From Bacteroidaceae bacterium (GTDB lineage Bacteria > Bacteroidota > Bacteroidia > Bacteroidales > Bacteroidaceae): a DNA stretch of 64,000 nucleotides. Positions 1 to 64,000 of the stretch are shown piece by piece (position 1 is the stretch's first letter; each line of letters opens with the position of its first letter). The stretch covers positions 24,191-88,190 of the forward strand of contig JAFYNL010000034.1 in assembly GCA_017548075.1 (NCBI GenBank), in the 5' to 3' direction. A model generated the notes under the pieces. That model had not been told where the DNA came from. It ran no database searches and was given only the letters and a program-made list of their open reading frames with translations. The translations under genes were made by a program, and so were the position numbers.

Positions 1-193
1 TGCGTTGCAAAAATCGCGTGAATTGGTGCTGAAAATCGGCTGAATTGAGGTGCTGAAATTTGGTGGCGCAGCCGGAATGTCGTAAATTTGCAATGTGAAA
101 GATAAGAGAACGACTGCAGCGTCCTCGGCAAACTTAACAAGTTAAAGTGCGCAATTTAACGAGTTACGATTGCAATCTTCACACGAGAGAAAA
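1..193. repeat. Degenerate tandem ~22-24 bp repeats, same family as the GCAAAC...GTTTGC intergenic arrays
   Basis: Units readable by eye: gcaaaaatcgcgtgaattggt / gctgaaaatcggctgaattgaggt / gctgaaatttggtgg..., then at 128-193 gcaaacttaacaagttaaagtgc / gcaatttaacgagttacgatt / gcaatcttcacacgagag. Confidence 0.55.
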
Positions 194-202
194 GAAACGA
201 CG

Positions 203-264
203 TTAACCTTGACCTTAACCTTAACAAAAAAAAGTTATCGTTAACGTTATCGTCAACGTCAAAA
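203..264. repeat. Two short hexamer tandem blocks (ttaacc/ttgacc x4; gttatc/gttaac/gtcaac x5) separated by an A8 run
   Basis: Direct reading: ttaaccttgaccttaaccttaac aaaaaaaa gttatcgttaacgttatcgtcaacgtcaaaa. Confidence 0.6.
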
Positions 265-289
265 TTTAAAACCTTAAATTTTTAATACC

Positions 290-751
290 ATGATTAACTA
301 CAGCATTATGATTATGGGCACGAAGCCCGGAACAAAGAAGGCTGACATCACCGAGACTAAGGCCTATGGAACCGCTCAGGTTCATGAGGTGCTCGACCTC
401 GACGCTTTCTGTAAGCACATCGCCGACCACAACTCGCCCTTCTCCAAGGGTACCGTGAAGGGCATTCTGACCGACGCCGTCGCTTGTCTTCGCGAGATGA
501 TGCTCGCCGGAAACAAGGTCGTGCTGGGCGACCTCGGCAGCTTCCACGTAGAGCTTGCCACCGAGGGTGCCGACACCACCGACGAGTTCAACGCTCAGAA
601 GATTAAGGAAGTCAACGTTCGCTGGACGCCCGGTCTGGAGTTCAAGAACCTCCGTGCCGAAGCCGAGTTCCAGCTCGTACCTTCCCGTAAGGCTCAGGCC
701 GATGCCATCGAGGTGATTAGGAATGAGGAAACCATTCAAGGGCTTGAGTAA
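290..751 (+). CDS. HU-family (Bacteroidales HU-like) DNA-binding protein
   Basis: 153 aa ORF. The MINYSI... N-terminus and the GSFHVEL...V.V.W.P core are typical of Bacteroidales HU-like histone-like proteins. The antisense ORFs 266..775 and 382..591 are shadow ORFs. Confidence 0.8.
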   Translation: MINYSIMIMGTKPGTKKADITETKAYGTAQVHEVLDLDAFCKHIADHNSPFSKGTVKGILTDAVACLREMMLAGNKVVLGDLGSFHVELATEGADTTDEFNAQKIKEVNVRWTPGLEFKNLRAEAEFQLVPSRKAQADAIEVIRNEETIQGLE

Positions 752-793
752 AGCCCCCTCCCAGCCTCCCCCCATAGGGGAGGAGATGGGAGC

Positions 794-835
794 CGCTAAA
801 CAGTAAACCGTAAACAGTAAACAGTAAACTAACCA
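794..835. repeat. Heptamer block (cgctaaa cagtaaa ccgtaaa cagtaaa cagtaaa ctaacca)
   Basis: 7-nt periodic imperfect tandem repeat read directly. It is the reverse complement of the block at 20285-20319. Confidence 0.8.
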
Positions 836-838
836 GCC

Positions 839-949
839 ATGAAAAAGAACAACATCTGGGAACTCATCCTCAAGGTCATCGTCGCCGCCATAACGGCAGC
901 CTTGACCGCCATCACAACTACAAGTTGTATGGGCAGAGGCCCATTCTAA
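839..949 (+). CDS. 36-aa hydrophobic peptide with a C-terminal SCMG motif (resembles the 'smalltalk' small proteins annotated next to HU-like genes in Bacteroidales)
   Basis: Not in the ORF track because it is under 60 aa. ATG at 839, TAA at 947-949. Translation MKKNNIWELILKVIVAAITAALTAITTTSCMGRGPF. It lies directly downstream of the HU-like gene and is followed by a terminator. The family name is recalled from memory. Confidence 0.5.
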   Translation: MKKNNIWELILKVIVAAITAALTAITTTSCMGRGPF

Positions 950-990
950 GTGAAGAGTGAAGAATCAAGCGCAGGCGGAACTAAAAGGAG

Positions 991-1022
991 AGCCTCGAAT
1001 TAACTTTCGGGGCTTTCTTTTT
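991..1022 (+). terminator. Rho-independent terminator
   Basis: 9-bp stem agcctcgaa / ttcggggct (one U-G pair), 6-nt loop, then ttctttttt. Confidence 0.65.
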
Positions 1023-1053
1023 GTGGTTTTTTTGTAGTTTGAAAAAAATGTTG

Positions 1054-1061
1054 TATCTTTG
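1054..1061 (+). promoter_or_regulatory. Bacteroidetes -7 promoter box TAnnTTTG (tatctttg)
   Basis: Motif lies 28 nt upstream of the ATG at 1090. Confidence 0.5.
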
Positions 1062-1089
1062 CAGCGTGAATGATTAAATTAGCAGTATT

Positions 1090-1332
1090 ATGGCAAATGC
1101 AGCAACAATGCCTACACAGAGGCAGATATTAGTAAATGTTGAGGACGTGTCGATGCTGAAGGATATAAGAAAAGCCATCAGTATGCTAAAAGGTGTGGGA
1201 AAGATAACTGTCCCCCGCCGTCGCAAACTCTACTCGTCATATGAGTTGTCACTCCGCGACCTTGACGAAGGACGAGTGTATAAATACGATAGTCTGGACG
1301 ACCTCATCAAGGAAATAGAGAATGAAGACTAA
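1090..1332 (+). CDS. Putative antitoxin of a type II TA pair (partner of the YafQ-like toxin)
   Basis: 80 aa, acidic C-terminus, overlaps the downstream toxin gene by 11 nt. No confident family assignment from sequence alone. Confidence 0.6.
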   Translation: MANAATMPTQRQILVNVEDVSMLKDIRKAISMLKGVGKITVPRRRKLYSSYELSLRDLDEGRVYKYDSLDDLIKEIENED

Positions 1333-1618
1333 GTACGAGCTGCGCATTACTGGCGAGTGCAAGCAGAACTTGAAGCTTTGCAAGAAACGTGGCTTGCCGA
1401 TGGGCGAACTATGGGCAATCGTTGCGAAATTGCTCAATGGCGAAAAGCTTGATGAGAAATACCAGCCTCATCAGCTTCTCGGAAACCGTAGGGGGCAGTG
1501 GGAGTGCCATATCCAACCCAACTGGTTGCTCATTTGGGAGCAGCATGACCGCGAACTCGTTCTAATCATGGTGAATACCGGCACACATTCCGACCTCTTC
1601 GGAAAGAATAAACGATAA
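1322..1618 (+). CDS. yafQ: Type II toxin-antitoxin system toxin, YafQ family (RelE/ParE superfamily mRNA interferase)
   Basis: 98 aa. HQLLGNRRGQWECHIQPNWLLIW...TGTHSDLFG aligns with E. coli YafQ (H.L.G..KGYRDAHVEPDWILIY...TGTHAALFG). Confidence 0.85.
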   Translation: MKTKYELRITGECKQNLKLCKKRGLPMGELWAIVAKLLNGEKLDEKYQPHQLLGNRRGQWECHIQPNWLLIWEQHDRELVLIMVNTGTHSDLFGKNKR

Positions 1619-1643
1619 CATAGTAGCTTCCTAGCTTCTAGAC

Positions 1644-1674
1644 AGCCTCGAACACGTTTCGGGGCTTTCTTTTT
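1644..1674. terminator. Terminator hairpin, near-identical copy of the one at 991-1022
   Basis: agcctcgaa-cacgt-ttcggggct followed by ttcttttt. It sits between the convergent genes ending at 1618 (+) and 1673 (-). Confidence 0.6.
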
Positions 1675-3223
1675 ATTCCCTTTCGTAAATCTGCATGCGT
1701 TGCTGGGCCGTGACGGGGGCCATGATGTGACGGAGCAAGGGTCGCGGCCAGGTGAGGTTCCAAAGATAACTCAACGGCTGCCAGATGAAACGATAGCGGA
1801 ACAGCTCTTCGTTGTCGTAGATGAGCCGATAGTTGGCCGGCACCGGGGCGTCGTAGTACTCGTGGCAGGTGTTGATGGCGCCAATCTCGCGAACCAGATA
1901 TTTCACCTTTCCGGAGTTGACCAAGGCGGCCTGCTCGGCCTTGATTTCGGGGTCGAGTATGGAGGAGAGGAAGTAGTTCTTGTTGGGCGGCAAGTGGCGG
2001 GTGTGCTGATAAATGCCTGTGTCGTAGCTGCTGAAAGTCAGTACCTCGCTATCCTCGCTCTCGTTCCGGTTGATGATGTCCGCCATCTCGAGCACGCTCG
2101 TGGGGAATGTGCCGTTCACCAAAGTGACGACATTCCAGTTGGTGGCGATGGCGAGAAGGGTGATGAGGACAGCCACGACCCCCACCAAACCTCCCCGAGG
2201 GGAGGCTTTCTGTTTCTCTCCTCTTTGGGGCAACAGGAGGGGCACCAACGCGAAGAAGGGGAAGAGCGTGAGGAAGTAGTAGAACTGGACGGTAAGGGTG
2301 GCGAAGGAGAGGACGAGCATGCCGTAAGTGCCGAAGACGAGGAGCTTCACCTCCTTGCTGACGCGAAGGAAGAAGACGGGAATCATCAGGACTGCCCAAA
2401 TGCCGAGCCTGACGAGCTTGAACCACCAGAAGGCGGGTTCGCCGTTGGTTGCCACGCCGTGATAGTGGAAGATGTTGACCTCGAAGTAGGCATACCAGAG
2501 CGCATCCAGAGTGCCATGGATGGCGAAGTAGGCCAGAACGCCTGCCGTCACTAAGGCGAAGCCCAGCAAAGCCCAAAACACCATCGTCCACAGCGCCTTC
2601 ATCTGCTCGTGCTTCCAAGCGATATAGAGCAGGGCGAGACCTCCTCCCACATAGAAGAACAGAAGGTTGAACTTCATCCAGAAAAGCAGGGCGACGCCGA
2701 TGCCCATCGCAATCGACTGGAGGCGGCTCGGACTTTGTCTGTCCCTGACGAACCTGAGCATCAGATAGAGGCTAAAGGCAAACAGAGGCAGGGCGAACTC
2801 CTCCACGCTGTCGCCATAAGCAAAGAAGTCGGAGGAATAGGTCAGGATGCCGAGGAGAAAGACCCCAAAAACTCCAGATCCTCTCCAAACCTCTCCCTCT
2901 TGGGCGAGGCTTTCTTTTTTTCTCCACATAGAGAGAATTTTCCACGAATAGAGCAGATAGAAGTAGCAGCAAACAATCTCCACAAAGTAGATGCCGATGA
3001 AACTGCTGCGGGAAAGCATGGCCGCCCATTCGTGCAGGAAGAAAAGCACGGGGCCTTTGTGGTCGAAAATATCCACATAAAGCTCCTTGCCGCTCAGCAT
3101 GGCGTTGCCTATCGTCATATAGACGTTCGCATCGTCCCACGGATTGAGCGGATACAAGAACGAGCAAGTGCTGAAGACAGTTATAAGAACTGCCGCGAAA
3201 AGGAACAGGAAGCCGTGTTTCAT
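1673..3223 (-). CDS. Polytopic membrane glycosyltransferase, GT-C fold (ArnT/PMT-like, GT39/GT83 type)
   Basis: 516 aa with many TM helices. The N-terminal WDDANVYMTIGNAMLSGKELYVDIFDHKGP motif is characteristic of ArnT/PMT-like enzymes. Confidence 0.65.
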   Translation of the reverse strand: MKHGFLFLFAAVLITVFSTCSFLYPLNPWDDANVYMTIGNAMLSGKELYVDIFDHKGPVLFFLHEWAAMLSRSSFIGIYFVEIVCCYFYLLYSWKILSMWRKKESLAQEGEVWRGSGVFGVFLLGILTYSSDFFAYGDSVEEFALPLFAFSLYLMLRFVRDRQSPSRLQSIAMGIGVALLFWMKFNLLFFYVGGGLALLYIAWKHEQMKALWTMVFWALLGFALVTAGVLAYFAIHGTLDALWYAYFEVNIFHYHGVATNGEPAFWWFKLVRLGIWAVLMIPVFFLRVSKEVKLLVFGTYGMLVLSFATLTVQFYYFLTLFPFFALVPLLLPQRGEKQKASPRGGLVGVVAVLITLLAIATNWNVVTLVNGTFPTSVLEMADIINRNESEDSEVLTFSSYDTGIYQHTRHLPPNKNYFLSSILDPEIKAEQAALVNSGKVKYLVREIGAINTCHEYYDAPVPANYRLIYDNEELFRYRFIWQPLSYLWNLTWPRPLLRHIMAPVTAQQRMQIYERE

Positions 3224-3245
3224 CGAATTATCGTGTTAGTTGTTG

Positions 3246-3253
3246 CAAAGATA
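3246..3253 (-). promoter_or_regulatory. -7 promoter box (tatctttg on the minus strand)
   Basis: 22 nt upstream of the ATG at 3223 (minus strand). Confidence 0.45.
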
Positions 3254-3262
3254 TGAAATAAT

Positions 3263-3297
3263 TATGGACTATGAACTATGAATTATGAACTTTTTTT
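3263..3297. repeat. Heptamer block (ttatgga ctatgaa ctatgaa ttatgaa ctttttt)
   Basis: Read directly; lies in the divergent intergenic region. Confidence 0.75.
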
Positions 3298-3299
3298 CT

Positions 3300-3307
3300 T
3301 ACCTTTG
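3300..3307 (+). promoter_or_regulatory. -7 promoter box (tacctttg)
   Basis: 8 nt before the ATG at 3316 and 17 nt before the alternative ATG at 3325. Confidence 0.4.
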
Positions 3308-3315
3308 CACAGAAA

Positions 3316-4395
3316 ATGAGAACTATGAGATATAGATTATTGTCTATCGTCTGTTGTCTGTTGACGGTTGTCACAAGCTTTGCTCAGCCTCGCTTTGTGG
3401 CCGATACGGACATCAAGAAGGTGGGCGAAGTGGAGTTCCAGGTGCCGCGGCAGTTCAAACTTGGCTTTACCAACAAGGGCTCGGAGCCTCTCATCATAGA
3501 GGATGTGAAGGCTTCGTGCGGCTGCCTGGAGGTTGCGTTCCCCAAAACACCCATCGCGGCAGGCTCTCGCGGCGAGATAACCCTCACCTACGACGCCAAG
3601 CTCTTGGGCTCGTTCTATAAAGAGGTGGAGGTGATGACAAACGCTTCCGACAAACCCGCATACATCGCCATTCAAGGCACCGTGGTGACCGAAGTGCACG
3701 ACTACAGCGACGAGTTCCCCATCGACCTCGGCAATGTGCGGCTCGTGACGAACACCGTGGAGTTTGAAGACGTGAACATGGGCGACAAGCCGACCGCAGA
3801 ACTGCGCATCCTGAATGCCGACCGTACGGCTTTCCGCCCCGAACTGATGCACTTGCCTCCATATCTCTCGGCAGAATACCTTCCCGAGGACATTCCCGCA
3901 GGCAAGACTGGCACCATCCGACTCACCCTCGATAGCGAGAAACTCAGCGGACTCGGGCTCAACCAGACAAGCGTCTACCTCTCCCGTTACATGGGCGACA
4001 AGATAGGCGAAACAAACGAGATACTCGTCTCGGCCATCCTCTTGCCAAGCTTTGCCGACATGGGCGAAGAAGCACTCGCAATGGCTCCGGAACTGGGCAT
4101 CAGCGAGTCGTCCGTCGACATGGGAGCTTTCAACGGGAAGAAAACCCTCACCCATACTATCCTCCTCACCAACACAGGCAAGAGCGACCTCCACATCCAT
4201 GCAGTTCAGGTCTTCAACAAAGCCATCAGCGTGGACATCGCCAACAGAACGATTCGCCCGGGCAAGACTACGAAGCTGAAGATAACCGTCAGCGCACACT
4301 ACATGGGCAAAAGCAAAGGCCGAATGCGCGTCATGCTCATCACAGACGCTCCCAAACAAGCGAAGCAATACCTCAATATTGAAATAAGAGAATAA
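3316..4395 (+). CDS. DUF1573 domain-containing secreted protein
   Basis: 359 aa. Signal peptide, then FTNKGSEPLIIEDVKASCGCLEVAFPK, the hallmark ASCGC motif of DUF1573. A second similar Ig-like module follows (LLTNTGKSDLHIHAVQV). Confidence 0.8.
   Translation: MRTMRYRLLSIVCCLLTVVTSFAQPRFVADTDIKKVGEVEFQVPRQFKLGFTNKGSEPLIIEDVKASCGCLEVAFPKTPIAAGSRGEITLTYDAKLLGSFYKEVEVMTNASDKPAYIAIQGTVVTEVHDYSDEFPIDLGNVRLVTNTVEFEDVNMGDKPTAELRILNADRTAFRPELMHLPPYLSAEYLPEDIPAGKTGTIRLTLDSEKLSGLGLNQTSVYLSRYMGDKIGETNEILVSAILLPSFADMGEEALAMAPELGISESSVDMGAFNGKKTLTHTILLTNTGKSDLHIHAVQVFNKAISVDIANRTIRPGKTTKLKITVSAHYMGKSKGRMRVMLITDAPKQAKQYLNIEIRE
3340..3374. repeat. Heptamer block (ttgtcta tcgtctg ttgtctg ttgacgg ttgtcac), antisense of the GACAACA family, inside the signal-peptide codons
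   Basis: Read directly; encodes LLSIVCCLLTVVT. Confidence 0.8.
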
Positions 4396-4430
4396 GAAAT
4401 TAAGAAAATAAGAGATTAAGAGATTAAGAA
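4383..4430. repeat. Octamer block (aataagag aataagaa attaagaa aataagag attaagag attaagaa)
   Basis: Read directly; spans the stop codon at 4393-4395. Confidence 0.8.
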
Positions 4431-4481
4431 GATTTCGGCATCTTTTCTTATTTTCTACATTTCACATTATCTACATTCATC

Positions 4482-5579
4482 ATGGAACACCCTGAGAATA
4501 ATCCCGAATATGCAGGCTTGACTGTGAATAGCGGCGTAGGGCCTGTCTCTATCGTCAATCCGCACCTCAACCGCAATCGTTTCGTTCGCCGTCGTCTCTC
4601 TGCCGCCGACTATGTGGAAGGCATCCTGAAGGGCGACATCACGATTCTGGGGCAAGCCGTGACGCTCGTCGAGAGCACCATCCCCGAGCATCAGACCATC
4701 GCTCAGGAAGTCATCGAGAAGTGTCTGCCCTACTCCGGCAACAGCGTTCGCGTAGGCATCAGCGGCGTTCCAGGTGCGGGCAAGAGTACCAGCATAGACG
4801 AGTTCGGCATTCATGTTCTCAAGGAACGAGGTGGACGTCTGGCAGTCCTCGCCATCGACCCCTCAAGCGAAAGAACAAAGGGAAGCATTCTTGGCGACAA
4901 GACGAGAATGGAGAAACTTGCCGTCCACCCCGACTCTTTCATTCGCCCCAGCCCCTCGGCAGGCAGTTTGGGAGGTGTGGCACGCAAGACTCGCGAGACC
5001 ATCATCCTTTGCGAAGCAGCAGGTTTCGACAAGATTTTCGTCGAGACAGTTGGTGTGGGACAATCAGAGACGGCTTGCCACTCGATGGTCGATTTCTTCC
5101 TGCTCATCCAACTTGCAGGCACAGGCGACGAGCTGCAAGGCATCAAGCGCGGCATCATGGAAATGGCCGACGGCATCATCATCAACAAATGCGACGGCAA
5201 CAACGTGGATAAGTGCCAGCTCGCAGCCACGCACTTCCGCAACGCACTCCAGCTCTTCCCGCTTCCCGAAAGCGGTTGGGCTCCGCAAGTCCTCACTTAT
5301 AGCGGTTTCTACGGCTACGGCATCAAGGAGGTCTGGGACATGGTTTACAGCTATATCGACTTTGTGAAGAAGAGCGGCTACTTCGAGTATCGCCGCGCAG
5401 AACAGGCAAAGTACTGGATGTACGAAAGCATCAACGAGCAACTAATGGGTAACTTCTATCACAACCCCACCATCGCAGATATGCTTCAAGCTGCCGAGCA
5501 AGGTGTTCTTCGCGGCGAAAGGACTTCATTCGTCGCCGCCAAGCAACTGCTCGATTCTTACTTTGCACTCCTCCATTAA
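4482..5579 (+). CDS. meaB: Methylmalonyl-CoA mutase-associated GTPase MeaB (ArgK family G3E GTPase)
   Basis: 365 aa. P-loop GISGVPGAGKST, plus ETVGVGQSE and NKCD motifs. Confidence 0.9.
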   Translation: MEHPENNPEYAGLTVNSGVGPVSIVNPHLNRNRFVRRRLSAADYVEGILKGDITILGQAVTLVESTIPEHQTIAQEVIEKCLPYSGNSVRVGISGVPGAGKSTSIDEFGIHVLKERGGRLAVLAIDPSSERTKGSILGDKTRMEKLAVHPDSFIRPSPSAGSLGGVARKTRETIILCEAAGFDKIFVETVGVGQSETACHSMVDFFLLIQLAGTGDELQGIKRGIMEMADGIIINKCDGNNVDKCQLAATHFRNALQLFPLPESGWAPQVLTYSGFYGYGIKEVWDMVYSYIDFVKKSGYFEYRRAEQAKYWMYESINEQLMGNFYHNPTIADMLQAAEQGVLRGERTSFVAAKQLLDSYFALLH

Positions 5580-6398
5580 CCACTTTGGAGTCGAGGTGGC
5601 TCCACAAATGCCTATCGACTCACAACCTTGCAGCCAACGGACCTCGATTTCGTTGGCTGTATCTATCATGTAGGAGCGAGGATTTGCCTTCCGACATTCG
5701 TTGAAGAGGACGCGGCCGTTACTGCTCTTCTTGCCGCAGACGAAGAGGACTGCATCGTGCTTGAGGGCAAAGCTGCGGATGTTGGGCATGCGGTTTGCCA
5801 CTTGTCGGCAAATCGTGTCGTAATAGGTAAAGGTTGCTTCGGGACTGATGTGCTGCTGAACGTAATCCACAATCTTGCGGAACTCGTCGAGCGGCATCGT
5901 CGTCTGGGAATAGAGGCAAATGTCGCGATTGAAGTCGAGTTTCTTCACCTCCTCGGCCGACTCGATAATGATGGCGGTTTCTTCCGTCTGCCCCACCAGT
6001 CCGAGCACCTCAGCATGGCCGTTCTTACCGAAGATGACAATCTGCTTCTTGTGCTCCACATCGGCATCGTATTCCTTCTTGATACGCTCCTGAAGGTGCA
6101 ACACAACAGGGCAAGTGGCATCAATCAGGTTGATGGAATGTTCTCGAGCCAAAGCATAGGTGGAAGGCGGTTCGCCATGAGCACGCAGGAGGACTTTGGC
6201 ATCATGAATGTCGCGCATCTGCTCGTGATTAATCGTCACCAACCCCATCTGGCCAAGACGGTTACACTCCTTGCCGTTGTGAACAATGTCGCCCAGACAA
6301 TAAAGCTGTTCCTCCTTGGCAAGTTCCTCTTCCGCCTTACCGATGGCTCGCGTCACACCAAAGCAGAAGCCCGAACCTTGGTCGATTTCTATCGTCAT
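5526..6398 (-). CDS. ispH: 4-hydroxy-3-methylbut-2-enyl diphosphate reductase
   Basis: 290 aa. GFCFGVTRAI, the HGEPP region, VVGG-type core and TICRQV-type motif are typical of IspH/LytB. Confidence 0.93.
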   Translation of the reverse strand: MTIEIDQGSGFCFGVTRAIGKAEEELAKEEQLYCLGDIVHNGKECNRLGQMGLVTINHEQMRDIHDAKVLLRAHGEPPSTYALAREHSINLIDATCPVVLHLQERIKKEYDADVEHKKQIVIFGKNGHAEVLGLVGQTEETAIIIESAEEVKKLDFNRDICLYSQTTMPLDEFRKIVDYVQQHISPEATFTYYDTICRQVANRMPNIRSFALKHDAVLFVCGKKSSNGRVLFNECRKANPRSYMIDTANEIEVRWLQGCESIGICGATSTPKWLMEECKVRIEQLLGGDE

Positions 6399-6402
6399 GA
6401 GT

Positions 6403-6490
6403 GCAAAAACTTAACGTGGTTAAATCGCAAACTTAACGTGTTACGTTGGCAAACTTAACGTGCTTAGTTGGCAAACTTAACGTGGAGCGT
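6403..6490. repeat. Array of 4 tandem ~22-bp units (gcaaacttaacgtgttacgttg type, reverse orientation on the + strand)
   Basis: gcaaaaacttaacgtggttaaatc / gcaaacttaacgtgttacgttg / gcaaacttaacgtgcttagttg / gcaaacttaacgtggagcgtt. The array almost exactly fills the cmk-ispH intergenic gap. Confidence 0.9.
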
Positions 6491-6491
6491 T

Positions 6492-7184
6492 TTAATCCTC
6501 TCCTGCCACTCTGTAATATTGTTCCAGAAGCCAATTTTTCTGTTCTGGAATCGTCAGATTACTATTGTCGAGCACGATGGCATCTTCAGCCTGTCGAAGC
6601 GGACTGATTTCGCGAGTTGAATCGATGCGGTCACGCTCAATAACGTTGGCCTTTATCTCTTCGAAGTCGCACTTCTCGCCCTTAGCCGTCAGCTCATCGA
6701 AGCGACGCTGAGCACGCACATCCACGCTTGCAGTAACGAAGACCTTCAGTTCGGCATCAGGAAAGACGACGGTTCCGATGTCGCGACCATCCATAATCAC
6801 TCCCTTTGCCTCGCCCATCAAGCGCTGCAAGTCCACCATTGCCTCGCGGACAAAGCCAAGCGTAGCGATAGGGCTGACGTACTTCGAGACCTCCATCGTG
6901 CGGATATCTCGCTCCACGCAAACGCCGTTCAGGTAGGTATCGGGACGCCCCGTCTCCTCGTTCAACTGGAAGGTTATCATGATGTCCGACATACGCTCGC
7001 GAAGTCCTTCCTCATCAATGCCCTCCTCCGAAATCAAGCCATTCTGAAGGGCAAAAAGCGTAACTGCACGATACATCGCGCCCGTATCAATATATATGTA
7101 GCCAATCTCCTTAGCGAGGTCCTTGGCCATCGTACTCTTGCCACAAGAAGAGTGGCCGTCAATTGCTATTGTAATCAGTTTCAT
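6492..7184 (-). CDS. cmk: Cytidylate kinase
   Basis: 230 aa. [14 protein letters not shown]-loop and a [13 protein letters not shown] motif. Confidence 0.93.
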
Positions 7185-8185
7185 TGTTCTTTTTGGAAAT
7201 TATAAGCTATGGTGAAAGCCAGAGTTGGCGCACTAACATGATACTTTGCATAGGCAAGGCCGAACTTCAACCGCTTCAAGTTGACTCCGCCACCAAAGGA
7301 AAGACCTGCGGCATGCGAAGAACCTGCCGCAGTCATCTCATAAGCGCGACGGAAGTTGTAACCCAAGCCAACATAGAACTTACTGTTGATGAGCCACTCC
7401 GCTCCAAGCACAAAGTGGTTGATGAAGATGCTTCCGCCCTTGAGCTTATTGCCGGTAGTGAAGTAGTCGTCCCTACTCCATCGCGTCAAATCGACCATCG
7501 TAACCGAGATGCGGATGGGAGCATGACCAAGCGACTTAGTGAAACCCATCTCGAGGTCGGCAGGCAAGCGGTCGTGCTGATTGCCGAAACTCTTTATTTG
7601 TCCGCCAAGATTACGGGCTGCAAGTGAAAGCGAAAAGTCCGTCTCCTCGTTATAATAGTTTAGTCCCAAGTCTGCCGCCAAAGCACAAGAAGTAAATTCG
7701 CCATAATGCGAATAGATGAACTTGGCCGTAACACCACCAGCCCATCTATCACTCAAAAGATGACTGTACTGACCGCCAACACAGAGGTCGAGAGGCTTGA
7801 ACGTACCCACTTCTTCGCCAGAAAGCAACGTTTCCTTCGTTGAGCCATAACCCACGAACCGAGCTTGAACGCCCCAATTTCCTCGCGCTCCCACCTGCTG
7901 AGAATAAGCAGCCGCACCGGTATTACAACCTTGCATGTAGGTCATGAACGAGAATCCTATCGTCTTATCGCTCACACCAGTCAACAAAGCAGGGTTCTGC
8001 ATTGCAAGCGAGATATCGTCCTCAATCAAGGAGATATTCTTGCCGCCAAGCGCAGTAGAATGCGACGATACAGGCAAGTTCAGGAAATTGAACACACTGC
8101 CGCTCTCCTGTGCTTTAGTCGCAAAAGTCAAACTAAAACATGCCAGAAGAAGCAAGCAACGTCGTATTTTGGTCATTATCTTCAT
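7181..8185 (-). CDS. porQ: Outer-membrane beta-barrel protein, probable type IX secretion component PorQ
   Basis: 334 aa. Signal peptide, an N-terminal [17 protein letters not shown] motif and an aromatic C-terminus. It overlaps cmk by 4 nt. From memory, porQ neighbours cmk/ispH in Porphyromonas. Confidence 0.6.
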
Positions 8186-8298
8186 AAATCGACTCCAAAG
8201 GTAAGGCTTTTTATATCAATAACGGACATCATGGGCACAAAATTACATTCAAACGAAAAAAAATGGCTCTTTCGTGCACGTATAATAAAAAAAAGGTA

Positions 8299-8306
8299 TA
8301 AATTTG
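8299..8306 (+). promoter_or_regulatory. -7 promoter box (taaatttg)
   Basis: 45 nt upstream of the ATG at 8352. Confidence 0.4.
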
Positions 8307-8351
8307 TGGCACTAATAATCATTATTGGCAATAATAACAACAAAATACAAC

Positions 8352-9068
8352 ATGGAAGCTAACAAAACAGTAAACGAAGAGCTGAGAAATCAGAAATCGA
8401 CCAACATGCTGATTGGTTACGTTCTGGCGCTCGCTGCTATGTTCGTTGCCTTCGAGTACACTCAGCGCGAAGTGAAGGTGGTCGAAGAAGACAAGATTTA
8501 TGATTACAGAATGGAAGAGGACATGATTCCTATCACTCAACAACAAGAAGTGATGGCTCCTCCTCCAGCAGCCGCTCCTACAGTAATGGAGTTCATCAAC
8601 GAGGTTGAGGACGATACCGAAATCCCCGAAGAAGAAGTAGAGACCTCCGAGGAAATGAACCAGGCCATTACCGCAGTCGTTGGTACGGGTGCTCCTAGTG
8701 CAGCCGTTGTAACAGGCCCCGTTGGTCCTGTAGTGGAAGCCGACGACGATGACCGTATCTACGAAATGGTAGAGGAAAATGCACAGTTCCCAGGCGGTGA
8801 CGAAGCTTGCTTCAAGTGGCTGAGCGAACACATCAAGTATCCTAGCATTTGTCAGGAACAAGGTGTTCAAGGTCGTGTCATCGTGAACTTCGTGGTCAAC
8901 AAGGACGGTTCTATCGTTGATGTAAAGACCGTGCGTTCTCCGGACAACAACCTCACAAAAGAGGCAGAGCGCGTCGTGAAGATGATGCCTAAGTGGAAGC
9001 CCGCTCGTCAAGGTAACAAGACCGTGCGTTCACGCTTCACATTGCCCGTTATGTTCCGCTTGAACTAA
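8352..9068 (+). CDS. tonB: Energy transducer TonB
   Basis: N-terminal TM anchor, a Pro/Glu-rich spacer, and the C-terminal TonB domain AQFPGGDEACFKWLSEHIKYP...GVQGRVIVNFVVNKDGSIVDVKTVRS. The start was taken at MEANK; the ORF track begins at 8325. Confidence 0.8.
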   Translation: MEANKTVNEELRNQKSTNMLIGYVLALAAMFVAFEYTQREVKVVEEDKIYDYRMEEDMIPITQQQEVMAPPPAAAPTVMEFINEVEDDTEIPEEEVETSEEMNQAITAVVGTGAPSAAVVTGPVGPVVEADDDDRIYEMVEENAQFPGGDEACFKWLSEHIKYPSICQEQGVQGRVIVNFVVNKDGSIVDVKTVRSPDNNLTKEAERVVKMMPKWKPARQGNKTVRSRFTLPVMFRLN

Positions 9069-9094
9069 AACAACACTAATTACATACAGCTGAG

Positions 9095-9127
9095 AGGCTG
9101 TTCGCTTTTCGGCGGACAGCCTTTTTT
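9095..9127 (+). terminator. Rho-independent terminator
   Basis: 11-bp stem aggctgttcgc / gcggacagcct followed by tttttt. Confidence 0.7.
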
Positions 9128-9151
9128 CGTTTCCCTATATATAAATATATA

Positions 9152-10126
9152 ATGTATAGCAGCAAACAACTCTTGCAGATGGTGGAAGAAGCCATCACCG
9201 CCCTGCCCCTCGAACGTGAACCTCAAGGACTTTACGCTCCTATTCGATACGTGCTCTCGCTTGGTGGCAAACGCATCCGTCCCGTCCTCATGCTGATGGC
9301 TTACAATCTTTATCGCGATAATGTGAAGCCTTGCATCATGCCGGCAATCGGACTCGAGGTCTTCCACAACTTCACACTCCTGCACGACGACCTCATGGAC
9401 CGAGCAGAAATGCGGAGAGGCAAAACCTGCGTGCACCTGAAGTGGGACGACAATACCGCCATCCTTAGCGGCGACAACATGCTCGTAATGTCCTTCCATT
9501 ATATGATGCAATGCGAGGAAGCAAAGATGCCAGCCGTGATGCGTATCTTCACAAAGACTGCCACAGAGATTGATGAAGGTCAGCAGTACGACATCAACTT
9601 CGAGACAAGAAACGACGTCACCGAAGCCGAATACATTGAGATGATTCGACTCAAGACCTCTGTTCTTTTGGCTTGTGCCCTGCAGATTGGAGCCACTTTG
9701 GCTGGAGCTTCCGAACAAGATGCTCAAGCACTTTATCGTTATGGGGAATGTCTCGGACTTGCCTTCCAACTTCAAGACGATTACCTTGATGTTTATGGCG
9801 ATCCCGCAGTCTTCGGCAAGAAGATTGGTGGCGACATCCTCTGCGACAAGAAGACCTTCATGCTCATCAACGCTTTCCTCCATGCCTCTGCCGAGGACAA
9901 AGCCGAACTTCAAAAGTGGATTGGGAACAAGGATTGCAATCCCGACGAGAAGATAAAAGCCGTAACTGCGCTCTATACGAAGATTGGCGTTGACCGCATG
10001 GCAAAGGAACGCATGAACGCTTATTATACTGAAGCAAAAGCCTGCTTGGACAAAGTCAACCTGCCTGAAGAGCGCAAGCAAGTGCTTCGCGAGATTGCTC
10101 TCGAACTCATGGGACGTCAGAAATGA
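9152..10126 (+). CDS. Polyprenyl diphosphate synthase (trans-isoprenyl diphosphate synthase family)
   Basis: 324 aa. First and second Asp-rich motifs are LLHDDLMD and QLQDDYLD. Confidence 0.88.
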   Translation: MYSSKQLLQMVEEAITALPLEREPQGLYAPIRYVLSLGGKRIRPVLMLMAYNLYRDNVKPCIMPAIGLEVFHNFTLLHDDLMDRAEMRRGKTCVHLKWDDNTAILSGDNMLVMSFHYMMQCEEAKMPAVMRIFTKTATEIDEGQQYDINFETRNDVTEAEYIEMIRLKTSVLLACALQIGATLAGASEQDAQALYRYGECLGLAFQLQDDYLDVYGDPAVFGKKIGGDILCDKKTFMLINAFLHASAEDKAELQKWIGNKDCNPDEKIKAVTALYTKIGVDRMAKERMNAYYTEAKACLDKVNLPEERKQVLREIALELMGRQK

Positions 10127-10905
10127 TAGATACGCACAGTCATATCTACGAGCCCGTCTTCAGTGCCGACCGCGAAGAGGTCATCATGCGGGCAAAGCAG
10201 GCAGGAGTTGAATACATTCTCTTGCCCAACATCAACGCCGAAAGCATAGAGCAGATGCTCGATATGTGCCGCCGTAATCCTGGTTATTGTTTCCCCATGA
10301 TGGGCTTGCATCCCGAAGATATCGAGGAGAATTACAAGCAAGTCCTGGCCGACATGAAAACTCTGTTGGAAGTTCCCAATCATCCTTACATTGCAATTGG
10401 AGAAGTTGGGCTCGATTATTATTGGGACAAAACCAAAGTCAAAGAGCAGGAAGAAGTCTTTCGCACACAGATTGAATGGGCCATCGAATATCATTTGCCT
10501 CTCATGATTCACTCGCGCTCAGCACATCGCCAACTCGTTACAGCCATATCGGAATATAAGGACGAAGACCTTTCCGGCGTCTTTCATTGCTTTGGAGGCT
10601 CAAAGGAAGAGGCACAGGAGTTGCTTCAGTTCCCTAACTTCATGCTTGGCATCGGAGGCGTTGTCACTTACAAGAACAGCCATCTGGCAGAGACTCTGAC
10701 ATCGGTTCCTTTGGAGCGCATCGTGCTTGAAACAGACTCCCCCTACCTCACTCCAGTTCCCTATCGAGGCAAGCGAAACGAGAGCGCCTATGTGGTCGAA
10801 GTCCTGCGCAAAGTAGCACAAATATATAATGTAAGCGAGCAAGAGGCAGAAAGCATCACAAACTCCAACGCGAAGCGCATATTTCCGTGCCTGAACTCAC
10901 TATAA
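10123..10905 (+). CDS. TatD-family metal-dependent hydrolase/DNase
   Basis: 260 aa. MIDTHSHIY start, EVGLDYYW, MIHSR and ETDSPYL motifs. 4-nt overlap with the upstream gene. Confidence 0.9.
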   Translation: MIDTHSHIYEPVFSADREEVIMRAKQAGVEYILLPNINAESIEQMLDMCRRNPGYCFPMMGLHPEDIEENYKQVLADMKTLLEVPNHPYIAIGEVGLDYYWDKTKVKEQEEVFRTQIEWAIEYHLPLMIHSRSAHRQLVTAISEYKDEDLSGVFHCFGGSKEEAQELLQFPNFMLGIGGVVTYKNSHLAETLTSVPLERIVLETDSPYLTPVPYRGKRNESAYVVEVLRKVAQIYNVSEQEAESITNSNAKRIFPCLNSL

Positions 10906-10982
10906 GGCCTTCAAAACAACAAAAATCGCACATAAATCGAAACTTTTTAGGCAAAAGTCATGGTAATATAAGAAAAAATAGA

Positions 10983-10990
10983 TATTTTTG
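10983..10990 (+). promoter_or_regulatory. -7 promoter box (tatttttg) upstream of tRNA-Ser
   Basis: 48 nt upstream of the tRNA 5' end. Confidence 0.4.
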
Positions 10991-11038
10991 TAACCGAAAA
11001 GCGCGAAGTAAGATACAACTCATAGCAACGCGCTCCAG

Positions 11039-11126
11039 GGAGAGATGCTCGAGTGGCTGAAGAGGCACGCCTGGAAAGCGTGTGACCGGCAAAACTGGTT
11101 CGCGAGTTCGAATCTCGCTCTCTCCG
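11039..11126 (+). tRNA. tRNA-Ser (anticodon GGA)
   Basis: 88 nt folded by hand: acceptor GGAGAGA/TCTCTCC, anticodon arm CACGC-CTGGAAA-GCGTG, long variable arm, T-arm GCGAG-TTCGAAT-CTCGC. Confidence 0.92.
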
Positions 11127-11180
11127 CTAACAGAGAAAAAAGAAACATAACAAATCATAAACATTTAAACAAACAACACA

Positions 11181-12020
11181 ATGAAAAAGTTATTTGCAAT
11201 TATTGCAATGGTTGCTGCTTGCTCATTTGCTGCAACATCATCTGTAATGGCTCAGGAAGACGAAGCAACTGCTGAAGAAGTGGTAGAAGCTGCTGTTGAC
11301 TCCGCTGCTGTAGACTCCGCTGCTGTAGAAGAAGCTGTAGAAGCTGCTCCCATCGTAGAGGAAGAGAACGAAGGTGTATTCAAGAACCTCAAGACAAAGT
11401 TTATTGAAGGTGGCGCAGGCTTCATGTCTCTCGTTGCCATCGCCCTCGTACTGGGTCTCGCATTCTGCATCGAGCGCGTTGTTTACCTGACTCTCGCTCA
11501 GATCAACACCCGCAAGTTCACTAAGGAGCTCGCAGACCTCGTTGCTCAAGGCAAGATTGCTGATGCTATCGAGAAGTGTAAGAACACTCGCGGTCCTGTA
11601 GCTCAGGTAAGCCGCAAGGCAATGGAATGCCTCGACAGTAACGACCGTAACGACATCGCCACCATCGAGCGCACCATCAACATGGAAGCAGAAGTTCAGG
11701 GTTCATACCTCGAGGAGAACTGCTCTTGGATCACCCTCTTCATTGCAATGGCACCGTCTCTCGGTTTCTTGGGAACTGTGATCGGTATGGTGATGGCCTT
11801 CGACGACATCCAGCGTGCAGGTGATATCAGCCCCACAGTCGTTGCAGGCGGTATGAAGGTCGCCCTTATCACAACCATCTTCGGTATTATCGTTGCTCTG
11901 GTTCTGCAGGTATTCTACAACTACATCCTCGCCAAGATTGAGTCTTTGACCGGCAATATGGAAGAGGCCGCTCAGGAACTGCTCGTAATGTGCGTCAAGA
12001 GCGACAAGTGCAAGAAGTAA
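11181..12020 (+). CDS. exbB: MotA/TolQ/ExbB proton-channel family protein
   Basis: 279 aa. Signal-like N-terminus with an Ala/Glu/Val-rich repeat, then the conserved C-terminal ExbB core (APSLGFLGTVIGMVMAF). Confidence 0.85.
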   Translation: MKKLFAIIAMVAACSFAATSSVMAQEDEATAEEVVEAAVDSAAVDSAAVEEAVEAAPIVEEENEGVFKNLKTKFIEGGAGFMSLVAIALVLGLAFCIERVVYLTLAQINTRKFTKELADLVAQGKIADAIEKCKNTRGPVAQVSRKAMECLDSNDRNDIATIERTINMEAEVQGSYLEENCSWITLFIAMAPSLGFLGTVIGMVMAFDDIQRAGDISPTVVAGGMKVALITTIFGIIVALVLQVFYNYILAKIESLTGNMEEAAQELLVMCVKSDKCKK

Positions 12021-12023
12021 TAC

Positions 12024-12079
12024 AGATTAGAGATTAGGGATTAACTATCTTTCTTAACTCTTAATTCTTAACTCTTAAT
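12024..12079. repeat. Two adjacent heptamer blocks (agattag agattag ggattaa; ctatctt tcttaac tcttaat tcttaac tcttaat)
   Basis: Read directly in the exbB downstream spacer. Confidence 0.75.
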
Positions 12080-12091
12080 AAAAGTAGAACT

Positions 12092-12577
12092 ATGAAGATT
12101 GAGAAAATATCAAATCGCGTGCTGTTAGCCTGCGTCGCGCTGATTGTAGTATGCTTCGCCGCATTCTTCTGCATTGGCTACGACAATCCAGTAGGCGACA
12201 ACAACGAGCCCAAGCTTACCAACATCATCATGTGGCTCATGTACGCGCTCATTTTGGTAACGGCTGGACTCGTAGTCTGGTCAGCAATCCGCGGTATGCA
12301 GAACTCGAAGGGCGTTGACCCCGCTGCCATTACTGGCGTTCCCGCTGGCAAGATTACTCTGTTCACAGCTGGTCTGACCATCGTATCCCTCATCCTCGGT
12401 TGGATTTGTGGAATCGGTGAGAAAGAGTTCACCGCTAGCGACGGCACCGTAACCAGCGCAGGTTGGGTTACAGTAGTCGATGTGTTCATGGTTAGCATGG
12501 GCATCCTGCTCGTAGCTGCTGCCATTGCAGTTGCCGTTAGCATGACCGGCATTTTCACCAAGAGTGCAAGTAAGTAA
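12092..12577 (+). CDS. Hypothetical 4-TM membrane protein embedded in the exbB-exbD operon
   Basis: 161 aa hydrophobic ORF in operon context. No recognisable motif. Confidence 0.6.
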   Translation: MKIEKISNRVLLACVALIVVCFAAFFCIGYDNPVGDNNEPKLTNIIMWLMYALILVTAGLVVWSAIRGMQNSKGVDPAAITGVPAGKITLFTAGLTIVSLILGWICGIGEKEFTASDGTVTSAGWVTVVDVFMVSMGILLVAAAIAVAVSMTGIFTKSASK

Positions 12578-12600
12578 ACCGACCTAAAACGAGAAAAGAT

Positions 12601-13203
12601 ATGGCAAAGACAAAAAAGAAGATGCCGGGTTTGAACACCACTTCAACCGCCGATATCTCTTTCATGTTGCTCATCTTCTTCCTGGTCACCACATCAATGG
12701 ACACCGACATGGGTCTGGCTCGCCGCCTGCCCAAGCCACCAGATCCAGATCAGGAAGATGCCACGATGGACATCAAGAAGCGTAACATTCTCTATGTCCG
12801 CCTCAACTTCAACGGACAACTGTGGCTCGAGGACGAAACAAACAGAGGCTATGCTGAAATAAGCGAGCTCCGTCCCCGCGTCAAAGAGTTCGTCAAGAAC
12901 GAGCAGAACCTGAGCGTGTTGCCAGAAAAGCACGTTAAGAACATCGACCTCCTCGGTCAGTGCTTCGTAACGGACAAGCATGTCATCAGCGTTCAGACCG
13001 ACCGCGCCACGCCCTATAATGCATACTTCCAAGTGCAGAACGAACTCGTGGCAGCCTACAACGAGCTCCGTAACGAGCTCTCCAAGGAAAAGTTCGGTCG
13101 TGAGTTCCAATACCTCAAGGACGAAGAGAAATTGGCTATCAAGCAATACTATCCCCAGAACATCTCTGAGGCAGAACCTAAAAAGTATGGAGGAGACCAA
13201 TAA
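12601..13203 (+). CDS. exbD: ExbD/TolR biopolymer transport protein
   Basis: 200 aa. N-terminal TSTADISFMLLIFFLVT anchor typical of ExbD. Confidence 0.82.
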   Translation: MAKTKKKMPGLNTTSTADISFMLLIFFLVTTSMDTDMGLARRLPKPPDPDQEDATMDIKKRNILYVRLNFNGQLWLEDETNRGYAEISELRPRVKEFVKNEQNLSVLPEKHVKNIDLLGQCFVTDKHVISVQTDRATPYNAYFQVQNELVAAYNELRNELSKEKFGREFQYLKDEEKLAIKQYYPQNISEAEPKKYGGDQ

Positions 13204-13661
13204 TGGCAGGATTCAAAAAGAAAGAAAAACGTGGTATGCCGGAGATGAACACCTCATCTCTGCCCGACCTTATCTTCACCATCCTATTCTTCTTCATGAT
13301 GGTAACCACCATGCGTGAGGTGACCTTGAAGGTTAAGTTCACCATCCCCGCAGGTACTGAACTCGAGAAACTGGAGAAGAAGTCAGTGGTATCGTTCATC
13401 TACGTAGGTCCCCCAACCGATCAGCTGCGCGCTCAGATGGGTAGCGGCACCCGCATTCAGCTCAACGACCGCTATGCAGAAGCTCGCGAAGTCATGGACT
13501 TCATCGCAGCAGAGCGTCAGGGCATGACCAATCAGGCAGAGCAGATCATCAGCATCAAGGCCGACCAGCACACGCAGATGGGTTACATCACCGACATCAA
13601 GGAAGTCCTACGTAAATCGTGGGCGCTGCGTATCAACTACTCAGCAACCCGAAGAAACTAA
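13203..13661 (+). CDS. exbD: ExbD/TolR biopolymer transport protein (second copy)
   Basis: 152 aa. MNTSSLPDLIFTILFFFM anchor. Its start overlaps the previous stop by 1 nt. Confidence 0.82.
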   Translation: MAGFKKKEKRGMPEMNTSSLPDLIFTILFFFMMVTTMREVTLKVKFTIPAGTELEKLEKKSVVSFIYVGPPTDQLRAQMGSGTRIQLNDRYAEAREVMDFIAAERQGMTNQAEQIISIKADQHTQMGYITDIKEVLRKSWALRINYSATRRN

Positions 13662-13689
13662 TATCGGCCAGCCCGATCCAACGCTAAGA

Positions 13690-13724
13690 AAGCGGTTCTC
13701 TCACACCCGAGGGAGCCGCTTTTT
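13690..13724 (+). terminator. Rho-independent terminator
   Basis: Stem aagcggttctc / gagggagccgctt followed by tttt. Confidence 0.65.
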
Positions 13725-13767
13725 ATGTTACAACAGGACACATCTTCCAACTAGGCTCAGTTAAAAT

Positions 13768-13855
13768 GCAAACGTAACACGTTATGATTGCAAACGTAAC
13801 ACGTTAAGTTTGCCAACGTAACACGTTAAGTTTGGAAACTTCACAGGCGATGTTT
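13768..13855. repeat. Array of ~4 tandem 22-bp units (gcaaacgtaacacgttaagttt, forward orientation)
   Basis: gcaaacgtaacacgttatgatt / gcaaacgtaacacgttaagttt / gccaacgtaacacgttaagttt / ggaaacttcacaggcgatgttt (decaying). Confidence 0.9.
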
Positions 13856-13966
13856 ACAAACGCGACTGCAAGCCCCATTCAATTCCTCAAATGTAAAATC
13901 TTCATAAATCTGCATCTTTTTGTCGTAAATAAGTGTTAGACTATTTGCTATTTCAAGAAAAATTCG

Positions 13967-13974
13967 TAGCTTTG
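13967..13974 (+). promoter_or_regulatory. -7 promoter box (tagctttg) for the first cluster operon
   Basis: 44 nt upstream of the ATG at 14019. Confidence 0.5.
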
Positions 13975-14018
13975 CAAATTAAGAATAAAAGGATAGGAAT
14001 TATAATTCAGCAAACGAC

Positions 14019-15122
14019 ATGAATCTTTTCCCTGACTTAAAGCGGAGATACACTTCCGAACAACTCTCTGCACGCGAGGCTCAGCGGCAGGCAGAGTTCA
14101 TTGCATGGGGACCAATCGTGTTCCAAGTCTCAAGGCTGATGCTCAAATTCGGCATCCTCGAATTGCTAAGAGACAGTAGCGACGGACTCACAGAAACTGA
14201 GGTTGTAGAGAAGACTGGGCTCTCCCAGTATGCCGTGAAGTGTTTGCTCGAGGCTTCGCTCAGCATCGGTACTGTGCTCATCAACACTGAGACCGACCGT
14301 TACACCATTTCCAAGACGGGATGGTTCCTACTGAACGACCCTGCGACAAAGGTGAACATCGACTTCAATCACGATGTCAACTACCTCGGATGGTTCAACC
14401 TCGAGGAAGCGTTAAAGGAAGGTCGACCTGCAGGATTGAAGCATTTTGGCGGCTGGACAACAATTTACGAGGGACTTTCCAGCCTTCCTAAACAAGTGCA
14501 GGACAGTTGGTTCGGCTTCGACCACTTCTATAGCGACTCCTCTTTCCCTGAGGCTCTGCGGATTGTCTTTGCCGAGCACTTTGTCCGCTCGCTTTATGAT
14601 GTGGGCGGGAATACAGGCAAGTGGGCACTCAAGTGTGTAGAGTACGACCAAGATGTGGAAGTAACCGTCCTCGACCTTCCGCAGCAGATTGAGACGATGC
14701 AGAAGAACATCGCAGGAAAGCAAGGAGAAAAACGCATCAAAGGCTACGGCATCAACTTGCTCGACAAAGAGGCTCATTTCCCAAAGAGAGAAGGTGGGCT
14801 CGATGCCATCTGGATGTCGCAGTTCCTCGATTGCTTCAGCCCTGAAGAGATTGTCAGCATCCTGAATCGTGCAAAAGAAGTGATGACAAGCGACACACGA
14901 CTCTTCATCATGGAAACCTTCTGGGACCGTCAGCGCTTTGAACCTGCAGCCCTATGTCTTACGATGACAAGCCTCTACTTCACGGCACTTGCCAACGGAA
15001 ACAGCAAGATGTACCATTCCGATGATATGAGGCAGTTTGTTCTGCAATCGGGACTGGAGATAGAAGCCATCTACGACGGTTTAGGGCAAGGACATAGCAT
15101 CATGGTTTGCAAACTGAAATAA
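14019..15122 (+). CDS. Class I SAM-dependent O-methyltransferase (COMT/Methyltransf_2 type with an N-terminal winged-helix dimerisation domain)
   Basis: 367 aa with SAM motif I LYDVGGNTGKWA. Architecture matches the methyltransferases of aryl-polyene/type II PKS clusters. Confidence 0.8.
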   Translation: MNLFPDLKRRYTSEQLSAREAQRQAEFIAWGPIVFQVSRLMLKFGILELLRDSSDGLTETEVVEKTGLSQYAVKCLLEASLSIGTVLINTETDRYTISKTGWFLLNDPATKVNIDFNHDVNYLGWFNLEEALKEGRPAGLKHFGGWTTIYEGLSSLPKQVQDSWFGFDHFYSDSSFPEALRIVFAEHFVRSLYDVGGNTGKWALKCVEYDQDVEVTVLDLPQQIETMQKNIAGKQGEKRIKGYGINLLDKEAHFPKREGGLDAIWMSQFLDCFSPEEIVSILNRAKEVMTSDTRLFIMETFWDRQRFEPAALCLTMTSLYFTALANGNSKMYHSDDMRQFVLQSGLEIEAIYDGLGQGHSIMVCKLK

Positions 15123-15133
15123 AGCGAGTTGAG

Positions 15134-16021
15134 ATGGCAGAACAGAATTGGGCAGGAACAACATACGGCAACAATTGGATGCACAAGTGGCTCATCCGTT
15201 TGCTTCGCTTCATCGACACACGGATTTTGTACCTCTTTGTCGCCATCTTCATCATTCCTGTCTGCCTGATTCTGAACCCAAGCCGAGGCATTGCCTATCG
15301 TTTCTTCCGCAAACGCATGGGGTATGGTAGGCTGAAATCTGCTTGGAAGACCTATGTCAATCATTGCCTCTTCGGTCAAGTTGTTGTGGATAAGTTCGCA
15401 ATGTATGCAGGCAAAAAGTTCAAAGTGGAGATTGAAGGCTACGAAAACTTTGCTCGTCTTGCAGCCAAGAAAGAGGGCTTCGTACAACTGAGCGCACACA
15501 TCGGCAACTACGAGATTGCAGGCTATACACTCGTTTGCGAGAATAAGCGAATAAATGCACTTGTTTATGCTGGCGAAAAGGAATCCGTAATGAGGAATCG
15601 CGACAAGATGTTTGCCGACACGAATATCAGCATGATTGCCATCAACCCAGATATGAGCCATCTCTTCGAGATAGACAAAGCGCTGGAAGAAGGCGAGATT
15701 GTGAGTATGCCTGCTGACCGCATCAGTGGTTCGCCCAAGTTTATTGAGCATGATTTTCTCGGAGCAAAGGCAAGGTTCCCGCTTGGTCCTTTCTCTGTCG
15801 CCACAATACGAAGCCTAGATGCCCTCGCTATAAATGTCATGAAGACCTCACTTACGAGCTATAAGATATATGTTACTCCCCTGCCCTACGACAAGACGAC
15901 TTCGCGTCAGGAACAGATAAAGCAACTTTCTGGGGCATATGTTGCTGAACTTGAAAAGCGAGTTCGGCAATATCCGACACAATGGTATAACTACTTTGAG
16001 TTTTGGAACGAGAATGATTAG
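15134..16021 (+). CDS. LpxL/HtrB-like lysophospholipid (lipid A-type) acyltransferase
   Basis: N-terminal TM helix and an HX4E catalytic motif (SAHIGNYE). The start was taken at MAEQNW; the ORF track begins at 15107. 8-nt overlap with the next gene. Confidence 0.75.
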   Translation: MAEQNWAGTTYGNNWMHKWLIRLLRFIDTRILYLFVAIFIIPVCLILNPSRGIAYRFFRKRMGYGRLKSAWKTYVNHCLFGQVVVDKFAMYAGKKFKVEIEGYENFARLAAKKEGFVQLSAHIGNYEIAGYTLVCENKRINALVYAGEKESVMRNRDKMFADTNISMIAINPDMSHLFEIDKALEEGEIVSMPADRISGSPKFIEHDFLGAKARFPLGPFSVATIRSLDALAINVMKTSLTSYKIYVTPLPYDKTTSRQEQIKQLSGAYVAELEKRVRQYPTQWYNYFEFWNEND

Positions 16022-17654
16022 CGTTTTATCCACCAACATAACCTCGCCTCTTGGCTTCACTACAGAACAGAATTATCAGGCTGTCCTGACAGGAACCTCT
16101 GCTCTGAAGCATTACGAAGGCATGTGGGGACTGCCCGAACCTTTCGCGGCTTCCCTTTTTAGCGAGGAGCAGAAAGCGGCTCTAGCCCTTGATGGATTTA
16201 CGCGTTTTGAGTCTCTTGCCATTCGTTCTGTCCAAGAAGCACTCTCCCATATTCAATTGGATGTTGCTTCGTCGAGAGTCGTTCTCATTCTGAGTACCAC
16301 AAAAGGAAACGTTGAATCGCTCGATAACCCTGATCAAGAGGGACACTATTTCCCATCAAAAGCCGCACAAACTATAGCGAAAGCTCTTGGGATAAGCACG
16401 ATGCCTATTGTGGTTTGCAACGCTTGCGTTTCTGGTCTATCTGCCCAACTGCTTGCCAACAACTTGCTTTCTGCAGGCCTTTATGACTATGCAATTGTGA
16501 TAGGAGCTGAAGTACAGAGCAAGTTCATCGTTTCAGGTTTCCAATCGCTCAAAGCCGTTTCTGATGAGCCTTGCCGTCCCTTCGACATAGAACGCATAGG
16601 TCTTAACTTGGGAGAAGCAGCTGCAACCATCATCTTCGCAAAGACTTCTTCCAAAGAAAGCTGGTGTCTTGTGGATGGAGCCACCTGTAATGATGCTTTC
16701 CACAACATTTCTCCCTCGCCAAAAGCAGACGGTTGCACAAAGGCCATCGAAGCAGTAATGAGGGATAGGGACAAGTCAAAACTCGCAACAATCTGCGTTC
16801 ACGGAACTGCAACTCTGTATAACGACCAGATGGAATCTGTGGCTATTCAGAAGGCGGGACTCTCGGACATTCCTCTCTCGGCACTCAAAGGATATTACGG
16901 ACACACAATGGGAGCAGCCGGAGTGCTTGAAACAATATTGACTATGCGAGCCACAGACGATGGAGTTGTCCTTGGTTCGAAAGGCTTTACAGAGGTTGGT
17001 GTTAGCGGAAAGATCTGCATCAGTAATGAGATTCTGCAAACAAACAAGACATCTTTCCTGAAACTTCTCTCAGGTTTTGGCGGAAGCAATGTGGCGGCAC
17101 TCTTTTCAAAGACAACGGACAACAGACAATTGACAACTGACAAGAAACTCCACAAAGCTCACACAATCAGGTTATCTTCTGAGGAAGGAAAAACTTTGAC
17201 AGACATTTACAAGCAACAAATCGGGGATTATCCCAAGTTCTACAAGATGGATATCCTGACTCGCTTGGCTTTCGTGGCTTCCGAACTCCTGATAAAAGAC
17301 ATGGGAGAAACGCAAGAAGAGCCTGCTATCATTCTCTTCAACCACTCCTCCTCGATTGTAGCTGACAGCCAATTCTTGAGGACAATCTGTGATGCGGAAG
17401 ACTTCTTCCCCAGCCCTTCTGTCTTCGTTTACACATTACCTAATATAACTACAGGCGAGATTGCCATTCGTCTTCACTTCCAAGGCGAGACCTCATTCTA
17501 CATTCTTCCTGAGAAAGACGAGGCCTTGATGCAACAAATACTTGAGGCGACTCTGAACGCGACAAACGCCAAAAGTGCCATTAGCGGCTGGATTGATGCC
17601 GAATCTGACACTAAATTCGAGTGCGAAATATCAAATTACATCATACAAGACTAA
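16014..17654 (+). CDS. Beta-ketoacyl synthase (Cys-His-His) fused to a C-terminal CLF-like half-domain
   Basis: Active-site NACVSG, VHGTATLYND and YGHTMGAAG motifs. After GFGGSNVAALF comes a TTDNRQLTTDKK linker, then a roughly 165-aa domain with FPSPSVFVYTLPNITTGEIAI (Ketoacyl-synt_2-like). Start taken at MISVLS. Confidence 0.82.
   Translation: MISVLSTNITSPLGFTTEQNYQAVLTGTSALKHYEGMWGLPEPFAASLFSEEQKAALALDGFTRFESLAIRSVQEALSHIQLDVASSRVVLILSTTKGNVESLDNPDQEGHYFPSKAAQTIAKALGISTMPIVVCNACVSGLSAQLLANNLLSAGLYDYAIVIGAEVQSKFIVSGFQSLKAVSDEPCRPFDIERIGLNLGEAAATIIFAKTSSKESWCLVDGATCNDAFHNISPSPKADGCTKAIEAVMRDRDKSKLATICVHGTATLYNDQMESVAIQKAGLSDIPLSALKGYYGHTMGAAGVLETILTMRATDDGVVLGSKGFTEVGVSGKICISNEILQTNKTSFLKLLSGFGGSNVAALFSKTTDNRQLTTDKKLHKAHTIRLSSEEGKTLTDIYKQQIGDYPKFYKMDILTRLAFVASELLIKDMGETQEEPAIILFNHSSSIVADSQFLRTICDAEDFFPSPSVFVYTLPNITTGEIAIRLHFQGETSFYILPEKDEALMQQILEATLNATNAKSAISGWIDAESDTKFECEISNYIIQD
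17111..17145. repeat. Heptamer block (gacaacg gacaaca gacaatt gacaact gacaaga) inside the KS gene
   Basis: Read directly; encodes the TTDNRQLTTDK linker. Confidence 0.85.
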
Positions 17655-17656
17655 AT

Positions 17657-17917
17657 ATGGAACAGTTAATCAACGACTTGAAATTACAAATCAAAGAAGC
17701 CCTCAACCTCGAGGAACTATCGTTAGAAGACTTCGACGAAAACGCACCTCTCTTCGGAGAAGAAGGCATCGGCCTCGATTCTATCGACATTCTCGAGATA
17801 ATCGTACTGCTTGAGAAGAACTACGGCATTCGCCTTGCTAACCCGAAAGAAGGGAAAGCTATCTTCCAAAGCGTAAAGACAATTGCTGAATACGTTCAGG
17901 CAAACCGCAAGAAGTAA
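17657..17917 (+). CDS. Acyl carrier protein
   Basis: 86 aa with the phosphopantetheine site GLDSIDILE. Start taken at MEQLIN. Confidence 0.88.
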   Translation: MEQLINDLKLQIKEALNLEELSLEDFDENAPLFGEEGIGLDSIDILEIIVLLEKNYGIRLANPKEGKAIFQSVKTIAEYVQANRKK

Positions 17918-17925
17918 AGGAGAAA

Positions 17926-19686
17926 ATGAGTCTCGCAGTTACAGGTTTCGGCATTATTTGCGCGATTGGAAATGACGCACAAAGTGTTCTTCGTTCCCTT
18001 CAAGAAGGCAGAACGGGGATAGGAGCCATGCGTTATCTGCAATCGAGCCACAAGGAACTTCCCGTCGGAGAAGTGAAACTCTCAAATGATGAGATGAAGC
18101 GAATGCTCGGACAGGATGAGAAGTCCATCATCAGCCGCACAGTTTTGATGGGAGCAATCGCTATTCGTCAGGCTTTGGAGCACGCCAATCTTGACCTGAA
18201 AGGCAAGCGAATCGCCCTCATCAACGGCACAACTGTAGGCGGAATGGATATTACGGAGCACTACTTCATGCAGATGAAGGAGGATGATGCCCTATTGCCT
18301 GTCCTTGAGAAGCACGACTGTGGAAGTTCCACTCGCGAAATGGCCGACCTTGCAGGCCTGAAGGATGCAGAAGTTTGCACAATCTCGACGGCCTGTTCAT
18401 CTGCAGTAAATGCCATTATTCTTGGGTCGGAAATGCTCAAGAACAACGAGGCAGACATCATCATAGCTGGCGGCACAGAGGCTTTGAGCTTGTTCCACCT
18501 CAACGGATTCAATTCCCTGATGATTCTCGACAAAGAGCAATGCCGTCCTTTCGACAAGAATCGAGCAGGACTGAATCTGGGCGAAGGAGCCGCTTTCGTT
18601 GTGCTTCAGAAGCCTGAGAACCTAACAAACGAGCAAAATCCTCTCGCCTACATTCGCGGTTATGGCAATCGTTGTGATGCCTTCCACCAGACTGCTTCGT
18701 CCGAAGATGGTGAAGGAGCCTTCCTTGCGATGAGTGAAGCCCTGAAAATGAGCGGGTTAGAGCCTCAAGACATTCAATATATAAATGCTCACGGAACAGG
18801 GACTCCCAATAATGATGCAAGCGAAAGTGCGGCTATTCGACGAGTTTTCGGAGAGAAAATTCCACCCGTCTCGAGCACAAAAGGCTTTACAGGGCACACG
18901 ACTTCGGCTTCTGGTTCGATTGAGGCAGTCATTTGCATCCTGTCTCTTCTCAAGGACTTCGTGCCCGCAAACCTTGGTTGGAAGGAGCAAGACGAAGCCT
19001 GCATCAAGCCGACGACGGACAACAGACAACAGACAACGGAGAACATTCTTTGCAATTCCTTTGGCTTTGGAGGGAATGATTCGGCAGTTGTGATAAGCAA
19101 AAACGCTAGCCCCTCTAACTCCTCACAAAAGGAGCAGAACCTCGAAGTTTGTACTTTGGGAGAGGCTATTGTTGAAGATGTGGAGCAACTTCAAGAACTT
19201 CGAGAGTTCATTTCTCCAGGCGAGGCCCGAAGGATGGGCAAACTCATGAAGGCTGCCACCATTACTTCGCTCAAAGCTTTGCAGGCTGCAGGAATCGAGA
19301 CTCCTGATGCCATCATTACTGCAACCGCTTTTGGAATGCTCGAAACGAGTGAGAAGTTTATGGTCGATATGTTGGAAAATGGCGAGGAAACCTTGAGTCC
19401 CACCCTCTTCATGCAAAGCACGCACAATACTTTGAGTTCCGCAATCGCCATTCGAACCAAATGTCATGGCTACAATATGACTTATTCGCAAGGCTCCGAC
19501 TCGCTTGAATGGGCACTTCGCGACGCGCGAAGGCTGATAGAAACGGGCAAAGCGAAGACAGTTCTGGTAGGTTTTCACGACGAAGCAACCCCAACGTTCC
19601 AGGAGTTCTTCCGTCGTATGGAAAAGCCCATTCCATCGATGCTTTACTCTCGAAGCATAGTGCTTGGGAGAAGACCTGCAGAGTAG
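17926..19686 (+). CDS. Beta-ketoacyl-ACP synthase (FabF/FabB-like, Cys-His-His) fused to a chain-length-factor-like domain
   Basis: 586 aa. STACSSAVNAI, NAHGTGTPNNDASE, GHTTSASG and NSFGFGGND motifs. The C-terminal ~190 aa carry SPTLFMQSTHNTLSSAIAI, typical of the APE-type CLF (PF13723-like). Confidence 0.88.
   Translation: MSLAVTGFGIICAIGNDAQSVLRSLQEGRTGIGAMRYLQSSHKELPVGEVKLSNDEMKRMLGQDEKSIISRTVLMGAIAIRQALEHANLDLKGKRIALINGTTVGGMDITEHYFMQMKEDDALLPVLEKHDCGSSTREMADLAGLKDAEVCTISTACSSAVNAIILGSEMLKNNEADIIIAGGTEALSLFHLNGFNSLMILDKEQCRPFDKNRAGLNLGEGAAFVVLQKPENLTNEQNPLAYIRGYGNRCDAFHQTASSEDGEGAFLAMSEALKMSGLEPQDIQYINAHGTGTPNNDASESAAIRRVFGEKIPPVSSTKGFTGHTTSASGSIEAVICILSLLKDFVPANLGWKEQDEACIKPTTDNRQQTTENILCNSFGFGGNDSAVVISKNASPSNSSQKEQNLEVCTLGEAIVEDVEQLQELREFISPGEARRMGKLMKAATITSLKALQAAGIETPDAIITATAFGMLETSEKFMVDMLENGEETLSPTLFMQSTHNTLSSAIAIRTKCHGYNMTYSQGSDSLEWALRDARRLIETGKAKTVLVGFHDEATPTFQEFFRRMEKPIPSMLYSRSIVLGRRPAE
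19011..19045. repeat. Heptamer block (gacgacg gacaaca gacaaca gacaacg gagaaca) inside the KS-CLF gene
   Basis: Read directly; encodes TTDNRQQTTEN just before the NSFGFGG motif. Confidence 0.85.
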
Positions 19687-19688
19687 TT

Positions 19689-19777
19689 GCCAAACATAAC
19701 ACGTTAAAATGGCAAACGTAACACGTTAACTTTGCAATCATAACACGTTAACTTTGCCAACGACACTAGGGTTGTTT
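19689..19777. repeat. Array of ~4 tandem 22-bp units (forward) separating the two halves of the lipid cluster
   Basis: gccaaacataacacgttaaaatg / gcaaacgtaacacgttaacttt / gcaatcataacacgttaacttt / gccaacgacactagggttgttt. It begins 3 nt after the stop at 19686. Confidence 0.9.
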
Positions 19778-19885
19778 TGAAACATAGCTGGCTTCGTTTA
19801 TAACCTCTGCATGACAAACAAGTAATGATAGGCTCGAAAACGGGCTTTTTTGTTAAGCGGATTTTGTAATTTGAATTTGTTGTCG

Positions 19886-19893
19886 TATCTTTG
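19886..19893 (+). promoter_or_regulatory. -7 promoter box (tatctttg) for the second cluster operon
   Basis: 19 nt upstream of the ATG at 19913. Confidence 0.5.
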
Positions 19894-19912
19894 TAGCCAT
19901 AATTATAATGAT

Positions 19913-20263
19913 ATGCAACTACTACCTTTAGCCGTACTTCAAAGCCTATTGTATGTAGGCGGACAGGTTTTCTTGAAACTCGCCTTAGGCAAAATGGAGC
20001 CTTTCGGCTGGAATTGGCAGTTCTGGAGCTCAGTCTTTTCGAACTGGCAGTTTGCCGTTTGTGGTCTCCTTTTCTGTTCAGGAACAATCCTCTGGCTCTA
20101 CATCATCAAGCATTTCCCCTTCAGCATGGCCTATCCAATGGCTTCGCTGAGTTATGTTTTCGCCATGATAGCGGCAATGTTGGTGTTCCACGAAGACGTG
20201 AGTCTGACGAGATGGTTGGGCATTTTGCTCATTATGGCTGGGTGTTACTTTATAGCGAAATAA
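19913..20263 (+). CDS. Small 4-TM EamA/SMR-like (ArnE/ArnF-like) membrane transporter subunit
   Basis: 117 aa from MQLLPLAVLQ, hydrophobic, with a C-terminal LGILLIMAGCYFI typical of half-size DMT proteins. Confidence 0.6.
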   Translation: MQLLPLAVLQSLLYVGGQVFLKLALGKMEPFGWNWQFWSSVFSNWQFAVCGLLFCSGTILWLYIIKHFPFSMAYPMASLSYVFAMIAAMLVFHEDVSLTRWLGILLIMAGCYFIAK

Positions 20264-20267
20264 GAAG

Positions 20268-20849
20268 ATGAAACGATATCTGTTGTTTACCGTTTACTGT
20301 TTACTGTTTACTGCTTTGGTTGCGCAAGGGTTGAGCGAACAGAAAATCATCCAGAAGATGACGGTTGCGGCTGAGAATATCAAGACCGTTCAATGCAACT
20401 TCACGCAGACAAAACGCATGAAAATGCTGAGTAAAGAGCAGGTTTCGCAAGGCAAAATGTTCTGTCAGCAACCCGATAAACTGCGATGGGAGTACACAAG
20501 CCCGCGTTCGAGCACTCTTATCTTGGACGGAACGAGTGTTCGTCTTCTGAAAGGTGATTCGGATAATGGAAGCCGAAACAAGTTTATGGGCGAAATGGCA
20601 AGACTGATAATGAATAGTGTTGCCGGCAAATGTCTGACCGACAGTAAAGCCTTCCAAGTCTCTGCAAAAGAGTTGCCAACAGAATATATCGCGACTCTTC
20701 TCCCTCTAAAAAAGGAGATGAAACGGCTCTATACCAAGCTCGTTTTGCATTTCGACACGAAACAATCGACTGTAACAAAGGTTGAGTTGCACGAAAAGAA
20801 TGGCGACCAAACCATAATTGACCTGCATGACATCCAAATCAACAAGTAA
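20268..20849 (+). CDS. LolA-like outer-membrane lipoprotein carrier family protein
   Basis: 193 aa. Signal peptide, then F.Q.K....L......G.....PDKLRWEY, the typical LolA-like signature. Confidence 0.75.
   Translation: MKRYLLFTVYCLLFTALVAQGLSEQKIIQKMTVAAENIKTVQCNFTQTKRMKMLSKEQVSQGKMFCQQPDKLRWEYTSPRSSTLILDGTSVRLLKGDSDNGSRNKFMGEMARLIMNSVAGKCLTDSKAFQVSAKELPTEYIATLLPLKKEMKRLYTKLVLHFDTKQSTVTKVELHEKNGDQTIIDLHDIQINK
20285..20319. repeat. Heptamer block (gtttacc gtttact gtttact gtttact gctttgg) inside the signal-peptide codons
   Basis: Read directly; encodes FTVYCLLFTAL. Confidence 0.8.
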
Positions 20850-22332
20850 ACAGACTCTGCGCGAACGAGGTATCTGCGTTGTGATTCCTACATATAATAA
20901 TGAAGGAACCATTGCTGATGTCGTTCGCAGAACGCTTGTTGAATGTTATGATGTTATTGTTGTTTCGGATGGTTGCACAGATAAAACACTCGAGATTCTG
21001 CAGGAAATCGAGGGGATTACCATTGTTTCCTACCCAAAGAATGCAGGCAAAGGAACCGCTCTGAAACGTGGCTTCCGCAAGGCTCTCGAGATGGGTTTTG
21101 CCTATGCAATAACGATGGATGCCGACGGACAACACTTTCCTGAAGACATTCCCGTTATGCTTCAAGCCAATCAAAAGCATCCTGGAGCACTCATTATAGG
21201 CGAACGAAAGGAACTTGAGAAGGCGGAACGAAGCAAAGGAAGCAAGTTTGCGAATGCTTTCGGCAACTTCTGGTTCGCAGTTCAAACGGGCCATTACCTC
21301 AAAGACACGCAGTCGGGCTTCCGCCTCTATCCCTTGAAGAAACTTCATGGGCTTTCGTCGCTCACTTCTCGATACGAGGCAGAACTCGAGTTGCTTGTCT
21401 TCGCTTCCTGGCACGGAACAGAGATTGTCTCCACGCCAGTCAACGTTTACTATCCTCCAACAGAAGAAAGAGTCTCGCATTTCCGCCCAATCAGGGACTT
21501 TTCACGCATTTTCATCCTCAACACGATTCTTTGCGTCCTCGCTCTTATCTATGGCCTTCCGCTTGCAATATGGCGAGGCCTGATGACTTTGTTGCGTTCC
21601 ATCTACTCTCTTCTGTTCTTCATTCTCTCTGCCATCTTTGTGGTAAGGCCGCATGCAAGGCTTTATCTAATGAAAGAGAAAGACATTGAGAAGAGGCGTT
21701 TGGGCTGTCATCGCATCCTTTGGAACTATGCTCGTTTCGTTACACTAAAGCATGGAATTCCTGGTGTGAAGTTTTCTGTCGGCAATCCTAATAGGGAGGA
21801 CTTCGAGAAGCCTGCAATCATCATTTGCAACCATCAATCGCATCTTGACTTGATGACAATGCTGATTCACACGCCCAAACTCGTTGTCCTGACCAAGGAT
21901 TGGGTGTGGAACAACCCAATTTACGGATATATCATTCGTAATGCAGAGTTCTATCCTGTTTCCGAAGGCCTGGAAACCCTACTCCCCAAACTGCACTCGC
22001 TCGTCGAAAGAGGCTATAGTATTGTGGTTTATCCGGAAGGAACTCGTTCGCAAGACTGTTCTGTAGGACGCTTCCATCAAGGCGCTTTCTACTTGGCAAA
22101 GCAACTGAATGCGGATGTCCTTCCTATCATATCTTATGGCGCAGGAAAGGCTTTGCCCAAGAAAGGCAAGTTCCTCCGCAAGTGGCCTATCAGACTTGAG
22201 ATAGACAACAGACTTAGTCCTGAAGAAATGCAGGCATTTGGAAAGACTTCGAGGGCACAAGCATCAGGAATGAGGAAGTATTATGAGAGGCGATATACAG
22301 AGATAGCAAACCGAATGGAACAAGATGTATGA
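20818..22332 (+). CDS. Fusion protein: GT2 glycosyltransferase + TM segment + PlsC-type 1-acylglycerol-3-phosphate acyltransferase
   Basis: 504 aa. N-terminal VVIPTYNNEGTI...MDADGQH (GT2); a central hydrophobic region; C-terminal ICNHQSHLDLM (HX4D) and VYPEGTRS (LPLAT). Overlaps the LolA-like gene by about 30 nt. Confidence 0.82.
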   Translation: MTCMTSKSTSKQTLRERGICVVIPTYNNEGTIADVVRRTLVECYDVIVVSDGCTDKTLEILQEIEGITIVSYPKNAGKGTALKRGFRKALEMGFAYAITMDADGQHFPEDIPVMLQANQKHPGALIIGERKELEKAERSKGSKFANAFGNFWFAVQTGHYLKDTQSGFRLYPLKKLHGLSSLTSRYEAELELLVFASWHGTEIVSTPVNVYYPPTEERVSHFRPIRDFSRIFILNTILCVLALIYGLPLAIWRGLMTLLRSIYSLLFFILSAIFVVRPHARLYLMKEKDIEKRRLGCHRILWNYARFVTLKHGIPGVKFSVGNPNREDFEKPAIIICNHQSHLDLMTMLIHTPKLVVLTKDWVWNNPIYGYIIRNAEFYPVSEGLETLLPKLHSLVERGYSIVVYPEGTRSQDCSVGRFHQGAFYLAKQLNADVLPIISYGAGKALPKKGKFLRKWPIRLEIDNRLSPEEMQAFGKTSRAQASGMRKYYERRYTEIANRMEQDV

Positions 22333-23146
22333 TGAGATGATGCGTGTTTTGCTTTCCATAATAATGCTTTTGAGCGGAATCTCTTTGCTTGCTAAGGAGA
22401 AAAGACTTACTCCATATTTGGCAGATACAGGCAAGCCTTCCACAGCTGTTATTGTGTGTCCTGGCGGTTCATACTGCTGGCATGATATGAAGACAGAAGG
22501 AAGAGAGGTGGCAGAATGGCTGCAAGCAAACGGCATTTCGGCTTTTGTGTTGAAGTACAAAGTACAAGGTATTGTGCCGTATATCACGCATTCTCGGCTC
22601 CTGTTTCGAGGTAATCAGCATCCTGACATGATTAACGACTTGCAACAAGCCATCAGTTATGTGCGAGAACATGCAGAAGAATATAGCATCGATCCTCATC
22701 AAGTTGGTGTGATGGGCTTTTCTGCAGGCGGACATTTGGCAATGCATTCAGCAGAGCAGCCTCTTTCTCGTCCAAATTTTGTTGCAGCTATCTATCCAGT
22801 AGTAAGTATGTCTCATCCTGACACACACAAGCGTTCGAGACGAGCATTGCTGGGTGAATACAGGAAATACAACAAAAAGATGCGCGACTCTCTTTCCCTC
22901 GAAAAGCATGTTCCAATGGATTGTCCACCAGTTTTTCTCGTTAACTGCAAGGACGACCCTGTAGTGAAGTACCATAATTCGGAGCTTTTGGACTCTGCTC
23001 TAACTGCCCAAGGCATTAATCATCGCTACATTCAGTATAGTACTGGAGGACATGGCTTCGGGGCTTCTGACACAAAAGGTTCGGAAGAATGTCGCGCTTG
23101 GAAGAAGGAGTTTATCAAATGGCTTAAAGAACTTGACTTGCAATGA
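22325..23146 (+). CDS. Alpha/beta hydrolase (esterase/lipase type) with an N-terminal signal or anchor
   Basis: 273 aa. VCPGGSY oxyanion region, GFSAGGHLA nucleophile elbow and a C-terminal GGHGF. The true start may be a few codons downstream. Confidence 0.75.
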   Translation: MYDEMMRVLLSIIMLLSGISLLAKEKRLTPYLADTGKPSTAVIVCPGGSYCWHDMKTEGREVAEWLQANGISAFVLKYKVQGIVPYITHSRLLFRGNQHPDMINDLQQAISYVREHAEEYSIDPHQVGVMGFSAGGHLAMHSAEQPLSRPNFVAAIYPVVSMSHPDTHKRSRRALLGEYRKYNKKMRDSLSLEKHVPMDCPPVFLVNCKDDPVVKYHNSELLDSALTAQGINHRYIQYSTGGHGFGASDTKGSEECRAWKKEFIKWLKELDLQ

Positions 23147-25578
23147 TTCTAAAGATATTTGACTTCCTCCGCAAACACGCTCTTGCTCGTTGGATTTCGC
23201 TTCTTGCCATTACGCTGGTTTTAGTAGCGTCAATCATGCGTCTTTCCTATAAAGAAGACATACGAGACTTCCTGCCTCTAAGCAAGACAGACAGGGAACG
23301 GATGGCCGTTTATCAGGACATTTCGGGCATGAACCGACTCTTTGTAGTCTTCGAAAGCAAAGGTGATGCAGAAAGAACTACAGAAGCTATCGACGATTTT
23401 GTTAGTATAGTGGAGGAAAGCGATACGTCAGGTTGGTGCCAAGACTTGCAAGCGACGTTCGACCTCGAGAGTCTTTCCGAAACGATGGACTTCGTTTATG
23501 CGAATGCACCTCTCTTTTTGACAGAAGATGATTACAAGAGGATGGACAGTCTTCTTGCTTCGCCCAACTTCATGGATAACAGACTTGAGGACGACTTGAA
23601 TACCTTGATGTTCCCTTCTAGTAGCCTCATCAGTCAAAGCATCAGTAGCGATCCGCTCGGACTATTTACTCCTATAGCTGAAGAACTGCGGCAATCTCAG
23701 AAAGGACTTCAATTTGAGATGTACGACGGCTACATCTTTACGCCCGATATGTCTAAGGCTATTGTGATGCTCTCCTCGCCTTTCGGCAGTAGCGAGACTG
23801 ACAAGAATGCCCAACTTATCACCTTGCTCAACAACGCAATCAACAGCATACAAGCGGACTTCCCTGAGATAAAGGCACACGTTATCGGCGGACCTCAAAT
23901 TGCTGTCGGCAATGCAAAGCAGATTATGCGCGATAGCATCTTGGCTGTAATCTTAGCTGCAATACTTATCTTGGCATTGCTATTTTATGCTTTTCGCAGG
24001 TTAAAGGACATCGTACTCATCGCTCTTTCCATCTTTTGGGGATGGCTCTTTGCTCTTGGAGGCATGGCTTTGGTGCACGATAGTGTCTCGATGATTGTCG
24101 TTGGCATATCGAGTATCATCATTGGCATTGCGGTAAACTATCCGTTGCATCTCATCAGTCATACCAAACATCAACCGAATATCCGTCAGGCTCTTAGCGA
24201 GATAACCACGCCACTCCTTGTTGGCAACATCACTACTGTTGGAGCCTTCCTTGCCCTTGTGCCGCTTAAGTCTATCGCTTTGCGCGACCTAGGTCTGTTC
24301 GCATCATTCCTTCTTATTGGTACTATTCTGTTCGTACTTGTTTTCCTTCCTCATTTCATACAATCAAAGAGGCAAGTCATTTCCTCGAAAGAACCGCACG
24401 ACTTCCTTAGCAGTTTAGCATCTTTGCAAATAGAGAGAAAGAAATGGTTGGTTGCTTTGGTGACCATCCTTACGCTGATCTTTGGCTATTTCAGCCTTTC
24501 TACCGAGTTTGACTCGGACATGTCGAACATCAATTACATGACTGCGGAACAGAAAGCGGAGATGAAATACTTTGAAAGCATTCTTTCGCAAAATGGAACA
24601 GGAGACACTATTTCTCTGTATTTGCTTTCATTTGCGGAAGACTTCGACAAGGCTCTTTCCCGCTCAGAATCTCGTCTGACTGCAATTGATTCTTTGAAAG
24701 AAACAGGTTTAATTGTAAATCATACAGGAGTTAATCGCTTCCTACCTTCAATGAATGAGCAGGCAAAACGGATAAATCGTTGGAATGAATGGATTGAAAT
24801 ACATCCTCAACTGCAGAGCGACTTAAATACTAAAGCAACAAAACATGGCTTTGCGGGAGACGCTTTTACAGACTTCTCAAATATCATTGAGTCGAAATAT
24901 ACTGTACATTCTTTTGATTACTTTACTCCCCTGACCTCCCAAGTCCTTGCAAATTACATCTCCCATAACTCTAAATCGAGACGCTCCACCATAATAGATG
25001 TCCTTTCTGTCAAGAAACAAGATGTGGAAAAGGTCAAGGATGCTTTTCCAGAAGCCTTTGATATAGCCTCCCTTAACTCGTCTGTCGCTAATTCCCTTTC
25101 TGATGACTTTAATTATGTTGGCTGGGCATGTTCGCTGATTGTTTTCCTTTTCCTATGGCTTTCCTTCCGTCGCATTGAGTTGGCTATCATTTCCTTCATA
25201 CCGATGGCAATAAGCTGGATTTGGATTTTGGGCATCATGTCGATCTTAGGTATCAAGTTTAACATTGTAAACATCATCTTGGCAACCTTTATCTTCGGTC
25301 AAGGCGACGACTATACCATCTTTATGACCGAGGGATGCCTATCGGAATATATCCACAAAAAGCCTGTTCTTGCTTCTTACAAACGCAGTATTATTCTCTC
25401 GGCATTAATAATGTTCATTGGCATCGGAACACTCATCATTGCCAAACATCCCGCATTGCATTCGCTAGCAGAAGTCACTATTGTCGGAATGTTCTCTGTG
25501 GTACTAATGGCATACTTGATACCACCTCTCCTCTTCAAATGGATGATGAAGCATTTCCCCCAAAGATTTAACACATAA
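23143..25578 (+). CDS. MMPL/RND-superfamily exporter
   Basis: 811 aa with two 6-TM bundles and two large loop domains. ATGA overlap with the upstream gene. Position and size match APE-type MMPL exporters. Confidence 0.8.
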   Translation: MILKIFDFLRKHALARWISLLAITLVLVASIMRLSYKEDIRDFLPLSKTDRERMAVYQDISGMNRLFVVFESKGDAERTTEAIDDFVSIVEESDTSGWCQDLQATFDLESLSETMDFVYANAPLFLTEDDYKRMDSLLASPNFMDNRLEDDLNTLMFPSSSLISQSISSDPLGLFTPIAEELRQSQKGLQFEMYDGYIFTPDMSKAIVMLSSPFGSSETDKNAQLITLLNNAINSIQADFPEIKAHVIGGPQIAVGNAKQIMRDSILAVILAAILILALLFYAFRRLKDIVLIALSIFWGWLFALGGMALVHDSVSMIVVGISSIIIGIAVNYPLHLISHTKHQPNIRQALSEITTPLLVGNITTVGAFLALVPLKSIALRDLGLFASFLLIGTILFVLVFLPHFIQSKRQVISSKEPHDFLSSLASLQIERKKWLVALVTILTLIFGYFSLSTEFDSDMSNINYMTAEQKAEMKYFESILSQNGTGDTISLYLLSFAEDFDKALSRSESRLTAIDSLKETGLIVNHTGVNRFLPSMNEQAKRINRWNEWIEIHPQLQSDLNTKATKHGFAGDAFTDFSNIIESKYTVHSFDYFTPLTSQVLANYISHNSKSRRSTIIDVLSVKKQDVEKVKDAFPEAFDIASLNSSVANSLSDDFNYVGWACSLIVFLFLWLSFRRIELAIISFIPMAISWIWILGIMSILGIKFNIVNIILATFIFGQGDDYTIFMTEGCLSEYIHKKPVLASYKRSIILSALIMFIGIGTLIIAKHPALHSLAEVTIVGMFSVVLMAYLIPPLLFKWMMKHFPQRFNT

Positions 25579-25584
25579 CATAAT

Positions 25585-25806
25585 ATGAAAGAACGCATTA
25601 TTGAACTATTGAGTGCTGCCCTGCCTATGGTCGACCTCGAATCAGACTTCCTGTTCAGCGAGTTGGATTCTCTTGGCGTGACAACAATTCTGATGTTGCT
25701 CTCCGAAGAGTACGGCATCGAACTGGAGGCAAGAGATGCGACACCAAAGAACCTCAAGACCATCGATTCCATTGTAAAAATGGTAGAAGAGAAACTAGCA
25801 AAGTAA
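25585..25806 (+). CDS. Acyl/aryl carrier protein (phosphopantetheine-binding)
   Basis: 73 aa with an ELDSLGV serine motif. Confidence 0.75.
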   Translation: MKERIIELLSAALPMVDLESDFLFSELDSLGVTTILMLLSEEYGIELEARDATPKNLKTIDSIVKMVEEKLAK

Positions 25807-27122
25807 TGATTCTAGAAGAAAGAATAGAGTATTTCGCCAAGGTTGTACCTGATAAAGCGGCAGTCATCTGTGACGAACAGACTATCTCCTATTCATGTTT
25901 GTGGAAACACATTCAAGAGAAAGCACAACAAATGAAAGAAGATGGAGTCTGTGAAGGCAAGCCATATGTCTTTTTAGCTACTCAAGATGCGGACTTCATT
26001 GTGACTTATTGTGCCGTTCATGTCTGTGGAGCAGTTGCAATTCCCTTAGAGCGTTCCACTCCAACAGAACGGCAGCAACAAATCATAAACGAGACAAAAG
26101 ACTTTTCCTTCGCTTCAGGTACTAGCGATATCCTTTATACAACTGGCACTACTGGACTTGCCAAAGGTGTCATTATCTCTGAGATAGCATGGCAAGCCAA
26201 TGCGGAAAATCTGATAAACAGGCTTGGTTTTACTTCAGATTTGCTCTTTATCGTATGTGGACCGCTGAATCATCTTGGCAGCCTTTCCAAGATATATCCC
26301 ACTCTCATGATGGGAGGTACATTATATATAATGGAGAACCTCAAGGACCTCAACGCCTTCTTCTCTGTCTTCGAACTGCCTTTCACGAAGTTCGCCACCT
26401 TCCTCGTGCCTTCGAGTATAAAGATGCTTTTGCAGTTCGCTTCAAAAGAGTTGGTTGCTGTCAGTCAGAAGATAGACTTCATTGAAACGGGAGCAGCAGC
26501 CATCTCTCAGCATGATATGGAGTTGCTATGCCAGATACTTCCTCATTCTCGGCTTTTCAATACTTATGCATCGACAGAAACGGGTATCGTATGCAGCTAT
26601 GAGTTTAGTGAATATGGCTGTCAACCAGGGCTTTTGGGCAAGCCGATGAAGCACTCCTCTGTTCGCATCGATGAAAATGGAAGAGTAGTTTGTTCTGGCA
26701 AAACCATTATGTCTGGGTTTGTAAATAGTTCAGACCTGACTGCACAAGTCCTTAAAGGATGTGAAGTTTATACTTCCGACATCGGTTCTCTCGATGAGAA
26801 AGGGATGCTCCATTTGCTAGGACGAAAGGACGATATCATTAATGTAGGAGGTTATAAAGTAAATCCTTCGGAAGTGGAGGATGCTGTCCAAGCCTACGAA
26901 AACATTCAAGATTGCATCTGTATTCCTGCTAAACATATCGTTCTAGGCACAGTACCAAAGCTACTATACGTTCCCAAGCAAGGGCAAGTCGTAAAGCCAA
27001 AGGACATTGCCGACTTTCTGAAAGGACGCATAGAGAGCTACAAGATTCCACTACTCTACGAAGTCGTAGATGCCATCAAGCGCACTTATAATGGCAAACT
27101 CGACCGCAAAGCATATAAATAA
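25806..27122 (+). CDS. ANL-superfamily adenylate-forming enzyme (acyl/aryl-carrier protein ligase)
   Basis: 438 aa. YTTGTTGLAKGV (A3), YASTETG and GGYKVNPSEVE motifs. TAATG overlap with the carrier protein gene. Confidence 0.85.
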   Translation: MILEERIEYFAKVVPDKAAVICDEQTISYSCLWKHIQEKAQQMKEDGVCEGKPYVFLATQDADFIVTYCAVHVCGAVAIPLERSTPTERQQQIINETKDFSFASGTSDILYTTGTTGLAKGVIISEIAWQANAENLINRLGFTSDLLFIVCGPLNHLGSLSKIYPTLMMGGTLYIMENLKDLNAFFSVFELPFTKFATFLVPSSIKMLLQFASKELVAVSQKIDFIETGAAAISQHDMELLCQILPHSRLFNTYASTETGIVCSYEFSEYGCQPGLLGKPMKHSSVRIDENGRVVCSGKTIMSGFVNSSDLTAQVLKGCEVYTSDIGSLDEKGMLHLLGRKDDIINVGGYKVNPSEVEDAVQAYENIQDCICIPAKHIVLGTVPKLLYVPKQGQVVKPKDIADFLKGRIESYKIPLLYEVVDAIKRTYNGKLDRKAYK

Positions 27123-27133
27123 AAAACATAAAT

Positions 27134-29086
27134 ATGACTAATCGTAAATCGTTTAATGCAAAATGGGCATTGCTGCCTCTTTGCCTCTTTCTATCCCTTT
27201 GCATAAAGGCAAAGGATGTGAGAATCGCTTCGCCAAACGGCAAACTTGTGGTAACAGTTAACGACGACGATGGCCTCGCCACTTATAGCGTCACACTGAA
27301 CGGCCAGCCTGTACTGCTCCCGTCAAGACTCGGCTTCAAGGCCGACTTCGGGGACTTTACACAGGGGCTTTCCATTACCAACAGTTCCGAAGGCACTGGC
27401 ACTGGCGAATACCCGATGCGGCAGGTGAAGCAGTCCCTCATCAGCTATAAGTGCAGCACACTCTTAGTCACCTTCCACAACAGCCGCAACCAGGAGATGC
27501 AGGTAGACTTCTTCATCAAAGACAATGACATCGCCTTCCGCTACATCATCCCCCGTCAGCAAAGGGATAATCCCAAGTGCGCCGTCATCTATGAAGAAGC
27601 AACCTCCTTTTGTCTGCCTGACGGCACCACGACTTTCATCAGTCCGCAGATTGACCCAATGAAGGGATGGGAGCGCACCAAACCAAGCTACGAAGAAGGC
27701 TACGCACCCGATGCTCCAATGGACAGACGCTCGGCATACGGTCAGGGATACACCTTCCCATGCCTTTTCCACCTCAAAAACGGCTGGATGCTTATCTCTG
27801 AGACTGGCGTCGGCAGCAACTATTGCGGCTCCCACCTCAGCGACTATAAGGAGGGAGGCTATCAGATTGCCTATCCTCAGCAAGGCGAGAACAACGGCTT
27901 CGGCTCGACAGGAGCACAGATAAGTCTGCCTGGAGCTACGCCCGGACGCACCATCACCGTTGGCGAGACGCTGGCTCCCATCGTCGAGACCACGATTGTA
28001 TATGATGTTGTATGGCCGCTCTACGAAGCAACAGAGAACTACAAGAGCGGGCGCTACACTTGGAGCTGGCTCATCTGGCAAGACCCAAGCGTCAACTACG
28101 ACGACCAGGTGAAGTTCATCGACACTGCCGCAGCAATGGGCTATGAGTTCTGCCTGGTGGACGGCAACTGGGACACGCAAATAGGTCGCGACCGCATCGC
28201 CGAACTCTCTGCATACGCTCAGAGGAAAGGCGTTGCGCTCATGCTCTGGTACAACTCCAACGGGGCTTGGAACGATGCGCCGCAGACGCCGCGAGGCATC
28301 ATGTCGAACAGTATATTGCGCGACAAGGATATGGCTTGGATGAAGAGCATCGGCGTGAAAGGCATCAAGGTGGACTTTTTTGGAGGCGACAAGCAGGAGA
28401 CGATGCGACTGTATGAGGACATCCTCTACGATGCCAACCGCTACGGCATTCAGTGCATCTTCCACGGCTGCACCATTCCGCGTGGCTGGGAACGTATGTA
28501 TCCCAACTACATTGCGAGCGAGGCTGTGCTGGCTTCCGAGAATGTCTATTTCAACGAGGGAGCCGCTATTCACGAACCCTTCGACCTCACCCTTCATCCC
28601 TTCTGTCGCAATGCCGTTGGCACGATGGACTGGGGCGGCGTAATTATGAACAAGTACCTATCGAAGGACAACAAGAGTCGTCATTCGCGCAAGACGACAG
28701 ACGTCTTCGAGATTGCCACTGCCTTCACCAATCAGACCGCCATTCAATGCATTGCCATTCAGCCCAACAACTTGCAGGAGTTGCCGCAAGTGGAGCTCGA
28801 CTTCCTCAAGACCATTCCTGCCACTTGGGACGAAACGCGATTCATCGATGGCTATCCTGGCCGCTATGTGGTAATGGCTCGCAGACATGCAGACCAATGG
28901 TATATTGCTGCCCTCAACGCACAGAAAGAGCCGCTCATTCTGTCGCTCGACATCAATAATTATAATGTAAAGAATCTACTTATAGACAATAGTCAACAGA
29001 CAACAGAGAACAGACCGATAAAGGCCGACAAGAAAGGAAAAGTGAAACTGACAGTACAACCTAACGGCGGAGCTGTCTTGTACTAA
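27134..29086 (+). CDS. Glycoside hydrolase family 97 protein (alpha-glucosidase/alpha-galactosidase type)
   Basis: 650 aa. Signal peptide, N-terminal SPNGKLVVTV...LNGQPVLLPSRLGF, and a catalytic region with GIKVDFFGGDKQ, typical of GH97. Confidence 0.8.
   Translation: MTNRKSFNAKWALLPLCLFLSLCIKAKDVRIASPNGKLVVTVNDDDGLATYSVTLNGQPVLLPSRLGFKADFGDFTQGLSITNSSEGTGTGEYPMRQVKQSLISYKCSTLLVTFHNSRNQEMQVDFFIKDNDIAFRYIIPRQQRDNPKCAVIYEEATSFCLPDGTTTFISPQIDPMKGWERTKPSYEEGYAPDAPMDRRSAYGQGYTFPCLFHLKNGWMLISETGVGSNYCGSHLSDYKEGGYQIAYPQQGENNGFGSTGAQISLPGATPGRTITVGETLAPIVETTIVYDVVWPLYEATENYKSGRYTWSWLIWQDPSVNYDDQVKFIDTAAAMGYEFCLVDGNWDTQIGRDRIAELSAYAQRKGVALMLWYNSNGAWNDAPQTPRGIMSNSILRDKDMAWMKSIGVKGIKVDFFGGDKQETMRLYEDILYDANRYGIQCIFHGCTIPRGWERMYPNYIASEAVLASENVYFNEGAAIHEPFDLTLHPFCRNAVGTMDWGGVIMNKYLSKDNKSRHSRKTTDVFEIATAFTNQTAIQCIAIQPNNLQELPQVELDFLKTIPATWDETRFIDGYPGRYVVMARRHADQWYIAALNAQKEPLILSLDINNYNVKNLLIDNSQQTTENRPIKADKKGKVKLTVQPNGGAVLY
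28983..29017. repeat. Heptamer block (tagacaa tagtcaa cagacaa cagagaa cagaccg) inside the GH97 gene
   Basis: Read directly; encodes DNSQQTTENRP in the same frame as the KS blocks. Confidence 0.85.
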
Positions 29087-29149
29087 CCCCACACCAACTG
29101 GCAACAAACAAAGAAGGCTGGCAACATAAGAGTTACCAGCCTTACTTTG

Positions 29150-29230
29150 TGCCCAGAACAGGAATCGAACCTGCACGCCTCGCGGCACGCGCACCTGAAA
29201 CGCGCGCGTCTACCATTCCGCCACCTGGGC
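29150..29230 (-). tRNA. tRNA-Leu (anticodon CAG)
   Basis: 81 nt. GCCCAGG acceptor, D-arm GCG-GAATGGTAGA-CGC, anticodon loop TTCAGGT (identical to E. coli Leu-CAG), long variable arm, T-loop TTCGATT. Confidence 0.9.
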
Positions 29231-29283
29231 AAGAAAGAAAAAAAACGAGCCTTGATGCGTCAAGCACCTTGAGCCTCGTTTTG

Positions 29284-29356
29284 AGCGGAAAACGAGACTC
29301 GAACTCGCGACCCCAACCTTGGCAAGGTTGTGCTCTACCAACTGAGCTATTTCCGC
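29284..29356 (-). tRNA. tRNA-Gly (anticodon GCC)
   Basis: 73 nt. GCGGAAA acceptor, anticodon arm CAACC-TTGCCAA-GGTTG, T-loop TTCGAGT. Confidence 0.92.
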
Positions 29357-29367
29357 CTGACATTTTG

Positions 29368-29449
29368 TGAAGAGGAGGAGACTCGAACTCCCACGCCTCG
29401 CGGCACTACCACCTCAAAGTAGCGCGTCTACCAATTCCGCCACCTCTCC
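29368..29449 (-). tRNA. tRNA-Leu (anticodon GAG)
   Basis: 82 nt. GGAGAGG acceptor, anticodon arm CTACT-TTGAGGT-GGTAG, long variable arm, T-loop TTCGAGT. Confidence 0.9.
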
Positions 29450-29526
29450 AACAAACGTTGTCTTTTCAGTAAATTCGGCGCCTTTTTCAAGGCTACCTTT
29501 ATTGCCATTCCTCCGAATTGCGAGTG

Positions 29527-29534
29527 CAAAGGTA
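29527..29534 (-). promoter_or_regulatory. -7 promoter box (tacctttg on the minus strand) for the tRNA cluster
   Basis: About 77 nt upstream of the tRNA-Leu(GAG) 5' end. Confidence 0.4.
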
Positions 29535-29631
29535 CATCTTTTTTCGAAACTGACAAAACATTCCGATACTTTTTTCCACATTTATCTGATTTTTTCACCT
29601 CGAAAGCCTTGCATGACCTTATAATTTATAG

Positions 29632-29639
29632 TAACTTTG
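29632..29639 (+). promoter_or_regulatory. -7 promoter box (taactttg)
   Basis: 39 nt upstream of the ATG at 29679. Confidence 0.45.
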
Positions 29640-29678
29640 TGGTGCTTTTAGGACAAACTTTAACCAAAACATACAACT

Positions 29679-30509
29679 ATGAAAGCATTGACATTGACCT
29701 TAGGACTTGCAGTTGCAGCAATGATGGCGACTTCCTGCAAGCCCAAAGCAGAGCCGCAAAAAGTGCTCGTGCTCTACTATTCACAGACTTCGAACACGAA
29801 GGTTGTGGCCGAAGAAATTGCTTCGAAACTTGGTGCAGACATCGAGGAAATTGTTCCTGTAGAGCCTTATGACGGGGACTTTCAGGCAACAATCGCACGT
29901 TGCATGAAGGAGCGCGAGGAGGAAGTTATCCCTGAAATTCAGCCAATTCAGGCAGACCTTTCGGCTTACAACATTATCTTCCTCGGCTATCCTATCTGGT
30001 TCGGAACTTACGCTCCTCCAGTAAACGCCTTCCTCAATCAAGTTGATTTGAGCGGCAAGAAAGTGGTTCCCTTCTGCACATTTGGTAGCGGAGGACTCGA
30101 ATCGAGCGTTAAGGAATTGGCTGAAAAACAGCCAGATGCCGAGATTCTGCCTGGCTATGGCGTTCGCGCGGCTCGCTTGGAGGCAGTTCCTGTAGAGGTT
30201 GACCGTTTCCTGAAGGCTGGCGGCTTCATCGAAGGAGAATATGTTGAGCCTGAAGAGTTCCCAGAGCAACACGAAGCAAGTGAGGAAGAGGCTGCCATCT
30301 TCGATGCCGCATGTGGCGACTATCCGATGATGCACGCCAAAGCTAAGACTGTTGCGGCTCGTTCCGTTCCTGAAGGAACTGAGTATCTCTTTACGGCTGA
30401 AGACCTGCCTCGCGAAGGTGATTCCAAGATGCCTCCAGCAGGCGAGATGAAGGTCTATGTACTTGTGGCTGAGGGCGAAACGCCCGTCTTTACTCGCGTA
30501 ATAAGGTAA
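29679..30509 (+). CDS. Flavodoxin-like protein with a lipoprotein signal peptide and an extra acidic C-terminal domain
   Basis: 276 aa. Lipobox MMATSC, then VLVLYYSQTSNTKVVAEEIA (flavodoxin FMN-phosphate loop) and FLGYPIWFGTYAP. Confidence 0.75.
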   Translation: MKALTLTLGLAVAAMMATSCKPKAEPQKVLVLYYSQTSNTKVVAEEIASKLGADIEEIVPVEPYDGDFQATIARCMKEREEEVIPEIQPIQADLSAYNIIFLGYPIWFGTYAPPVNAFLNQVDLSGKKVVPFCTFGSGGLESSVKELAEKQPDAEILPGYGVRAARLEAVPVEVDRFLKAGGFIEGEYVEPEEFPEQHEASEEEAAIFDAACGDYPMMHAKAKTVAARSVPEGTEYLFTAEDLPREGDSKMPPAGEMKVYVLVAEGETPVFTRVIR

Positions 30510-30524
30510 AATAAACATACAACT

Positions 30525-31244
30525 ATGAAGATTCAGTTTAAGTATTGGGGCGAGGCTTTGATTCTCGCCGCAGGACTCTTCCTGGCAGGAGGAGCTATCA
30601 GAAAAGGAATCGTGCAGTTCAAGGAAATGGACCGCACAGTTACGGCCAAAGGTCTCTCGGAAAAAGAGGTGAAGGCCGACAAAGTGACTTGGCCGCTGAA
30701 GTTCAAGGAGTTAGGCAACGACCCGGCTGAGCTCTACGAGACTATCGCAAAGGATACTCGCACAATTGTGGAGTTCCTGAAAGCAAACGGGCTCAGCGAC
30801 GAGGAAATCACGCAGGCTCCGCCTCAGATGGTTGACCAACAGGCCAATATGAGCTACAGTAGTGAGATGGTTCGCTATCGTTACAAAGCAAATTGTGTAG
30901 TGACTGTTGTGAGCAAGAACGTGGATCTCGTTCGCAAACTCGTCACCAAACAAGCCGACCTAATGCGGCAAGGCGTTACCATCATTGGCAATGAATACGA
31001 CGATGATGGAAACGTGAGCTACGAGTTCACAGGCCTCAACACCATCAAGCCCGAGATGATTGCCGAAGCCACAAAGAATGCTCGCAAGACTGCGGAACGC
31101 TTTGCTGAGGATTCCGATAGTAAGTTGGGCAAGATTCGTACTGCCGATCAAGGTCAGTTCAGCATCGAGAGCCGCGACCAGAACACGCCTTGGATCAAGA
31201 ATGTCCGAGTGGTTACAACCGTCGTTTACTACCTGAAGGACTGA
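30525..31244 (+). CDS. SIMPL (DUF541) domain-containing protein
   Basis: 239 aa. N-terminal anchor. Overall pattern (VTAKGLSEKEVKADKV...; C-terminal VRVVTTVVYYLK) resembles SIMPL/BP26-like proteins. Confidence 0.65.
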   Translation: MKIQFKYWGEALILAAGLFLAGGAIRKGIVQFKEMDRTVTAKGLSEKEVKADKVTWPLKFKELGNDPAELYETIAKDTRTIVEFLKANGLSDEEITQAPPQMVDQQANMSYSSEMVRYRYKANCVVTVVSKNVDLVRKLVTKQADLMRQGVTIIGNEYDDDGNVSYEFTGLNTIKPEMIAEATKNARKTAERFAEDSDSKLGKIRTADQGQFSIESRDQNTPWIKNVRVVTTVVYYLKD

Positions 31245-31305
31245 CATAACACAGTTAAAATCCAAACGTAACATGTTAAGTTTGCTGATGACACACGCGT
31301 CGTTT
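31241..31305. repeat. Array of ~3 degenerate 22-bp units (forward), overlapping the stop codon
   Basis: ctgacataacacagttaaaat / ccaaacgtaacatgttaagttt / gctgatgacacacgcgtcgttt. Confidence 0.75.
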
Positions 31306-31391
31306 TTACTCCTCCCTAACGAAATGACGCAAAAGAAACTTTTTCTCGAAAAAAAATTAAAGAAATTGTATTGCAAATTAAAATAAATGCG

Positions 31392-31399
31392 TACCTTTG
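31392..31399 (+). promoter_or_regulatory. -7 promoter box (tacctttg) of the trp operon
   Basis: 26 nt upstream of the leader ATG at 31426. Confidence 0.55.
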
Positions 31400-31425
31400 C
31401 ATCAGCAAACAACAAAAAGAGCAAA

Positions 31426-31485
31426 ATGAGCAAAATGAGAATGACAGTTAACAATTGGTGGTGGCGTGATTCGAGATTAGTTTAG
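31426..31485 (+). promoter_or_regulatory. trpL: trp operon leader peptide ORF (MSKMRMTVNNWWWRDSRLV) with three consecutive Trp codons
   Basis: ATG at 31426 (in-frame ATGs also at 31435 and 31441), TGG TGG TGG at 31456-31464, TAG at 31483-31485. Followed by a terminator before trpB. Confidence 0.8.
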
Positions 31486-31528
31486 TCGCGAAGCACGAGG
31501 CCGTTGTATATTGTCAGAAGAATAAGAA

Positions 31529-31565
31529 AGAGGCTCGTCGATAGCGACGGGCCTCTTTTCTGTTT
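31529..31565 (+). terminator. Attenuator terminator of the trp leader
   Basis: Stem gaggctcgtcg / cgacgggcctc with loop atag, followed by ttttctgttt. The upstream segment cgaggccg (31494-31501) could pair with ggcctc as an antiterminator. Confidence 0.75.
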
Positions 31566-31593
31566 GAAACGATTAAAAACTATAAATAATATA

Positions 31594-32778
31594 ATGTATA
31601 TGAGCTATCATGTTGATGAGAATGGATTCTACGGAGAGTTCGGAGGCGCCTACATCCCTGAAATCCTGCACGGCACTCTCGAAGCGCTGCGAGAGCAATA
31701 CCAGAAGATTATCGATAGCGAGGAGTTCTTGCAGGAGTATTATCAGCTGCTTCGCGACTATGTGGGTCGTCCAAGCCCGCTCTATTTTGCGAAACGAATG
31801 AGCGAGAAGTACGGCTGTCAGCTCTACCTGAAACGCGAAGACCTGAACCATACTGGCGCTCACAAGATTAATAATGCTATCGGACAAATCCTCTTGGCTA
31901 AGCGAATGGGCAAGAAGCGCATCATTGCCGAGACGGGAGCAGGTCAGCATGGCGTGGCCACAGCTACTGTCTGCGCTTTGATGGGAATGCCTTGCCGAGT
32001 TTATATGGGTGCTTTGGATGTCGAACGTCAGCACATAAATGTGGAGCGAATGAAGATGCTTGGAGCCGAAGTGTTCCCTGTTCAGAGTGGCAACAAGACG
32101 CTTAAAGACGCAACAAACGAGGCGATTCGCGACTGGTGTTGCCATCCGAGCGATACCTTCTACATCATCGGGAGTACGGTTGGGCCTCATCCCTACCCCG
32201 AGATGGTCGCCAAGCTGCAAAGCGTCATCAGCAAGGAGATTAAGTTCCAACTGCAAGAGAAGATTGGTCGCGACTGGCCTGACTATCTCATCGCCTGTGT
32301 TGGTGGCGGAAGTAATGCCGCAGGAACCATCTATCACTACCTCGATGATGAGCGCGTCAAACTCGTTCTTGGCGAGGCAGGCGGCAAAGGAATGGAGACG
32401 GAGATGACTGCGGCTTCCCTCAACATCGGAACTGTCGGCATCCTTCACGGCAGTCGCATCAAGGTGATGCAGACAGATGACGGGCAAATCATTGAGCCTT
32501 ACAGCATTAGCGCAGGCCTTGATTACCCGGGAACAGGCCCCATGCATTGCAATCTCTTCGAGACTGGAAGGGCGAAAGTCTATGCCGTAAACGACGACGA
32601 AGCACTTCAAGCCGCCTTCGAACTGACGCGACTCGAGGGCATCATCCCTGCTCTCGAAAGCAGTCACGCTCTCGCTTTGCTGCCAAAGCTGCAGTTCAAA
32701 AAGGAAGATATTGTCGTGCTTACCGTCAGCGGCAGAGGCGACAAAGACCTTGCAACTTACCTGAAACATAAAAAATGA
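31594..32778 (+). CDS. trpB: Tryptophan synthase beta chain
   Basis: [11 protein letters not shown] and [11 protein letters not shown] (PLP lysine) motifs. Start at MYMSYHV (31594) or MSYHV (31600). The ORF-track start at 31504 overlaps the terminator and was rejected. Confidence 0.93.
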
Positions 32779-32808
32779 AGAGTGAAGAATGAAAAATGAA
32801 GAATTACT
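32774..32808. repeat. Heptamer block (aatgaag agtgaag aatgaaa aatgaag aattact) spanning the trpB stop and trpE start
   Basis: Read directly; contains the TGA at 32776-32778 and the ATG at 32789. Confidence 0.8.
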
Positions 32809-34225
32809 CCCCCTAAAGGGGGCAGGGGGGGCTTATAAATATCACACAGCGAGCAAGAAGATTCTGGGTGACCTCATCACGCCTGTAAGCGCTTATCTGA
32901 AGGTTCGCGACGCTTATCCGCAAAGCGCTCTCATGGAGAGTTCCGACTATCACGGCGGCGAGAATGCGAAGTCCTTCATCGCGCTTCACCCCATTGCAAG
33001 TGTCAGCATCGAGCACGGCACAGGCATCTGTCGCTTTCCTGACGGCAAAGAGCTTCGCAACAAGATTGGCGAAGGCTATGACACAGCTCGTCTCATCAAC
33101 GATTTTCTCAGCCATTTCAGCATCGAGGGAAGCGATGTTCAGTATTGCGGCTTGTATGGTTACACGACTTTCAACGCCGTTCGTTACTTTGAAAACATCG
33201 CCGTCAAGGACGAGACACACCCCGAGAACGATGCGCCAGACATGCTCTACATATTATATAAAGATGTCGTCGTGTTCGACCACTTTCGCAATGAGCTGAC
33301 GCTTATCGAGCTGCTTGCCGACGGAGAACAGGACGACCTCGACCAGCTGGAACGTGACCTCGGCAGCCGAAACTATCAGGTTTATGACTTCAAGCCTGTT
33401 GGTAACTTCTGGAGCACGCTTACCGACGACGAACATCGCGAGAACATTCGTCGTGGCATACAGCATTGCCTTCGTGGCGACGTCTTCCAGATTGTCCTTT
33501 CTCGCCGCTTCAAGCAGAGATATGAGGGCGATGATTTCAAGCTTTATCGTGCCCTCAGAAGCATCAACCCCAGCCCCTATCTGTTCTACTTCGACTTTGG
33601 CGGCTTCCGCATCTTTGGCTCTTCGCCCGAAACACATTGCCGAATCGAGAACCGACACGCTTACATCGACCCGATTGCAGGCACGACCAAGCGAACTGGC
33701 AACAGCGAGACTGACCGCAAGAATGCAGAGTACCTGCGCAACGACCCAAAGGAGAATGCCGAGCATGTGATGCTGGTCGACCTTGCTCGCAACGATTTGA
33801 GTCGCAACTGCCACAATGTGAAGGTCGATTTCTACAAGGACATGCAATTCTACAGCCACGTCATCCATCTCGTAAGTCGCGTTAGCGGAGAGTTGGACGA
33901 AAGCGCAGATCCCATCAAAGCCTTCATCGACACCTTCCCCGCAGGCACGCTTTCGGGTGCTCCGAAAGTGCGAGCCATGCAACTTATCTCTGAATATGAG
34001 CCTCACAATCGCGGTGCTTATGGTGGTTGCATCGGGTTCATCGGCTTCGAAGGCAACCTCAATCAAGCCATCACGATACGCACTTTCGTCAGCCGAAACA
34101 ACGAGCTTTGGTTCCAAGCTGGTGGCGGCATCGTGGCTAAGAGCAATGTCGAATACGAACTTCAAGAGGTCAATAACAAGCTTGGGGCTTTGCGCCGAGC
34201 CATCGAAATAGCAGGAAAGTTATGA
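32789..34225 (+). CDS. trpE: Anthranilate synthase component I
   Basis: 478 aa. LLESSDY-like (LMESSDYHGG), GDVFQIVLSRRF, YGGCIGF and a GGGIVA-type C-terminus. Confidence 0.92.
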   Translation: MKNEELLPLKGAGGAYKYHTASKKILGDLITPVSAYLKVRDAYPQSALMESSDYHGGENAKSFIALHPIASVSIEHGTGICRFPDGKELRNKIGEGYDTARLINDFLSHFSIEGSDVQYCGLYGYTTFNAVRYFENIAVKDETHPENDAPDMLYILYKDVVVFDHFRNELTLIELLADGEQDDLDQLERDLGSRNYQVYDFKPVGNFWSTLTDDEHRENIRRGIQHCLRGDVFQIVLSRRFKQRYEGDDFKLYRALRSINPSPYLFYFDFGGFRIFGSSPETHCRIENRHAYIDPIAGTTKRTGNSETDRKNAEYLRNDPKENAEHVMLVDLARNDLSRNCHNVKVDFYKDMQFYSHVIHLVSRVSGELDESADPIKAFIDTFPAGTLSGAPKVRAMQLISEYEPHNRGAYGGCIGFIGFEGNLNQAITIRTFVSRNNELWFQAGGGIVAKSNVEYELQEVNNKLGALRRAIEIAGKL

Positions 34226-34785
34226 AAATAGTAATCATAGACAACTACGACTCGTTTACCTACAACCTGAGTCACTTAGTGAAGGAACTCGGAGCAGACG
34301 TCACGGTCTTTCGTAACGACAAGTTCGAGATGTCTTGGCTCGAGGCTTTCGATAAGATAATACTCTCTCCTGGTCCAGGCATTCCGAGTGAAGCAGGCCT
34401 TCTTCTCGAGGTCATCAAGACTTATGCAGGCAAGAAATCTATTCTCGGCGTGTGTCTCGGCCATCAAGCTATCGGCGAAGTCTTTGGAGGAAGACTCACC
34501 AACCTCAGCGACGTCTATCATGGTGTCGCAACTCCTGTCACGATAACTGCCGACGACTACCTCTTCGAAGGACTCGGCAAGACGTTCGAGGTCGGTCGCT
34601 ATCACTCGTGGGTCGTCGATACAAAAGACTTTCCAACTTGTCTCGAAGTGACGAGTGTGAGCGATGAAGGCTTTATCATGTCGCTCAGACATCGTGATTA
34701 CGACATCCGAGGCATACAGTACCATCCCGAAAGCGTCTTGACGAAAGAGGGAAAAAACATCATTAAGAACTGGCTTAAACATTAA
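34222..34785 (+). CDS. trpG: Anthranilate synthase component II (glutamine amidotransferase)
   Basis: 187 aa. IDNYDSFTYNL, GVCLGHQAI (catalytic Cys) and QYHPES motifs. Confidence 0.92.
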   Translation: MKIVIIDNYDSFTYNLSHLVKELGADVTVFRNDKFEMSWLEAFDKIILSPGPGIPSEAGLLLEVIKTYAGKKSILGVCLGHQAIGEVFGGRLTNLSDVYHGVATPVTITADDYLFEGLGKTFEVGRYHSWVVDTKDFPTCLEVTSVSDEGFIMSLRHRDYDIRGIQYHPESVLTKEGKNIIKNWLKH

Positions 34786-34789
34786 GAAG

Positions 34790-35785
34790 ATGAAACAATA
34801 CCTACAACGACTCATTGCCGGCGAAACGCTTTCGCGGCAAGACACGCACGACATCCTGCTAGGCATCACTCGCGAAGCCTATCCAGCCGAACAGATTGCG
34901 GCTATGCTGATGGCTTTGCAAACGAGAGGAGTATCAGTAGAAGAACTGCTCGGTCTCCGCGATGGTTTGCTCGAAACGGGCAAACATATTGACCTCGACG
35001 GCTATGATACGCTCGACATTGTCGGGACTGGTGGCGACGGGAAGAACACCTTCAACATCAGCACTTGCGCCTGTTTCGTGGTGGCTGGAGCGGGTTATAA
35101 AGTCACGAAGCACGGCAACGGAGCAAGCACGAGCGTAAGCGGTGCAAGCAACGTCCTGATGTGGCACGGCGTGAAGTTCACAGATGACGAAGGAAAGCTT
35201 CGTCGTTCACTCGATGAAGCCGGCATTTGTTACCTCCATGCACCTCTTTTTGCTAACGGCATGAAGTTCGTCGGACCTATTCGCAAAGCGCTTGGAGTGC
35301 CGACTTGCTTCAATCTGCTCGGTCCCCTGATTAATCCCTGTTCGCCCAAGAACTCGCTTCACGGCACCGCCACACAGGCCCAACTTCGCCTTTATGCCAA
35401 CATCCACCAGCACATTGGCGACAATTATGGCGTCGTGACGAGTTATGACGGATACGACGAGATATCGCTCACAAGTGGCTTTAAGCTGGTAACGCGGCAC
35501 TTCGAAAAGGTTTATACGCCCATCGAAATGGGGCTCTCTTACGTCAAACCTGAGGAAATTTACGGCGGTTCGACTGCCGAGCAAGCAAAGCAAATCTTCG
35601 ACAATGTGCTTGAGAACAAGGCAACTCAGGCTCAGAAGGATGTTGTGGTTGCAAATGCGGCTTGCGGCATCAGCCTAATGAACCCGAACCTCTCGATAAC
35701 AGACACAGTTGCGATGGCTCGCGAGTCAATCGAAAGCGGCAAAGCACTCCAGTGCCTCAAGAAATTTATCGAAATCAATTCTTAA
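34790..35785 (+). CDS. trpD: Anthranilate phosphoribosyltransferase
   Basis: 331 aa. DIVGTGGDGKNTFNIST and KHGN motifs. Confidence 0.92.
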   Translation: MKQYLQRLIAGETLSRQDTHDILLGITREAYPAEQIAAMLMALQTRGVSVEELLGLRDGLLETGKHIDLDGYDTLDIVGTGGDGKNTFNISTCACFVVAGAGYKVTKHGNGASTSVSGASNVLMWHGVKFTDDEGKLRRSLDEAGICYLHAPLFANGMKFVGPIRKALGVPTCFNLLGPLINPCSPKNSLHGTATQAQLRLYANIHQHIGDNYGVVTSYDGYDEISLTSGFKLVTRHFEKVYTPIEMGLSYVKPEEIYGGSTAEQAKQIFDNVLENKATQAQKDVVVANAACGISLMNPNLSITDTVAMARESIESGKALQCLKKFIEINS

Positions 35786-35786
35786 C

Positions 35787-36584
35787 ATGAAAGACATCTT
35801 AGAGGAAATCGTAGCGCACAAACGCATCGAAGTAGCTGAGCAGAAGGAGCAAACGCCACCTCGAAAGCTCTATGCCGAGGTTGAGCGAATGATGGCTGAA
35901 GGCGTGACGAAACGCAGTTTGAGTCAGGCTTTGGCACAAGACGACTATGGCATCATCGCCGAGTTCAAGCGCAAAAGTCCGTCGAAAGGATGGATTAAGG
36001 AAGACGGTAAGCCTGAGGTCATTCCCCCCTCTTACGAGAAGGCCGGAGCCGCGGCACTCAGTATCTTGACCGATGAGAAATACTTCGGAGGCTCACTCGA
36101 CTTCATAAAAAAGGCTCGTCCACTCGTCAATTTGCCCATCCTTCGCAAGGATTTCATCATAGATGAGTACCAGCTCTTTCAGGCTCGACACATCGGAGCA
36201 GACGCCGTTCTGCTTATCGCAGCCGACCTCAGCAAGCAGGAAGTGCGCTCACTTACGGCTCTTGCTCATGAGTTAGGGCTTGAAGTTTTGCTGGAACTGC
36301 ATTCAGAGCACGAACTTGATTATGTTGAGATTGATGTGGATGCAGTTGGCGTGAACAATCGCAACCTCGGAACTTTCGTGACTGACGTGCAGAACTCGTT
36401 TCGATTGGCAGTCCGTCTGCCCCAAGACAAAGTGCTCGTCAGCGAAAGTGGCATCAGCAATCCAGAAACCATTCGCTTGTTGAGAGGGGCAGGTTACAGG
36501 GGTTTCCTCATCGGAGAGACTTTCATGAAGACAGACGATCCAGGTCAAGCATTACATCAATTCATAATTCATAGTTATGAATAG
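35787..36584 (+). CDS. trpC: Indole-3-glycerol phosphate synthase
   Basis: MKDILEEIVAHKR start, IAEFKRKSPSKG, ILRKDFIIDEYQ. The ATG lies 1 nt after the trpD stop. Confidence 0.92.
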   Translation: MKDILEEIVAHKRIEVAEQKEQTPPRKLYAEVERMMAEGVTKRSLSQALAQDDYGIIAEFKRKSPSKGWIKEDGKPEVIPPSYEKAGAAALSILTDEKYFGGSLDFIKKARPLVNLPILRKDFIIDEYQLFQARHIGADAVLLIAADLSKQEVRSLTALAHELGLEVLLELHSEHELDYVEIDVDAVGVNNRNLGTFVTDVQNSFRLAVRLPQDKVLVSESGISNPETIRLLRGAGYRGFLIGETFMKTDDPGQALHQFIIHSYE

Positions 36585-37203
36585 CATCAAGGTATGCGGG
36601 ATGCGCGACGCCGACAATATACGCGCAGTTGAGGAACAGGCGAAGCCCGACATGATGGGCTTTATCTGCTGGGAACATTCGCCAAGATATGTGAGCGAAG
36701 TACCTGCCTATCTGCCCGAATGCAAGCGTGTTGGCGTCTTTGTTAACCCGACTCTCGACGAAATTCAAAAGCATATCGAAGCTTTCGACTTCAGCTACAT
36801 CCAACTTCACGGCAGCGAATCTCCAGAGTTTTGCCAAGAGGTTCGAGAGAAGACGGGCTGCAAAGTCATCAAAGCAATCAGCGTGGACCGAAAAGAAGAC
36901 CTCGCTCTTGCGAGTCAATACGAAGGTTTCGTGGATTTGCTTCTCTTTGATACTAAGTGCAAGACAGTTGGCGGAAGCGGTCAGCAGTTCAGTTGGGACA
37001 TCCTTTCCGACTACCAAGGTTCCCTACCCTTCCTGCTTTCAGGAGGCATCGGACCTGATGATGCTGAGCGACTTAGCAAGTTTCACCACCTCAAATGTCT
37101 CGGCTTCGACATCAATTCTCGCTTTGAAATCGAGCCAGGCCTTAAGGATACAGATAAAATTAGAACTTTCATAAGCACAATCAGACAACATGAATCGAAT
37201 TAA
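36577..37203 (+). CDS. trpF: Phosphoribosylanthranilate isomerase
   Basis: 208 aa. IKVCGM, YIQLHG and LLSGGI motifs. 8-nt overlap with trpC. Confidence 0.9.
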   Translation: MNSIKVCGMRDADNIRAVEEQAKPDMMGFICWEHSPRYVSEVPAYLPECKRVGVFVNPTLDEIQKHIEAFDFSYIQLHGSESPEFCQEVREKTGCKVIKAISVDRKEDLALASQYEGFVDLLLFDTKCKTVGGSGQQFSWDILSDYQGSLPFLLSGGIGPDDAERLSKFHHLKCLGFDINSRFEIEPGLKDTDKIRTFISTIRQHESN

Positions 37204-37969
37204 CCAGATATTCCAAGAGAAGAGCAAAGGCTTGCTCTCGCTCTATTTTTGCGCAGGTCATCCGACTCTCGAAAGCACTTCCGACATCATCAAGACGCTG
37301 GAACAGAAGGGCATAGACTTCATCGAAGTGGGCATTCCATTTAGTGATCCGATGGCAGACGGCCCAGTCATTCAGGACGCATCAACAAAAGCTTTGCGAA
37401 ACGGAATGACCTTGCAGAAGCTCTTCTCGCAGTTGGAACCGCTCAGAAAGGAAGGCGTGAAGCTTCCCCTCATACTGATGGGCTACATGAATCCCATTTA
37501 TCACATGGGCTACGAGCCTTTCTTCCGTCGTTGCGAGGAAGTTGGCGTCGATGGCGTCATCATCCCAGACCTCCCCTTCTCCGACTATATGAACGAGGTC
37601 AAGTCGATTGCCGACAAGCATGATATCAGGGTTATCATGCTCATCACGCCTGAGACAAGCGACGAACGCATTCGTTTCATCGACGAAAATACCGACGGTT
37701 TCATTTATATGGTCAGTTCCGCAGCCACGACTGGAGCACAGAAAGAGTTCGACCAGGCCAAGCAGGCTTACTTCGAGAGAATCGATAAGATGAACCTCAG
37801 ACATCCTCGTATGATTGGTTTCGGCATTAGTAATCGGCAGACTTTGGCAAGCGCTCAAGCCAACGCAGCAGGGGCCATCATCGGAAGCAAGTTCGTAAGT
37901 TTGCTCGACAAACTGGGGGCTCCGCTTCCCGCAATTGAGGAACTTTTCAAGGCTCTCTCGGAGGATTAA
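37190..37969 (+). CDS. trpA: Tryptophan synthase alpha chain
   Basis: 259 aa. IEVGIPFSDPMADGPVIQ and GFGIS motifs. Confidence 0.92.
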   Translation: MNRINQIFQEKSKGLLSLYFCAGHPTLESTSDIIKTLEQKGIDFIEVGIPFSDPMADGPVIQDASTKALRNGMTLQKLFSQLEPLRKEGVKLPLILMGYMNPIYHMGYEPFFRRCEEVGVDGVIIPDLPFSDYMNEVKSIADKHDIRVIMLITPETSDERIRFIDENTDGFIYMVSSAATTGAQKEFDQAKQAYFERIDKMNLRHPRMIGFGISNRQTLASAQANAAGAIIGSKFVSLLDKLGAPLPAIEELFKALSED

Positions 37970-37970
37970 T

Positions 37971-38056
37971 CAACACTCTTAGTGTCGTTGGCAAACTTAA
38001 CGTGGTTAAATCGCAAACATAACGTGTTATGTTGACGAAGTTAACGTGTTACGTTT
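37971..38056. repeat. Array of ~4 tandem 22-bp units (reverse orientation) starting 2 nt after the trpA stop
   Basis: caacactcttagtgtcgttg / gcaaacttaacgtggttaaatc / gcaaacataacgtgttatgttg / acgaagttaacgtgttacgttt. Confidence 0.9.
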
Positions 38057-38062
38057 GATAAT

Positions 38063-38096
38063 TAGACGTGCCTAGTTTCCGAATTAGGCACGTCTA
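38063..38096. terminator. Perfect 12-bp hairpin between the convergent trpA and GH35 genes (candidate bidirectional terminator)
   Basis: tagacgtgccta-gtttccgaat-taggcacgtcta. No strong T-run on either side. Confidence 0.5.
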
Positions 38097-38101
38097 GTCT
38101 T

Positions 38102-40489
38102 CTAATATACAAAGGCCCTAAAGTTCTTGATACTTCCCGGAGCCCCTTGTTCGGCTCGAGGTAGGTACTCTATGCCTCTGACTTGTTGCTCGGAACCAAG
38201 GTCGATGACGAGAAGATGCGGCAGGTCTGTACCCTTGACAGTCTGCCAATAGGTGCTCTCCTGAAGGTCGAAAACTTTGTCGCCTAAGTGGTTGCCGTTG
38301 TCCTCCTCGCTTGTAGCGTACTTCACAGTCCAAGGCTCGCGACTGATGCGTTCCTGTTCGCCTCCAAGAACATAAAACTCTGCAATGGCTACGGCATCGT
38401 TTGCCCATGTACTCTGTACCTCGATTGCGAGATAACGACCTTTCTTTGTACCAGACTTGAAGAGAACTTTCTGCCAGCCGTTGCCTGCCTTGAACTCGCC
38501 TTCAATAACTGGAGACTTGCTGTTCAGGTCGGGCTTGTCGCCAGGATTGTTGTGCTTGCCTGTCTTCTCGAGCTGCAGTTTGTTCAACTCGGGCTCAGCC
38601 TGTCCCCATGTTACTGCCTGTTCTGGACCTACTATATCGAGGACGATGACTTCGTTCTGACCTTTCTTCAACCAGCAACCAGGCACATAAAGCGTCTGCT
38701 GAGGGCCGATACTCCAGATGCGGCCAAGAGCGTGACCGTTCACCCAGACCTGTCCTTTTCCCCAAGTCTCGAAGTTAAGAAAGGTGTCGCCAACCTTCTT
38801 CAAGTTGAAGTAACCGCGATAATAGCCACGTTTGCTCACCAGATCAAGCCCATCGGCGTTCCATTGTGGCTTCTTTCCCAGACGTTGGCCTTCTTTTTCC
38901 GGCTTTGTATAGTCGAAATTATGAACAAATGCATCGGCAGCTTTCTCGTAGCTGTCGGGCAGAGCCACCTTAATCCAGCCTTGAGGTTTCCAGGTGGTTT
39001 CAATGTGGTCAATAGTGGCCGTGAGGGTGACCTCGCTAACGATTCCTTTGAAGTCCTTGATGGCTCGGCCAAAGTTAATGCGCCCCATTGCCTCAACAAG
39101 AATCTCCAATTCGTCACCTTTTTTGACGGGAGGGAGCGTGAGGCTCTTCTCGTTCTTCACACGGTCAATCTTGCCAATGTACTTGCCGTTAATGAAGATC
39201 TGAGCAAAATCGTGGAAGTCGGCTGAGATAACGCTTGGTTCGCTTATTTCGGGCAAAGTTGTAAAGTAGCACATTGTTCCCCAGCCTAAGTCCATCTCCT
39301 CGAAGGTTTTCAGTCCGCCTTCTTTTTGGATAGAAGATCCCATTCCGTCAAAGCCATTGAAGATGGAGGAGAACTCCTTCAACTCGAACTTTGGAATGGT
39401 GATGATGGGCATGGGAGGCTTGGGTACTGACGGGAGTTTCTTGTCGCTATACTTCTGCATCATCTTGCGAAGTTCCCAGAACTTGGCTGTAGGCAAGCCC
39501 CATTCATTGATGGGAGCATCATAGTCGTAGCTCGTTACGTCAGGTGCAAATCCAGGACTGTTCGCTCCTGCCCAATGCCCGAAGCTTGTACCGCCATGCG
39601 TCATATAGAGCGAGAAGCTAATGCCTTTGCTGAGCATCTCGTCCATGCCTTCCACCATATCCTTCGCAGGTCGAATTTCATGTTGCGCTCCCCACTTGTC
39701 AAACCAGCCACTCCAAAACTCAGAGCACATTTTGGGAGCATCAGGACGAACCTCACCAAGCCTGCGAAACTGCTCGTCGATGTTCGCTCCTGTGCCGAAG
39801 TTCATTGTCCATGTGAGGTCATCAAGCCCATTCTTCTCGAAATTACTGCTCCAGTCGCATTGGAAGAGAGCCAGCTCTTTGCCATAAATGCTTCGCAAGC
39901 AATCCCTTATCTCACTTACATAGGGCTTATCCTCACCATAACTGCCGTACTCGTTTTCCACCTGCATCATGATGATTGGGCCGCCGTTTTGAATAGTAAG
40001 AGGACGAAGTTGCTCGCCCACCTTCTTTTCGAATATCTTGACGCGCTCCATGAAATAAGGGTCGCGCTCGCGGAGCTTGATGTCCTTCTTCTTTAGAAGC
40101 CACCAAGGCAGACCGCCCATCTCCCATTCGGCACACACGTATGGACCGGGACGCACGATGACATACATGCCATTCTTCTGTGCTATGCGGCAGAACTCGG
40201 CCACATCGTTGTTGTCGGTAAAGTTGAACTCGCCCTCCTTCTGTTCGTGGATGTTCCAAAAGATGTAAATGCAGACGGAGTTCATGCCCAATGCCTTACA
40301 CATCTTGATGCGGTGCTCCCAATAAGGGCGAGGAATGCGAGGGTAATGCACTTCGGCTGCCTTCACGATGAAAGGCTCACCATTGAGCAAGAAGGTCTTG
40401 CTGCCAACAGTAAATGTACCTGCGGCTTGCATCGAAACAGAACCTAGCAAAAAAGCGGAAAGAATAAGGAATCGAAACAATTTTTTCAT
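38102..40489 (-). CDS. Beta-galactosidase, glycoside hydrolase family 35, with a C-terminal discoidin (F5/8 type C) domain
   Basis: 795 aa. Signal peptide, FLLNGEPFIVKAAEVHYPRIPRPYWEHRIKMCKALGMNSV and QVENEYG (GH35 acid/base). C-terminal NHLGDKVFDLQESTYWQT is discoidin-like. Confidence 0.88.
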   Translation of the reverse strand: MKKLFRFLILSAFLLGSVSMQAAGTFTVGSKTFLLNGEPFIVKAAEVHYPRIPRPYWEHRIKMCKALGMNSVCIYIFWNIHEQKEGEFNFTDNNDVAEFCRIAQKNGMYVIVRPGPYVCAEWEMGGLPWWLLKKKDIKLRERDPYFMERVKIFEKKVGEQLRPLTIQNGGPIIMMQVENEYGSYGEDKPYVSEIRDCLRSIYGKELALFQCDWSSNFEKNGLDDLTWTMNFGTGANIDEQFRRLGEVRPDAPKMCSEFWSGWFDKWGAQHEIRPAKDMVEGMDEMLSKGISFSLYMTHGGTSFGHWAGANSPGFAPDVTSYDYDAPINEWGLPTAKFWELRKMMQKYSDKKLPSVPKPPMPIITIPKFELKEFSSIFNGFDGMGSSIQKEGGLKTFEEMDLGWGTMCYFTTLPEISEPSVISADFHDFAQIFINGKYIGKIDRVKNEKSLTLPPVKKGDELEILVEAMGRINFGRAIKDFKGIVSEVTLTATIDHIETTWKPQGWIKVALPDSYEKAADAFVHNFDYTKPEKEGQRLGKKPQWNADGLDLVSKRGYYRGYFNLKKVGDTFLNFETWGKGQVWVNGHALGRIWSIGPQQTLYVPGCWLKKGQNEVIVLDIVGPEQAVTWGQAEPELNKLQLEKTGKHNNPGDKPDLNSKSPVIEGEFKAGNGWQKVLFKSGTKKGRYLAIEVQSTWANDAVAIAEFYVLGGEQERISREPWTVKYATSEEDNGNHLGDKVFDLQESTYWQTVKGTDLPHLLVIDLGSEQQVRGIEYLPRAEQGAPGSIKNFRAFVY

Positions 40490-40500
40490 ATTGCTTGAGG

Positions 40501-42006
40501 TTATAATGATACAAATGTAGTAATGCTTCGAGGAGGCAATTTTGTGGAGCCTTTGCAGGGAGCGAGCGGTTTTAAGGTTTCACCCTCAACATCGCTTGTT
40601 CGGTAAGGTTGCCACTTATTCTTGTGCTTCCCCACAGAGAAGACAAAAGACTTTTCCTCCTGACTATAATTGAGAGCCACAACTACCCAAGATCCGTCTT
40701 TGTTCTGAAAAGCCGACACCATTAGGCCAAATGGATCTTCTTCCTGACCGGAAGTGATATTGTAGCGTACTGCTCCAGGTCGAATGAAGCGGCTATAGTT
40801 GCCCAAAGCCCATAGCAGACGGCTGTCTCGGCCTTGATGCTCGCGGTCATAGACACGAATGAGGCCGTCCTTATAATCGGCTCCACAAGCCCGCCACCAC
40901 GACCAACTCTTGGCATTTGCATAACAAAGGTCATGATGAATGACTCGAGCCACATAGAGAGCCGTCTTCATAGTAAAGTCGTATCGCTGACCGCCACCAA
41001 TCTCTTTGTCATTGCTCATGATGCAAATCTCCGACTGCCAGAAACCGACTCCAAACTTTTTCAACTCTTCGCGAAGTTGAAGCCGTATCTTCTTCATGAA
41101 AGTTACTGGCGTGTTCGTCCAATAACTGTGACCTAACATCAGTCGAGGCACCAAAGGCGTATTGCCAAGATAAGAGGCTGTGCTGTCAGCCGACCAGAAG
41201 GAAGCAATGCCGTTGCCACGCTCCCATGAAGTATCGTGAATGCCAAGCAAGCAACGAAGGTCGCTGGACTCATCAACAACAATCTGTGTCTGGAGTCCTC
41301 GTTCCGTAAAAGCCTGACTTACGAGGCGAGCCACTCGAGCAATTTCCCTGTTGGTCGCAGGCGAACCTTCCTGCTTTGGTCCTTGCCAATTCCAGCTGCC
41401 ATCAGGCTCGTTGACAGGCGAAAGATAATCAATGTGAATGCCATGCTCTCTCTCCAAACCGCTTACAGACTCCGCCATAAACTGGACAAATGGTTCATAA
41501 CACTCGGGACGCAGGTTCAAAGTGCCTCCTCGACCAGTATTGGTGGCCAATCCATTTGCTGTGAAGTGAACTGGTGGCGAGTTAAGGAAAGCAAGGAGAT
41601 ATGGAACGCCTCGCTCCTTTGCCAACTTTAGGAAACGCACTTGTCCGGCTTGCTTCGACCAATCATAAGTCCCGTCAGCCTTAAGAAAACACTCCGTTCG
41701 AGTACCTCTATTTATATAGGAAGAGTCGCCCTGCTCGCTACTACCTGCTCCAAGATTGAAACGCCATAAAGAAAGGCCTATGCCCAATGGCTGCCCACTC
41801 TCGTCGCATTCTGTGGAAAAGAGCCAATCGGCAATTTGCTTCTGTGCATCTTCCTCTGGCCATAGACCGATATTCCACATCGACCACGCATCAGAAGCTC
41901 CGAAATGGTCAATCGTCTGCTCAGGATGTTCTGTATCAACCACATAGCTTTGACCTAAGGCGACTGTAGTCGAAAGGAGTAGCAAAGAGAGAAGCAGTGT
42001 TTTCAT
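40501..42006 (-). CDS. Glycoside hydrolase family 30 protein
   Basis: 501 aa. Signal peptide, IDHFGASDAWS and LSPVNEPD motifs typical of GH30. Confidence 0.75.
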   Translation of the reverse strand: MKTLLLSLLLLSTTVALGQSYVVDTEHPEQTIDHFGASDAWSMWNIGLWPEEDAQKQIADWLFSTECDESGQPLGIGLSLWRFNLGAGSSEQGDSSYINRGTRTECFLKADGTYDWSKQAGQVRFLKLAKERGVPYLLAFLNSPPVHFTANGLATNTGRGGTLNLRPECYEPFVQFMAESVSGLEREHGIHIDYLSPVNEPDGSWNWQGPKQEGSPATNREIARVARLVSQAFTERGLQTQIVVDESSDLRCLLGIHDTSWERGNGIASFWSADSTASYLGNTPLVPRLMLGHSYWTNTPVTFMKKIRLQLREELKKFGVGFWQSEICIMSNDKEIGGGQRYDFTMKTALYVARVIHHDLCYANAKSWSWWRACGADYKDGLIRVYDREHQGRDSRLLWALGNYSRFIRPGAVRYNITSGQEEDPFGLMVSAFQNKDGSWVVVALNYSQEEKSFVFSVGKHKNKWQPYRTSDVEGETLKPLAPCKGSTKLPPRSITTFVSL

Positions 42007-42021
42007 AAGAAGGTGGGATCT

Positions 42022-42603
42022 TTAAAGTCCTAAGATGATACCGGCAAAGCCGCAAAGCAGGATGATGAGAATAGGCCCGAGACGATAAACCTTCTGACCA
42101 ATGAAAGCAAAGAGGAAAAGGAAGATACTGAGGCAGAAACGCCAGGGATTCTCACTCAAAGAACTGAAGTTTTCGCGATTCATCAAGAGCAGAGCGGCTG
42201 CAAGAAGCAAGCCAACAACGGCAGGGCGCAAGCCACTGAAGACGTTCTCGACCGAAGGATGATTTCTGTATTTCAAGAGGAATTTGCTGATGAGCAACAT
42301 CAAGATGAAGCTCGGAAGCACGACTGCAAAAGTGGCAAGGAAGCTGCCCATGATGCCCCATGCAGGAGAATAACCCGCATTAACAAGGGCCGTGTACCCA
42401 ACATATGTGGCAGAGTTGATGCCGATGGGTCCTGGAGTGCTTTGGCTGACAGCCACAATGTCCGTGAACTGTCCCATTGTCATCCAATGATAATGTCCCA
42501 CAACCTCTCCCTGAATCATGGAAAGCATCGCATAACCTCCGCCGAAACCGAAAAGACCAATAAGGAAGAAGGTCCAAAAGAGCTGTAGAAGGAGCAATAT
42601 CAT
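42022..42603 (-). CDS. chrA: Chromate transporter family protein (short-chain CHR, second half)
   Basis: 193 aa. GLFGFGGGYAMLSMI motif. Confidence 0.85.
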   Translation of the reverse strand: MILLLLQLFWTFFLIGLFGFGGGYAMLSMIQGEVVGHYHWMTMGQFTDIVAVSQSTPGPIGINSATYVGYTALVNAGYSPAWGIMGSFLATFAVVLPSFILMLLISKFLLKYRNHPSVENVFSGLRPAVVGLLLAAALLLMNRENFSSLSENPWRFCLSIFLFLFAFIGQKVYRLGPILIILLCGFAGIILGL

Positions 42604-42609
42604 AAGCCG

Positions 42610-43152
42610 TTACGAGTTAACAAAGTCATCTTTAAGGTACTTTCCATAGACGTATCCAGAAACTCCTGCCGCGAGAACTACGAAGATAGGACTAACGCCG
42701 AGCATCCAGATAAGGAAGGCTGCAACCAAAGGAATCCAGATGTTGTATCTGTTTATCTTAGCGCTTTTTGCCATCCTAAAGACGGGCAAAGCAATGAGCG
42801 CCACGACTGCAGGACGAATGCCATGAAAGAAGTGTTCCACATAGACGTTTTCTCTGAACTGCTGAAACACGAGTGCGATAGCCAAGATGCAGAGAAAAGA
42901 AGGCAGGCAAGTGCCGATAGCACTGACGAGAGCACCCGTTTTTCCTCTTTGCTTAAGACCAATGAAGATGCTGAGGTTCACAGCAAAAATACCCGGACAA
43001 GACTGCGCAACGGCAATCAAGTCGAGCAATTCCTGTTCGCTCACCCATCGCTTCTCATCCACCACCTTACGTTCGATAAGCGGTATCATTGCATAACCGC
43101 CTCCGATGGTAAAGAGGCCTATCTGGAAAAAGGTCTTTAAGAGTTCAAACAT
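42610..43152 (-). CDS. chrA: Chromate transporter family protein (short-chain CHR, first half)
   Basis: 180 aa. GLFTIGGGYAMIPLI motif. Paired half-size genes. Confidence 0.85.
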   Translation of the reverse strand: MFELLKTFFQIGLFTIGGGYAMIPLIERKVVDEKRWVSEQELLDLIAVAQSCPGIFAVNLSIFIGLKQRGKTGALVSAIGTCLPSFLCILAIALVFQQFRENVYVEHFFHGIRPAVVALIALPVFRMAKSAKINRYNIWIPLVAAFLIWMLGVSPIFVVLAAGVSGYVYGKYLKDDFVNS

Positions 43153-46100
43153 TCTTCTCTATCCAGTTTTTTGCATTGACGAAAGCCTCTATCCAAGGCG
43201 TGATTTGGTCTTCTTGCTTGCGTTCTGCAGGATAGTAACCGCACTGCCAAGGGAAGAAAGCACGCTCGAGGTGAGGCATCATAGCTAAGTGTCTTCCGTC
43301 TGCCGAACAGATGCCTGCGGCAGAGAAATCGCTGCCATTCGGATTGGCAGGATAGCCGTCGTAGCTATATTTGAGCACGATATTATAGTCATCTTCCTTG
43401 CCGGGAAGGCTGAATTTACCTTCGCCATGAGCCACCCAAATGCCTAATCTACTTCCGCTAAGGCTGCCCATCAGAACACTTTGATTCGTCTGAACGGTAA
43501 GGCCGACAAAGTTCGACTCGAACTTATGGCTGTCGTTATGGAGCATCTTTGCTTTCGACTTACCAACCAAACCCAGCTCAACCATAAGTTGGCATCCGTT
43601 GCAGACGCCAAGAGAAAGTGTGTCCTTGCGAGCATAGAAACGATCGAGGGCTTCCTTTGCCTTGGGATTGTAGAGGAAAGCGCCTGCCCAACCCTTTGCA
43701 GAGCCGAGCACATCGCTATTCGAGAAACCGCCGCAGAAGACGATGAAGTTGATGTCGTCGAGTGTTTCGCGACCTGAAATGAGGTCTGTCATCATGACAT
43801 CCTTCACATCGAAGCCTGCCAAGTAGAGCATATAGGCCATTTCCCTCTCGCCATTCGTGCCTTTCTCTCGGATGATGGCTGCTCGAACTCCACTCTTCTT
43901 TCTACGGTCTGGATTGAGACCATACTGGCTGAGTTTGCCTGTGAAGTTTGGCAGGAAGTTCCATTCAAGAGGCTGCTTGCGATAGTTCTCAAAGCGTTCC
44001 TTTGCCTTTCCATTGAAACTTTGTTTGCGGTCGAGCAGATAACTGCTTGAATACCAAACATCGAGCAGATAATCGATACCAAACTGATATTGTGCTCCAT
44101 CCTTTTCTACGAGGATATGACGCTCTTCGCAAGGCTTACCAATATTCACATAACCAACTCCCGCATCTTCCAGAAGTTTCTTGACCTCCGTTCTGTTCTT
44201 GTCGGCGACCTGAATTACGATGCCCGGATTCTCTGCAAAGAGGAGCTTCACGAGATTATCGCACTTAATCTTATCGAGGCTTATCTCAAGTCCGCCTTCT
44301 GTGTTCGCGAAGCACATCTCCAGCAGACAAGTGATGAGACCGCCTGCCGAAATATCGTGACCGGCAAGGATAAGCCCCTTCTTTATCAGGTCTTGAACGG
44401 TATTGAAGGCATCGCGGAAGTACTCCGGATCGCGAACCGTAGGCACATCACTCCCGACTTTCCCCATGCTTTGGGCAAAGGCGGAACCGCCCAAACGCAG
44501 TTGGTCGAACGAGAAATCTATATGATATAAGGTAGAGGGACACTTCTGGATGACTGGCGAAACGACCTTCTTGATGTCACTTACCTGGCCACCACTGGAA
44601 ACGATGACAGTTCCAGGAGAGATAATCTTTGTTCCATCAGGATACTTTTGCGTCATGGAGAGGCTGTCCTTGCCCGTCGGAACGTTGATTTGAAGCGCAC
44701 AACAGAAGTCACTCAACGCTTCAACTGCTTGATACAGACGTGCATCTTCGCCTTCTTGAGCACGGCAAGGCCACATCCAGTTCGCGCTGAGACTGACGCT
44801 ATCAAGTCCTTCCTCGAGCGGAGCCCAAAGGATATTCGTCAGAGATTCTGCGACAGAGAGGACGCTTCCTGCAGCCGGATCGGCCAAAGCGGCTTGTGGA
44901 GCATGACCGAGAGCTGTGGCAATACCTTTTTCGCCACGATAGTCGAGGGCAACCACGCCACAGTCACTCAAAGGCAACTGCAGTTCGCCCTGACATTGTT
45001 GGCGAGCCACTTTGCCCGTCACAGAACGGTCCACCTTGTTGGTCAGCCAGTCCTTGCAAGCAACCGCCTCAAGTTGAAGAACTCGAGCGACCTTTTCGCT
45101 GAGGTCCTTTTCGTCATAAGAAACATTCTCATAAGGACGCTCCACCGTCTTATCTCGCATGATGGTCTTGGGCGAATGACCAAACATCTGAGCCACATCG
45201 AGGTCGAACGGACGCTTCCCATCCCCTTGTTGGAAGGCAAAATGGGCATCGCCAGTCGTTTCTCCAACCACATAAAGCGGGGCTCTTTCCCTTTCAGCAA
45301 TCTTACGAACATGCTCTATATGCTTTTCGTCGATGAGGAGTCCCATGCGTTCCTGGCTTTCGTTGGCAATGATTTCCTTAGCCGAAAGGGTCGGGTCACC
45401 AATAGGAAGCTTCGTCATATCAATGAGTCCACCGCACTCTTCCACAAGTTCGGAGAGGCAGTTCACGTGGCCTGCGCTTCCATGATCGTGGATGCTGACG
45501 ACAGGATTCACTTCCTCTTCGCACAAAGCACGCACCAGATTGTTGGCTCGCTTCTGCATTTCGGGGTTTGCACGCTGAACCGCATTAAGTTCGATGCCAC
45601 TTGAATAGCGACCAGTCTCCACGCTGGAAACGCTGCCGCCACCAAGTCCGATGCGATAGTTATCGCCGCCTACGACCACAATCTTATTGCCTTTCTGAGG
45701 CTCTTTCTTCAAACAATCGCGCTTCGTTCCATAGCCTACGCCACCAGCCAACATGATGACTTTGTCGTAAGCATATTGCTCCTTGCCTTCCTGATGCTCG
45801 AAAGTAAGGACAGAACCGCAGATGAGAGGCTGCCCGAACTTGTTTCCGAAGTCCGAAGCACCATTCGAAGCTTTGATGAGAATCTGCTCAGGAGTCTGGT
45901 AGAGCCACTTTCTGACGGGCAGAATCTGCTCCCATTCGCGCTCCTCCTCCGTTCTTGGATAGCTCGTCATATAAACCGCAGTTCCAGCGATGGGCCATGA
46001 ACCTACGCCGCCTCCCATTCTGTCGCGAATCTCGCCACCAGTTCCTGTGGAAGCTCCGTTAAAGGGTTCGACCGTTGTCGGGAAGTTGTGAGTCTCGGCT

Positions 46101-46837
46101 TTCAGGCTGATAACACTCTCTATATCACGCACTTCGAAGTAATCACTCGTGCTGTGGTCCTTCGGAGCAAACTGTTCGACGACTGGTCCTTCTGCAAACG
46201 CAACATTATCTTTATAGGCAGAAATGATGTGATGGGGATTCTCCTGAGTCGTTTTCTTTATCATCTGGAAGAGGGACGACTCTTTCTCCTCGCCATCGAT
46301 GATAAAGGTTCCACCAAAAATCTTGTGCCGGCAGTGTTCACTATTGATTTGAGCGAAGCCAAAGACCTCACTATCAGTGAGTTTCCTGCCGAGTTGACCT
46401 TCCACTTGATGCAAGTATTCTATCTCTTCAGGGGACAGAGCAAGACCTTCCTGCTCGTTATATTCCTCAAGATTCTCGATGCTGAGGATGGGCTCAGGCT
46501 GTTTGTTGACGGTGAAAATCTCCTGATTCAGACCATGATACATGCGTTGAAGCATGGGGTCGTAATCAGCATCTTCGCCACTTACTGGGAAGTATTCCTC
46601 GATTCTCGAGATGCCTTCGATGGCCATATTCTGCGTGATTTCCACCGCATTCGTACTCCAAGGAGAAATCATCTCCCTGCGAGGACCAACGAAATAGCCC
46701 GTCAAATTCTGTTCCTTTTCTGTGCTCGCCTCGCCATAAAGCCAGCAGAGTTTATCGATTTCTGCAGCAGAGAGAGGACGCTTACTCTCAGTCGCAATGA
46801 TGCTCTGCTGCGGTGTTTTGAAGAAAGTTATCATCAT
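43145..46837 (-). CDS. purL: Phosphoribosylformylglycinamidine synthase (single-chain large PurL)
   Basis: 1230 aa. ETHNFPT, ANESQERM, and a C-terminal GATase with GVCNGCQ and HGEG motifs. Confidence 0.95.
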   Translation of the reverse strand: MMITFFKTPQQSIIATESKRPLSAAEIDKLCWLYGEASTEKEQNLTGYFVGPRREMISPWSTNAVEITQNMAIEGISRIEEYFPVSGEDADYDPMLQRMYHGLNQEIFTVNKQPEPILSIENLEEYNEQEGLALSPEEIEYLHQVEGQLGRKLTDSEVFGFAQINSEHCRHKIFGGTFIIDGEEKESSLFQMIKKTTQENPHHIISAYKDNVAFAEGPVVEQFAPKDHSTSDYFEVRDIESVISLKAETHNFPTTVEPFNGASTGTGGEIRDRMGGGVGSWPIAGTAVYMTSYPRTEEEREWEQILPVRKWLYQTPEQILIKASNGASDFGNKFGQPLICGSVLTFEHQEGKEQYAYDKVIMLAGGVGYGTKRDCLKKEPQKGNKIVVVGGDNYRIGLGGGSVSSVETGRYSSGIELNAVQRANPEMQKRANNLVRALCEEEVNPVVSIHDHGSAGHVNCLSELVEECGGLIDMTKLPIGDPTLSAKEIIANESQERMGLLIDEKHIEHVRKIAERERAPLYVVGETTGDAHFAFQQGDGKRPFDLDVAQMFGHSPKTIMRDKTVERPYENVSYDEKDLSEKVARVLQLEAVACKDWLTNKVDRSVTGKVARQQCQGELQLPLSDCGVVALDYRGEKGIATALGHAPQAALADPAAGSVLSVAESLTNILWAPLEEGLDSVSLSANWMWPCRAQEGEDARLYQAVEALSDFCCALQINVPTGKDSLSMTQKYPDGTKIISPGTVIVSSGGQVSDIKKVVSPVIQKCPSTLYHIDFSFDQLRLGGSAFAQSMGKVGSDVPTVRDPEYFRDAFNTVQDLIKKGLILAGHDISAGGLITCLLEMCFANTEGGLEISLDKIKCDNLVKLLFAENPGIVIQVADKNRTEVKKLLEDAGVGYVNIGKPCEERHILVEKDGAQYQFGIDYLLDVWYSSSYLLDRKQSFNGKAKERFENYRKQPLEWNFLPNFTGKLSQYGLNPDRRKKSGVRAAIIREKGTNGEREMAYMLYLAGFDVKDVMMTDLISGRETLDDINFIVFCGGFSNSDVLGSAKGWAGAFLYNPKAKEALDRFYARKDTLSLGVCNGCQLMVELGLVGKSKAKMLHNDSHKFESNFVGLTVQTNQSVLMGSLSGSRLGIWVAHGEGKFSLPGKEDDYNIVLKYSYDGYPANPNGSDFSAAGICSADGRHLAMMPHLERAFFPWQCGYYPAERKQEDQITPWIEAFVNAKNWIEKNV

Positions 46838-46864
46838 TCCTTTACTTATTTATTCTTTCGCGTG

Positions 46865-46872
46865 CAAAGATA
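46865..46872 (-). promoter_or_regulatory. -7 promoter box (tatctttg on the minus strand) for purL
   Basis: 27 nt upstream of the ATG at 46837. Confidence 0.5.
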
Positions 46873-47000
46873 CAACAATTTCCTGAGAAATCCTTCCTGT
46901 TGACTCTTAATTTTTCCTATTATTTTGAAATACTTTTTGTGCTCGATAAGAAAAGGAGAAAAATCTCAGCTTTTCTCTTTGTATTGTCTTCGCTTATTCG

Positions 47001-47008
47001 TATCTTTG
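47001..47008 (+). promoter_or_regulatory. -7 promoter box (tatctttg)
   Basis: 53 nt upstream of the ATG at 47062. Confidence 0.5.
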
Positions 47009-47061
47009 CAGCCGCAAAACAGGATAACAAGTTGCAAAAACCATCTTTCGCAAACTCTATC

Positions 47062-47958
47062 ATGCACAAACAACTTATATATCACCTCGTTGCATTTCTG
47101 GTCGTAGCCATTTGGGGCTCGACGTTTGTCTGCACAAAACTGCTGCTTTTGGCTGGACTCTCGCCTGCTCAGATCTTTACTCTGCGTTTCATTATCGCTT
47201 ATGTTGCCCTTCTTGGAATTGCAGCCTTCCAAAGGCCTTTCCGATGGTTCGCGAAGAGTCTTAAGGACGAATTGATTATGCTGGGACTTGGACTGACTGG
47301 AGGCTCGCTTTACTTCCTGACAGAGAATGCCGCCATGAACTACACAACCACCACCAATACGGCTCTCATTGTCTGTCTCTGTCCTTTGTTTGCGGCTTTG
47401 CTGATTTCTCTGTTCTATCGCGACCAAAGATTGCGAGGCATACAAATAGTCGGAAGTCTTTTGGCGGCAGTTGGAGTCATCATAGTCGAACTGAATGGTC
47501 ATTTTGTGCTCCACCTCTCTCCTACTGGCGACGCACTCGCCTTTGCCGCTTGTCTTTGCTGGGCTGGGTACAGTCTGCTCATGATTCCTGCTTGCAAACG
47601 CTACGACACTCTTTTCATTACCCGCAAACTCTTTTTCTATGGGCTTGTCACGATGATTCCCTACTTCTGCTTCTATCCTGAATGGCCACCACTCGAAACG
47701 CTTTTGGAGCCTCAGACGATAGTGGAGTTGCTCTTCCTTGGAGCCATCGCTTCCACGCTTTGTTACTACCTTTGGGGTTGGGTGATTCGAAATCTGGGAG
47801 CAATCATAGCCACGAACTACGTTTACTTCAATCCTGTAGTCGCCATTTTGTGTGCTTGGATTGTGTTGAGCGAACACATCACAATCTGGTTCCTGTTGGG
47901 AACTGCGCTCATTCTTGTAGGGATGTTTTTTGCAGACAAAAAGAAACGACTGCAGTGA
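47062..47958 (+). CDS. EamA/DMT-family transporter
   Basis: About 298 aa from MHKQLIYHLVAFLVVAIWGSTFV, with 10 predicted TM segments in two EamA repeats. The ORF-track start at 46900 lies upstream of the promoter box and was rejected. Confidence 0.8.
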   Translation: MHKQLIYHLVAFLVVAIWGSTFVCTKLLLLAGLSPAQIFTLRFIIAYVALLGIAAFQRPFRWFAKSLKDELIMLGLGLTGGSLYFLTENAAMNYTTTTNTALIVCLCPLFAALLISLFYRDQRLRGIQIVGSLLAAVGVIIVELNGHFVLHLSPTGDALAFAACLCWAGYSLLMIPACKRYDTLFITRKLFFYGLVTMIPYFCFYPEWPPLETLLEPQTIVELLFLGAIASTLCYYLWGWVIRNLGAIIATNYVYFNPVVAILCAWIVLSEHITIWFLLGTALILVGMFFADKKKRLQ

Positions 47959-47963
47959 CGTTT

Positions 47964-48071
47964 CCAAACAACTGCAGTTACGATGGCAAACATAACACGT
48001 TAACTTTGCAAACGTAACACGTTAAGATTGGCAACGTAACACGCTACGTTTGCAATCGTAACTGGGGTCAT
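47964..48071. repeat. Array of ~5 tandem 22-bp units (forward) starting 6 nt after the stop
   Basis: ccaaacaactgcagttacgatg / gcaaacataacacgttaacttt / gcaaacgtaacacgttaagattg / gcaacgtaacacgctacgttt / gcaatcgtaactggggtcat. Confidence 0.9.
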
Positions 48072-48084
48072 ATTAAAAGCATCC

Positions 48085-48381
48085 TCAGTCTTTGCCCACT
48101 TCAAGGTAGCTCTTCAAAGCCTGAACATACGCCTCGAAAGCCTTTTGCCCCTTTGAAGTGATGCGACAAATCGTGCAAGGACGCTTGCCCTTGAACGTCT
48201 TCTTGACCTTGATGTAACCCGCTGCCGACAATTTATCGATTTGAACGCTCAGGTTGCCTGCAGTCGCTCCAGTCTGTTCCTTGATATAAGGGAACTCGGC
48301 TTCCGAGTTGCTGATGAGCAAAGACATTACTGCGAGTCGCAACTCAGCGTGCAATAACGTGTCTAATGGCTGATAAATCAT
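48085..48381 (-). CDS. Winged-helix transcriptional regulator (ArsR/MarR-like, HTH_34 type)
   Basis: 98 aa. LRLAVMSLL...TGATAGNLSVQIDKLSAAGYI wHTH pattern. Confidence 0.7.
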   Translation of the reverse strand: MIYQPLDTLLHAELRLAVMSLLISNSEAEFPYIKEQTGATAGNLSVQIDKLSAAGYIKVKKTFKGKRPCTICRITSKGQKAFEAYVQALKSYLEVGKD

Positions 48382-48382
48382 G

Positions 48383-49078
48383 CTATTTCGATTTTTTAAG
48401 CATCCAACCAGGAATCGTCAAACCAATCAGGGCAAAGAGGAAGATGTACTCGCAAGGCGTAATCATAGACAACTTGACAAATGTCGGCATTGGGAAGAAA
48501 CCCAAAATTATCCTTGCTATGAGGCCGGTTTTATAGAGGATAAAGATAAGTAATCCGCCAAGTGTGCCGAACCAAACCAACTTCCGCTTCTTTAGGATGT
48601 GGCCCGTTATGCTTACCCCAACGGACAACAACAAGATGAGAAAGGACGTTACATGCATACTGCATTGGCTATAGACTTCAGGGCCGTAGTAACAAGCAAT
48701 TACTTTATTCCATACGGCAGCAAAGATGGTATAGACGATAGCGAAGGTGAAGATTGTGTACCAAGTCTTCCTGACCAGCGTTCCCACCAAGCTTTCAGGT
48801 ACGTGTGCGCGTCCTCTATTAATAAATTTCATTACCACCCAGATGACAAGAGGCAGGGCAAACCATAAAAGATGCCCCCAATAACCAGGGAACAATCCAC
48901 CTTTATAGACAGTAAAGTAATTGAGAAGTGCCCCAACTACAGCCATTCCCATCGTGATAAGACCAGAGACAAAGAGCCATTGTCCCGTGTCCTTCGATAC
49001 TGCTTGACGGCTCTTCTCAATCTGTTCGGTAATAATCTCAAGGCTGCGCTCCGCAGTCAAGTTCGTGTTTTCTTCCAT
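48383..49078 (-). CDS. Hypothetical polytopic membrane protein (co-operonic with the wHTH regulator)
   Basis: 231 aa with about 6 TM helices. Its stop is 1 nt before the regulator start. Confidence 0.6.
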   Translation of the reverse strand: MEENTNLTAERSLEIITEQIEKSRQAVSKDTGQWLFVSGLITMGMAVVGALLNYFTVYKGGLFPGYWGHLLWFALPLVIWVVMKFINRGRAHVPESLVGTLVRKTWYTIFTFAIVYTIFAAVWNKVIACYYGPEVYSQCSMHVTSFLILLLSVGVSITGHILKKRKLVWFGTLGGLLIFILYKTGLIARIILGFFPMPTFVKLSMITPCEYIFLFALIGLTIPGWMLKKSK

Positions 49079-49184
49079 AATGTTAGTTCCTTTAGCGTTT
49101 TTAATCAGTCATTTCAATAGGATTCGTCTTATCTTACCTCCTGCAGAAAGGCTTCACGAAACGTTTTCCTATTGTTTACGAATG

Positions 49185-49192
49185 CAAAGGTA
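49185..49192 (-). promoter_or_regulatory. -7 promoter box (tacctttg on the minus strand)
   Basis: About 106 nt upstream of the ATG at 49078. Confidence 0.35.
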
Positions 49193-49307
49193 AATTAGTT
49201 TATGATATAAACCAAATCTTTTTATAACATTTTTCACAAAATCACTTAATTTAACATTTAGAAGCACGAAAAGCGGCATTTTATTTTGGATTTCTCGTCT
49301 TTTTTCG

Positions 49308-49315
49308 TAACTTTG
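49308..49315 (+). promoter_or_regulatory. -7 promoter box (taactttg)
   Basis: 83 nt upstream of the ATG at 49399. Confidence 0.4.
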
Positions 49316-49398
49316 CAGACCATCTTGCCGCACTATGGCAGATAATCGACTGGAAAGTTAACGAGAAAAGGTATAATTAAGGCTTTTAAAAGGACAAT

Positions 49399-49914
49399 AT
49401 GGAAGAATTGCGAATCCATCAGTCGCCTTGGAGGGTGCTTCTCCTAACATTATGTAGCATCCTAATGATTGCTGCAAGCGTTTTCCTCATGCATTTTCAT
49501 AGGAATATGTTTGAACTGTTTGCGGGTTGGATTGGCATTTTGTTCTTTGGCTTATGCTGTCTTGCGTGGTTGTATTCGATACTCAAAGAGTGGCTGATGC
49601 ACAGGCCTTTCCTGACGATTAAAGACGATTGCCTCATCTGCCAAGCACCAAGGAAAATGGTCGTTAACTTCGCCGATGTGGAATCTTTCTCTGTCGGAAA
49701 AGTTCACGACTCAGCATTCATAGTCATTCACTACAAGCCGAATGTGGAGCGACAAAAGATGGAGAACGCCAGCATCTTTGGCTATCTTTTCCGTTCCATG
49801 AACAAGCAACTCATAAATGCTCATGACTCGATCACCACCACAGGATTGAGTATGAAGGCCGAAGACTTGTGCAATTTGCTGAACAAACGCTTAAAGCAAG
49901 CCAATATTAGATGA
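49399..49914 (+). CDS. Hypothetical membrane protein (two N-terminal TM helices plus a small soluble domain)
   Basis: 171 aa ORF with no confident family. Confidence 0.5.
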   Translation: MEELRIHQSPWRVLLLTLCSILMIAASVFLMHFHRNMFELFAGWIGILFFGLCCLAWLYSILKEWLMHRPFLTIKDDCLICQAPRKMVVNFADVESFSVGKVHDSAFIVIHYKPNVERQKMENASIFGYLFRSMNKQLINAHDSITTTGLSMKAEDLCNLLNKRLKQANIR

Positions 49915-49930
49915 CTAAAGAGTGAAAACA

Positions 49931-50221
49931 ATGAAGCAAATTGAACGAATCAGGCAGATGGAGGAGCGCTTCGAACGTGCTTCGAAAGCCATAAAGAAAC
50001 TCTCTTTCGCCCTCGACAAATACGGAAAAGTGCAGGAAGACCTTGCTGCCCTCAGCAAATACTATGGTAGCAAGACCTGGAAGAAAGACTTTAATGATGA
50101 CGAAGCAGGTCGTCTTCCAGCAGACTTGAAGCGTGGAGTACTCTCAGAAGACGGCATTTGGGACCTCCTCGAAGCCAATCGAGAAATCAAAGAGGTACTT
50201 CAGAAAATAACACAAAACTGA
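49931..50221 (+). CDS. Small coiled-coil protein (DUF4298-like)
   Basis: Starts MKQIERIRQMEERFERA. The ORF-track start is a GTG at 49922. Confidence 0.5.
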   Translation: MKQIERIRQMEERFERASKAIKKLSFALDKYGKVQEDLAALSKYYGSKTWKKDFNDDEAGRLPADLKRGVLSEDGIWDLLEANREIKEVLQKITQN

Positions 50222-50232
50222 CAACAAAACGA

Positions 50233-50553
50233 ATGGCAAGCAGTTCAGATTTCGTACAATACGTTGCAGAGCAATGCTCAGGGGCAGGAGAGATTGCCAC
50301 CAAGAAGATGTTTGGCGACTACGGCATCTATTGTGATGGGAAGATTTTCGGCCTTATCTGCGACGACAACCTTTACCTAAAGCCCACAGAAAGCGTTCGT
50401 CCCTTGCTGAGAACCCTCGATATGCGACCTCCTTATCCTGGTGCGAAAGACTATTTCTACATTGCCGATGTGGATGACCGAGATTATCTTTCGATGCTCG
50501 TCCGCAAGACTTGTGAGGCTTTACCTGAGCCCAAACCAAAGAAGAAGCGTTAG
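50233..50553 (+). CDS. TfoX/Sxy N-terminal domain protein
   Basis: MASSSDFVQYVAEQC...KKMFGDYGIYCDGKIFGLICDDNLYLK matches the TfoX_N pattern. Confidence 0.7.
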   Translation: MASSSDFVQYVAEQCSGAGEIATKKMFGDYGIYCDGKIFGLICDDNLYLKPTESVRPLLRTLDMRPPYPGAKDYFYIADVDDRDYLSMLVRKTCEALPEPKPKKKR

Positions 50554-50556
50554 CTT

Positions 50557-50889
50557 ATGAGAGATCACTTTGACAAGATGACGGCGGAAGAAGCGCGAAG
50601 GTTTCGCGATGATGTGCTAAACATTGTCGGCCAGATTCCTCGTGGTCGAGTGATGACTTATGGTCTCATTGCAACTTTAGCAGGTTGGCCGAGTCATGCA
50701 CGCATGGTTGGAAGGACGCTTCGCTACACTCCTGGGGCTGAACTGCTGCCTTGTCATCGCGTCGTCAATGTGGTTGGAAGAACGGCTCCTGGTTGGAAAA
50801 GGCAACGAACACTCCTTGAAGAAGAAGGCGTAACCTTCAAGCCAAATGGTCACGTCGATATGAACAGGCATTTATGGGAGCCTGAATAA
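50557..50889 (+). CDS. MGMT-family protein (O6-alkylguanine-DNA alkyltransferase DNA-binding/active-site domain only)
   Basis: 110 aa. IPRGRVMTYG and PCHRVV active-site motifs. Confidence 0.8.
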   Translation: MRDHFDKMTAEEARRFRDDVLNIVGQIPRGRVMTYGLIATLAGWPSHARMVGRTLRYTPGAELLPCHRVVNVVGRTAPGWKRQRTLLEEEGVTFKPNGHVDMNRHLWEPE

Positions 50890-50910
50890 ACTGAAGCAAG
50901 ACAAGAAACT

Positions 50911-51537
50911 CTACAAAAATGCCTCGAACATTCGCCGATAAGCCTCAACCTTTTTGTCGAAGGAAAGCGGATAGGCTCGAGACGACGAAGGCAAGCGCCA
51001 CAAGGTAAGTTGCTCTCCTTCTGCATTATAAGTATCTGGAATAGCGACTGAAGCGTTGACTTTCGGCACTTCAGGAATGCCAAGAGAGGCACAAATGGTT
51101 TCTGTGGCTTTTTCCCCAGTTGTAACTATCGCCTTACAATAAGGCAGTTGAGAGAGCAGACGAGCAATATCGGTTGGCTCCACAACCTCGAGAAACTTGT
51201 CAGAAGCATTGTCCTTCAAACGACGGACAGCAGTTGAGGTATCGAAAAAAGCGATTCCTTTCTCCTCGCAAAACTTCACAATCTCGTTCAGTTTGAAGCA
51301 TTTGGCCTCCTGATTCACAAAATAATTCTTATCGTCAAAGAAGACTTTCCCCTCAATTTTCCAGTGGTCGTTCAAAAAATTGGGGTAATAAAAGTCCATA
51401 CACCAACGCTTTCGTTGAGGAGGGAAGCTGCCGAGAAACAGAATCTTCGCATTTTCTGGCAGAAAGGGAATGAGCGGATGATACTCGATTCCACCTTTGC
51501 TTCGAGCTATGTTCTCTTTATTCAGATAGGAGTTCAT
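50911..51537 (-). CDS. Uracil-DNA glycosylase superfamily protein (possibly hypoxanthine/deoxyinosine glycosylase type)
   Basis: 208 aa. ILFLGSFPP motif followed by DFYYPNFLNDHW. Confidence 0.6.
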   Translation of the reverse strand: MNSYLNKENIARSKGGIEYHPLIPFLPENAKILFLGSFPPQRKRWCMDFYYPNFLNDHWKIEGKVFFDDKNYFVNQEAKCFKLNEIVKFCEEKGIAFFDTSTAVRRLKDNASDKFLEVVEPTDIARLLSQLPYCKAIVTTGEKATETICASLGIPEVPKVNASVAIPDTYNAEGEQLTLWRLPSSSRAYPLSFDKKVEAYRRMFEAFL

Positions 51538-51555
51538 TGTGGAAAAGTTTCGAGG

Positions 51556-52188
51556 CTAAAGCAGCAAAGTGAGAACTGCTCCCCAATGTGCGATGGCTCC
51601 AAGCAGAACAAAGATGTGCCAAATGGCGTGGAAATGAGGTTTGTCGTCGTGCGCAAAGAAGTAAGTTCCTGCAGTATAAGCAATACCTTCAGCAAGTAAG
51701 AGCCAAAGCGTTGCTGGATTCAAAGCCTTCAAGACTGGCTTGGCGATGAAGATGATGCTCCATCCCATCACCACGTAAATAGCTAGCGAGAGTCGAGGCC
51801 AGCGATTTATCGCAAAGATTTTATAGAAGATCCCGCCTATAACAACTATCCATTGAAACGCGAAGACCGTCCATCCAAGCCATCCGCCTACTACTCCGAT
51901 GAGGATAGGCGTGTAGCTGCAGGCTATCATCACATAGATGCTGATGTGGTCGCACTTGCGTAAAGCACGCTTCACCTTTCCCTCTCTCACCCAATGATAA
52001 ACGGTGCTACTGAGGAACATGAAGAACATACCAAACAGGAAGCAAATGACTCCGAACGCCATCTGCCAGCTAACATCGGCTGCGAGCCACACAAGCCAGA
52101 TGCTGCTCAAAGCAAAAACAGCTCCGCCTAAGTGCGTCCAGGTGTTGCCAAGCTCGCCTTTAATGGGCCAAAACCGCTTCGATTGCAT
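51556..52188 (-). CDS. Hemolysin III / PAQR family membrane protein
   Basis: 210 aa with 7 TM segments. NTWTH near the N-terminus and HAIWHIFVL near the C-terminus. Confidence 0.85.
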   Translation of the reverse strand: MQSKRFWPIKGELGNTWTHLGGAVFALSSIWLVWLAADVSWQMAFGVICFLFGMFFMFLSSTVYHWVREGKVKRALRKCDHISIYVMIACSYTPILIGVVGGWLGWTVFAFQWIVVIGGIFYKIFAINRWPRLSLAIYVVMGWSIIFIAKPVLKALNPATLWLLLAEGIAYTAGTYFFAHDDKPHFHAIWHIFVLLGAIAHWGAVLTLLL

Positions 52189-54652
52189 CTTGTGTCTTTT
52201 GCGTCAGTTCCTCGTAAGTCTCTTCTGATGAGGGTTTAATTGCAGGCAGATAAGCAACCTCAATGTGCTTCGGCCTCATGAAACTGCTGCCTCGAGGAAG
52301 GGCCTCGAACGCTCCCTTAATGCAAACGGGAATGATGGGAACATTCAGCTCCTTAGCAAGTATGGCGAAAGTCTTCTTGAAGGGAACTGTTCCGCCGTCG
52401 TGAGTGCGCGCTCCTTCTGGGAAGATGATGACGCGATGACCTTCTCTGAGCACCTTTGCAAGCTTCAGGATGGAGTTCTTCAGGTTGGCGCGTTCCATCA
52501 CAATCACATTGCTCTTGGCCGCCATCTTGCGTCGATAATTACTGCGAACGTGCTCTTCTGTAGCGTAGAAGAAGTATTCGCCAAGAGTGTTCCAAGGTAA
52601 ACCTGCAAGCGTTAGCGGGCCATCGACGAAACTCTGATGATTGGGAGCGAGGATGCAAGCGCCCTCCTCAGGAATGTACTGCTGCCCCTTTATCTTCAGG
52701 CAATTGTACAAGCGGAAGAAGTACTTGAAGAGTCGAGAGACGAAACGATAAGCAAAACCAGCCGTAGGCAAAGGCAAATTATCGACAGAGCCTGTGAGAA
52801 GCTGGTGCCAATCCACATCTTCTGCTTCCATCTTGGTCTTTTCGGAAGCCACATGACGAGCAAGCGCCTCCACATTCGCAAAACCTGGCATTTCGTCAGC
52901 ACTCACTGAAGTTCCGAACGTCCTTTCGATGAAGTCTTGAAGACTCACTTTATCGAGGGAATCGAGGGCAAGGTCGGTTTCAACATGATCTGCAGCATGC
53001 ACCTTCACACCCTTTTCCGATTCGATGAAACGCTTTAACAAAAGGTACTCCTCGAAGTCTGGTTCAGGCTTTGCCTCGTGCTCTTTACTTCTCGTTCCCT
53101 GCTCTTCTTTCAGGATTGCACCCAGTTTGTAGCGCTGCAACTTCTCGAGTCGTGTGCGAGGAAGTTCGCCTCTGTAAACGAGGACACTCATAATCTTCTT
53201 GTAAGCAGAAACGGTCATATTATAAAGTTCGAGCACTTCGCGCTTCAATCGAGCTGCCACTTCGTTGTCGGTCAGCGTTGCAGCCCAATTGGGTTGCGGA
53301 ACAATGATGGCTCGAAGCTTGTCTCCATCCTGCACGATAGCCGCTTCCTTCACGAGCTGGTCGTACTTCTCGAGCTTATATTCAATCTCGCTCGGCTGAA
53401 CATTCTTGCCGTTGCTGAGAACGATGATTTCCTTCGTGCGACCAGTAAGCGTGATGCGTCCGACGGAATCAATCGTAGCAAGGTCGCCTGTATGCAACCA
53501 GCCTTCGCTATCGATGACTTGTGCCGTTTCTTCAGGACGATTGTAATAGCCCTTCATCAGGTTCGGCCCTTTCACGCAAAGTTCGCCATCAACAAGTTTG
53601 CAATCAACGCCAGGAAGAGGGAGTCCAGAGCAGCCTGGAATGATGTCGCCTGGTCGCGTGAAAGCAATAATCGGAGCAGTCTCTGTCATTCCATAGCCTT
53701 CGAGGACATCAAGGCCAAGCGTCTTCAAACCTTCACCAATCTCTCTGTCCAAAGCAGCACCACCGCTGACGCAGTAATCGAGGTGTCCGCCCATCTTCTT
53801 CCTCACGGAGCTGAAGACAATACGGCTGAGTGTGCGACTCTTTGCCACACGACAAAGTGCGAAGAGCATGCGTGCAACAAACGATTCGTCAATCTTCTTC
53901 TTTATGCCCACATAAAGCGTCTGCCAAAGACGAGGAACACCAATCATGATGCCGACCTGACCACGTTGGAGCGTATCCATGATGTCTGGGCCTGAAAGCG
54001 ACGGGCAAATGGCAATGCCGCCTCCCATATAAAGCGGAGCAATAAGTGAGCCCATCAACGGCAAGACGTGATGAAGAGGCAGGAGAACAAGCACTCGACG
54101 CTTGTCCGTATAGATAGGAACGTCGTAGGAAACGCTGTGAACATTGGCCTTCAGAGCTGCATAACTGAGCATCACGCCCTTGGGAGAGCCTGTTGTTCCT
54201 GAGGTATAGATGATGAGGGCCGTATCGTCGTTGTCTGGTTCGGCAAGAGCCGCCCAAGGAAGGATTGAGGAAACAGGCTCGTCGGCAAGCGACAGCCTCT
54301 CGTAATCATCGAGGCAGAAGACGTTTATCTCGATGTTTGCTTCCTTAATGGCATCTTGCAAGACGGCTTCCCTCTCCTTCGAAACCCAAACTGCATCGGG
54401 TTTGCAGTCGTTCAAGATGTACGCCACATCGTTTGCCGTGCTTGATGCATCCACAGGAACTGCGATGCCTTCGTTCAGCCAAACAGAAAAGAAAGCATAC
54501 GCCCAACCCTCTCTATTCTCGCTGAAAATAACGGTTTTCGTGTCTTTTCCCTTTGGAGTTTTTCTCGCAAACTGAGCCACTCGTTGCAACAACTCGCTGT
54601 AACTGACATCGTGGTCCTTCGTAACGATAGCAATCTTGTTCAGGTCAATCAT
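52160..54652 (-). CDS. Tri-domain enzyme: acyl-AMP/CoA ligase + embedded carrier (PP-binding) domain + PlsC-type acyltransferase (Aas-like)
   Basis: 830 aa. YTSGTTGSPKGV, GYGMTE and GWLHTGD (ANL); LALDSLDKVSL (carrier Ser); LAPNHQSFVDG (HX4D) and IFPEGART (LPLAT). Confidence 0.85.
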   Translation of the reverse strand: MIDLNKIAIVTKDHDVSYSELLQRVAQFARKTPKGKDTKTVIFSENREGWAYAFFSVWLNEGIAVPVDASSTANDVAYILNDCKPDAVWVSKEREAVLQDAIKEANIEINVFCLDDYERLSLADEPVSSILPWAALAEPDNDDTALIIYTSGTTGSPKGVMLSYAALKANVHSVSYDVPIYTDKRRVLVLLPLHHVLPLMGSLIAPLYMGGGIAICPSLSGPDIMDTLQRGQVGIMIGVPRLWQTLYVGIKKKIDESFVARMLFALCRVAKSRTLSRIVFSSVRKKMGGHLDYCVSGGAALDREIGEGLKTLGLDVLEGYGMTETAPIIAFTRPGDIIPGCSGLPLPGVDCKLVDGELCVKGPNLMKGYYNRPEETAQVIDSEGWLHTGDLATIDSVGRITLTGRTKEIIVLSNGKNVQPSEIEYKLEKYDQLVKEAAIVQDGDKLRAIIVPQPNWAATLTDNEVAARLKREVLELYNMTVSAYKKIMSVLVYRGELPRTRLEKLQRYKLGAILKEEQGTRSKEHEAKPEPDFEEYLLLKRFIESEKGVKVHAADHVETDLALDSLDKVSLQDFIERTFGTSVSADEMPGFANVEALARHVASEKTKMEAEDVDWHQLLTGSVDNLPLPTAGFAYRFVSRLFKYFFRLYNCLKIKGQQYIPEEGACILAPNHQSFVDGPLTLAGLPWNTLGEYFFYATEEHVRSNYRRKMAAKSNVIVMERANLKNSILKLAKVLREGHRVIIFPEGARTHDGGTVPFKKTFAILAKELNVPIIPVCIKGAFEALPRGSSFMRPKHIEVAYLPAIKPSSEETYEELTQKTQDAIEAVLAH

Positions 54653-54679
54653 AATACCTTATTATATATTATTCGTTGG

Positions 54680-54687
54680 CAAAGGTA
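54680..54687 (-). promoter_or_regulatory. -7 promoter box (tacctttg on the minus strand)
   Basis: 27 nt upstream of the ATG at 54652. Confidence 0.5.
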
Positions 54688-54733
54688 CAAAAAATAATTG
54701 AACTTTGAGCATTGAACATTGAGAATTATTTCG

Positions 54734-54741
54734 TACCTTTG
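54734..54741 (+). promoter_or_regulatory. -7 promoter box (tacctttg)
   Basis: 9-15 nt upstream of the candidate ATGs at 54751 and 54757. Confidence 0.4.
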
Positions 54742-54750
54742 CAGAAAAAG

Positions 54751-56997
54751 ATGGATATGGAGAAGAACCAATATACAGAACGAAGGATTAGTAACACGAT
54801 AAAGCCTGCTGAAATGGGGCTTGAAGAGTGGCAAGTGACTTTGAGAAGACAACAGGCTCAACGCGAGCATTTTACCATCAGCGAAACAAGTGCGCAATTC
54901 TGTCCAGGAGAATATAAAGTCAGCAACTACAAGTCGCGCAACCAATATAAGGTCATCTACAGGGGTGAATACAGTCCTTGGAACTATTGTTCCTGTCCCG
55001 ATTTTCGCACATCAGGGCTTGGGACCTGCAAGCATGTGGAGGGTGTGAAGTTGTGGCTGAAGGCTGAGAGGAAAGAGGTGCACAACGAAGAGCCCGACTA
55101 CTCGTCTGTTTATATGGATTATCGTGGCCAGCGCTGCATCCGCATTCGTATTGGAGAGCATCATCGCAAGGAACTGACGGCTTTGGCTGGCGAGTATTTC
55201 GACCAAGCCTCTGTTCTTCGTCCAGAAGCCTACGCTCGTTTCGATTCGTTCATCGAGAAGGCTCGCAACATCGACCCCGACTTCCGTTGCTATCCTGATG
55301 CTCTGGAGGAAGTCATCTGTCAGCGCGAACGCTTGCAAAGAACGGCGCTCATGGAATCCGCCTATACGGACGATGCTCTCGATGCTCTGCTCACGAAGAA
55401 ACTCTACCCTTATCAGAAGGAAGGCGTTCGCTTTGCCATCAAGGCAGGAAAGGTCATCATAGCCGATGAAATGGGACTTGGCAAGACGGTTCAAGCCATT
55501 TGCTGTGCTGAGATTTACCTCAAAGAAAAGATGGCAGAGAGCGTGCTTATCGTTTGTCCGAACTCCCTCAAATATCAATGGAAGAGCGAGATTGAGAGGT
55601 TTACAGGCAAAGACGATACGCTCATTGTGGAGGGCTATGCTTCCAGACGACTGGGACTCTACAATGCGCCTGCAACATACAAAATTGTCTCCTATCAGTC
55701 GCTGGCTAACGACATCAAGACGCTGAATCGTCTCCCTACCGATTTACTCATCATGGACGAAGTGCAGCGGCTCAAGAACTGGAACACGCAACTGGCTTGG
55801 GCAGTTCGCCGCATCGACTCGCATTACAGCATCTTGCTTTCAGGAACGCCACTCGAGAACAAACTCGACGAACTCGTTTCCATCGTTCAACTTGCCGACC
55901 CCTATTGCCTTTCGCCGCTCTATCGCTTCCGCTACGACCACATCATCACAGACCCCGAATCGGGCAAAGCCGTTGGTTATAAGAATCTTAGCGACATCAG
56001 GGAGAAACTGAAGAACACACTCATCAGGAGGACGAAACAAAGCGTGCGTCTGCAATTGCCTGGACGAACCGACCAGTTCCTGCTCATTCCCATGACCGGT
56101 CGACAATTCTCTCTCCACGAGGAACTGCGAGCAGCTGTTGCGAAACTGGTGAGCAAATGGTCGCGCGCTCACACCCTCAGCGAGGAAGACCGCCGTCGCT
56201 TGCTCAGTATGCTCGGACAGATGCGGATGCTTGCCGACAGCACATTCGTCGTTGATCAGGATATGGAGAATCGTCAGGATGTGAAGGTTGGCGAGCTGAT
56301 GAACATCTTGGGCGATGCTTTGGATGGCGGAACAGCGAAGATTGTGGTCTTCAGCGAATGGGAACGAATGGCGCGACTGGTGGCAACGGAACTCGATGCT
56401 GTGGGCATTCACTATGAATTCCTGCATGGAAGCGTTCCTGCTCAGAAGCGAAGCGAACTCATCGAACGCTTCACGAACGATGAAGACTGTCGCATTTTCC
56501 TCTCTACCGATGCAGGTTCAACAGGGCTCAATCTGCAGGCAGCCAGCATCCTCATCAACATCGACCTCCCCTGGAATCCAGCCGTTCTGGAGCAACGCAT
56601 AGGCCGCATCTACCGCATCGGACAGGAAACGCCCATTCAAGTGCTGAATCTCGTTTCGAAGAACTCCATAGAGGAGGGCATGATAAAGCGCCTGAAGTTC
56701 AAGCAATCGATGTTCGAAGGGGCGCTCGACGGCGGCGACGACACCATCTTCCTCAGCGACGACCAGTTCCGAGGCTTTATGAGTGAGATTGCCGAAGTGA
56801 CTGCTTCCTCTCCGCTCCCTCAAAAGGAAGAGAATCTCCAATTCGACGAAGTCGACGAAAGTCCTGAAGTCTCACCTCAGGGAGATTTAGAGGGGGATGT
56901 AACCACCTTCCTCTCTTCTCTTCGCGACATTCTCCAATCGCCCGAAAAGACAAAGAAATTGGCAGACGCCATCACGAAAATACTTAACGAATCATGA
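54751..56997 (+). CDS. SNF2-family helicase with an N-terminal SWIM zinc finger
   Basis: CSCPDFRTSGLGTCKHV (SWIM), ADEMGLGKT (motif I), DEVQRLKN (motif II), STDAGSTGLNLQ and QRIGRIYRIGQ (motif VI). Confidence 0.88.
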   Translation: MDMEKNQYTERRISNTIKPAEMGLEEWQVTLRRQQAQREHFTISETSAQFCPGEYKVSNYKSRNQYKVIYRGEYSPWNYCSCPDFRTSGLGTCKHVEGVKLWLKAERKEVHNEEPDYSSVYMDYRGQRCIRIRIGEHHRKELTALAGEYFDQASVLRPEAYARFDSFIEKARNIDPDFRCYPDALEEVICQRERLQRTALMESAYTDDALDALLTKKLYPYQKEGVRFAIKAGKVIIADEMGLGKTVQAICCAEIYLKEKMAESVLIVCPNSLKYQWKSEIERFTGKDDTLIVEGYASRRLGLYNAPATYKIVSYQSLANDIKTLNRLPTDLLIMDEVQRLKNWNTQLAWAVRRIDSHYSILLSGTPLENKLDELVSIVQLADPYCLSPLYRFRYDHIITDPESGKAVGYKNLSDIREKLKNTLIRRTKQSVRLQLPGRTDQFLLIPMTGRQFSLHEELRAAVAKLVSKWSRAHTLSEEDRRRLLSMLGQMRMLADSTFVVDQDMENRQDVKVGELMNILGDALDGGTAKIVVFSEWERMARLVATELDAVGIHYEFLHGSVPAQKRSELIERFTNDEDCRIFLSTDAGSTGLNLQAASILINIDLPWNPAVLEQRIGRIYRIGQETPIQVLNLVSKNSIEEGMIKRLKFKQSMFEGALDGGDDTIFLSDDQFRGFMSEIAEVTASSPLPQKEENLQFDEVDESPEVSPQGDLEGDVTTFLSSLRDILQSPEKTKKLADAITKILNES

Positions 56998-58037
56998 CAA
57001 TTCTCATCACAGGAGCCAGCGGTTTCATCGGCAGTTTTATCGTAGAGGAGGCCTTGAAGCAGGGCTTCGAAGTCTGGGCTGGCGTGCGAGGTACAAGCAG
57101 TCGCAAATACTTGCAGGACGAACGCATCCACTTCGCTCAGCTCGATATGCAGAATCCCAGCAAGTTGAAGGAACAGCTCCTTTCCTACAAGGAGGAGATG
57201 GGCAAAGGTTGGGACTATGTGGTTCATGCTGCTGGCGCCACCAAGTGTCTGCACCAGGAGGACTTCTTCCGCACCAATACCGAGGGGACCAAGAATCTCA
57301 TCGATGCCCTTCGAGAGACGGAGATGGTGCCCCAGCGATTCGTGTTCCTGAGCAGCCTGAGCATCTTCGGAGCCATTCGCGAAGAGCCCGTCAGGAAGCC
57401 TACAGACGACAATCCTTGGATTTACTCCCCTATCCTTCTCACAGACGAACCCAAGCCCAATACAGCCTACGGAGAGAGCAAACTGGCTGCTGAACACTAC
57501 CTCAGGGAGCAGAAGGATTTCCCCTACACCATCCTGCGTCCTACAGGGGTTTATGGGCCTCGCGAGCGCGACTATTTCCTTATGGCTCAGAGCATTAAGC
57601 AACATATCGACATTGCCGCTGGCCTTACGCCTCAGGAGATTACCTTCGTCTATGTCCTCGATGTGGTGCAGGCCGTCCTCAAGAGTATGGAAACACCGGA
57701 GGCTGAGGGCAAAGCTTACTTCCTGAGCGATGGAAAAGTCTATAACAGCCGCAGCTACAGCGACCTCGTCCAGAAGTATCTCGGCAATCCTTGGGTGCTG
57801 CACCTGAAGTTGCCTCTCTGTCTGCTAAGAGCCATCTGCTGGGTGAGCGGAAGAATCAGCCACTTGACAGGCAAGATGAACGCCCTGAACGACGATAAGT
57901 TCAACATCCTCTCGCAACGCAACTGGCAGTGCGACATTCAGCCAGCCATCGACGACTTCGGCTATGCGCCCCAGTGGAGCCTCGAGCAGGGAGTAGAGGC
58001 CAGTATCCTTTGGTACCGTAAGGAGGGTTGGCTCTGA
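56994..58037 (+). CDS. NAD-dependent epimerase/dehydratase family (extended SDR) protein
   Basis: 347 aa. ITGASGFIGS Rossmann motif and YGESKLAAE (YxxxK). ATGA overlap with the helicase gene. Confidence 0.85.
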   Translation: MTILITGASGFIGSFIVEEALKQGFEVWAGVRGTSSRKYLQDERIHFAQLDMQNPSKLKEQLLSYKEEMGKGWDYVVHAAGATKCLHQEDFFRTNTEGTKNLIDALRETEMVPQRFVFLSSLSIFGAIREEPVRKPTDDNPWIYSPILLTDEPKPNTAYGESKLAAEHYLREQKDFPYTILRPTGVYGPRERDYFLMAQSIKQHIDIAAGLTPQEITFVYVLDVVQAVLKSMETPEAEGKAYFLSDGKVYNSRSYSDLVQKYLGNPWVLHLKLPLCLLRAICWVSGRISHLTGKMNALNDDKFNILSQRNWQCDIQPAIDDFGYAPQWSLEQGVEASILWYRKEGWL

Positions 58038-58055
58038 ACTTCGCCAGTGTCGTTC

Positions 58056-58120
58056 GCGAACATAACGTGCTGCGTTGGGCAACTTAACATGCTGCGTTGG
58101 GCATCGCAGCTGCCTGTGTT
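58056..58120. repeat. Array of ~3 diverged 22-bp units (reverse orientation)
   Basis: gcgaacataacgtgctgcgttgg / gcaacttaacatgctgcgttgg / gcatcgcagctgcctgtgtt. Confidence 0.7.
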
Positions 58121-58308
58121 TATCACTAAGTCAAAGAATCTTTTTGGATAAGGATGCGCCGCTGCGTGTCCTCATGTATATGTTGTATGCCGCGTCCGGC
58201 ATTGTGTTTTCGAATCACGTTGCGAAGGTACGACATCTTTGTTGCGGTCTACGAATAAACGTGCAATTATTTAAAAACTTTTTGAGTTTCCCAGACTCTG
58301 CACTCACC

Positions 58309-58466
58309 GGTTACAGTTGTTACAATTGTTACAGTTCTTTTTTTAGTCACACACATCTCAATGTTAAACTTATAATATATATAGATTATATATATATATT
58401 ATAAAATTATTTTGGAATTTGGTCAAGCGTAAAAAACAACTGTAACAACTGAAACAACTGTAACGT
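58309..58466. repeat. Imperfect ~35-bp inverted repeats flanking an ~85-bp extremely AT-rich core
   Basis: Left arm ggttacagttgttacaattgttacagttcttttttt. Right arm aaaaaacaactgtaacaactgaaacaactgtaacg, whose reverse complement is cgttacagttgtttcagttgttacagttgtttttt. The core contains atatatatagattatatatatatattataaaattatttt. Confidence 0.75.
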
Positions 58467-58601
58467 AGCGTTGAATGGCAACCAAAAATTCTCGATGAAA
58501 TGGGCGATTTTTGCAGCTTTGGATTTCTTCATCGAATAAGGTCTTCTGACTTTTTTAAGAAAAAAGTTGAGAAAGATGCGGCAAGATTGCCAAAAATGTT
58601 G

Positions 58602-58609
58602 TATCTTTG
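58602..58609 (+). promoter_or_regulatory. -7 promoter box (tatctttg)
   Basis: 42 nt upstream of the ATG at 58652. Confidence 0.5.
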
Positions 58610-58651
58610 CGGCACTAAATTCAACAGGAAACTCACAAAAACAACAAAAAT

Positions 58652-59251
58652 ATGGCAGAAACAAGAAAAATCAAGCGTGCTCTGGTGTCCGTTTTCCACA
58701 AAGACGGGCTGGAAGAGATACTGAAAACGCTCCATCAGGAGGGCGTTGAACTGCTTTCCACAGGCGGCACACAGGCTTTCATCGAAAGTCTCGGCATTCC
58801 CTGCAGGAAAGTTGAGGATGTGACCACTTATCCCAGCATTTTGGGCGGCAGAGTGAAGACTTTGCACCCGAAAGTGTTCGGCGGCATCCTTGGTCGTAGA
58901 GAAAATGAAGGCGACCAAGAGCAGATGAAGCAGTACGAAATCCCCGCCATCGACCTCGTTATCGTTGACCTTTATCCTTTCGAGGACACAGTGGCAGCAG
59001 GAGCAAGCGAGGCAGACATCATCGAGAAGATTGACATTGGCGGCATCAGCCTCATCCGTGCTGCGGCAAAGAACTTCCGCGACGTCATCATCGTGCCCTC
59101 AAAGGCAGAGTACAAGCCCCTGCTCGACCTTCTGAACAAGCAAGGAGCCCAGAGCGAATTGGCCGACCGCAAGTGGTTCGCCACCCAAGCCTTCGGCGTC
59201 AGCAGCCACTACGATACAGCCATCCACGAGTGGTTTGCAGCCAACAAATAA
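58652..59251 (+). CDS. purH: IMP cyclohydrolase (MGS-like N-terminal domain of PurH) only; the AICAR transformylase domain is absent
   Basis: 199 aa. RALVSVFHKDGL, LLSTGGT, GRVKTLHPKV, DLVIVDLYPF and DIGGISLIRAAAKN align with PurH residues 1 to about 199. The stop comes right after AFGVSSHYDTAIHEWF, the domain boundary. Confidence 0.8.
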   Translation: MAETRKIKRALVSVFHKDGLEEILKTLHQEGVELLSTGGTQAFIESLGIPCRKVEDVTTYPSILGGRVKTLHPKVFGGILGRRENEGDQEQMKQYEIPAIDLVIVDLYPFEDTVAAGASEADIIEKIDIGGISLIRAAAKNFRDVIIVPSKAEYKPLLDLLNKQGAQSELADRKWFATQAFGVSSHYDTAIHEWFAANK

Positions 59252-59286
59252 AATCGTAAATAGTAAATCGTCAAATCGTAAATTAC
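59251..59286. repeat. Heptamer block (aaatcgt aaatagt aaatcgt c aaatcgt aaattac) between purH' and mreB
   Basis: Read directly; begins at the last base of the purH' stop codon (59249-59251). Confidence 0.8.
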
Positions 59287-59290
59287 ATAG

Positions 59291-60310
59291 ATGAACTGGT
59301 TTTCCCTTAACAAAGAAATAGCGATGGACCTCGGAACGGCCAACACCATCATCATTTGCGATGGTAAGATTGTCGTTGACGAGCCCAGCGTAGTAGCCCT
59401 CGACCGCCGCACAGAACGCATGATTGCAGTCGGCGACAAGGCTAAGATGATGTACGAAAAGACCAACCCGGAAATTCGCACTATCCGTCCTCTTCGCGAC
59501 GGTGTGATTGCCGACTTCAACGCTTGCGAGCAGATGATGCGCGGCCTCATCAAGATGGTGCATTCAGGCAACCGCCTCTTCTCTCCCTCGCTGAAGATGG
59601 TGATTGGCGTGCCCAGCGGCAGTACTGAAGTGGAGCTTCGTGCCGTTCGCGATAGTGCAGAGCATGCAGGTGGACGCGAAGTCTACCTCATCTTCGAACC
59701 CATGGCAGCAGCCATCGGTATCGGACTCGACGTGCTTGCTCCAGAAGGCAACATGATTGTCGATATAGGTGGTGGTAGCACAGAGATTGCCGTCATTTCG
59801 CTTGGTGGCATCGTGGCCGACAAGAGCCTCCGCATCGCTGGTGACGAACTGACTGCCGACATTCAAGAATACATGAGCCGTCAGCACAACGTCAAGGTCA
59901 GCGAACGTATGGCAGAACGCATCAAGATTCACGTTGGAGCCGCTATGACCGACCTCGGCGAAGATGCTCCAGACGATTATGTTGTTCATGGTCCGAACCG
60001 CATCACAGCCCTTCCAATGGAGGTTCCCGTATGCTATCAGGAGATTGCACACTGCCTGGAGAAGACCATCGCAAAGATTGAGACAGCAGTCCTCAGCGCA
60101 CTCGAAGAAACACCCCCAGAACTCTATGCCGACATCGTGAAGAACGGCATTTGGCTGACAGGTGGCGGTGCTCTGCTTAGAGGTCTCGCAAAGCGTCTCA
60201 CAGACAAAATCAACATCGAGTTCCATGTGGCCGAAGACCCCTTGCACAGCGTTGCGAAGGGCACAGGCGTAGCACTGAAGAACATCAACAACTTCGCATT
60301 CTTGATGTAG
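59291..60310 (+). CDS. mreB: Rod shape-determining protein MreB
   Basis: 339 aa. IAMDLGTANT, EPMAAAIG and DIGGGSTEIAV actin-fold motifs. Confidence 0.95.
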   Translation: MNWFSLNKEIAMDLGTANTIIICDGKIVVDEPSVVALDRRTERMIAVGDKAKMMYEKTNPEIRTIRPLRDGVIADFNACEQMMRGLIKMVHSGNRLFSPSLKMVIGVPSGSTEVELRAVRDSAEHAGGREVYLIFEPMAAAIGIGLDVLAPEGNMIVDIGGGSTEIAVISLGGIVADKSLRIAGDELTADIQEYMSRQHNVKVSERMAERIKIHVGAAMTDLGEDAPDDYVVHGPNRITALPMEVPVCYQEIAHCLEKTIAKIETAVLSALEETPPELYADIVKNGIWLTGGGALLRGLAKRLTDKINIEFHVAEDPLHSVAKGTGVALKNINNFAFLM

Positions 60311-60332
60311 TCAAACCTCGACTACGACAGCT

Positions 60333-61157
60333 ATGCACGATTTCATCGAGCGCATAACAGCCTACGTCCACTGGGCGCTCTTCCTCATTCTGGAAGCGTT
60401 CAGTGGATTCCTGCTTTTCCAGTACAACCATTATCAAGGCAGCATCTGGTTTACCCAAGCCAACACAGTTGTCGGCATAGTGCACGAATGGGAAGCAAAG
60501 GCACTCTCGTACCTGAGAATGCCGGCTGAGAATGCAGCGCTCGTTCGCCGCAACATCATCCTGCAGCAACAACTCGATGAGCTGAGGCACAAAGCAAATG
60601 TCGACACTTCAATGGTCAATGATCAATGGTCAATGGTCAATGACAGCATGAGGCTCATTCCTGCTCGCATCATCGACAACAGCGTTAGGAAGCGCGACAA
60701 TATGATTGTCATCGACGTTGGTAGCGAAGACGGAGTTGCCCCAGAAATGGGTGTGTTGAGCGGCACAGGCGTTGTAGGCATCGTCAGCGGCGTTACGCCT
60801 CATCATGCGCTCGTGATGTCCATCCTCAACAGCCACAGCAGCATCAGTTGCCGCTTGCGAGGAACGGAATACTTCGGCTACCTGAAGTGGAAAGGCGGCA
60901 GACCTTTGCGAGCCTATATGGACGATGTTCCGCGCCACGCTCACATCGAGAAAGGCGACATAGTAGAGACAAGCGGCTTCAGCAACGTCTTTCCTGCAGG
61001 CATCTTCCTCGGCAAAGTGGCTGAAATCAAGAACAGTAGCGACGGACTTGCCTACGAACTCGAAATTCTCCTGAGCACAGATATTGCGAACCTCAGGCAC
61101 GTTAACGTCATCAACAACCTCATCAAAGAAGAACTCGACTCCCTCAAAGCACAATGA
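60333..61157 (+). CDS. mreC: Rod shape-determining protein MreC
   Basis: 274 aa. N-terminal TM, coiled coil, and a C-terminal beta domain (VVGIV...SSISCRL..., ETSGFSNVFPAGIFLGKV). Confidence 0.88.
   Translation: MHDFIERITAYVHWALFLILEAFSGFLLFQYNHYQGSIWFTQANTVVGIVHEWEAKALSYLRMPAENAALVRRNIILQQQLDELRHKANVDTSMVNDQWSMVNDSMRLIPARIIDNSVRKRDNMIVIDVGSEDGVAPEMGVLSGTGVVGIVSGVTPHHALVMSILNSHSSISCRLRGTEYFGYLKWKGGRPLRAYMDDVPRHAHIEKGDIVETSGFSNVFPAGIFLGKVAEIKNSSDGLAYELEILLSTDIANLRHVNVINNLIKEELDSLKAQ
60610..60644. repeat. Heptamer block (caatggt caatgat caatggt caatggt caatgac) inside mreC
   Basis: Read directly; encodes SMVNDQWSMVND between the coiled coil and the beta domain. Confidence 0.85.
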
Positions 61158-61660
61158 TAGTTTCCACCCTCAAACGCTTGTTTTGGGCGCTGATATTGCT
61201 GGCAGCACAGGTGCTCATCCTCGACCAAGTCCATCCTTGGGGCTATGGAGCGCCGTTGATATGCTCGCTCATCGTCATTACGCTGCCGATGGGAACTTCG
61301 CGTTCAGCTGCTTTGTTGTGGGGTTTTGGCGTAGGTTTTGTGGCAGACATCTTCGCAGGAACAGCCGGCATCAGTAGCGCCGCCCTGACTTTCATCGCTC
61401 TCATCCAGCCTCCTTTGTTGGGATTGATGGCTCCTCGCGACTCAGAAGAAGAACTTCATCCCTCTTTCTCGACGATGGGACGATGGAACTATCTGCAATT
61501 CATTGCGTTACTTCTGCTTTTGCATCACCTCGTTTACTTCGCCCTCGAAGGCTTCTCATACTTCCATATCATAGATATTGCCATCAGTATGGGCGTAAGT
61601 TATGCTGCGTCTCTGCTGCTGATTATCTTGATTGAGCACGTTCGTAACCCTCAAAAGTAA
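61154..61660 (+). CDS. mreD: Rod shape-determining protein MreD
   Basis: 168 aa hydrophobic protein, 4-nt overlap with mreC, conserved operon position. Confidence 0.8.
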   Translation: MIVSTLKRLFWALILLAAQVLILDQVHPWGYGAPLICSLIVITLPMGTSRSAALLWGFGVGFVADIFAGTAGISSAALTFIALIQPPLLGLMAPRDSEEELHPSFSTMGRWNYLQFIALLLLLHHLVYFALEGFSYFHIIDIAISMGVSYAASLLLIILIEHVRNPQK

Positions 61661-61668
61661 GTAGCGCT

Positions 61669-63561
61669 ATGGAGGGAAATTACGAGCTTGCAAAGCGCAA
61701 ATACGTGATTGGTGGCGCTGCAGTTGTCATCATTCTTGTTTATCTGCTGCGGCTTTTCACGTTGCAATTGCTGAGCGAGGACTTCAAGAAGAGCGCCGAC
61801 TCCAACGCTTTCCTCAAGCGCATTCAGTATCCTGCCCGAGGCGCAATCTCCGACCGCAACGGCAAACTGCTCGTCTACAATCAACCTGCCTACGATGTGA
61901 TGGTCATCATGTACGAGCAACAAGGCGTCGACACACTCGATCTTTGCGAAAGTCTCGGCATCACACCCGATTGGTACGAGCGGAGAATGACGGAGATAAA
62001 AGACCTGAAGCGCAATCCTGGCTATAGTTCCTATACACAACAACTCTTCATGAGTCAGCTCTCCACAGAGGAGTTCAGCCGTTTTCAAGAGAAGCTTTTC
62101 CGCTTTCCTGGCTTTTACATTCAGAAGAGAAGCATCCGACAATACACTTATCCCTACGCAGCCCACCTTCTTGGCGACGTTGCAGAGGTGAGTCCAGCTG
62201 ATATTGAGGCCGACGATTACTATCGAAGCGGCGACTATATCGGCAAACTTGGCGTTGAACGCTCGTACGAAACTGCTTTGCGAGGCGAGAAAGGAATGGA
62301 AATTCTTCTGCGCGATGCTCGTGGACGAATTAAGGGACGCTACCAGAACGGCAAGTTCGACGAAGCTCCCATTCCTGGTCGAAACCTGACGATGAGCATC
62401 GATATTGAGCTGCAAGCCCTTGGAGAACGCCTGATGAAAGGCAAACTTGGCAGCATCGTAGCGATAGAACCCAGCACAGGCGAAGTGCTTTGTATGGTGT
62501 CGAACCCTACTTACGACCCTCGCATCATGATTGGTCGTCAGCGAGGAAAGAGTCAGAAACTGCTCGCTCAAGACCCTCACAAACCGCTTCTCAACCGCGC
62601 AATCATGGGACAATACCCGCCTGGTTCTACCTTCAAGACGAGCCAAGCGCTCACTTTCCTGCAGGAAGGCATCATCACACCACAAACAGCTTATCCTTGC
62701 AGTCGAGGTTTCCATTTCCGAGGACTCAGGGTTGGCTGTCACGGACATGGTTCTCCTTTGCCTCTCGTCCCTGCAATCGCGACTTCTTGTAACGGCTACT
62801 TCTGCTGGGGACTTTACCATATGTTTGGCAACAGAAAGAAGTACAAGACCGTTCAAGACGCGATGACAACGTGGAAAGATTATATGGTCAGCATGGGTTT
62901 CGGCTATACTCTTGGCATCGATTTGCCAGGAGAGAAACGAGGCATGATTCCTAACGCGCCCTATTACGACAAAGCTTATCGCAACGATTGGAGCGGCTTG
63001 ACCGTCATCAGCATCAGCATCGGACAAGGCGAAGTTAACCTTACTCCCCTTCAGATTGCCAATCTCGGCGCAACTATCGCAAACAGAGGCTATTACATCG
63101 TACCTCACGTCGTAAAAGAAGTGCAGGGAATGCCGCTCGACACACTCTATACGAAGAAACACTACACGAAGGTGGAACGCCAACATTACGAGACAGTCGT
63201 TCAAGGAATGCGGCAGGCAGTTCTGGGAGGAACTTGTCGCGTGGCCAACACTTCCTTCTATGAAGTATGCGGAAAGACTGGAACGGCTCAAAATCCTCAT
63301 GGTCAAGACCACAGCGTTTTCATGGGTTTCGCGCCAAGAGAAAACCCCAAGATAGCCATTTGCGTGTATGTTGAGAACGGAACCTGGGGAGCAACCTATG
63401 GCGTTCCTATTGGTGCGCTTATGATGGAACAATACATCAACGGCAAACTTTGCCAAGCAAGTGAGGCTCGAGCCAAGACTTTTGAGAACAAACATCTGTT
63501 TACTCCTCGCGAATATACCTTGAATTCGTTGTCAGAAAAGAATGAAGAACAATCGGATTAA
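61669..63561 (+). CDS. mrdA: Penicillin-binding protein 2 (elongasome transpeptidase)
   Basis: 630 aa. N-terminal anchor, PPGSTFK (SxxK), SIGQGE (SxN-like) and KTGTAQ (KTG) motifs. Confidence 0.93.
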   Translation: MEGNYELAKRKYVIGGAAVVIILVYLLRLFTLQLLSEDFKKSADSNAFLKRIQYPARGAISDRNGKLLVYNQPAYDVMVIMYEQQGVDTLDLCESLGITPDWYERRMTEIKDLKRNPGYSSYTQQLFMSQLSTEEFSRFQEKLFRFPGFYIQKRSIRQYTYPYAAHLLGDVAEVSPADIEADDYYRSGDYIGKLGVERSYETALRGEKGMEILLRDARGRIKGRYQNGKFDEAPIPGRNLTMSIDIELQALGERLMKGKLGSIVAIEPSTGEVLCMVSNPTYDPRIMIGRQRGKSQKLLAQDPHKPLLNRAIMGQYPPGSTFKTSQALTFLQEGIITPQTAYPCSRGFHFRGLRVGCHGHGSPLPLVPAIATSCNGYFCWGLYHMFGNRKKYKTVQDAMTTWKDYMVSMGFGYTLGIDLPGEKRGMIPNAPYYDKAYRNDWSGLTVISISIGQGEVNLTPLQIANLGATIANRGYYIVPHVVKEVQGMPLDTLYTKKHYTKVERQHYETVVQGMRQAVLGGTCRVANTSFYEVCGKTGTAQNPHGQDHSVFMGFAPRENPKIAICVYVENGTWGATYGVPIGALMMEQYINGKLCQASEARAKTFENKHLFTPREYTLNSLSEKNEEQSD

Positions 63562-64000
63562 AAAGAAAGCTCCATCAGTTTGGGGGTCAATTGATTGGCT
63601 CACCATCTTTATCTATCTGGTGCTTTTGGCACTCGGATGGATGAGTGTTTGCGGGGCTTGCTACGATTACGAGCAGTCGACTGGCATCCTCGACTTCTCG
63701 ACCAGAAGCGGCATGCAGATTGTTTGGATTGGCACTTCCATGTTGCTTGGATTCCTCATCCTCATGACGGACGACAGAATCTTTGAGTCTCTCTCTTACA
63801 TTATATATATATGTTTCCTGGGACTGCTCTTTATCACGCCTTTTATGGCTCACGACATCAAGGGTTCTATGTCGTGGATCAAGCTGGGTAGCTTCAGTAT
63901 TCAGCCTGCAGAATTCGCGAAGTTCGGAGTCTCGCTCTGTTTGGCGAAGGTGATGAGCACTTATGGTTTCGACGTTCGAAACTGGCGAGATTTCATCATT
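63542..64000 (+). CDS. rodA: Rod shape-determining protein RodA (SEDS family), 5' partial, runs off the window
   Basis: Not in the ORF track because no stop lies within the window. ATG at 63542; translation MKNNRIKKKAPSVWGSIDWLTIFIYLVLLALGWMSV...SIQPAEFAKF, the SEDS signature. Overlaps the mrdA end by 20 nt. Confidence 0.85.
   Translation, partial: MKNNRIKKKAPSVWGSIDWLTIFIYLVLLALGWMSVCGACYDYEQSTGILDFSTRSGMQIVWIGTSMLLGFLILMTDDRIFESLSYIIYICFLGLLFITPFMAHDIKGSMSWIKLGSFSIQPAEFAKFGVSLCLAKVMSTYGFDVRNWRDFII

Follow-up and report, generated by a model that had tools for sequence, protein, structure and literature searches.

Repeat elements in the window

The window, the whole stretch of 64,000 nucleotides analysed here, contained eight copies of a palindromic repeat element (about one per 8 kb). 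The module consensus GCAAACGTAACACGTTAAGTTT matched 11 times with at most three mismatches, against 0 expected from 100 shuffles, and TRF detected period-22 arrays at sites 2, 3, 4, 7 and 8. A profile HMM built from 77 canonical elements of other genomes, with the window and same-species contigs left out, matched the window at eight places only (E values 1e-28 to 8e-8), which confirmed the eight repeat sites of the earlier note. The 22-bp period was confirmed too: 1.13 Mb of related DNA contained 193 arrays of period 22 and no more than eight of any other period between 15 and 33. Neighbouring genes in the window were named by Pfam matches.

Element 1 (108-203, minus strand, HMM E 1.4e-11) was a degenerate copy, in which GAACGACTGCAG, at about 108-126, forms an L-type terminus beside two to three worn core modules at 125-190. 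It had been placed at 1-193, but bases 1-65 belong to a different 22-23-nt repeat. A HU-HIG gene (290-751; Pfam) lies downstream of it. Element 2 (6399-6491, HMM match 6399-6516, minus strand, E 3e-24) makes up the entire 93-nt gap from the cmk stop (6492-6494, minus strand) to the ispH ATG (6396-6398, minus strand), with its core in sense orientation to both genes; its sequence was identical across six same-species contigs.

Element 3 (13746-13868, HMM match 13746-13855, plus strand, E 2e-28) started with the terminal module CCAACTAGGCTCAGTTAAAAT; three core modules came next, and the diverged modules on its right ended in ACAAACGCGACTGCAAGCCCC. It was flanked by the exbD terminator (13698-13728) and by the promoter TAGCTTTGCAAA of the next gene at about 13967. 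Element 4 (19668-19777, plus strand, E 4e-27) started at the beta-ketoacyl synthase stop (19684-19686) and ended with the terminal module GCCAACGACACTAGGGTTGTTTT, and a canonical terminator was located downstream at 19830-19852. Element 5 (31238-31305, plus strand, E 8e-8) was partial and covered model positions 49-109 only; this truncated three-module copy overlaps the stop of a SIMPL-family gene (31242-31244) and is followed by the trp promoter and leader.

Two elements filled convergent gaps. Element 6 (37971-38098, minus strand, E 1e-21) has the trpA stop (37967-37969) on one side and the GH35 stop (38102-38104) on the other. By folding, it contained a B-type terminal hairpin at 37973-37993, and its two diverged modules (38062-38096) form a perfect 12-13-bp hairpin; with these modules the element reaches about 38098, so the site proposed earlier was right but its extent, 37971-38056, was too short. 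Element 7 (47964-48073, plus strand, E 9e-28), the canonical copy composed of CCAAACAACTGCAGTTACGATG, three core modules and GCAATCGTAACTGGGGTCAT, occupies the gap bounded by the stops of the EamA gene (47956-47958) and the HTH_34 gene (48085-48087), with an additional terminal-type hairpin beside it at 47941-47962. Element 8 (58017-58123, minus strand), also found by TRF, was a diverged variant with modules GCGAACATAACGTGCTGCGTTGG (HMM E 1.9e-11 on the minus strand versus 5e-6 on the plus strand), beginning about 18 nt past the epimerase-gene stop (58035-58037) with its core antisense to that gene. The arrays had been described as beginning 0-10 nt past a stop codon; seven sites lie within 0-18 nt of a stop or overlap it, but element 3 starts some 85 nt downstream of the exbD stop, with the canonical terminator in between.

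Architecture and folding of the element

The element is about 110 bp long and composed of five abutting 22-bp hairpin modules: a terminal module, core modules (usually three), and a second terminal module which mirrors the first. The core module reads GCAAAC-N-TAAC-AC-GTTA-N-GTTT and each one could form a hairpin of 9-11 bp; positions A4, C11, G14 and T21 were conserved at 94-97% and others at 74-80%. Among 118 non-redundant copies, 81 had three core modules, 23 had four, seven had two and five had five; four to eight core modules were present in 22% of copies. The terminal modules are chimeric, and their outer halves, AAAAC(A/G)AC(C/T)(C/G)CAG and CTG(G/C)(G/A)GT(T/C)GTTT, are inverted copies of each other. 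Therefore, the copies do not decay toward the distal end, as had been suggested; both ends are specialised modules, and from end to end the element forms a long imperfect palindrome that can pair as one long imperfect hairpin. Element 7 folded into such a single hairpin (RNA -41.1 kcal/mol, z -5.6; DNA -20.8 kcal/mol, z -4.9), contrary to the weak hairpins expected earlier. The element is a discrete entity, copied as one unit.

Sister families share the 22-bp frame GCAA…CACG…TTGC and differ in the inner stems (TAAC/GTTA, CCGC/GCGG and TTCAC/GTGAA), each self-complementary. At least eight of ten frame positions (GCAA..CACG..TT) fitted in 156 of 172 non-redundant period-22 arrays. That the inner half-sites changed completely and stayed self-complementary argues for intra-strand pairing rather than duplex read-out.

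Host range and position relative to genes

The family was confined to rumen Bacteroidaceae/Prevotellaceae MAGs and metagenomes (143 non-redundant copies), and all tandem-array matches came from rumen RUG/RGIG MAGs and rumen metagenomes. The hosts are uncultured rumen Prevotella-like bacteria, in which the elements fill gaps after genes. All 143 copies were essentially intergenic; at most, a flanking ORF enters the element before its stop. As to the bias for gene 3' ends, which the earlier note had proposed to check, the median distance was 16 nt after the stop and 19% of copies overlapped it. Convergent gaps were enriched, with 30% of them holding an element, compared with 17% of the divergent and 11% of the co-directional ones (p = 2e-6). 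There was no strand bias relative to transcription (35 sense versus 30 antisense). The genes bracketed by pairs of elements were ordinary ones.

Orthologous sites and sequence drift

Comparison with related loci (numbered with L) revealed filled and empty sites. In L148/L149 and L152/L153, cmk and ispH overlap by 4 or 11 nt, whereas an element separates them in the window and in L150/L151. Similarly, trpA and chrA overlap in L154 and have a 3-module element between them in L155; in L017, about 215 bp lie between the ACP gene and the AMP-ligase gene, which overlap each other in the window. At one and the same site, L099 contained a TAAC-family element and L144 a CCGC-family element. Insertion is therefore into non-coding DNA just past stop codons, even between the overlapping genes of an operon.

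Different species also retain the elements at corresponding sites. RGIG10220 (L007) had an orthologous element, equal in length, at the element 3 site; other orthologous sites held a rearranged 5-module element (element 4 site in L009) and fuller elements (element 5 site in L017 and L154), and at the latter site L156 has no gap. In L028, site 3 had two modules more than the window, bounded by the direct repeats CCAACTAGGC and CTAACTAGGC. Element length was identical at orthologous sites despite 10-25% flank divergence.

Core-module identity was 0.766 within an element, 0.775 between modules at the same position of other elements and 0.759 between different positions (permutation test, z = 14.5 after collapse to 52 clusters). 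Because modules that share an element do not resemble each other more closely than they resemble same-position modules elsewhere, whole elements have spread, rather than arrays growing by slippage in situ. Orthologue identity, as means of per-pair values, was about 0.89 for elements, 0.88 for neighbouring intergenic DNA and 0.92 for coding DNA; element sequence thus drifts at about the intergenic rate with no clear extra conservation. We found no compensatory covariation, with Watson-Crick frequency equal to expectation both within modules and at module junctions, and no within-element excess of arm complementarity. Length constancy at orthologous sites, position-specific conservation and the convergent-gap preference are three features that a host function could explain.

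Near-identical copies at different loci were absent (maximum identity of cluster representatives 0.82), giving no sign of current activity, and no general target-site duplication was detected (longest common substring of the flanks 5.68 on average versus 5.72 in controls). No transposase or RAYT-like gene was present within the 64-kb window, and phmmer with an approximate IS608 TnpA query gave no matches in the 1.13 Mb of loci.

Nature of the elements and comparison with known repeats

We consider that the elements probably represent a new family of dispersed, non-coding, palindromic repeats of about 110 bp, of the REP/BIME-, REPIN-, ERIC- or MITE-like kind. The family is apparently undescribed so far: searching Rfam with the elements gave no matches, the module unit was not found in the literature searched, and searches of the repeat literature returned no relevant description, consistent with the earlier note, which knew of none. 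Of the two readings offered there, a REP-like family holds in kind, as the elements are dispersed, high-copy, extragenic, palindromic, stop-adjacent, enriched in convergent gaps and found at filled and empty sites, though the defining REP/BIME features are lacking; an array of binding sites for a dimeric protein was not supported. In behaviour the elements are more like selfish REP/MITE-type DNA than a regulatory protein-binding array.

Propagation would need a trans-acting enzyme that may recognise the modules as hairpins or a cruciform, through an invariant frame presumably formed by the GCAA/TTGC stem base and the CACG apex, the inner stem being family-specific. Proximity to stop codons would mostly mirror which positions can accept an insertion of 110 bp. 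As a likely side effect, 3' UTRs and intercistronic RNA would carry a stable hairpin, which the cell tolerates, since ispH expression requires transcription through the element.

The MITE-type and palindromic repeats Correia/NEMIS, ERIC and RUP are non-coding, about 100-150 bp long, imperfectly palindromic with inverted termini, co-transcribed with flanking genes and polymorphic in presence between strains. Our elements resemble them in these respects, but have an interior of hairpin modules repeated at a regular period instead of unique sequence, and unlike MITEs they showed no target-site duplication, nor did we find a parent IS whose ends match theirs. Iteron or centromere-like arrays (R6K, RK2, parC) have three to seven direct repeats with a 22-bp period, similar in number and period to ours. 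Different from these, our elements are dispersed over the chromosome behind ordinary genes, have palindromic units with family-specific inner stems and have no Rep or Par gene nearby. CRISPR arrays share the short, partly palindromic in-register repeats, but the absence of spacers, already noted earlier, and of adjacent cas genes, the five modules only and the hundreds of dispersed loci distinguish the elements.

REP, BIME and REPIN sequences occur in Proteobacteria and are mobilised by RAYT (Y1 HUH) transposases; as here, the basic unit is an imperfect palindrome of 20-40 bp with hundreds of extragenic copies, often a few nt from a stop codon or supplying it, composite clusters are formed, several sequence classes coexist per genome, and an entire REPIN composite can form a long hairpin (PMC2817692, PMC3733652, PMC3337134). 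However, the GTAG/CGTC tag is absent here and no RAYT was found; the modules are strictly head-to-tail with a fixed 22-bp period and no linker, unlike the alternating orientation and linkers of BIMEs, and there are dedicated chimeric terminal modules and a preferred number of three core modules. Our hosts belong to Bacteroidota, a phylum for which the only REPs mentioned are of the CGTC type. BrickBuilt, a MITE of Porphyromonas gingivalis with the unit AGAYCATARTATCCTCTCRTRTG, is likewise a dispersed, intergenic element of Bacteroidales with a tandem array of 22-23-nt units, but this unit is non-palindromic and has no sequence relationship to ours, the number of repeats varies widely (e.g. 18 repeats), and BrickBuilt has leader and tail segments with TIRs matching ISPg elements (PMC4596501).

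Alternative explanations

The elements might instead be host-selected RNA elements, whose transcribed hairpin shields mRNA 3' ends from exonucleases or acts as a (bidirectional) terminator or insulator; we regard this as rather unlikely. Such roles have been proposed for REP, SMAG and ERIC elements. The distance to stop codons and the frequent overlap with them, the three-fold enrichment in convergent gaps, often completely filled (elements 6 and 7), the strong fold, the relatively GC-rich stem base of the terminal modules between AAAAC and GTTGTTT, and the kept length at orthologous sites would all fit, and since the structure is symmetric, the absence of a strand bias does not settle the matter against it. 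But canonical hairpin-plus-T-run terminators adjoin elements 3 and 4 and the L099 and L144 elements, and no T-run follows the elements themselves. Copies lie inside operons, directly upstream of ispH, which is generally essential, and between the ACP and ligase genes, so efficient termination is impossible there. Moreover, pairing shows no compensatory changes and conservation is not clearly above intergenic DNA.

Duplex binding-site arrays for a dimeric or nucleoid-associated protein, phased by two helical turns and organising DNA at gene ends, seem improbable. The strict 22-bp period, the phased A/T tracts, the fixed module number and the invariant TTGCAA and CACG boxes, 11 bp apart on one helix face in all families, speak for them. 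On the other side, the inner half-sites differ completely between co-resident families and are still self-complementary, which hairpin formation requires and duplex read-out does not; drift is at about the intergenic rate, and no DNA-binding gene is consistently adjacent (HU-HIG and HTH_34 are single cases).

That the arrays are groups of promoter-like boxes, whose module junction GTTAAGTTTGCA resembles the -7 box of local Bacteroidetes promoters, and so fire or titrate RNA polymerase, is very unlikely. Window promoters read TA(n)CTTTGCA, 16-60 nt (maximum about 115 nt) upstream of starts, the modules bear TAAGTTTGCA on one strand and TACGTTTGCA on the other, and the low-information module positions correspond to the 'nn' of TAnnTTTG; but the preceding TTTG is 14 nt away instead of about 19 nt, box position 4 is G where C is usual, the sister families (CCGC, TCCAC) have no such box, orientation is not biased toward downstream genes, and genuine promoters lie downstream of elements 3, 4 and 5. 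Ordinary minisatellites grown by local replication slippage of a 22-bp palindrome, to which the differences in unit number (e.g. the two extra modules at site 3 of L028) and the copies with four to eight core modules might point, are hardly credible and already disfavoured by the module identities, by the sharp mode of three core modules with specific inverted termini, and by the same composite structure at more than 100 unrelated loci in several species.

Detection and genomic distribution

The eight intergenic sites at which the earlier note had placed tandem 22-bp arrays were borne out. Its consensus, with at most 3 mismatches allowed, gave 11 matches in the window against 0 expected; the 22-bp units were visible in the raw sequence at all eight sites, and TRF reported period-22 arrays at five of them. 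A profile HMM built from 77 canonical elements, all from organisms other than that of the window, detected the same eight places and nothing further. Element 1 is located at 108-203. Element 2 (6399-6516) fills a 93-nt gap between cmk and ispH, element 3 (13746-13855) lies between the canonical terminator of exbD and the next promoter, and element 4 (19668-19777) begins at the stop codon of a ketoacyl synthase gene, with a canonical terminator behind it. Element 5, a partial match at 31238-31305, overlaps the stop of a SIMPL-family gene; elements 6 (37971-38098) and 7 (47964-48073) each fill a gap between convergent genes, and element 8 (58017-58123) stands behind an epimerase gene. Eight elements in 64 kb correspond to roughly one every 8 kb; at this density a genome would hold several hundred. 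Period 22 also stood out in 1.13 Mb of related DNA, with 193 arrays, whereas no other period from 15 to 33 had more than 8.

The window is ordinary chromosome, with cmk, ispH, a TonB/ExbBD cluster, lipid-synthesis genes, a trp operon, purL, glycoside hydrolases and tRNAs, and no mobile-element genes were seen in it. By exact-pattern scans, the tandem form of the repeat was confined to rumen "Bacteroidaceae/Prevotellaceae" MAGs (RUG, RGIG and one reindeer MAG) and rumen metagenome contigs; proteins identical to those of the window are encoded on rumen metagenome contigs as long as 160 kb. Three matches in other phyla were single and non-tandem, the scan of viral contigs gave 0 matches, and BLAST against plasmids gave no match.

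With genes called by a codon-usage caller trained on the window, 143 non-redundant copies were essentially all intergenic, the only overlaps being with ORFs that continue into an element for want of an earlier stop. Elements lay a median of 16 nt behind the upstream stop codon (IQR 4-45), at most 20 nt behind it in 56% of copies, and overlapped the stop itself in 19%; the median distance to the downstream start was 127 nt. This adjacency to stop codons is partly automatic, since the modules contain TAA in shifting frames and an ORF that enters an element meets a stop after no more than about one module. Convergent gaps held an element in 30% of cases, co-directional gaps in 11% and divergent gaps in 17% (chi-square p = 2e-6), fractions whose absolute values are inflated because the loci were chosen for carrying an element.

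The ends of contigs often lie no more than about 300 nt from an element (e.g. L005, L014, L024, L033, L044, L071 and L098), which suggests that short-read assemblies of these genomes break at the repeats. The family is a practical issue for the annotation and assembly of rumen MAGs, and a potential marker for strain typing.

Architecture of the element

Each element is a discrete unit, typically of five abutting modules of 22 bp. The 143 copies, taken from 147 loci and cut in register, begin with a left terminal module, e.g. GAAAACAAC(C/T)(C/G)CAGTTACGATG or CCAAACAACCCTCAGTTAAAAT, continue with core modules of the approximate form GCAAAC-N-TAAC-AC-GTTA-N-GTTT, and end with a right terminal module, e.g. 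GCCATCGTAACTGGGGTTGTTT or TGATTTTAACTGAGGGTTGTTT, which are the reverse complements of the left types; a third right-terminal type is GCGATTTAACCACGCC..GTTT. Among 118 copies, 81 contained three core modules, 23 contained four, seven contained two and five contained five. The modules are placed head-to-tail with zero spacing and a period of strictly 22, and in most elements their centres have one orientation (e.g. 3:0 or 0:3). Each module is an imperfect palindrome with 9-11 potentially paired positions. Single hairpins standing alone outside arrays were rare, with just 5 found.

The terminal modules are chimeric: the inner half is a core half, and the outer half comes from another palindrome, AAAAC(G/A)AC-TGCA/CCCCAG... 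The element therefore carries terminal inverted repeats (left AAAAC(A/G)AC(C/T)(C/G)CAGTTA..., right ...TAACTG(G/C)(G/A)GT(T/C)GTTT), and because the left and right chimeric modules are reverse complements, the whole unit of about 110 bp is one long imperfect palindrome. Element 7 folds into a single long hairpin, as RNA at -41.1 kcal/mol (z -5.6) and as DNA at -20.8 kcal/mol (z -4.9). What had been described earlier as decay of the copies toward the distal end is not decay; the terminal modules had been seen. No pairs of element termini more than 300 bp apart were found within the loci by a regular expression too strict for this to be informative. A polar TTAAAT end unit, considered as a marker of replication direction, was dropped, for terminal modules occur in both orientations.

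Families with a common frame

Other period-22 families in the same loci keep the frame GCAA(A/T)C ... CACG ... (A/T)TTGC, and 156 of 172 non-redundant period-22 arrays fit it at 8 or more of 10 positions. The inner stems, after which the families are named, differ from the TAAC stem of the window and vary among families, remaining self-complementary: CCGC/GCGG, TCCAC/GTGGA, TTCAC/GTGAA, TGGC/GCCA and TTAGAC/GCCTAG. An abundant sister is the CCGC/GCGG family, with modules GCAATC-G-CCGC-AC-GCGG-G-GATT. Copies of it were located on the contigs L052 (5263-5367), L056 (7904-8009), L057 (10312-10442), L112 (278-395 and 4309-4393) and L144 (1122-1198 and 7393-7476); in several of these the centre of the terminal modules is GT or CT, unlike that of the core modules. 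Families co-occur on one contig (e.g. L056), the CCGC family sharing contigs with the TAAC family. Behind one and the same gene, two close strains differ in the family of the element in the gap, which is TAAC in L099 and CCGC in L144.

Insertion polymorphism and persistence

Elements are polymorphic for presence at orthologous sites, also within operons, as we found at cmk/ispH, trpA/chrA and ACP/ligase, in addition to the replacement between L099 and L144. At cmk/ispH the genes of the empty loci (L148/L149 and L152/L153, Cmk 88% identical) overlap, by 4 or 11 nt; in the window they are separated by 93 nt of element, and in L150/L151 (Cmk 92% identical) by 133 nt. The flanking coding sequence puts both filled genomes together; they have the right junction in common but differ in the subfamily of their internal modules. 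The element thus entered an operon between the translationally coupled cmk and ispH, directly upstream of ispH. ispH is generally essential, and retention of an element inside the operon immediately before it indicates that the element does not block read-through. At trpA/chrA, the genes overlap by 17 nt in L154, and in L155 a 3-module element of the TTCAC family parts them. The genes for ACP and an AMP-ligase overlap in the window (TAATG), and in L017 about 215 bp, including a 6-module element, lie between them.

At cmk/ispH and trpA/chrA the insert is flanked on either side by a copy of the overlap segment. As each of these copies is coding, the duplication may reflect a filter for viability rather than a footprint of transposition. 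Over 121 copies, the search for a target-site duplication gave a mean longest common substring of the flanks of 5.68, against 5.72 in controls, and no flanking direct repeats were found at fixed offsets. Comparison of L084 with L147 and of L099 with L144 yielded no clean insertion boundaries, because the surrounding 3' regions are hypervariable.

Elements also persist at orthologous sites. The contig JAGCXU010000172 (MAG RGIG10220) shows synteny to window 10-34 kb, with amino-acid identities of 54-95% (mostly 73-95%), and has elements, though rearranged, at the sites orthologous to elements 3, 4 and 5, which marks the elements as old and long-lived.

Tests for host function

A function of the elements in the RNA at the 3' ends of host genes would suit their position behind stop codons; we consider it unlikely. 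The large sample revealed no strand bias: judged by the AC or GT centre, the core modules were sense to the upstream gene in 35 cases and antisense in 30, which overturned a hint in the window, where co-directional sites were 4 sense and 1 antisense. There was no compensatory covariation, the Watson-Crick frequency equalling the expectation from column composition at all within-module and junction pairs; nor, in the whole-element hairpin, did the arms and ends of one copy match each other better than they match those of other copies. The organism uses canonical terminators of a hairpin and a T-run, and elements 3 and 4 each have one next to them. A terminator scan of window 1-20000, covering elements 1-4, flagged no whole element, and its sole match inside an element was a 7-pair stem at 19746-19762 in element 4. 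Elements are, moreover, located inside operons. Only tRNAs passed the Rfam gathering thresholds in the window; for element 7 the best three matches, to miRNA-precursor models, were far below threshold (at most 29 bits, against 74-200).

The elements drift at approximately the intergenic rate. In 16 orthologous pairs the mean identity, calculated from per-pair values, was about 0.89 for the element, 0.88 for adjacent non-element intergenic sequence and 0.92 for coding flanks. The length of the element was almost always identical between orthologues, and positions A4, C11, G14 and T21 were more uniform than the other positions of the module, so that weak constraint may act. Arrays of phased duplex sites bound by a protein, which the earlier note had proposed as an alternative to a REP-like family, would suit the strict spacing of the modules; with drift close to that of neighbouring intergenic DNA, we hold them to be less probable still, and a phased palindromic array need not be a regulatory protein-binding site. 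Promoter mimicry, in which starts would fall about 7 nt downstream of TAAGTTTG, was considered for the likeness of the core-module junction GTTAAGTTTGCA to the local -7 box on both strands, and was rejected as very improbable.

Spread of whole elements

Unrelated elements are homologous as wholes. Core modules within one element were 0.766 identical, modules at the same position in unrelated elements 0.775, and modules at different positions 0.759. The excess of same-position over different-position similarity was strong (permutation z = 14.5, with near-duplicates collapsed to 52 clusters), and the position-specific consensus is not the same for modules 1, 2 and 3. Since modules within an element are no more alike than same-position modules elsewhere, the arrays were not built by local slippage, and plain slippage minisatellites are scarcely tenable as an explanation, even if slippage occasionally alters the number of modules, as between L028 and the window at site 3. 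Non-orthologous copies were at most 82% identical, so recent activity is not demonstrated.

Relation to known repeat classes

Like REP sequences, the family consists of a short palindromic unit in many extragenic copies. In REPs one end of the palindrome bears a conserved tetranucleotide, GTAG or CGTC (PMC3733652), whereas the foot of the module hairpin has neither in the consensus or the position table, its frame being GCAA...TTGC. Clustered REPs alternate in orientation with linker motifs between them (PMC2817692); the modules here are head-to-tail, with no linkers and no alternation, and so differ from BIMEs. The inverted termini and the insertion polymorphism fit a MITE, but the 121 copies showed no excess of flanking direct repeats that would mark a target-site duplication, and no parent IS with the same ends was found within the loci by the strict pattern used. 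CRISPRs are different in that the modules abut and have no unique spacers. No IS200/RAYT-like ORF was detected in the window or, with an approximate IS608 TnpA sequence as query, in the 1.13 Mb around elements, and pairs of elements enclose ordinary genes, namely those for a histidine kinase, a GH127 enzyme and a zeta toxin, pyrD and trmD. Literature searches on Prevotella and Bacteroidetes repeats, REP/RAYT and MITEs found no paper with the unit sequence, in agreement with the earlier statement that no description was known; besides general REP literature, the sole specific repeat recovered was BrickBuilt of P. gingivalis, a different and unrelated element.

The elements are probably non-autonomous palindromic repeats of the REP/BIME-REPIN-ERIC-MITE kind, or more precisely a superfamily of them. 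They would work like REP/BIME or MITE elements and are best classed with neither: the REP tag and the alternation are missing, and neither a target-site duplication nor a parent IS was found. The distinctive features are the very regular modular design, the coexistence of stem-swapped families, and the phylum and habitat of occurrence. The invariant frame and the self-complementary stems specific to each family point to a trans-acting enzyme that would recognise the modules as hairpins, and the stop-proximal location would mainly be where insertions are tolerated. A more speculative and rather unlikely reading, by analogy with REP-RAYT, is that elements with the 22-bp frame could be substrates of an unrecognised hairpin-specific system for mobilisation or DNA structuring in Bacteroidota. 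A putative protein would read the GCAA/TTGC base and the CACG apex, and the inner stems would give specificity, allowing families to coexist and to replace each other at stop-proximal sites. If true, element and enzyme would form a partnership of a new class, analogous to REP-RAYT without being related to it.

REP-, ERIC- and MITE-like repeats of Proteobacteria have shaped ideas on selfish DNA, the biology of mRNA 3' ends and genome typing. For Bacteroidota there is hardly any description of comparable families, and we found none for the dominant uncultured Prevotella lineages of the rumen. The present family offers a handle for finding, in this phylum, an enzyme that propagates hairpin-module DNA.

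Other features of the region

The local -7 box is strongly TA(n)CTTTGCA and typically stands 16-60 nt (at most about 115 nt) before starts, e.g. at 3300, 13967, 47001, 49308, 54734 and 58602. Downstream of element 5 we found a complete trp attenuation leader (31392-31562), in which a -7 box (TACCTTTGCA, at about 31392) precedes a leader peptide (MTVNNWWWRDSRLV, 31441-31485) that has three Trp codons in a row, and a hairpin terminator with its T-run follows at about 31520-31562; the Rfam model Bacteroid-trp scored 30.6 bits on it, below the gathering threshold of 49.

Very long shadow ORFs lie antisense to real genes at 3337-4368(-), 5628-6458(+), 31573-32769(-), 46966-47967(-) and 61651-63495(-). 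The three tested had no Pfam match and the sense ORF has one, and such ORFs are a trap for ORF-based annotation of this genome.

In a small two-gene cassette at 1090-1618, a YafQ-type toxin is encoded at 1322-1618 and an 80-aa partner at 1090-1332. The cassette varies among contigs of the same species, being present in L026, L027 and L030, with an LRR gene instead in L029. Tandem hexamers and 12-mers (TTAACC x3.8, GTTATCGTTAAC/GTTATCGTCAAC x2.2) at 199-259 directly precede an HU-HIG histone-like gene (290-751) and may be an operator-like array.

Two further repeats were observed. Window 1-65 holds another 22-23-nt periodic repeat, GCTGAAAATCGCCTGAATTAGGT-like, which adjoins element 1 and is cut by the window start (TRF period 22 at 10-58); it may be a further family of the 22-bp-frame superfamily. 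In the place that element 5 takes in the window, after the SIMPL gene, L155 carries (770-1100) an insert of about 1.2 kb rich in direct and inverted ACGGATT/AATCCGT repeats, which is a different repeat element.

Follow-up and report, generated by a model that had tools for sequence, protein, structure and literature searches.

Heptamer arrays in the window

The window, that is the whole stretch of 64,000 nt analysed here, derives from an uncultured rumen bacterium resembling Prevotella and carries short arrays of imperfect tandem heptamers at gene borders (among them those of exbB, trpB/trpE and mreB) and inside genes (encoding a DUF1573 protein, two ketosynthases, LolA, a GH97 protein and MreC; Table 1). 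Tandem Repeats Finder (TRF) recovered all blocks listed in a preliminary description of this DNA, with coordinates that match or differ by a few bases. Three arrays had been overlooked there, namely the ATTGAAC/TTTGAGC block, the AGATTAG array and the shorter 8-mer array. Altogether 16 period-7 arrays were detected, of which 12 reach 3.5 copies or more, compared with means of 1.02 and 0.02 (maximum 1), respectively, in 100 dinucleotide-preserving shuffles of the window; the blocks are thus far commoner than chance.

Table 1. Repeat arrays of the window, with their TRF calls and genetic context.
Feature	Position	Strand	Repeat call	Context
CAGTAAA block	794-835	+	TRF 797-829, TAAACAG x4.7	between hairpin 765-783 (C-arm/G-arm; after stop of ORF 290-751) and ATG 839 of 36-aa ORF
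TATGAAC block	3263-3297	.	TRF 3263-3291, x4.1	occupies 46-nt spacer of divergent -7 boxes CAAAGATA (3246-3253, reverse) and TACCTTTG (3300-3307, forward)
TTGTCTG block (complement of CAGACAA)	3340-3374	+	TRF 3340-3372, x4.7	codes signal-peptide h-region LLSIVCCLLTVV of DUF1573 protein
8-nt variant AATAAGAG	4383-4430	+	TRF 4383-4429, x5.9	contains DUF1573 gene stop (4393-4395)
8-nt array TTTCTACA	4452-4477	+	x3.2	ends 4 nt before MeaB ATG 4482
AGATTAG array	12024-12043	+	2.9 units	just 3' of exbB stop
TCTTAAC/T block, leader type	12045-12079	+	TRF 12052-12078, TCTTAAC x3.9	ends 12 nt before ATG at 12092
GACAACN block	17111-17145	+	TRF 17111-17143, GACAACT x4.7	codes TTDNRQLTTDK, linker of ketosynthase 15939-17654
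GACAACA block	19011-19045	+	TRF 19018-19045, x4.0	codes TTDNRQQTTEN, loop of ketosynthase 17926-19686 (KS2)
GTTTACT block (complement of CAGTAAA)	20285-20319	+	TRF 20284-20313, TGTTTAC x4.3	codes LolA signal-peptide h-region LLFTVYCLLFT
CAGACAA block	28983-29017	+	TRF 28984-29015, AGACAAC x4.6	codes IDNSQQTTENRP near GH97 C-terminus
AATGAAG block	32774-32808	+	TRF 32774-32804, x4.4	contains trpB stop (32776-32778) and trpE ATG (32789); hairpin CCCCCTAAAGGGGG (32809-32822) directly after
ATTGAAC/TTTGAGC block	54696-54727	.		occupies 46-nt spacer of divergent -7 boxes CAAAGGTA (54680-54687, reverse) and TACCTTTG (54734-54741, forward)
AAATCGT block	59251-59286	+	TRF 59251-59283, 4.6 copies; units 7-7-7-8-7 nt	begins on purH-like stop; ends 7 nt before mreB ATG at 59291
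CAATGGT block	60610-60644	+	TRF 60609-60642, TCAATGG x4.9	codes SMVNDQWSMVND in MreC linker

The blocks have undergone strong amplification in a single clade of rumen Prevotellaceae, where 144 arrays were found across 866 kb (approximately 0.17 per kb). Relatives whose KS2 is 67% or more identical have densities of 0.14-0.39 per kb, and most outgroups about zero. The blocks are lineage-specific, as orthologues in more distant genera are free of them, which favours a process that generates blocks over selection of a single motif.

Blocks upstream of genes

The block 5' of mreB belongs to a Bacteroidales-wide family, (AAATNGT)3-C-AAATNGT-AAAT, which is represented in at least 120 Bacteroidales stretches, where it is sense-oriented and lies 3-8 nt before a start codon. 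Its cultured carriers include Prevotella sp. tc2-28, Bacteroides rodentium JCM 16496 and B. propionicigenes NSJ-90. In loci chosen by the motif and not by its position or orientation, a sample that is not genome-wide and in which genes were called crudely from ORFs, 56 of 132 AAATNGT blocks have the ATG of an ORF of 60 aa or more at -3 to 8 nt in sense, compared with one in antisense. In the wider interval of -6 to 15 nt, sense and antisense cases number 29/4 for AAATCGT, 20/2 for AAATAGT, 13/2 for AAATTGT, 5/0 for AAATGGT and 11/0 for TCTTAAY. Over the 40 nt preceding the mreB ATG, identity between the window and seven species is 80-95%, compared with 44-60% at the fourfold-degenerate sites of mreB, and unit number as well as the irregular 8-nt unit persist between species despite nearly saturated synonymous sites. 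By these figures, the AAATNGT leader family is conserved far above synonymous sites; the mreB block is absent in many species. G occupies the degenerate position, where it would create an AUG, in only 22 of 393 cases, in agreement with the AUG depletion and the preference for upstream A in initiation regions of Bacteroidetes (PMC6847099).

Other blocks are arranged around gene junctions in similar detail. The straddling of stop and start codons described previously for trpB/trpE is confirmed, and the longer 8-mer array likewise spans a stop codon, while the region around the first CAGTAAA block forms a 'stop - hairpin - heptamer block - start' module. The TCTTAAC/T block at the exbB junction is orthologous in L037-L050, with 1.5 to 5 units between species, and the AGATTAG array beyond the exbB stop is longer in the relatives L041 and L050. 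Mean MFE was -0.86 for arrays and -1.00 for shuffled arrays, with TCAATGG and TTGTCTG arrays among those folding more strongly than their own shuffles; the low RNA structure of the arrays is mostly an effect of composition.

Arrays are also found before -7 boxes. The motif TAnnTTTG starts -3 to 17 nt from the array end in 48 of 402 arrays (6.8 expected), with offsets peaking at 5-10 nt, and in both divergent promoter pairs of the window the two -7 boxes are separated by exactly 46 nt.

Blocks inside genes

The T-rich copies do code for parts of signal peptides, in the DUF1573 protein and LolA, and the A-rich copies for polar stretches such as TTDNRQQTT, in the two ketosynthases and GH97, as had been read from the translations. 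The linker block of the first ketosynthase is kept in at least nine species of the clade and in none outside it. The KS2 loop comprises 12 codons, the same as in array-less orthologues; KS2 of other species has seven additional codons (+21 nt). At the LolA signal peptide, which measures 21 codons in every allele, other species either keep the register with TTGTCTG or TATTGGT units or lack an array. Compared with the 52-54%-identical GH97 matches in L042, L047 and L049, the GH97 block stands in place of unrelated sequence and is shorter by one codon. In mreC, the block is a 37-nt patch that keeps the ancestral length between near-identical flanks (window versus L102; also L107/L108); among array-bearing mreC alleles, departures from that length span -9 to +42 nt. 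The idea that blocks are insertions is not supported for the mreC patch, the LolA signal peptide and the KS2 loop, all of exact ancestral length. Insertions do occur at intergenic sites and, as +21 nt, in some genes. Alternatively, equal-length replacement could result from +21/-21 events followed by selection for a given linker length.

Length, unit vocabulary and stability

The size of about five units given in the preliminary description holds in the clade, with a median of 4.6 copies among the 144 arrays and an interquartile range of TRF lengths of 28-33 bp. The histogram of period-7 lengths is bimodal with a mode at 30-34 bp, and only 5 of 133 clade arrays (4%) exceed six copies, compared with 53 of 106 GACAACN arrays (50%) in other phyla (Fisher p about 1e-17). 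Array length in the clade is peaked and capped, not geometric; exceptionally long arrays of 9.6 and 13.6 copies are rare. The clade blocks can thus be described as a length-capped, family-structured variant of bacterial heptanucleotide repeats of the LSSR/STRR kind.

Only 43 unit classes occur among the 144 arrays, and pairs of identical class within a locus number 24, versus 1.7 expected. The 7-7-7-8-7 pattern with its C insertion is found 5' of mreB, 5' of KS2 (L043, L044, L049) and at L047:18308, and since such internal irregularities are common to non-orthologous sites, the arrays behave as discrete cassettes. Information content falls to about zero on either side of the 33-nt core of the AAATNGT family (131 genome hits), and the ACP-KS2 junction exists as empty, hairpin-only and hairpin-plus-block alleles. 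The blocks thus behave as discrete cassettes of approximately 31-36 bp, with 4-5 units drawn from a small heptamer repertoire, rather than as open-ended, slippage-prone microsatellites, and the claim of one architectural family using different unit sequences is supported.

Two further samples yielded contigs that match the window at 99.9% identity (10.7 kb) and 99.8% identity (4.3 kb), and the assembled consensus of these two strains contains no indel across three arrays and a 22-bp repeat. Phase variation by gain or loss of units, which inside a gene would shift the frame as noted previously, is not supported, since unit number did not change between these strains. Slippage occurs as well, with the additional KS2 codons, a 22-nt duplication in L023 and the rare long arrays as examples.

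Origin and possible function

According to Mrazek 2007, as cited in PMC4679880, many bacteria have tandem heptamers as their most frequent simple repeats of 5-11 nt, with slippage as the suggested origin. The blocks might accordingly be ordinary neutral slippage microsatellites that act as hypermutable contingency loci, altering the frame of genes or the spacing of promoters, and the +21-nt KS2 alleles, the L023 duplication, the 9.6-13.6-copy arrays and the variable unit number at the exbB junction would fit this origin. We consider it unlikely, because of the sharp length cap at a peak of 4.6 units, the lack of indels between the 99.8-99.9%-identical strains, the persistence of unit number and irregular 8-mer despite saturated synonymous sites, and the small vocabulary with block-level structure common to non-orthologous sites; moreover, the genes that house genic blocks, often without length change, include core genes of the envelope and of cell shape (mreC, lolA) as well as the two ketosynthases. 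Selfish MITE- or REP-like elements, copied by a transposase or RAYT-like enzyme, perhaps together with the GC-rich hairpins, and kept where harmless, would account for the dispersal of an identical 33-nt block with its irregularity to non-orthologous sites and across genera, the empty and filled ACP-KS2 alleles, the repeated company of REP-like hairpins, and inverted array pairs that make long hairpins, some within genes. However, the blocks have neither terminal inverted repeats nor target-site duplications, their ends fade into the flanks, genic copies substitute for sequence instead of adding to it, and a non-systematic look at the window identified no transposase. As the strict sense orientation, the 3-8-nt spacing to the ATG and the supra-synonymous conservation point to host-side selection, mobility appears improbable.

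ToxR reads TTTTGAT repeats of the cholera toxin promoter, and by analogy a transcription factor, nucleoid protein or the like, either oligomeric or built of repeat domains, might read direct heptamer repeats here. The placement of arrays 5-10 nt upstream of -7 boxes, the constant 46-nt spacer at both divergent promoters and the fixed unit count are compatible with such sites, but at least 12 unrelated unit sequences in a single genome, the many blocks within coding regions, the strand-specific placement of leader blocks relative to the ATG and a G avoidance that is accounted for by AUG avoidance in RNA make this very unlikely. A dedicated templated process might instead draw a heptamer from a small repertoire, write five copies of it over approximately 35 nt with no change of length, and so make all block classes, the agent being a reverse-transcriptase- or primase-made oligonucleotide or a specialised template-switching polymerase. 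It would explain patches that match the replaced sequence in length between near-identical flanks, a block length independent of the unit, the small repertoire, the jump of block density in one clade and units that change in concert with length and register unchanged. Nevertheless, we regard it as quite unlikely: a candidate enzyme was not found, length is exactly conserved in just 3-4 independent events while other alleles vary, +/-21-nt slippage together with selection on length could produce a similar picture, and the AAATNGT family is also present in lineages of low block density.

We favour, with roughly even chances of being right, the view that the blocks are capped heptamer cassettes whose intergenic families serve as leader and promoter modules. 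New blocks might be made and homogenised by template switching in 7-nt register or short-patch conversion, which would rewrite approximately 35 nt at unchanged length with occasional 21-22-nt slippage and leave genic copies as tolerated by-products. The latter would persist only where a polar or hydrophobic low-complexity peptide is tolerated, as in signal-peptide h-regions, linkers and surface loops. The proposed switching or conversion gives no ground for the five-unit cap, and a leader role explains neither why a C-irregular, exactly phased block should be preferred over any A-rich leader nor the genic blocks. That a generating mechanism rather than selection on any one motif produced the blocks, as the preliminary description suggested, is only half right: a generating process is supported, but the unit repertoire is small, two or more intergenic families keep a strict orientation and position ahead of start codons, and one of them is conserved across Bacteroidales.

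The functional steps assigned to leader and promoter blocks are all ones that we infer. Leader blocks lie in sense 3-12 nt upstream of the start, often preceded by a GC-rich hairpin after the upstream stop, and on the mRNA may provide A/U-rich, AUG-poor, weakly structured segments for ribosome loading. They would occupy about -8 to -41 relative to the start codon, the presumed binding region of protein S1 in organisms that lack Shine-Dalgarno sequences. Promoter blocks end 5-10 nt before a Bacteroidetes -7 box (TAnnTTTG), fill the 44-46-nt spacer between back-to-back boxes of divergent pairs, and may provide the -33/upstream region. The intergenic blocks behave like conserved gene-start elements and not like unstable junk.

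Heptamer arrays of the window

Tandem Repeats Finder (TRF) recovered a period-7 array at every site named in the preliminary description of the window, together with the 8-nt array at 4383–4429, and direct reading of the sequence bore out that each listed site comprises about five imperfect units. Three further arrays had escaped that description (see table). The comparison with shuffled sequence that it called for gave a clear excess: 12 arrays reach 3.5 copies or more, against a mean of 0.02 in 100 dinucleotide-preserving shuffles, and the period-7 arrays number 16 in all, against a mean of 1.02. As tandem repeats of a 5–11-nt unit that are longer and commoner than composition predicts, the arrays conform to the long simple sequence repeats known as LSSRs. 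An assembly artefact could be ruled out, because the same blocks occur in independent metagenome-assembled genomes (MAGs) and in the isolates Prevotella sp. tc2-28, Bacteroides rodentium JCM 16496 and B. propionicigenes NSJ-90. A search of the window at the Rfam gathering thresholds placed no known RNA family over the blocks and matched only four tRNAs, one of them solitary. These blocks proved to be undescribed in literature searches on the motif strings AAATCGTAAAT and AAATTGTAAAT or their complements and on heptamer or tandem repeats of Prevotella.

Repeat features and associated genes in the window and in loci of related genomes (L numbers)
Feature	Position	Unit, copies or context
Period-7 array absent from the preliminary description	54696–54727	ATTGAAC/TTTGAGC
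Period-7 array absent from the preliminary description	12024–12043	AGATTAG, 2.9 copies
8-mer array absent from the preliminary description	4452–4477	3.2 copies
Divergent −7 boxes with heptamer block between	3246–3253 (reverse), 3300–3307 (forward)
Divergent −7 boxes with heptamer block between	54680–54687 (reverse), 54734–54741 (forward)
Inverted array pairs	L114:~330–450, L125, L017	mreC linker
Inverted array pairs	L048:4223–4320, L046/L050	KS2
Inverted array pairs	L016:5080–6153
Inverted array pairs	L001/L010/L019/L036	purH–mreB spacer
C-arm/G-arm hairpins, window	765–783, 2890–2909, 32809–32822
C-arm/G-arm hairpins, relatives	L040/L042/L044/L049	KS2 loop
C-arm/G-arm hairpins, relatives	L016/L023/L036/L104/L119/L132	mreC linker
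C-arm/G-arm hairpins, relatives	L005/L007/L020/L023	purH–mreB spacer
22-bp tandem repeats, window	10–58, 6407–6485, 13767–13839, 19691–19761, 47977–48062, 58051–58103	2–4 copies
Ketosynthase cluster	15939–20849	ketosynthase, 86-aa ORF, ketosynthase/CLF-like fusion, EamA-like membrane protein, LolA-like protein
36-aa ORF	839–949	directly after the 794–835 block
AGTGAAG repeat	949–963	2.1 copies, after the stop of the 36-aa ORF
purH-like gene	58652–59251	199 aa
tRNA gene	11039–11126	solitary
tRNA genes	29150–29449	cluster of three, minus strand

Distribution and length of the arrays

According to MreC and to KS2, the second ketosynthase of the window, the nearest relatives are exclusively rumen or hindgut MAGs labelled Prevotellaceae or Bacteroidaceae (best match 89%). 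The window's own species, absent from the reference set, is present in ENA metagenome contigs at 99.8–99.9% identity. Arrays with 3.4 or more copies have a density of 0.14–0.39 per kb in relatives whose KS2 identity is 67% or higher, and nearly all loci from more distant Bacteroidales have none in 10–20 kb. The block-rich rumen Prevotellaceae relatives, referred to here as the clade, total 144 arrays in 866 kb (0.17 per kb).

Period-7 lengths in the clade are bimodal, with a chance peak at 14–18 bp, a real mode at 30–34 bp and a steep drop beyond 38 bp; lengths of the periods 9 and 12, which are typical of coding repeats, decay monotonically. The median copy number of the clade arrays is 4.6 and the interquartile range of their TRF lengths 28–33 bp. 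Only 5 of 133 (4%) exceed six copies, as against 53 of the 106 GACAACN arrays (50%; Fisher p about 1e-17) found in other phyla by a scan for 3.7 copies of that unit with one genome per species. Carriers of GACAACN arrays include Cyanobacteria (Nostoc, Calothrix, Anabaena, Dolichospermum), Acidobacteriota, Planctomycetota, Flavobacteriia and others, and the distribution outside Bacteroidales, cyanobacteria included, has a long tail reaching 20–40 copies, unlike that of the capped blocks. Since the same heptamer is repeated in other phyla, the phenomenon falls among the heptanucleotide repeats already known from bacteria; what sets this lineage apart is the cap at about five units. In more distant Prevotella lineages, analogous blocks have units of 8 or 9 nt: L028 (~10880–10905) and L030 carry them, in about 4.6–5 copies, at the same intergenic site upstream of mreB, and L124 in the mreC linker. 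These longer units suggest that copy number, and not base length, may be the conserved quantity.

Unit families and gain of blocks

The 144 clade arrays fall into 43 classes when rotation and strand are disregarded, most of them into about 15. Pairs of the same class within one locus, which are non-orthologous by construction, number 24 compared with 1.7 expected from letter-shuffled units; as in the short tandemly repeated repetitive heptamers called STRRs, few families thus occupy many sites each. Imperfections within the blocks recur at unrelated sites as well: the GACAACA blocks at 28984 and at 3340 both have GTCAACA as their second unit, TGYGAAT is a recurrent third unit in TATGAAT blocks, and AATGAAG blocks end alike in AATT(T)ACT/GCT. 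The clearest example is the arrangement (AAATNGT)3-C-AAATNGT-AAAT, found before mreB in 13 species, before KS2 in L043, L044 and L049, and at L047:18308.

At the junction between KS2 and the putative acyl carrier protein (ACP) gene preceding it, the window, L037, L038 and L042 have an empty allele with a spacer of 8–10 nt, while other alleles contain either a GC-rich hairpin alone or a hairpin plus a block. This allelic series implies that blocks are gained as units at intergenic sites. Dispersed near-identical copies, with the same block in at least 120 stretches, and orthologous sites both empty and filled are also features of MITE and REP elements. The blocks are, however, direct repeats that lack terminal inverted repeats and a palindromic body, the 131-copy profile of the AAATNGT type having no conserved termini outside a 33-nt core, and no target-site duplications are visible at the filled ACP–KS2 sites. 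Taken together, the blocks are a lineage-amplified, capped and family-structured set of heptamer cassettes. Some arrays are present as inverted pairs (e.g., GAAAGTT.../...AACTTTC and AGTGAAG.../...CTTCACT) that form long hairpins, in some cases in frame within genes.

Arrays inside genes

With crude ORF calls, 53% of the clade arrays (n = 144) are genic and 47% non-genic, in sequence of which 12.5% is non-coding. The density per base is about six times greater outside genes than inside, and the arrays are preferentially intergenic, as are LSSRs. The genic ones sit in signal peptides, linkers and loops. The proposal that T-rich copies lie in signal-peptide h-regions was confirmed for both the DUF1573 protein and LolA, and A-rich copies do encode polar stretches in the two ketosynthases (TTDNRQ..TT), GH97 and MreC. 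Genic copies are restricted to such permissive protein segments.

Several of these arrays occupy a patch of unchanged length. The mreC genes of the window and L102 differ in a patch of 37 nt, equally long in both and flanked by near-identical sequence, and L107 and L108 have an orthologous mreC array, with TCAATTG for TCAATGG, inside an ancestral 96-nt slice. The LolA signal peptide spans 21 codons alike in the array-less L046–L048 and in the TGTTTAC, TTGTCTG and TATTGGT alleles; the TGTTTAC and TTGTCTG alleles share one register, and the same three transitions separate them in each unit. The KS2 loop of the window retains the ancestral 12 codons, and the GH97 block is one codon shorter than the corresponding segment in GH97 matches of 52–54% identity. 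Other alleles deviate in length: KS2 of three lineages has gained seven codons (21 nt), the mreC alleles with arrays vary between −9 and +42 nt, and L023 shows a step of 21–22 nt. Alleles of equal and of altered length together therefore indicate concerted substitution without length change, with occasional steps of 21–22 nt.

Both ketosynthases belong to a cluster that contains three heptamer blocks and resembles an aryl-polyene or lipid biosynthesis cluster; its 86-aa ORF is the putative ACP gene, by position.

Blocks upstream of start codons

An exact scan for AAATNGTAAATNGTCAAATNGTAAAT matched at least 120 stretches, and the hosts among the matches listed are Prevotella, Bacteroides, Paludibacteraceae and Prolixibacteraceae, including B. 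rodentium, B. propionicigenes and Prevotella sp. tc2-28. At these loci, which were chosen by the motif and carry crude ORF calls, an ATG opening an ORF of at least 60 aa lies −3 to 8 nt from the 3′ end of the AAATNGT block (mode 3–8 nt) in 56 of the 132 matches listed when the block is read in sense, and in one of 132 in antisense. A profile of 131 copies among the matches listed extends by one more unit upstream, after which information content is about zero on both sides, so that the AAATNGT block stands out as a discrete element some 33 nt long. Its degenerate position is A, C or T, and G, which would create an AUG there, is rare (22 of 393 among the matches listed). TCTTAAY blocks show the same asymmetry, 11 of 25 being start-proximal in sense compared with none in antisense. 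In the window, the TCTTAAY block ends 12 nt before the ATG at 12092, and the AAATCGT-type block at 59251 ends 7 nt before the mreB ATG at 59291. The 40 nt before this mreB start are 80–95% identical between the window and seven species, while fourfold-degenerate sites of mreB itself agree at only 44–60%. Initiation regions of Bacteroidetes are depleted in AUG and carry upstream adenines (−3, −6, −11 to −14), with S1 as the suspected reader (Baez et al., PMC6847099). In orientation, distance and avoidance of G, the blocks match what is expected of an S1-dependent translational enhancer or leader in Bacteroidetes mRNAs that lack Shine-Dalgarno sequences.

The minimum free energy (MFE) is zero in 63% of the arrays, yet shuffled arrays come close to this, which makes RNA structure a weak argument. 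"Structure-free RNA" was accordingly rejected as the main rationale: arrays average −0.86 kcal/mol versus −1.00 for mononucleotide shuffles, and certain arrays even surpass their own shuffles in folding. In Bacteroidota, translation proceeds without Shine-Dalgarno pairing; for ribosomes working in this manner, the leader blocks would be loading segments of the mRNA, rich in A/U and poor in AUG, that lie about −8 to −41 from the start codon.

Some blocks also overlap the ends of genes. As had been proposed for the trpB/trpE junction, the trpB stop and the trpE ATG both fall within the block at 32774, and the first triplet of the 59251 block is the stop codon of the purH-like gene. In the region 32789–32860, if the ATG at 32789 is the trpE start, the block and the hairpin behind it encode the ~14 N-terminal residues (MKNEELLPLKGAGG); conserved TrpE sequence begins at about AYKYHT, and this start assignment is uncertain. 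The 36-aa ORF (MKKNNIWELILKVIVAAITAALTAITTTSC...) encodes a lipoprotein-like signal. The purH-like gene contains the MGS domain and the first 59 positions of AICARFT_IMPCHas, and its product corresponds to an IMP-cyclohydrolase-type N-terminal half alone. Shortening of purH by the 59251 block was ruled out, the 199-aa gene being conserved in co-specific contigs (sister strains) and in relatives.

Blocks beside promoters

A second position class adjoins the Bacteroidetes −7 box TAnnTTTG, which starts −3 to 17 nt from one array end in 48 of the 402 arrays from all loci (6.8 expected), mostly at offsets of 5–10 nt. In both divergent intergenic regions of the window, a reverse (CAAAGnTA) and a forward (TACCTTTG) −7 box stand exactly 46 nt apart, with a heptamer block filling the space between them. 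The gene pairs at these two promoters are unrelated, and the spacing is 44–46 nt in two relatives. Promoter blocks would supply the −33/upstream region at fixed geometry. The two intergenic position classes, leader and promoter, are under selection.

Hairpins and 22-bp repeats

Hairpins with a C-rich and a G-rich arm, CCCC(T)..loop..(A)GGGG, follow stop codons and often stand directly 5′ of a heptamer block. The succession of upstream stop, hairpin and leader block is seen in the window at 751–839, at mreB in L005, L007, L020 and L023, and at KS2 in L043, L044, L046 and L049. In relatives, such hairpins also occur in frame in coding loops and linkers, some with the length of the ancestral sequence. 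They look REP-like. A general enrichment of GC-rich hairpins was dismissed (10 in the window versus 12.4 in shuffles); what stands out is the C-arm/G-arm type beside blocks.

A second repeat family consists of 22-bp units such as TGCAAACGTAACACGTTAAGTT with a small dyad (AACGT..ACGTT). Its arrays are all intergenic, mostly start 5–20 nt past a stop codon, fold in their entirety as long stems, and amount to 40 in 512 kb of clade sequence. A similar repeat is the 23-nt minisatellite in the BrickBuilt MITE of Porphyromonas gingivalis (PMC4596501).

Stability between strains and species

Two contigs of the window's species from other samples align with it without gaps, one over 10,710 nt (99.9% identity, 10 mismatches) and the other over 4,298 nt (99.8%, 8 mismatches), and this comparison spans the arrays at 54696, 59251 and 60609 and one 22-bp repeat. 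No short-term instability of the blocks is seen in these two ENA contigs, which as consensus assemblies are a weak test of polymorphism. A metagenome scan for intermediate strains gave no same-species contig, the best match having 91% MreC identity. Between species, the block upstream of mreB keeps its 7-7-7-8-7 nt pattern, the additional base always falling in the same unit, and the linker block of KS1, the first ketosynthase, has five units in at least nine species. The open-ended slippage of LSSRs, with unit numbers that vary between close strains, was not observed. The preliminary description had noted that gain or loss of a unit would shift the reading frame; this did not hold up as a route to phase variation, given that near-identical strains have identical arrays and all array-bearing genes are intact.

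Comparison with known repeat systems

Phase-variable contingency loci are known from the simple repeats of Haemophilus and Neisseria and from the TTTTGAT heptamers at the ctxAB promoter of Vibrio cholerae. The blocks are similar to them as short tandem repeats that occur in promoters, in 5′ regions and in ORFs, where a 7-nt unit would shift the frame, but they keep their unit number across species and show no polymorphism of it in near-identical strains. As unit number is stable in strains and species alike, hypermutable contingency loci do not fit. The genes concerned also differ, comprising mreC and lolA, which belong to the core envelope and cell-shape functions, two ketosynthases, GH97 and DUF1573. 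The cyanobacterial STRRs were reportedly described by Mazel et al. in 1990 as heptamers of few families at many sites, mostly intergenic, sometimes genic, and without known function. The blocks agree with them in these few families and in their mostly intergenic, partly genic placement, but are found in a different phylum and lack the variable, often large copy number. STRRs are not known to have a fixed placement relative to start codons or −7 boxes; STRRs and LSSRs are without length cap and position rules, whereas the blocks have both. LSSRs (Mrazek, Guo & Shah, 2007, as summarized in PMC4679880) have 5–11-nt units, predominantly heptanucleotides, and share with the blocks 7-nt direct repeats above chance, a mostly intergenic and phylogenetically patchy distribution, and hosts that are not host-adapted pathogens. 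Only the blocks, however, are capped and strain-stable, with a small shared repertoire, block-level homology and in-place replacement of genic sequence.

The TAACTGA repeats of marine Beggiatoaceae, some Cyanobacteria and five Bacteroidetes occur in 2–6 copies, mostly forward and a few nt before start codons, with a post-transcriptional factor (S1, Csp or CsrA) proposed as reader (MacGregor, 2015, PMC4679880). AAATNGT and TCTTAAY blocks have this same number, orientation and placement of direct copies. The TAACTGA system nevertheless uses a single unit, which is absent from the window arrays and from the 40 commonest of the 43 clade classes, while the blocks use many units, have a 33-nt form with an internal 8-nt irregularity, and include promoter-proximal and in-frame genic classes. 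REP/BIME, the Rickettsia palindromic elements and BrickBuilt (PMC4596501) are, like the blocks, dispersed, placed after operon stops, in part in frame, and combined into hairpin mosaics; unlike them, the blocks are direct repeats oriented to the downstream start, without terminal inverted repeats or target-site duplications. Stacking of target-site duplications by repeated transposon insertion and excision was also rejected as a source of tandem heptamers, as it predicts steps of +7 nt and no equal-length replacement. The genic repeat units of Borgs are, as far as known, multiples of three. Borg tandem repeats are reported to evolve fast, to have formed recently and to have arisen independently at each site (PMC9879509). 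The two systems are alike in pervading one lineage, in being both intergenic and genic, and in encoding low-complexity or disordered peptides where genic; the blocks differ in their 7-nt units, their age and conservation, and a repertoire common to sites.

Origin and significance

Template switching in a 7-nt register, or else short-patch conversion, would give rise to the blocks and homogenize them. Either could rewrite a patch at unchanged length, and genic copies would then be by-products. This proposal does not account for the five-unit cap or for the retained 8-nt irregularity. A more far-reaching reading combines a templated mutational or mobile process, of a previously undescribed kind, that overwrites patches of ~35 bp at constant length with five heptamers from a small repertoire, with recruitment of cassettes such as (AAATNGT)3-C-AAATNGT-AAAT throughout Bacteroidales as a heptad-phased ribosome-loading leader replacing the missing Shine-Dalgarno interaction. 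As a joint claim, we consider this improbable. Simple slippage models do not predict fixed-length replacement and concerted unit change in a fixed register, and the pattern points to either strong length selection or an unrecognized template-switch or conversion process.

As the genic copies show, periodic sequence can take the place of about 35 nt in a conserved protein linker, loop or signal peptide while the length stays the same. At about one block per 6 kb, the blocks affect gene-start calls in rumen MAGs, as at the trpB/trpE junction and through N-terminal extensions encoded by blocks and hairpins. The AAATNGT block may find use in expression design for Prevotella and Bacteroides. Phased, strand-specific, AUG-poor and more conserved than synonymous sites, this ~33-nt segment precedes start codons by 3–8 nt in many genera and is a portable candidate for start-site recognition in Bacteroidota.

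Follow-up and report, generated by a model that had tools for sequence, protein, structure and literature searches.

Twelve co-directional genes, here denoted A to L, lie on the + strand at positions 14019-27122 of the window, the 64-kb stretch of DNA that was analysed. Upstream are exbB/exbD/exbD, and downstream are genes encoding GH97, flavodoxin and SIMPL proteins and the trp operon. Domains were assigned by Pfam and NCBIfam searches, which, together with independent gene calls on metagenome contigs that gave the same 12 genes, confirmed the domain content listed in the first-pass annotation. The genes had also been described as mostly overlapping; overlap is found at 4 of the 11 junctions, the rest having gaps of 2-11 bp, except for a 226-bp gap between E and F.

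Gene A (14019..15122) encodes a SAM-dependent O-methyltransferase of the FlxJ family (NF053543, 600.7 bits against a cutoff of 560; PF21212, PF00891), which has a dimerisation domain and a conserved SAM motif, DVGGNTG; its presumed methylation target is an aryl head group. Downstream of A is B (15134..16021), a 295-aa gene call with a conserved HX4E motif, encoding an ApeD-like lysophospholipid acyltransferase of LpxL/HtrB type (PF03279). Two genes encode acyl carrier proteins, D (17657..17917, serine motif LDSID) and K (25585..25806, serine motif LDSLG). The small membrane protein F (19913..20263; PF00892, PF10639) is EamA or ArnE-ArnF-like, with matches to ArnE (E-value 2e-13) and ArnF (E-value 5e-11) that are both below cutoff, and may serve as a subunit of a flippase for a lipid-linked sugar. 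G (20268..20849) is a periplasmic, ApeL-like carrier of the LolA2 type (LolA2_flexi) that occurs in flexirubin loci (NF053544, 164 bits against a cutoff of 125; PF03548), and H (20827..22332), by its Pfam and NCBIfam matches, is an ApeJ-like fusion of a GT2 glycosyltransferase of the polyprenyl-phosphate-sugar type to a PlsC acyltransferase, with conserved DxD, HX4D and PEGTR motifs. The ApeM-like exporter J (23143..25578; PF03176) belongs to the MMPL/RND lipid exporters, matching HAE3 and HpnN models below cutoff. L (25806..27122; PF00501, PF13193; P-loop conserved) is a short, ApeH-like adenylate-forming enzyme that presumably loads a carboxylic acid starter onto K. Domain searches identified I (22337..23146), which ends 4 bp inside J, as a secreted alpha/beta hydrolase with a signal peptide, similar to BD-FAE and acetylxylan esterases. 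This gene is lineage-specific, being found only in Prevotella-side clusters at positions that differ among loci, and its part in the pathway is uncertain.

The remaining two genes, C (16014..17654) and E (17926..19686; PF13723), encode ketosynthases (KS), both with an intact Cys-His-His triad. Among solved structures the best match of C is ApeO (6qsp_A), and the protein extends ~175 aa beyond the KS domain. The C-terminal profile of E matches ApeC chains 6qsp_B (E-value 1e-8) and 7f28_A (E-value 6e-6). The corresponding profile of C (~residues 372-546) matches the chain length factor (CLF) chain 6kxd_B weakly and, in an hhalign comparison, can be aligned to that of E (85.7%, E-value 5.5e-6), as a divergent ApeC-like domain would. 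Judged by these profiles, both proteins are KS-CLF fusions of the ApeO-ApeC type; E had been annotated as such, while C had been taken for a plain KS. Since the C-terminal extensions are predicted CLF domains, neither protein hides a cryptic ketoreductase (KR) or dehydratase (DH), and a search of the other listed ORFs found none.

We noticed a 22-bp tandem repeat upstream of A (3.3 copies, core TAACACGTTA; 13767..13839, + strand), followed by a TAGCTTTG box of the TAnnTTTG type (13967-13974, + strand). The E-F gap has a similar arrangement on the + strand: 3.2 copies of a 22-bp repeat (19691..19761), a hairpin with a T-run (19830-19847) and a TATCTTTG box (19886-19893) upstream of F. TAnnTTTG is the Bacteroides promoter -7 box consensus; with six specified bases, such boxes are weak evidence of promoters. 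Members of the repeat family upstream of A sit between genes at five further places in the window, so the family is no hallmark of this cluster. The proposed division into two operons is doubtful: the gap, with its dispersed 22-bp repeat, does exist in the window's clade, but in relatives outside this clade E and F abut or overlap.

Pfam searches of the plausible window ORFs detected no SDR ketoreductase, hotdog dehydratase, 4HBT thioesterase (TE) or ammonia-lyase, which bears out the absence first noted between the flanks and extends it to the whole 64 kb, including the regions adjoining the locus. The sole Rossmann protein in the window is a 347-aa sugar-type epimerase/dehydratase encoded 30 kb away (56994-58037). 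A tblastn search of the window, for which a full-length relative provided the KR, DH, TE and remaining accessory proteins as queries, gave nothing at E <= 1e-4 apart from matches of the third ketosynthase, KS3, to C and E. The two DH genes of relatives, dh1 and dh2, were found in the window neither by Pfam or NCBIfam nor by tblastn, and the B-C and G-H junctions, at which they reside in relatives, overlap here. FlxB and LolB2 were likewise absent from the window by tblastn, and the annotated window ORFs include no FlxA-type aromatic lyase, darA/darB or stand-alone FabH-type protein. Pfam detected no cyclase or aromatase family beside the KS-CLF proteins and carrier proteins, and no gene for a chorismate-derived aryl acid in the locus.

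A relative of H is encoded in 422 stretches of a collection with one genome per species, and the gene order was found again in 80 fetched loci, indicating that it is not a chance arrangement. Related Bacteroidales clusters carry nine extra genes at fixed positions within the same order, all absent from the window. In L028, a full-length cluster of Bacteroidales bacterium RGIG1796, the extras are kr, ks3, acp3, dh1, te, a gene resembling lolB2, dh2, a pair of genes for CrtD-like desaturases and one more acyltransferase gene, whose product has 378 aa. Here kr encodes FlxB (NF053542, 398.8 bits against a cutoff of 340); the ks3 of relatives encodes a FabB-like third ketosynthase accompanied by a third carrier protein (acp3), and their LolB2-like protein matches LolB2 weakly. 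The full relatives also have no ammonia-lyase, suggesting that starter supply has always been external.

In a tree built on H, E and C, the window groups with 21 species-level loci in a single rumen Prevotella clade that lacks dh1, te, lolB2 and dh2, as well as kr wherever the upstream side is visible. KR, both DHs, TE and LolB2 disappeared jointly when this clade arose, out of three distinct places in the gene order. Within the clade the ks3-acp3 and desaturase-acyltransferase modules were lost repeatedly, and the window is the minimal form of this series. The deletion junctions are clean, and short overlaps between genes have formed anew. By this distribution, the absence of KR, DH and TE from the window is a derived, lineage-specific loss, which is the new element beyond the earlier observation of the absence itself. 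That sister Bacteroidales and Prevotella clusters keep KR, two DHs and TE had not been anticipated.

Such a graded series of losses could also mark a decaying relic without current function, the missing genes being its first steps of loss. Individual loci fit this picture: the clade member L020 has lost J-K-L locally, showing that erosion does go on in places, L019 is devoid of I, and L045 carries a 7.8-kb insertion. For the window, selection analysis disfavours the relic explanation, leaving it very improbable. None of the 12 ORFs is disrupted, either in the window or in independent assemblies, and all clade members keep the catalytic motifs, namely the KS Cys-His-His triads, ACP serines, P-loop, DxD, HX4D, HX4E and SAM motifs. 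In a comparison over 4281 codons with L088, whose 536-kb scaffold carries the same genes in the same layout, the 12 genes gave dN 0.059, dS 0.641 and dN/dS 0.092, similar to the flanking housekeeping genes in the same comparison, and the clean junctions with their re-formed overlaps do not resemble decay. A is among the best conserved cluster genes (94.6% identity, dN/dS 0.058), and more distant loci of the minimal form gave dN/dS of 0.02-0.15. By these motifs and substitution patterns, the remaining cluster is not decaying and is probably functional.

Our leading interpretation, held tentatively and at a little under an even chance, is that the locus is a functional, streamlined descendant of a Bacteroidales flexirubin/aryl-polyene-lipid cluster in which beta-keto processing most likely takes place in trans. 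The ancestor had the genes that full relatives still carry, from the FlxB KR, both hotdog DHs and the 4HBT TE to LolB2, the FabB-like KS3 with its ACP3, the pair of CrtD-like desaturases and the additional acyltransferase, and the rumen Prevotella clade deleted them cleanly. L would adenylate a carboxylic acid, probably aromatic, and load it onto K; the fusions C and E would elongate it with carrier protein D, and A would methylate the head group. KR and DH activities would come from elsewhere in the genome, either FabG/FabZ of the housekeeping fatty acid synthase, FAS II, or unlinked paralogues. B would place an acyl chain on a lysophospholipid and H would add and acylate a sugar, roles proposed by analogy to ApeD and ApeJ in the solved structure of the aryl polyene lipid, APEL (bioRxiv 10.1101/2020.12.19.423268). 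The product, an aryl-capped acyl glycolipid, would be exported to the outer membrane through F, J and G. From the starter and the trans-acting KR and DH to the anchor chemistry and the destination, these steps are what we infer from gene content.

Comparative data favour an external supply to the cluster. Two Prevotella loci, L057 and L074, keep dh1 and dh2 (dN/dS 0.16 and 0.27), and neither these loci nor their flanks contain a KR. The group of L073 keeps FlxB (dN/dS 0.01-0.11) and has no DH. Because KR and DH each need the activity of the other, the pattern argues that in these lineages the partner comes from outside the cluster. Experiments in other bacteria speak against FabG as the substitute: FabG of Acinetobacter baumannii was unable to stand in for ApeQ in aryl polyene (APE) synthesis in vitro (PMC8041823), and in E. 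coli, which has FAS II, most deletions of core ape genes abolish the pigment, the mutants reported with some residual pigmentation including neither the KR deletion nor either DH deletion (PMC8253772). In the reduced clade itself, ACP consensus sequences and net charge showed no visible retuning.

In an alternative reading, consistent with the failure of FAS II enzymes to serve APE carrier proteins in A. baumannii and E. coli, the product would not be a polyene and would need no reductive loop. The KS-CLF pair would then make a short beta-keto or poly-beta-keto chain (aryl-ketide, pyrone or resorcinol-like), or pass on the acid activated by L almost unchanged, and B and H would join it to a glyco(phospho)lipid that is then exported. 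The joint loss of KR, both DHs, TE and LolB2 is consistent with such a non-polyene product, as are the later losses of KS3, ACP3, desaturases and acyltransferase in several sublineages, expected if the downstream chemistry had become superfluous. Unchanged chemistry accounts for these serial losses no better than a simplified product does. We nevertheless consider this alternative unlikely, if a serious one: cyclases and aromatases are lacking, the KR-only and DH-only lineages imply supply in trans within the family, and where KS3, ACP3, the desaturases and the acyltransferase are kept without KR or DH they evolve at dN/dS of 0.02-0.14, suggesting that long-chain chemistry persists there. Another alternative concerns the starter. 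L could activate an ordinary, scavenged fatty acid that the KSs extend into a plain outer-membrane glycolipid, in line with its best NCBIfam match (186 bits, below cutoff), which is to a subfamily of long-chain fatty-acid-CoA ligases, and with the lack of ammonia-lyase and chorismate-derived aryl-acid genes in the locus. This appears improbable, since the match of L to the aryl-acid ligase MenE is nearly as good (165 bits), the full relatives do equally without an ammonia-lyase, and a phenolic-type O-methyltransferase, the FlxJ equivalog A, is so highly conserved.

A strongly selected machine of KS-CLF fusions, carrier proteins and a ligase, joined to lipid assembly and export genes for the outer membrane and lacking a dedicated KR, DH and TE, in a widespread rumen Prevotella clade might represent an undescribed class of non-polyene aryl/beta-keto glycolipids or genuine cross-talk between FAS II and APE-type carrier proteins, a proposal that we regard as possible and on balance doubtful. 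The cross-talk, if true, would run contrary to the proteobacterial experiments.

The assignment to the APE/flexirubin family by gene content, made in the first-pass annotation, holds, resting on equivalog-level FlxJ and LolA2, ApeO-like KSs, an ApeC-like CLF and ApeD/J/L/M-like anchoring and export genes. Grammbitter et al. 2020 defined APE clusters by a core set of KS (apeO/R), ACP (apeE/F), CLF (apeC), DH (apeI/P), KR (apeQ) and transporter (apeM) genes. From this core the window encodes the FabF/ApeO-type KS, the ApeC-type CLF, two dedicated ACPs and the RND/MMPL transporter, and lacks the ApeQ-type KR and the ApeI/ApeP hotdog DH pair. With apeA-R, the full cluster known from E. coli CFT073 and Xenorhabdus doucetiae, it further shares the ApeH-like adenylating enzyme, the ApeB-like methyltransferase, the ApeD-like LpxL-type acyltransferase, the ApeJ-like glycosyltransferase-acyltransferase fusion, the ApeL-like LolA, the ApeM-like exporter, the single orientation and the tight packing. 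The window differs in being without the ApeK thioesterase, ApeN (LolB-like), ApeR and ApeG, in having KS and CLF fused in one polypeptide, twice, and in its additional ArnE/F-like membrane protein and secreted esterase. An aromatic type II PKS, consisting of a minimal PKS and cyclases, is matched in the KS-CLF and ACP and not in the cyclase or aromatase. In Flavobacterium johnsoniae and Chitinophaga pinensis, which belong to the same phylum, the flexirubin clusters (flxA-Y and darA/B) share the FlxJ-family methyltransferase and LolA2, both above the NCBIfam equivalog cutoff, and have similar export genes (acyltransferase, LolA, glycosyltransferase, exporter), but the window lacks their FlxA tyrosine ammonia-lyase, FlxB, FlxF/FlxS dehydratases, thioesterases, LolB2 and darA/darB. 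To our knowledge, Prevotella are not known as flexirubin producers. Closest are the chemically uncharacterised full-length Bacteroidales clusters, for example L028 and, from a Prevotella sp., L073: to the extra genes described above they join the same ten core genes, all of the twelve but A and I, in identical order, with protein identities of 45-70% between the window and L028.

The region between 14019 and 27122 is a real cluster of twelve genes (denoted A to L), all on the + strand, and independent gene calls of the same proteins on metagenome contigs agree with ours. Using Pfam and NCBIfam, we assigned A to the O-methyltransferases with a dimerisation domain (NCBIfam equivalog 'FlxJ family methyltransferase', 600.7 bits, cutoff 560), B to the LpxL-type acyltransferases, C to the ketosynthases (KS), D and K to the acyl carrier proteins (ACP), E to a KS plus PF13723, F to the small EamA / ArnE-ArnF-like membrane proteins and G to 'flexirubin biosynthesis/transport protein LolA2' (164 bits, cutoff 125). 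H is a GT2-PlsC fusion, I a BD-FAE / acetylxylan-esterase-type alpha/beta hydrolase bearing a signal peptide, J an MMPL/RND transporter and L an adenylate-forming enzyme. The first-pass annotation described the genes as tightly packed and mostly overlapping; the close spacing holds, but overlaps occur at only 4 of the 11 junctions, the remaining genes being 2–11 bp apart except for a gap of 226 bp between E and F. Annotation of the flanks bore out the exbD genes, of which there are two, upstream together with exbB, and GH97 downstream, the latter side also carrying flavodoxin, SIMPL and the trp operon. A plasmid origin was rejected, as no match was found in a plasmid collection.

The GH97 glycoside hydrolase gene (27134-29086) is on the same strand, begins 11 bp past L and may be co-transcribed with the cluster. 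It occupies that place also in relative loci L007-L011, L013 and L088, and its identity across them is 46-54%, as against 65-95% for the cluster genes. Elsewhere in the window, a gene unrelated to the cluster (52160-54652, - strand), beside a HlyIII-family gene, encodes an 830-aa Aas-like fusion of AMP-binding and PlsC acyltransferase domains, of the type that recycles acyl chains into phospholipids.

Annotation of all 64 kb detected no FabG-type reductase, hotdog dehydratase (DH), 4HBT thioesterase (TE) or ammonia-lyase, and the search included tblastn with the ketoreductase (KR), DH, TE and other accessory proteins of one complete relative, confirming the earlier claim that the locus lacks these enzymes. 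Nor is a KR or DH domain hidden in any of the ORFs. Just one sizeable stretch of the cluster proteins lacked an assignment, the last ~175 residues of C, a protein previously read as a plain KS. For a profile built from E's C-terminal domain, the best relatives of solved structure are the ApeC chain length factors (CLF) of Xenorhabdus (6qsp_B, E 1e-8) and Acinetobacter (7f28_A, E 6e-6). The C-terminal profile of C can be aligned to this E profile over 122 columns (hhalign probability 85.7%, E 5.5e-6) and weakly matches another CLF chain, 6kxd_B, while the KS part of C is nearest to ApeO (6qsp_A). The Cys-His-His triad is retained in the KS domains of both proteins. The ApeC and ApeO matches, together with the alignment of the two C-termini, show that C, like E, is a KS-CLF fusion of the ApeO-ApeC type. 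For C this assignment rests on the profile comparisons and not on an AlphaFold2 model, which was poor (mean pLDDT 46.6, from a 47-sequence alignment of close homologues). As for a KR that has moved elsewhere in the genome, a search of a large protein collection with the KR of one relative (FlxB of L044) gave, among the best 120 matches, none on the window's own contig (160,763 bp) or on the scaffold of L088 (536,552 bp); these matches all had at least 70% identity and the list saturates at ~70%, hence the negative is a weak one.

An H alignment, used to scan a collection in which each species is represented by one genome, yielded 422 stretches encoding an H relative, and the best 80 were analysed. 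All 80 belong to Bacteroidales (Prevotella/Bacteroidaceae, Rikenellaceae/Alistipes, Paludibacteraceae, Cryptobacteroides and others), and most come from metagenome-assembled genomes of rumen and hindgut. Mapping the window proteins onto these loci revealed additional DNA at fixed positions in most of them, and the extra genes were annotated in L028, a full cluster from Bacteroidales bacterium RGIG1796. The KR gene, whose product scores 398.8 bits with the NCBIfam equivalog 'flexirubin biosynthesis SDR family reductase FlxB' (cutoff 340), comes first and is followed, still upstream of B, by genes for a FabB-like KS (ks3) and an ACP (acp3), each the third of its kind. B and C are separated by genes for a hotdog protein weakly similar to FabZ (dh1) and for a 4HBT TE (te), G and H by genes for a weakly LolB2-like protein and for a hotdog protein resembling FabA (dh2), and H and J by genes for two CrtD/CrtI-like FAD desaturases and an acyltransferase (378 aa). 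All complete loci have B, C, D, E, F, G, H, J, K and L in common, A and I being limited to Prevotella-side clusters. The FabB-like KS3 (L008 1109-2329 against L028 1223-2446, and other loci too) is 73-81% identical between distant Bacteroidales families, compared with only ~45-70% for its cluster neighbours, which points to either unusually strong constraint or exchange between lineages. Many Prevotella clusters also encode, between ks3 and A, a secreted protein of 167-177 aa with no family match (L008 2358-2891; homologues in L009-L011, L014, L037, L055, L068, L071 and L072), which might correspond to the ApeA lipoprotein. The 177-aa form was considered as a hidden DH in some relatives and rejected as such, since it bears a signal peptide and gives no match to hotdog proteins.

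In a neighbour-joining tree of concatenated H, E and C proteins from 68 loci, the window falls in one clade with 21 species-level loci, and dh1, te, the LolB2-like gene and dh2 are absent from all 21 and from the window. Absence of the KR was judged in those clade loci with the upstream side visible: in L008, L009, L011, L021 and L026, ks3 is preceded by exbD or other sequence and not by a KR gene. DHs are present in the sister lineage L037 and in more basal lineages. Loss of KR, DH, TE and LolB2 is derived and phylogenetically coherent. Within the clade, ks3-acp3 and the desaturase-acyltransferase module were lost several times, and the 12-gene minimal form is found in the window, L007, L013, L015, L022, L045 and L088, with 11 genes in L019. 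L088, a closer relative whose C protein is 89% identical, sits between the same flanks on a scaffold of 536 kb. Genomes with the minimal form are Bacteroidaceae RGIG10220, Prevotellaceae UBA4336, RUG10906, RUG14526 and the bin of scaffold WILK20-1_SAMEA7016622 scaffold_5. The deletion junctions are clean, B/C and G/H overlapping in the window. Outside the clade, DHs were lost independently in L081 and L084; the Prevotella sp. locus L073 and its group (L075, L076, L082, L083) kept FlxB, TE and desaturases and have no DH; and L057 and L074 kept both DHs, with ks3, acp3 and KR absent from the locus and its flanks.

In the solved aryl polyene lipid, ApeD places one ACP-bound chain on lysophosphatidylglycerol, and ApeJ attaches GalNAc, which it acylates with the aryl polyene bound to ApeE (10.1101/2020.12.19.423268), outward movement involving ApeM, ApeL and ApeN (10.1101/2020.12.19.423268; PMC8253772). 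By analogy with this lipid and with the aryl polyene (APE) system of E. coli and Xenorhabdus, L would load a carboxylic acid onto K, C and E would extend ACP-bound chains with D as the carrier, A would methylate the phenolic head group, B and H would assemble an acylated glyco(phospho)lipid, and F, J and G would export it.

Comparison of the twelve genes with those of L088 gave dN 0.059, dS 0.641 and dN/dS 0.092 over 4281 codons, with single-gene ratios of 0.007-0.275; the same pattern is seen on the flanks, in exb, polyprenyl synthase and tatD. Against more distant minimal-form loci the ratios are 0.02-0.15, with dS saturated. The KS triads, ACP serines, adenylation P-loop, SAM motif, GT2 DxD, PlsC HX4D and LpxL HX4E are conserved in 21 of 21 clade members, and ks3, acp3, desaturases and acyltransferase that persist without KR or DH are intact (ratios 0.02-0.14). 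The low dN/dS and the conserved motifs therefore rule out a simple relic. Erosion does go on in some species, L020 having lost J-K-L and L045 carrying a 7.8-kb insertion; even so, we regard it as very improbable that the cluster is a relic. Both belong to the reduced clade. In L020 (10456-15068) a WYL-domain gene and an exonuclease gene are inserted past H, and in L045 (8603-15495) the insertion is between H and I and contains three minus-strand ORFs (644, 546 and 1085 aa).

Without a KR there is no substrate for a DH, and without a DH the product of a KR cannot turn unsaturated. In two Prevotella lineages half reductive loops nevertheless stay under purifying selection: dh1 and dh2 of L057 and L074, which lack a KR, have dN/dS of 0.16 and 0.27, and FlxB of the L073 group, which lacks a DH, has 0.01-0.11 with dS unsaturated. 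For this reason partner activity in this cluster family can, on these ratios, evidently come from elsewhere. Pulling in the opposite direction is evidence that disfavours supply by housekeeping enzymes, since FabG of A. baumannii fails to replace ApeQ in vitro (PMC8041823), most core ape gene deletions in E. coli abolish the pigment despite FAS II (PMC8253772), and the ACPs show no retuning, net charge and consensus sequence being the same in reduced and full clades. Supply of KR and DH in trans is the reading we favour, at somewhat less than an even chance. A changed product, unreduced or only slightly extended, seems unlikely, and the adoption of ordinary fatty-acid starters instead is more doubtful still.

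In the 226 bp that separate E from F there are a 22-bp repeat in three copies (core TAACACGTTA), a hairpin with a T-run after it, and a TATCTTTG box; upstream of A are a similar 22-bp array and a TAGCTTTG box. The proposed division into two operons is doubtful. Relatives outside the window's clade have E and F abutting or overlapping, and close relatives do have the gap, which is a hot spot for insertions. At up to one mismatch, the window contains 18 occurrences of the core motif (1.55 expected), and intergenic tandem arrays of 2-4 copies lie at 6407-6485, 13767-13839, 19691-19761, 38020-38051, 47977-48062 and 58051-58103. Both arrays at the cluster (13767-13839 and 19691-19761) are conserved in the close relatives L007 and L011. 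Because the same arrays recur at at least four unrelated intergenic sites (6407, 38020, 47977 and 58051), a cluster-specific operator was rejected and the repeat is taken as a dispersed intergenic element; the arrays could be REP-like elements or global-regulator sites. The 64 kb also hold ten tandem arrays of 7-bp units, ~4-5 copies each (797-829, 3263-3291, 12052-12078, 17111-17143, 19018-19045, 20284-20313, 28984-29015, 32774-32804, 59251-59283 and 60609-60642). Several are intragenic: TTDNRQ-like peptides are encoded by those in both KS-CLF linkers and at the C-terminus of GH97, and a further array falls within the LolA2 signal peptide. Gain or loss of one unit would shift the reading frame.

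Genome mining places aryl-polyene-type loci among the commonest biosynthetic loci in rumen, gut and oral Prevotella, and surveys of oral and rumen Prevotella already name many such clusters, all of these loci being labelled 'aryl polyene'. For these Prevotella clusters we found in the literature no chemical characterisation, product or mention of a missing reductive loop. Here a whole clade is unable to make a polyene with its own cluster genes, yet the rest of the pathway is conserved. The graded series (full, KR-only, DH-only, neither, and 12-gene minimal) is a natural experiment that can reveal which enzymes such pathways truly require and whether those of fatty acid synthase can serve in them, and the minimal cluster is a compact 13-kb construct for heterologous expression. 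The cluster would, by analogy, work like an APE/flexirubin lipid pathway, and the first-pass assignment to the APE type finds support in the FlxJ, LolA2 and ApeO/ApeC-like matches. However, the window lacks the KR and DH that define the APE core set, as well as the FlxA, FlxB, LolB2 and dar features of flexirubin clusters, and is therefore filed as a reduced variant of the APE/flexirubin kind, not as a regular member.
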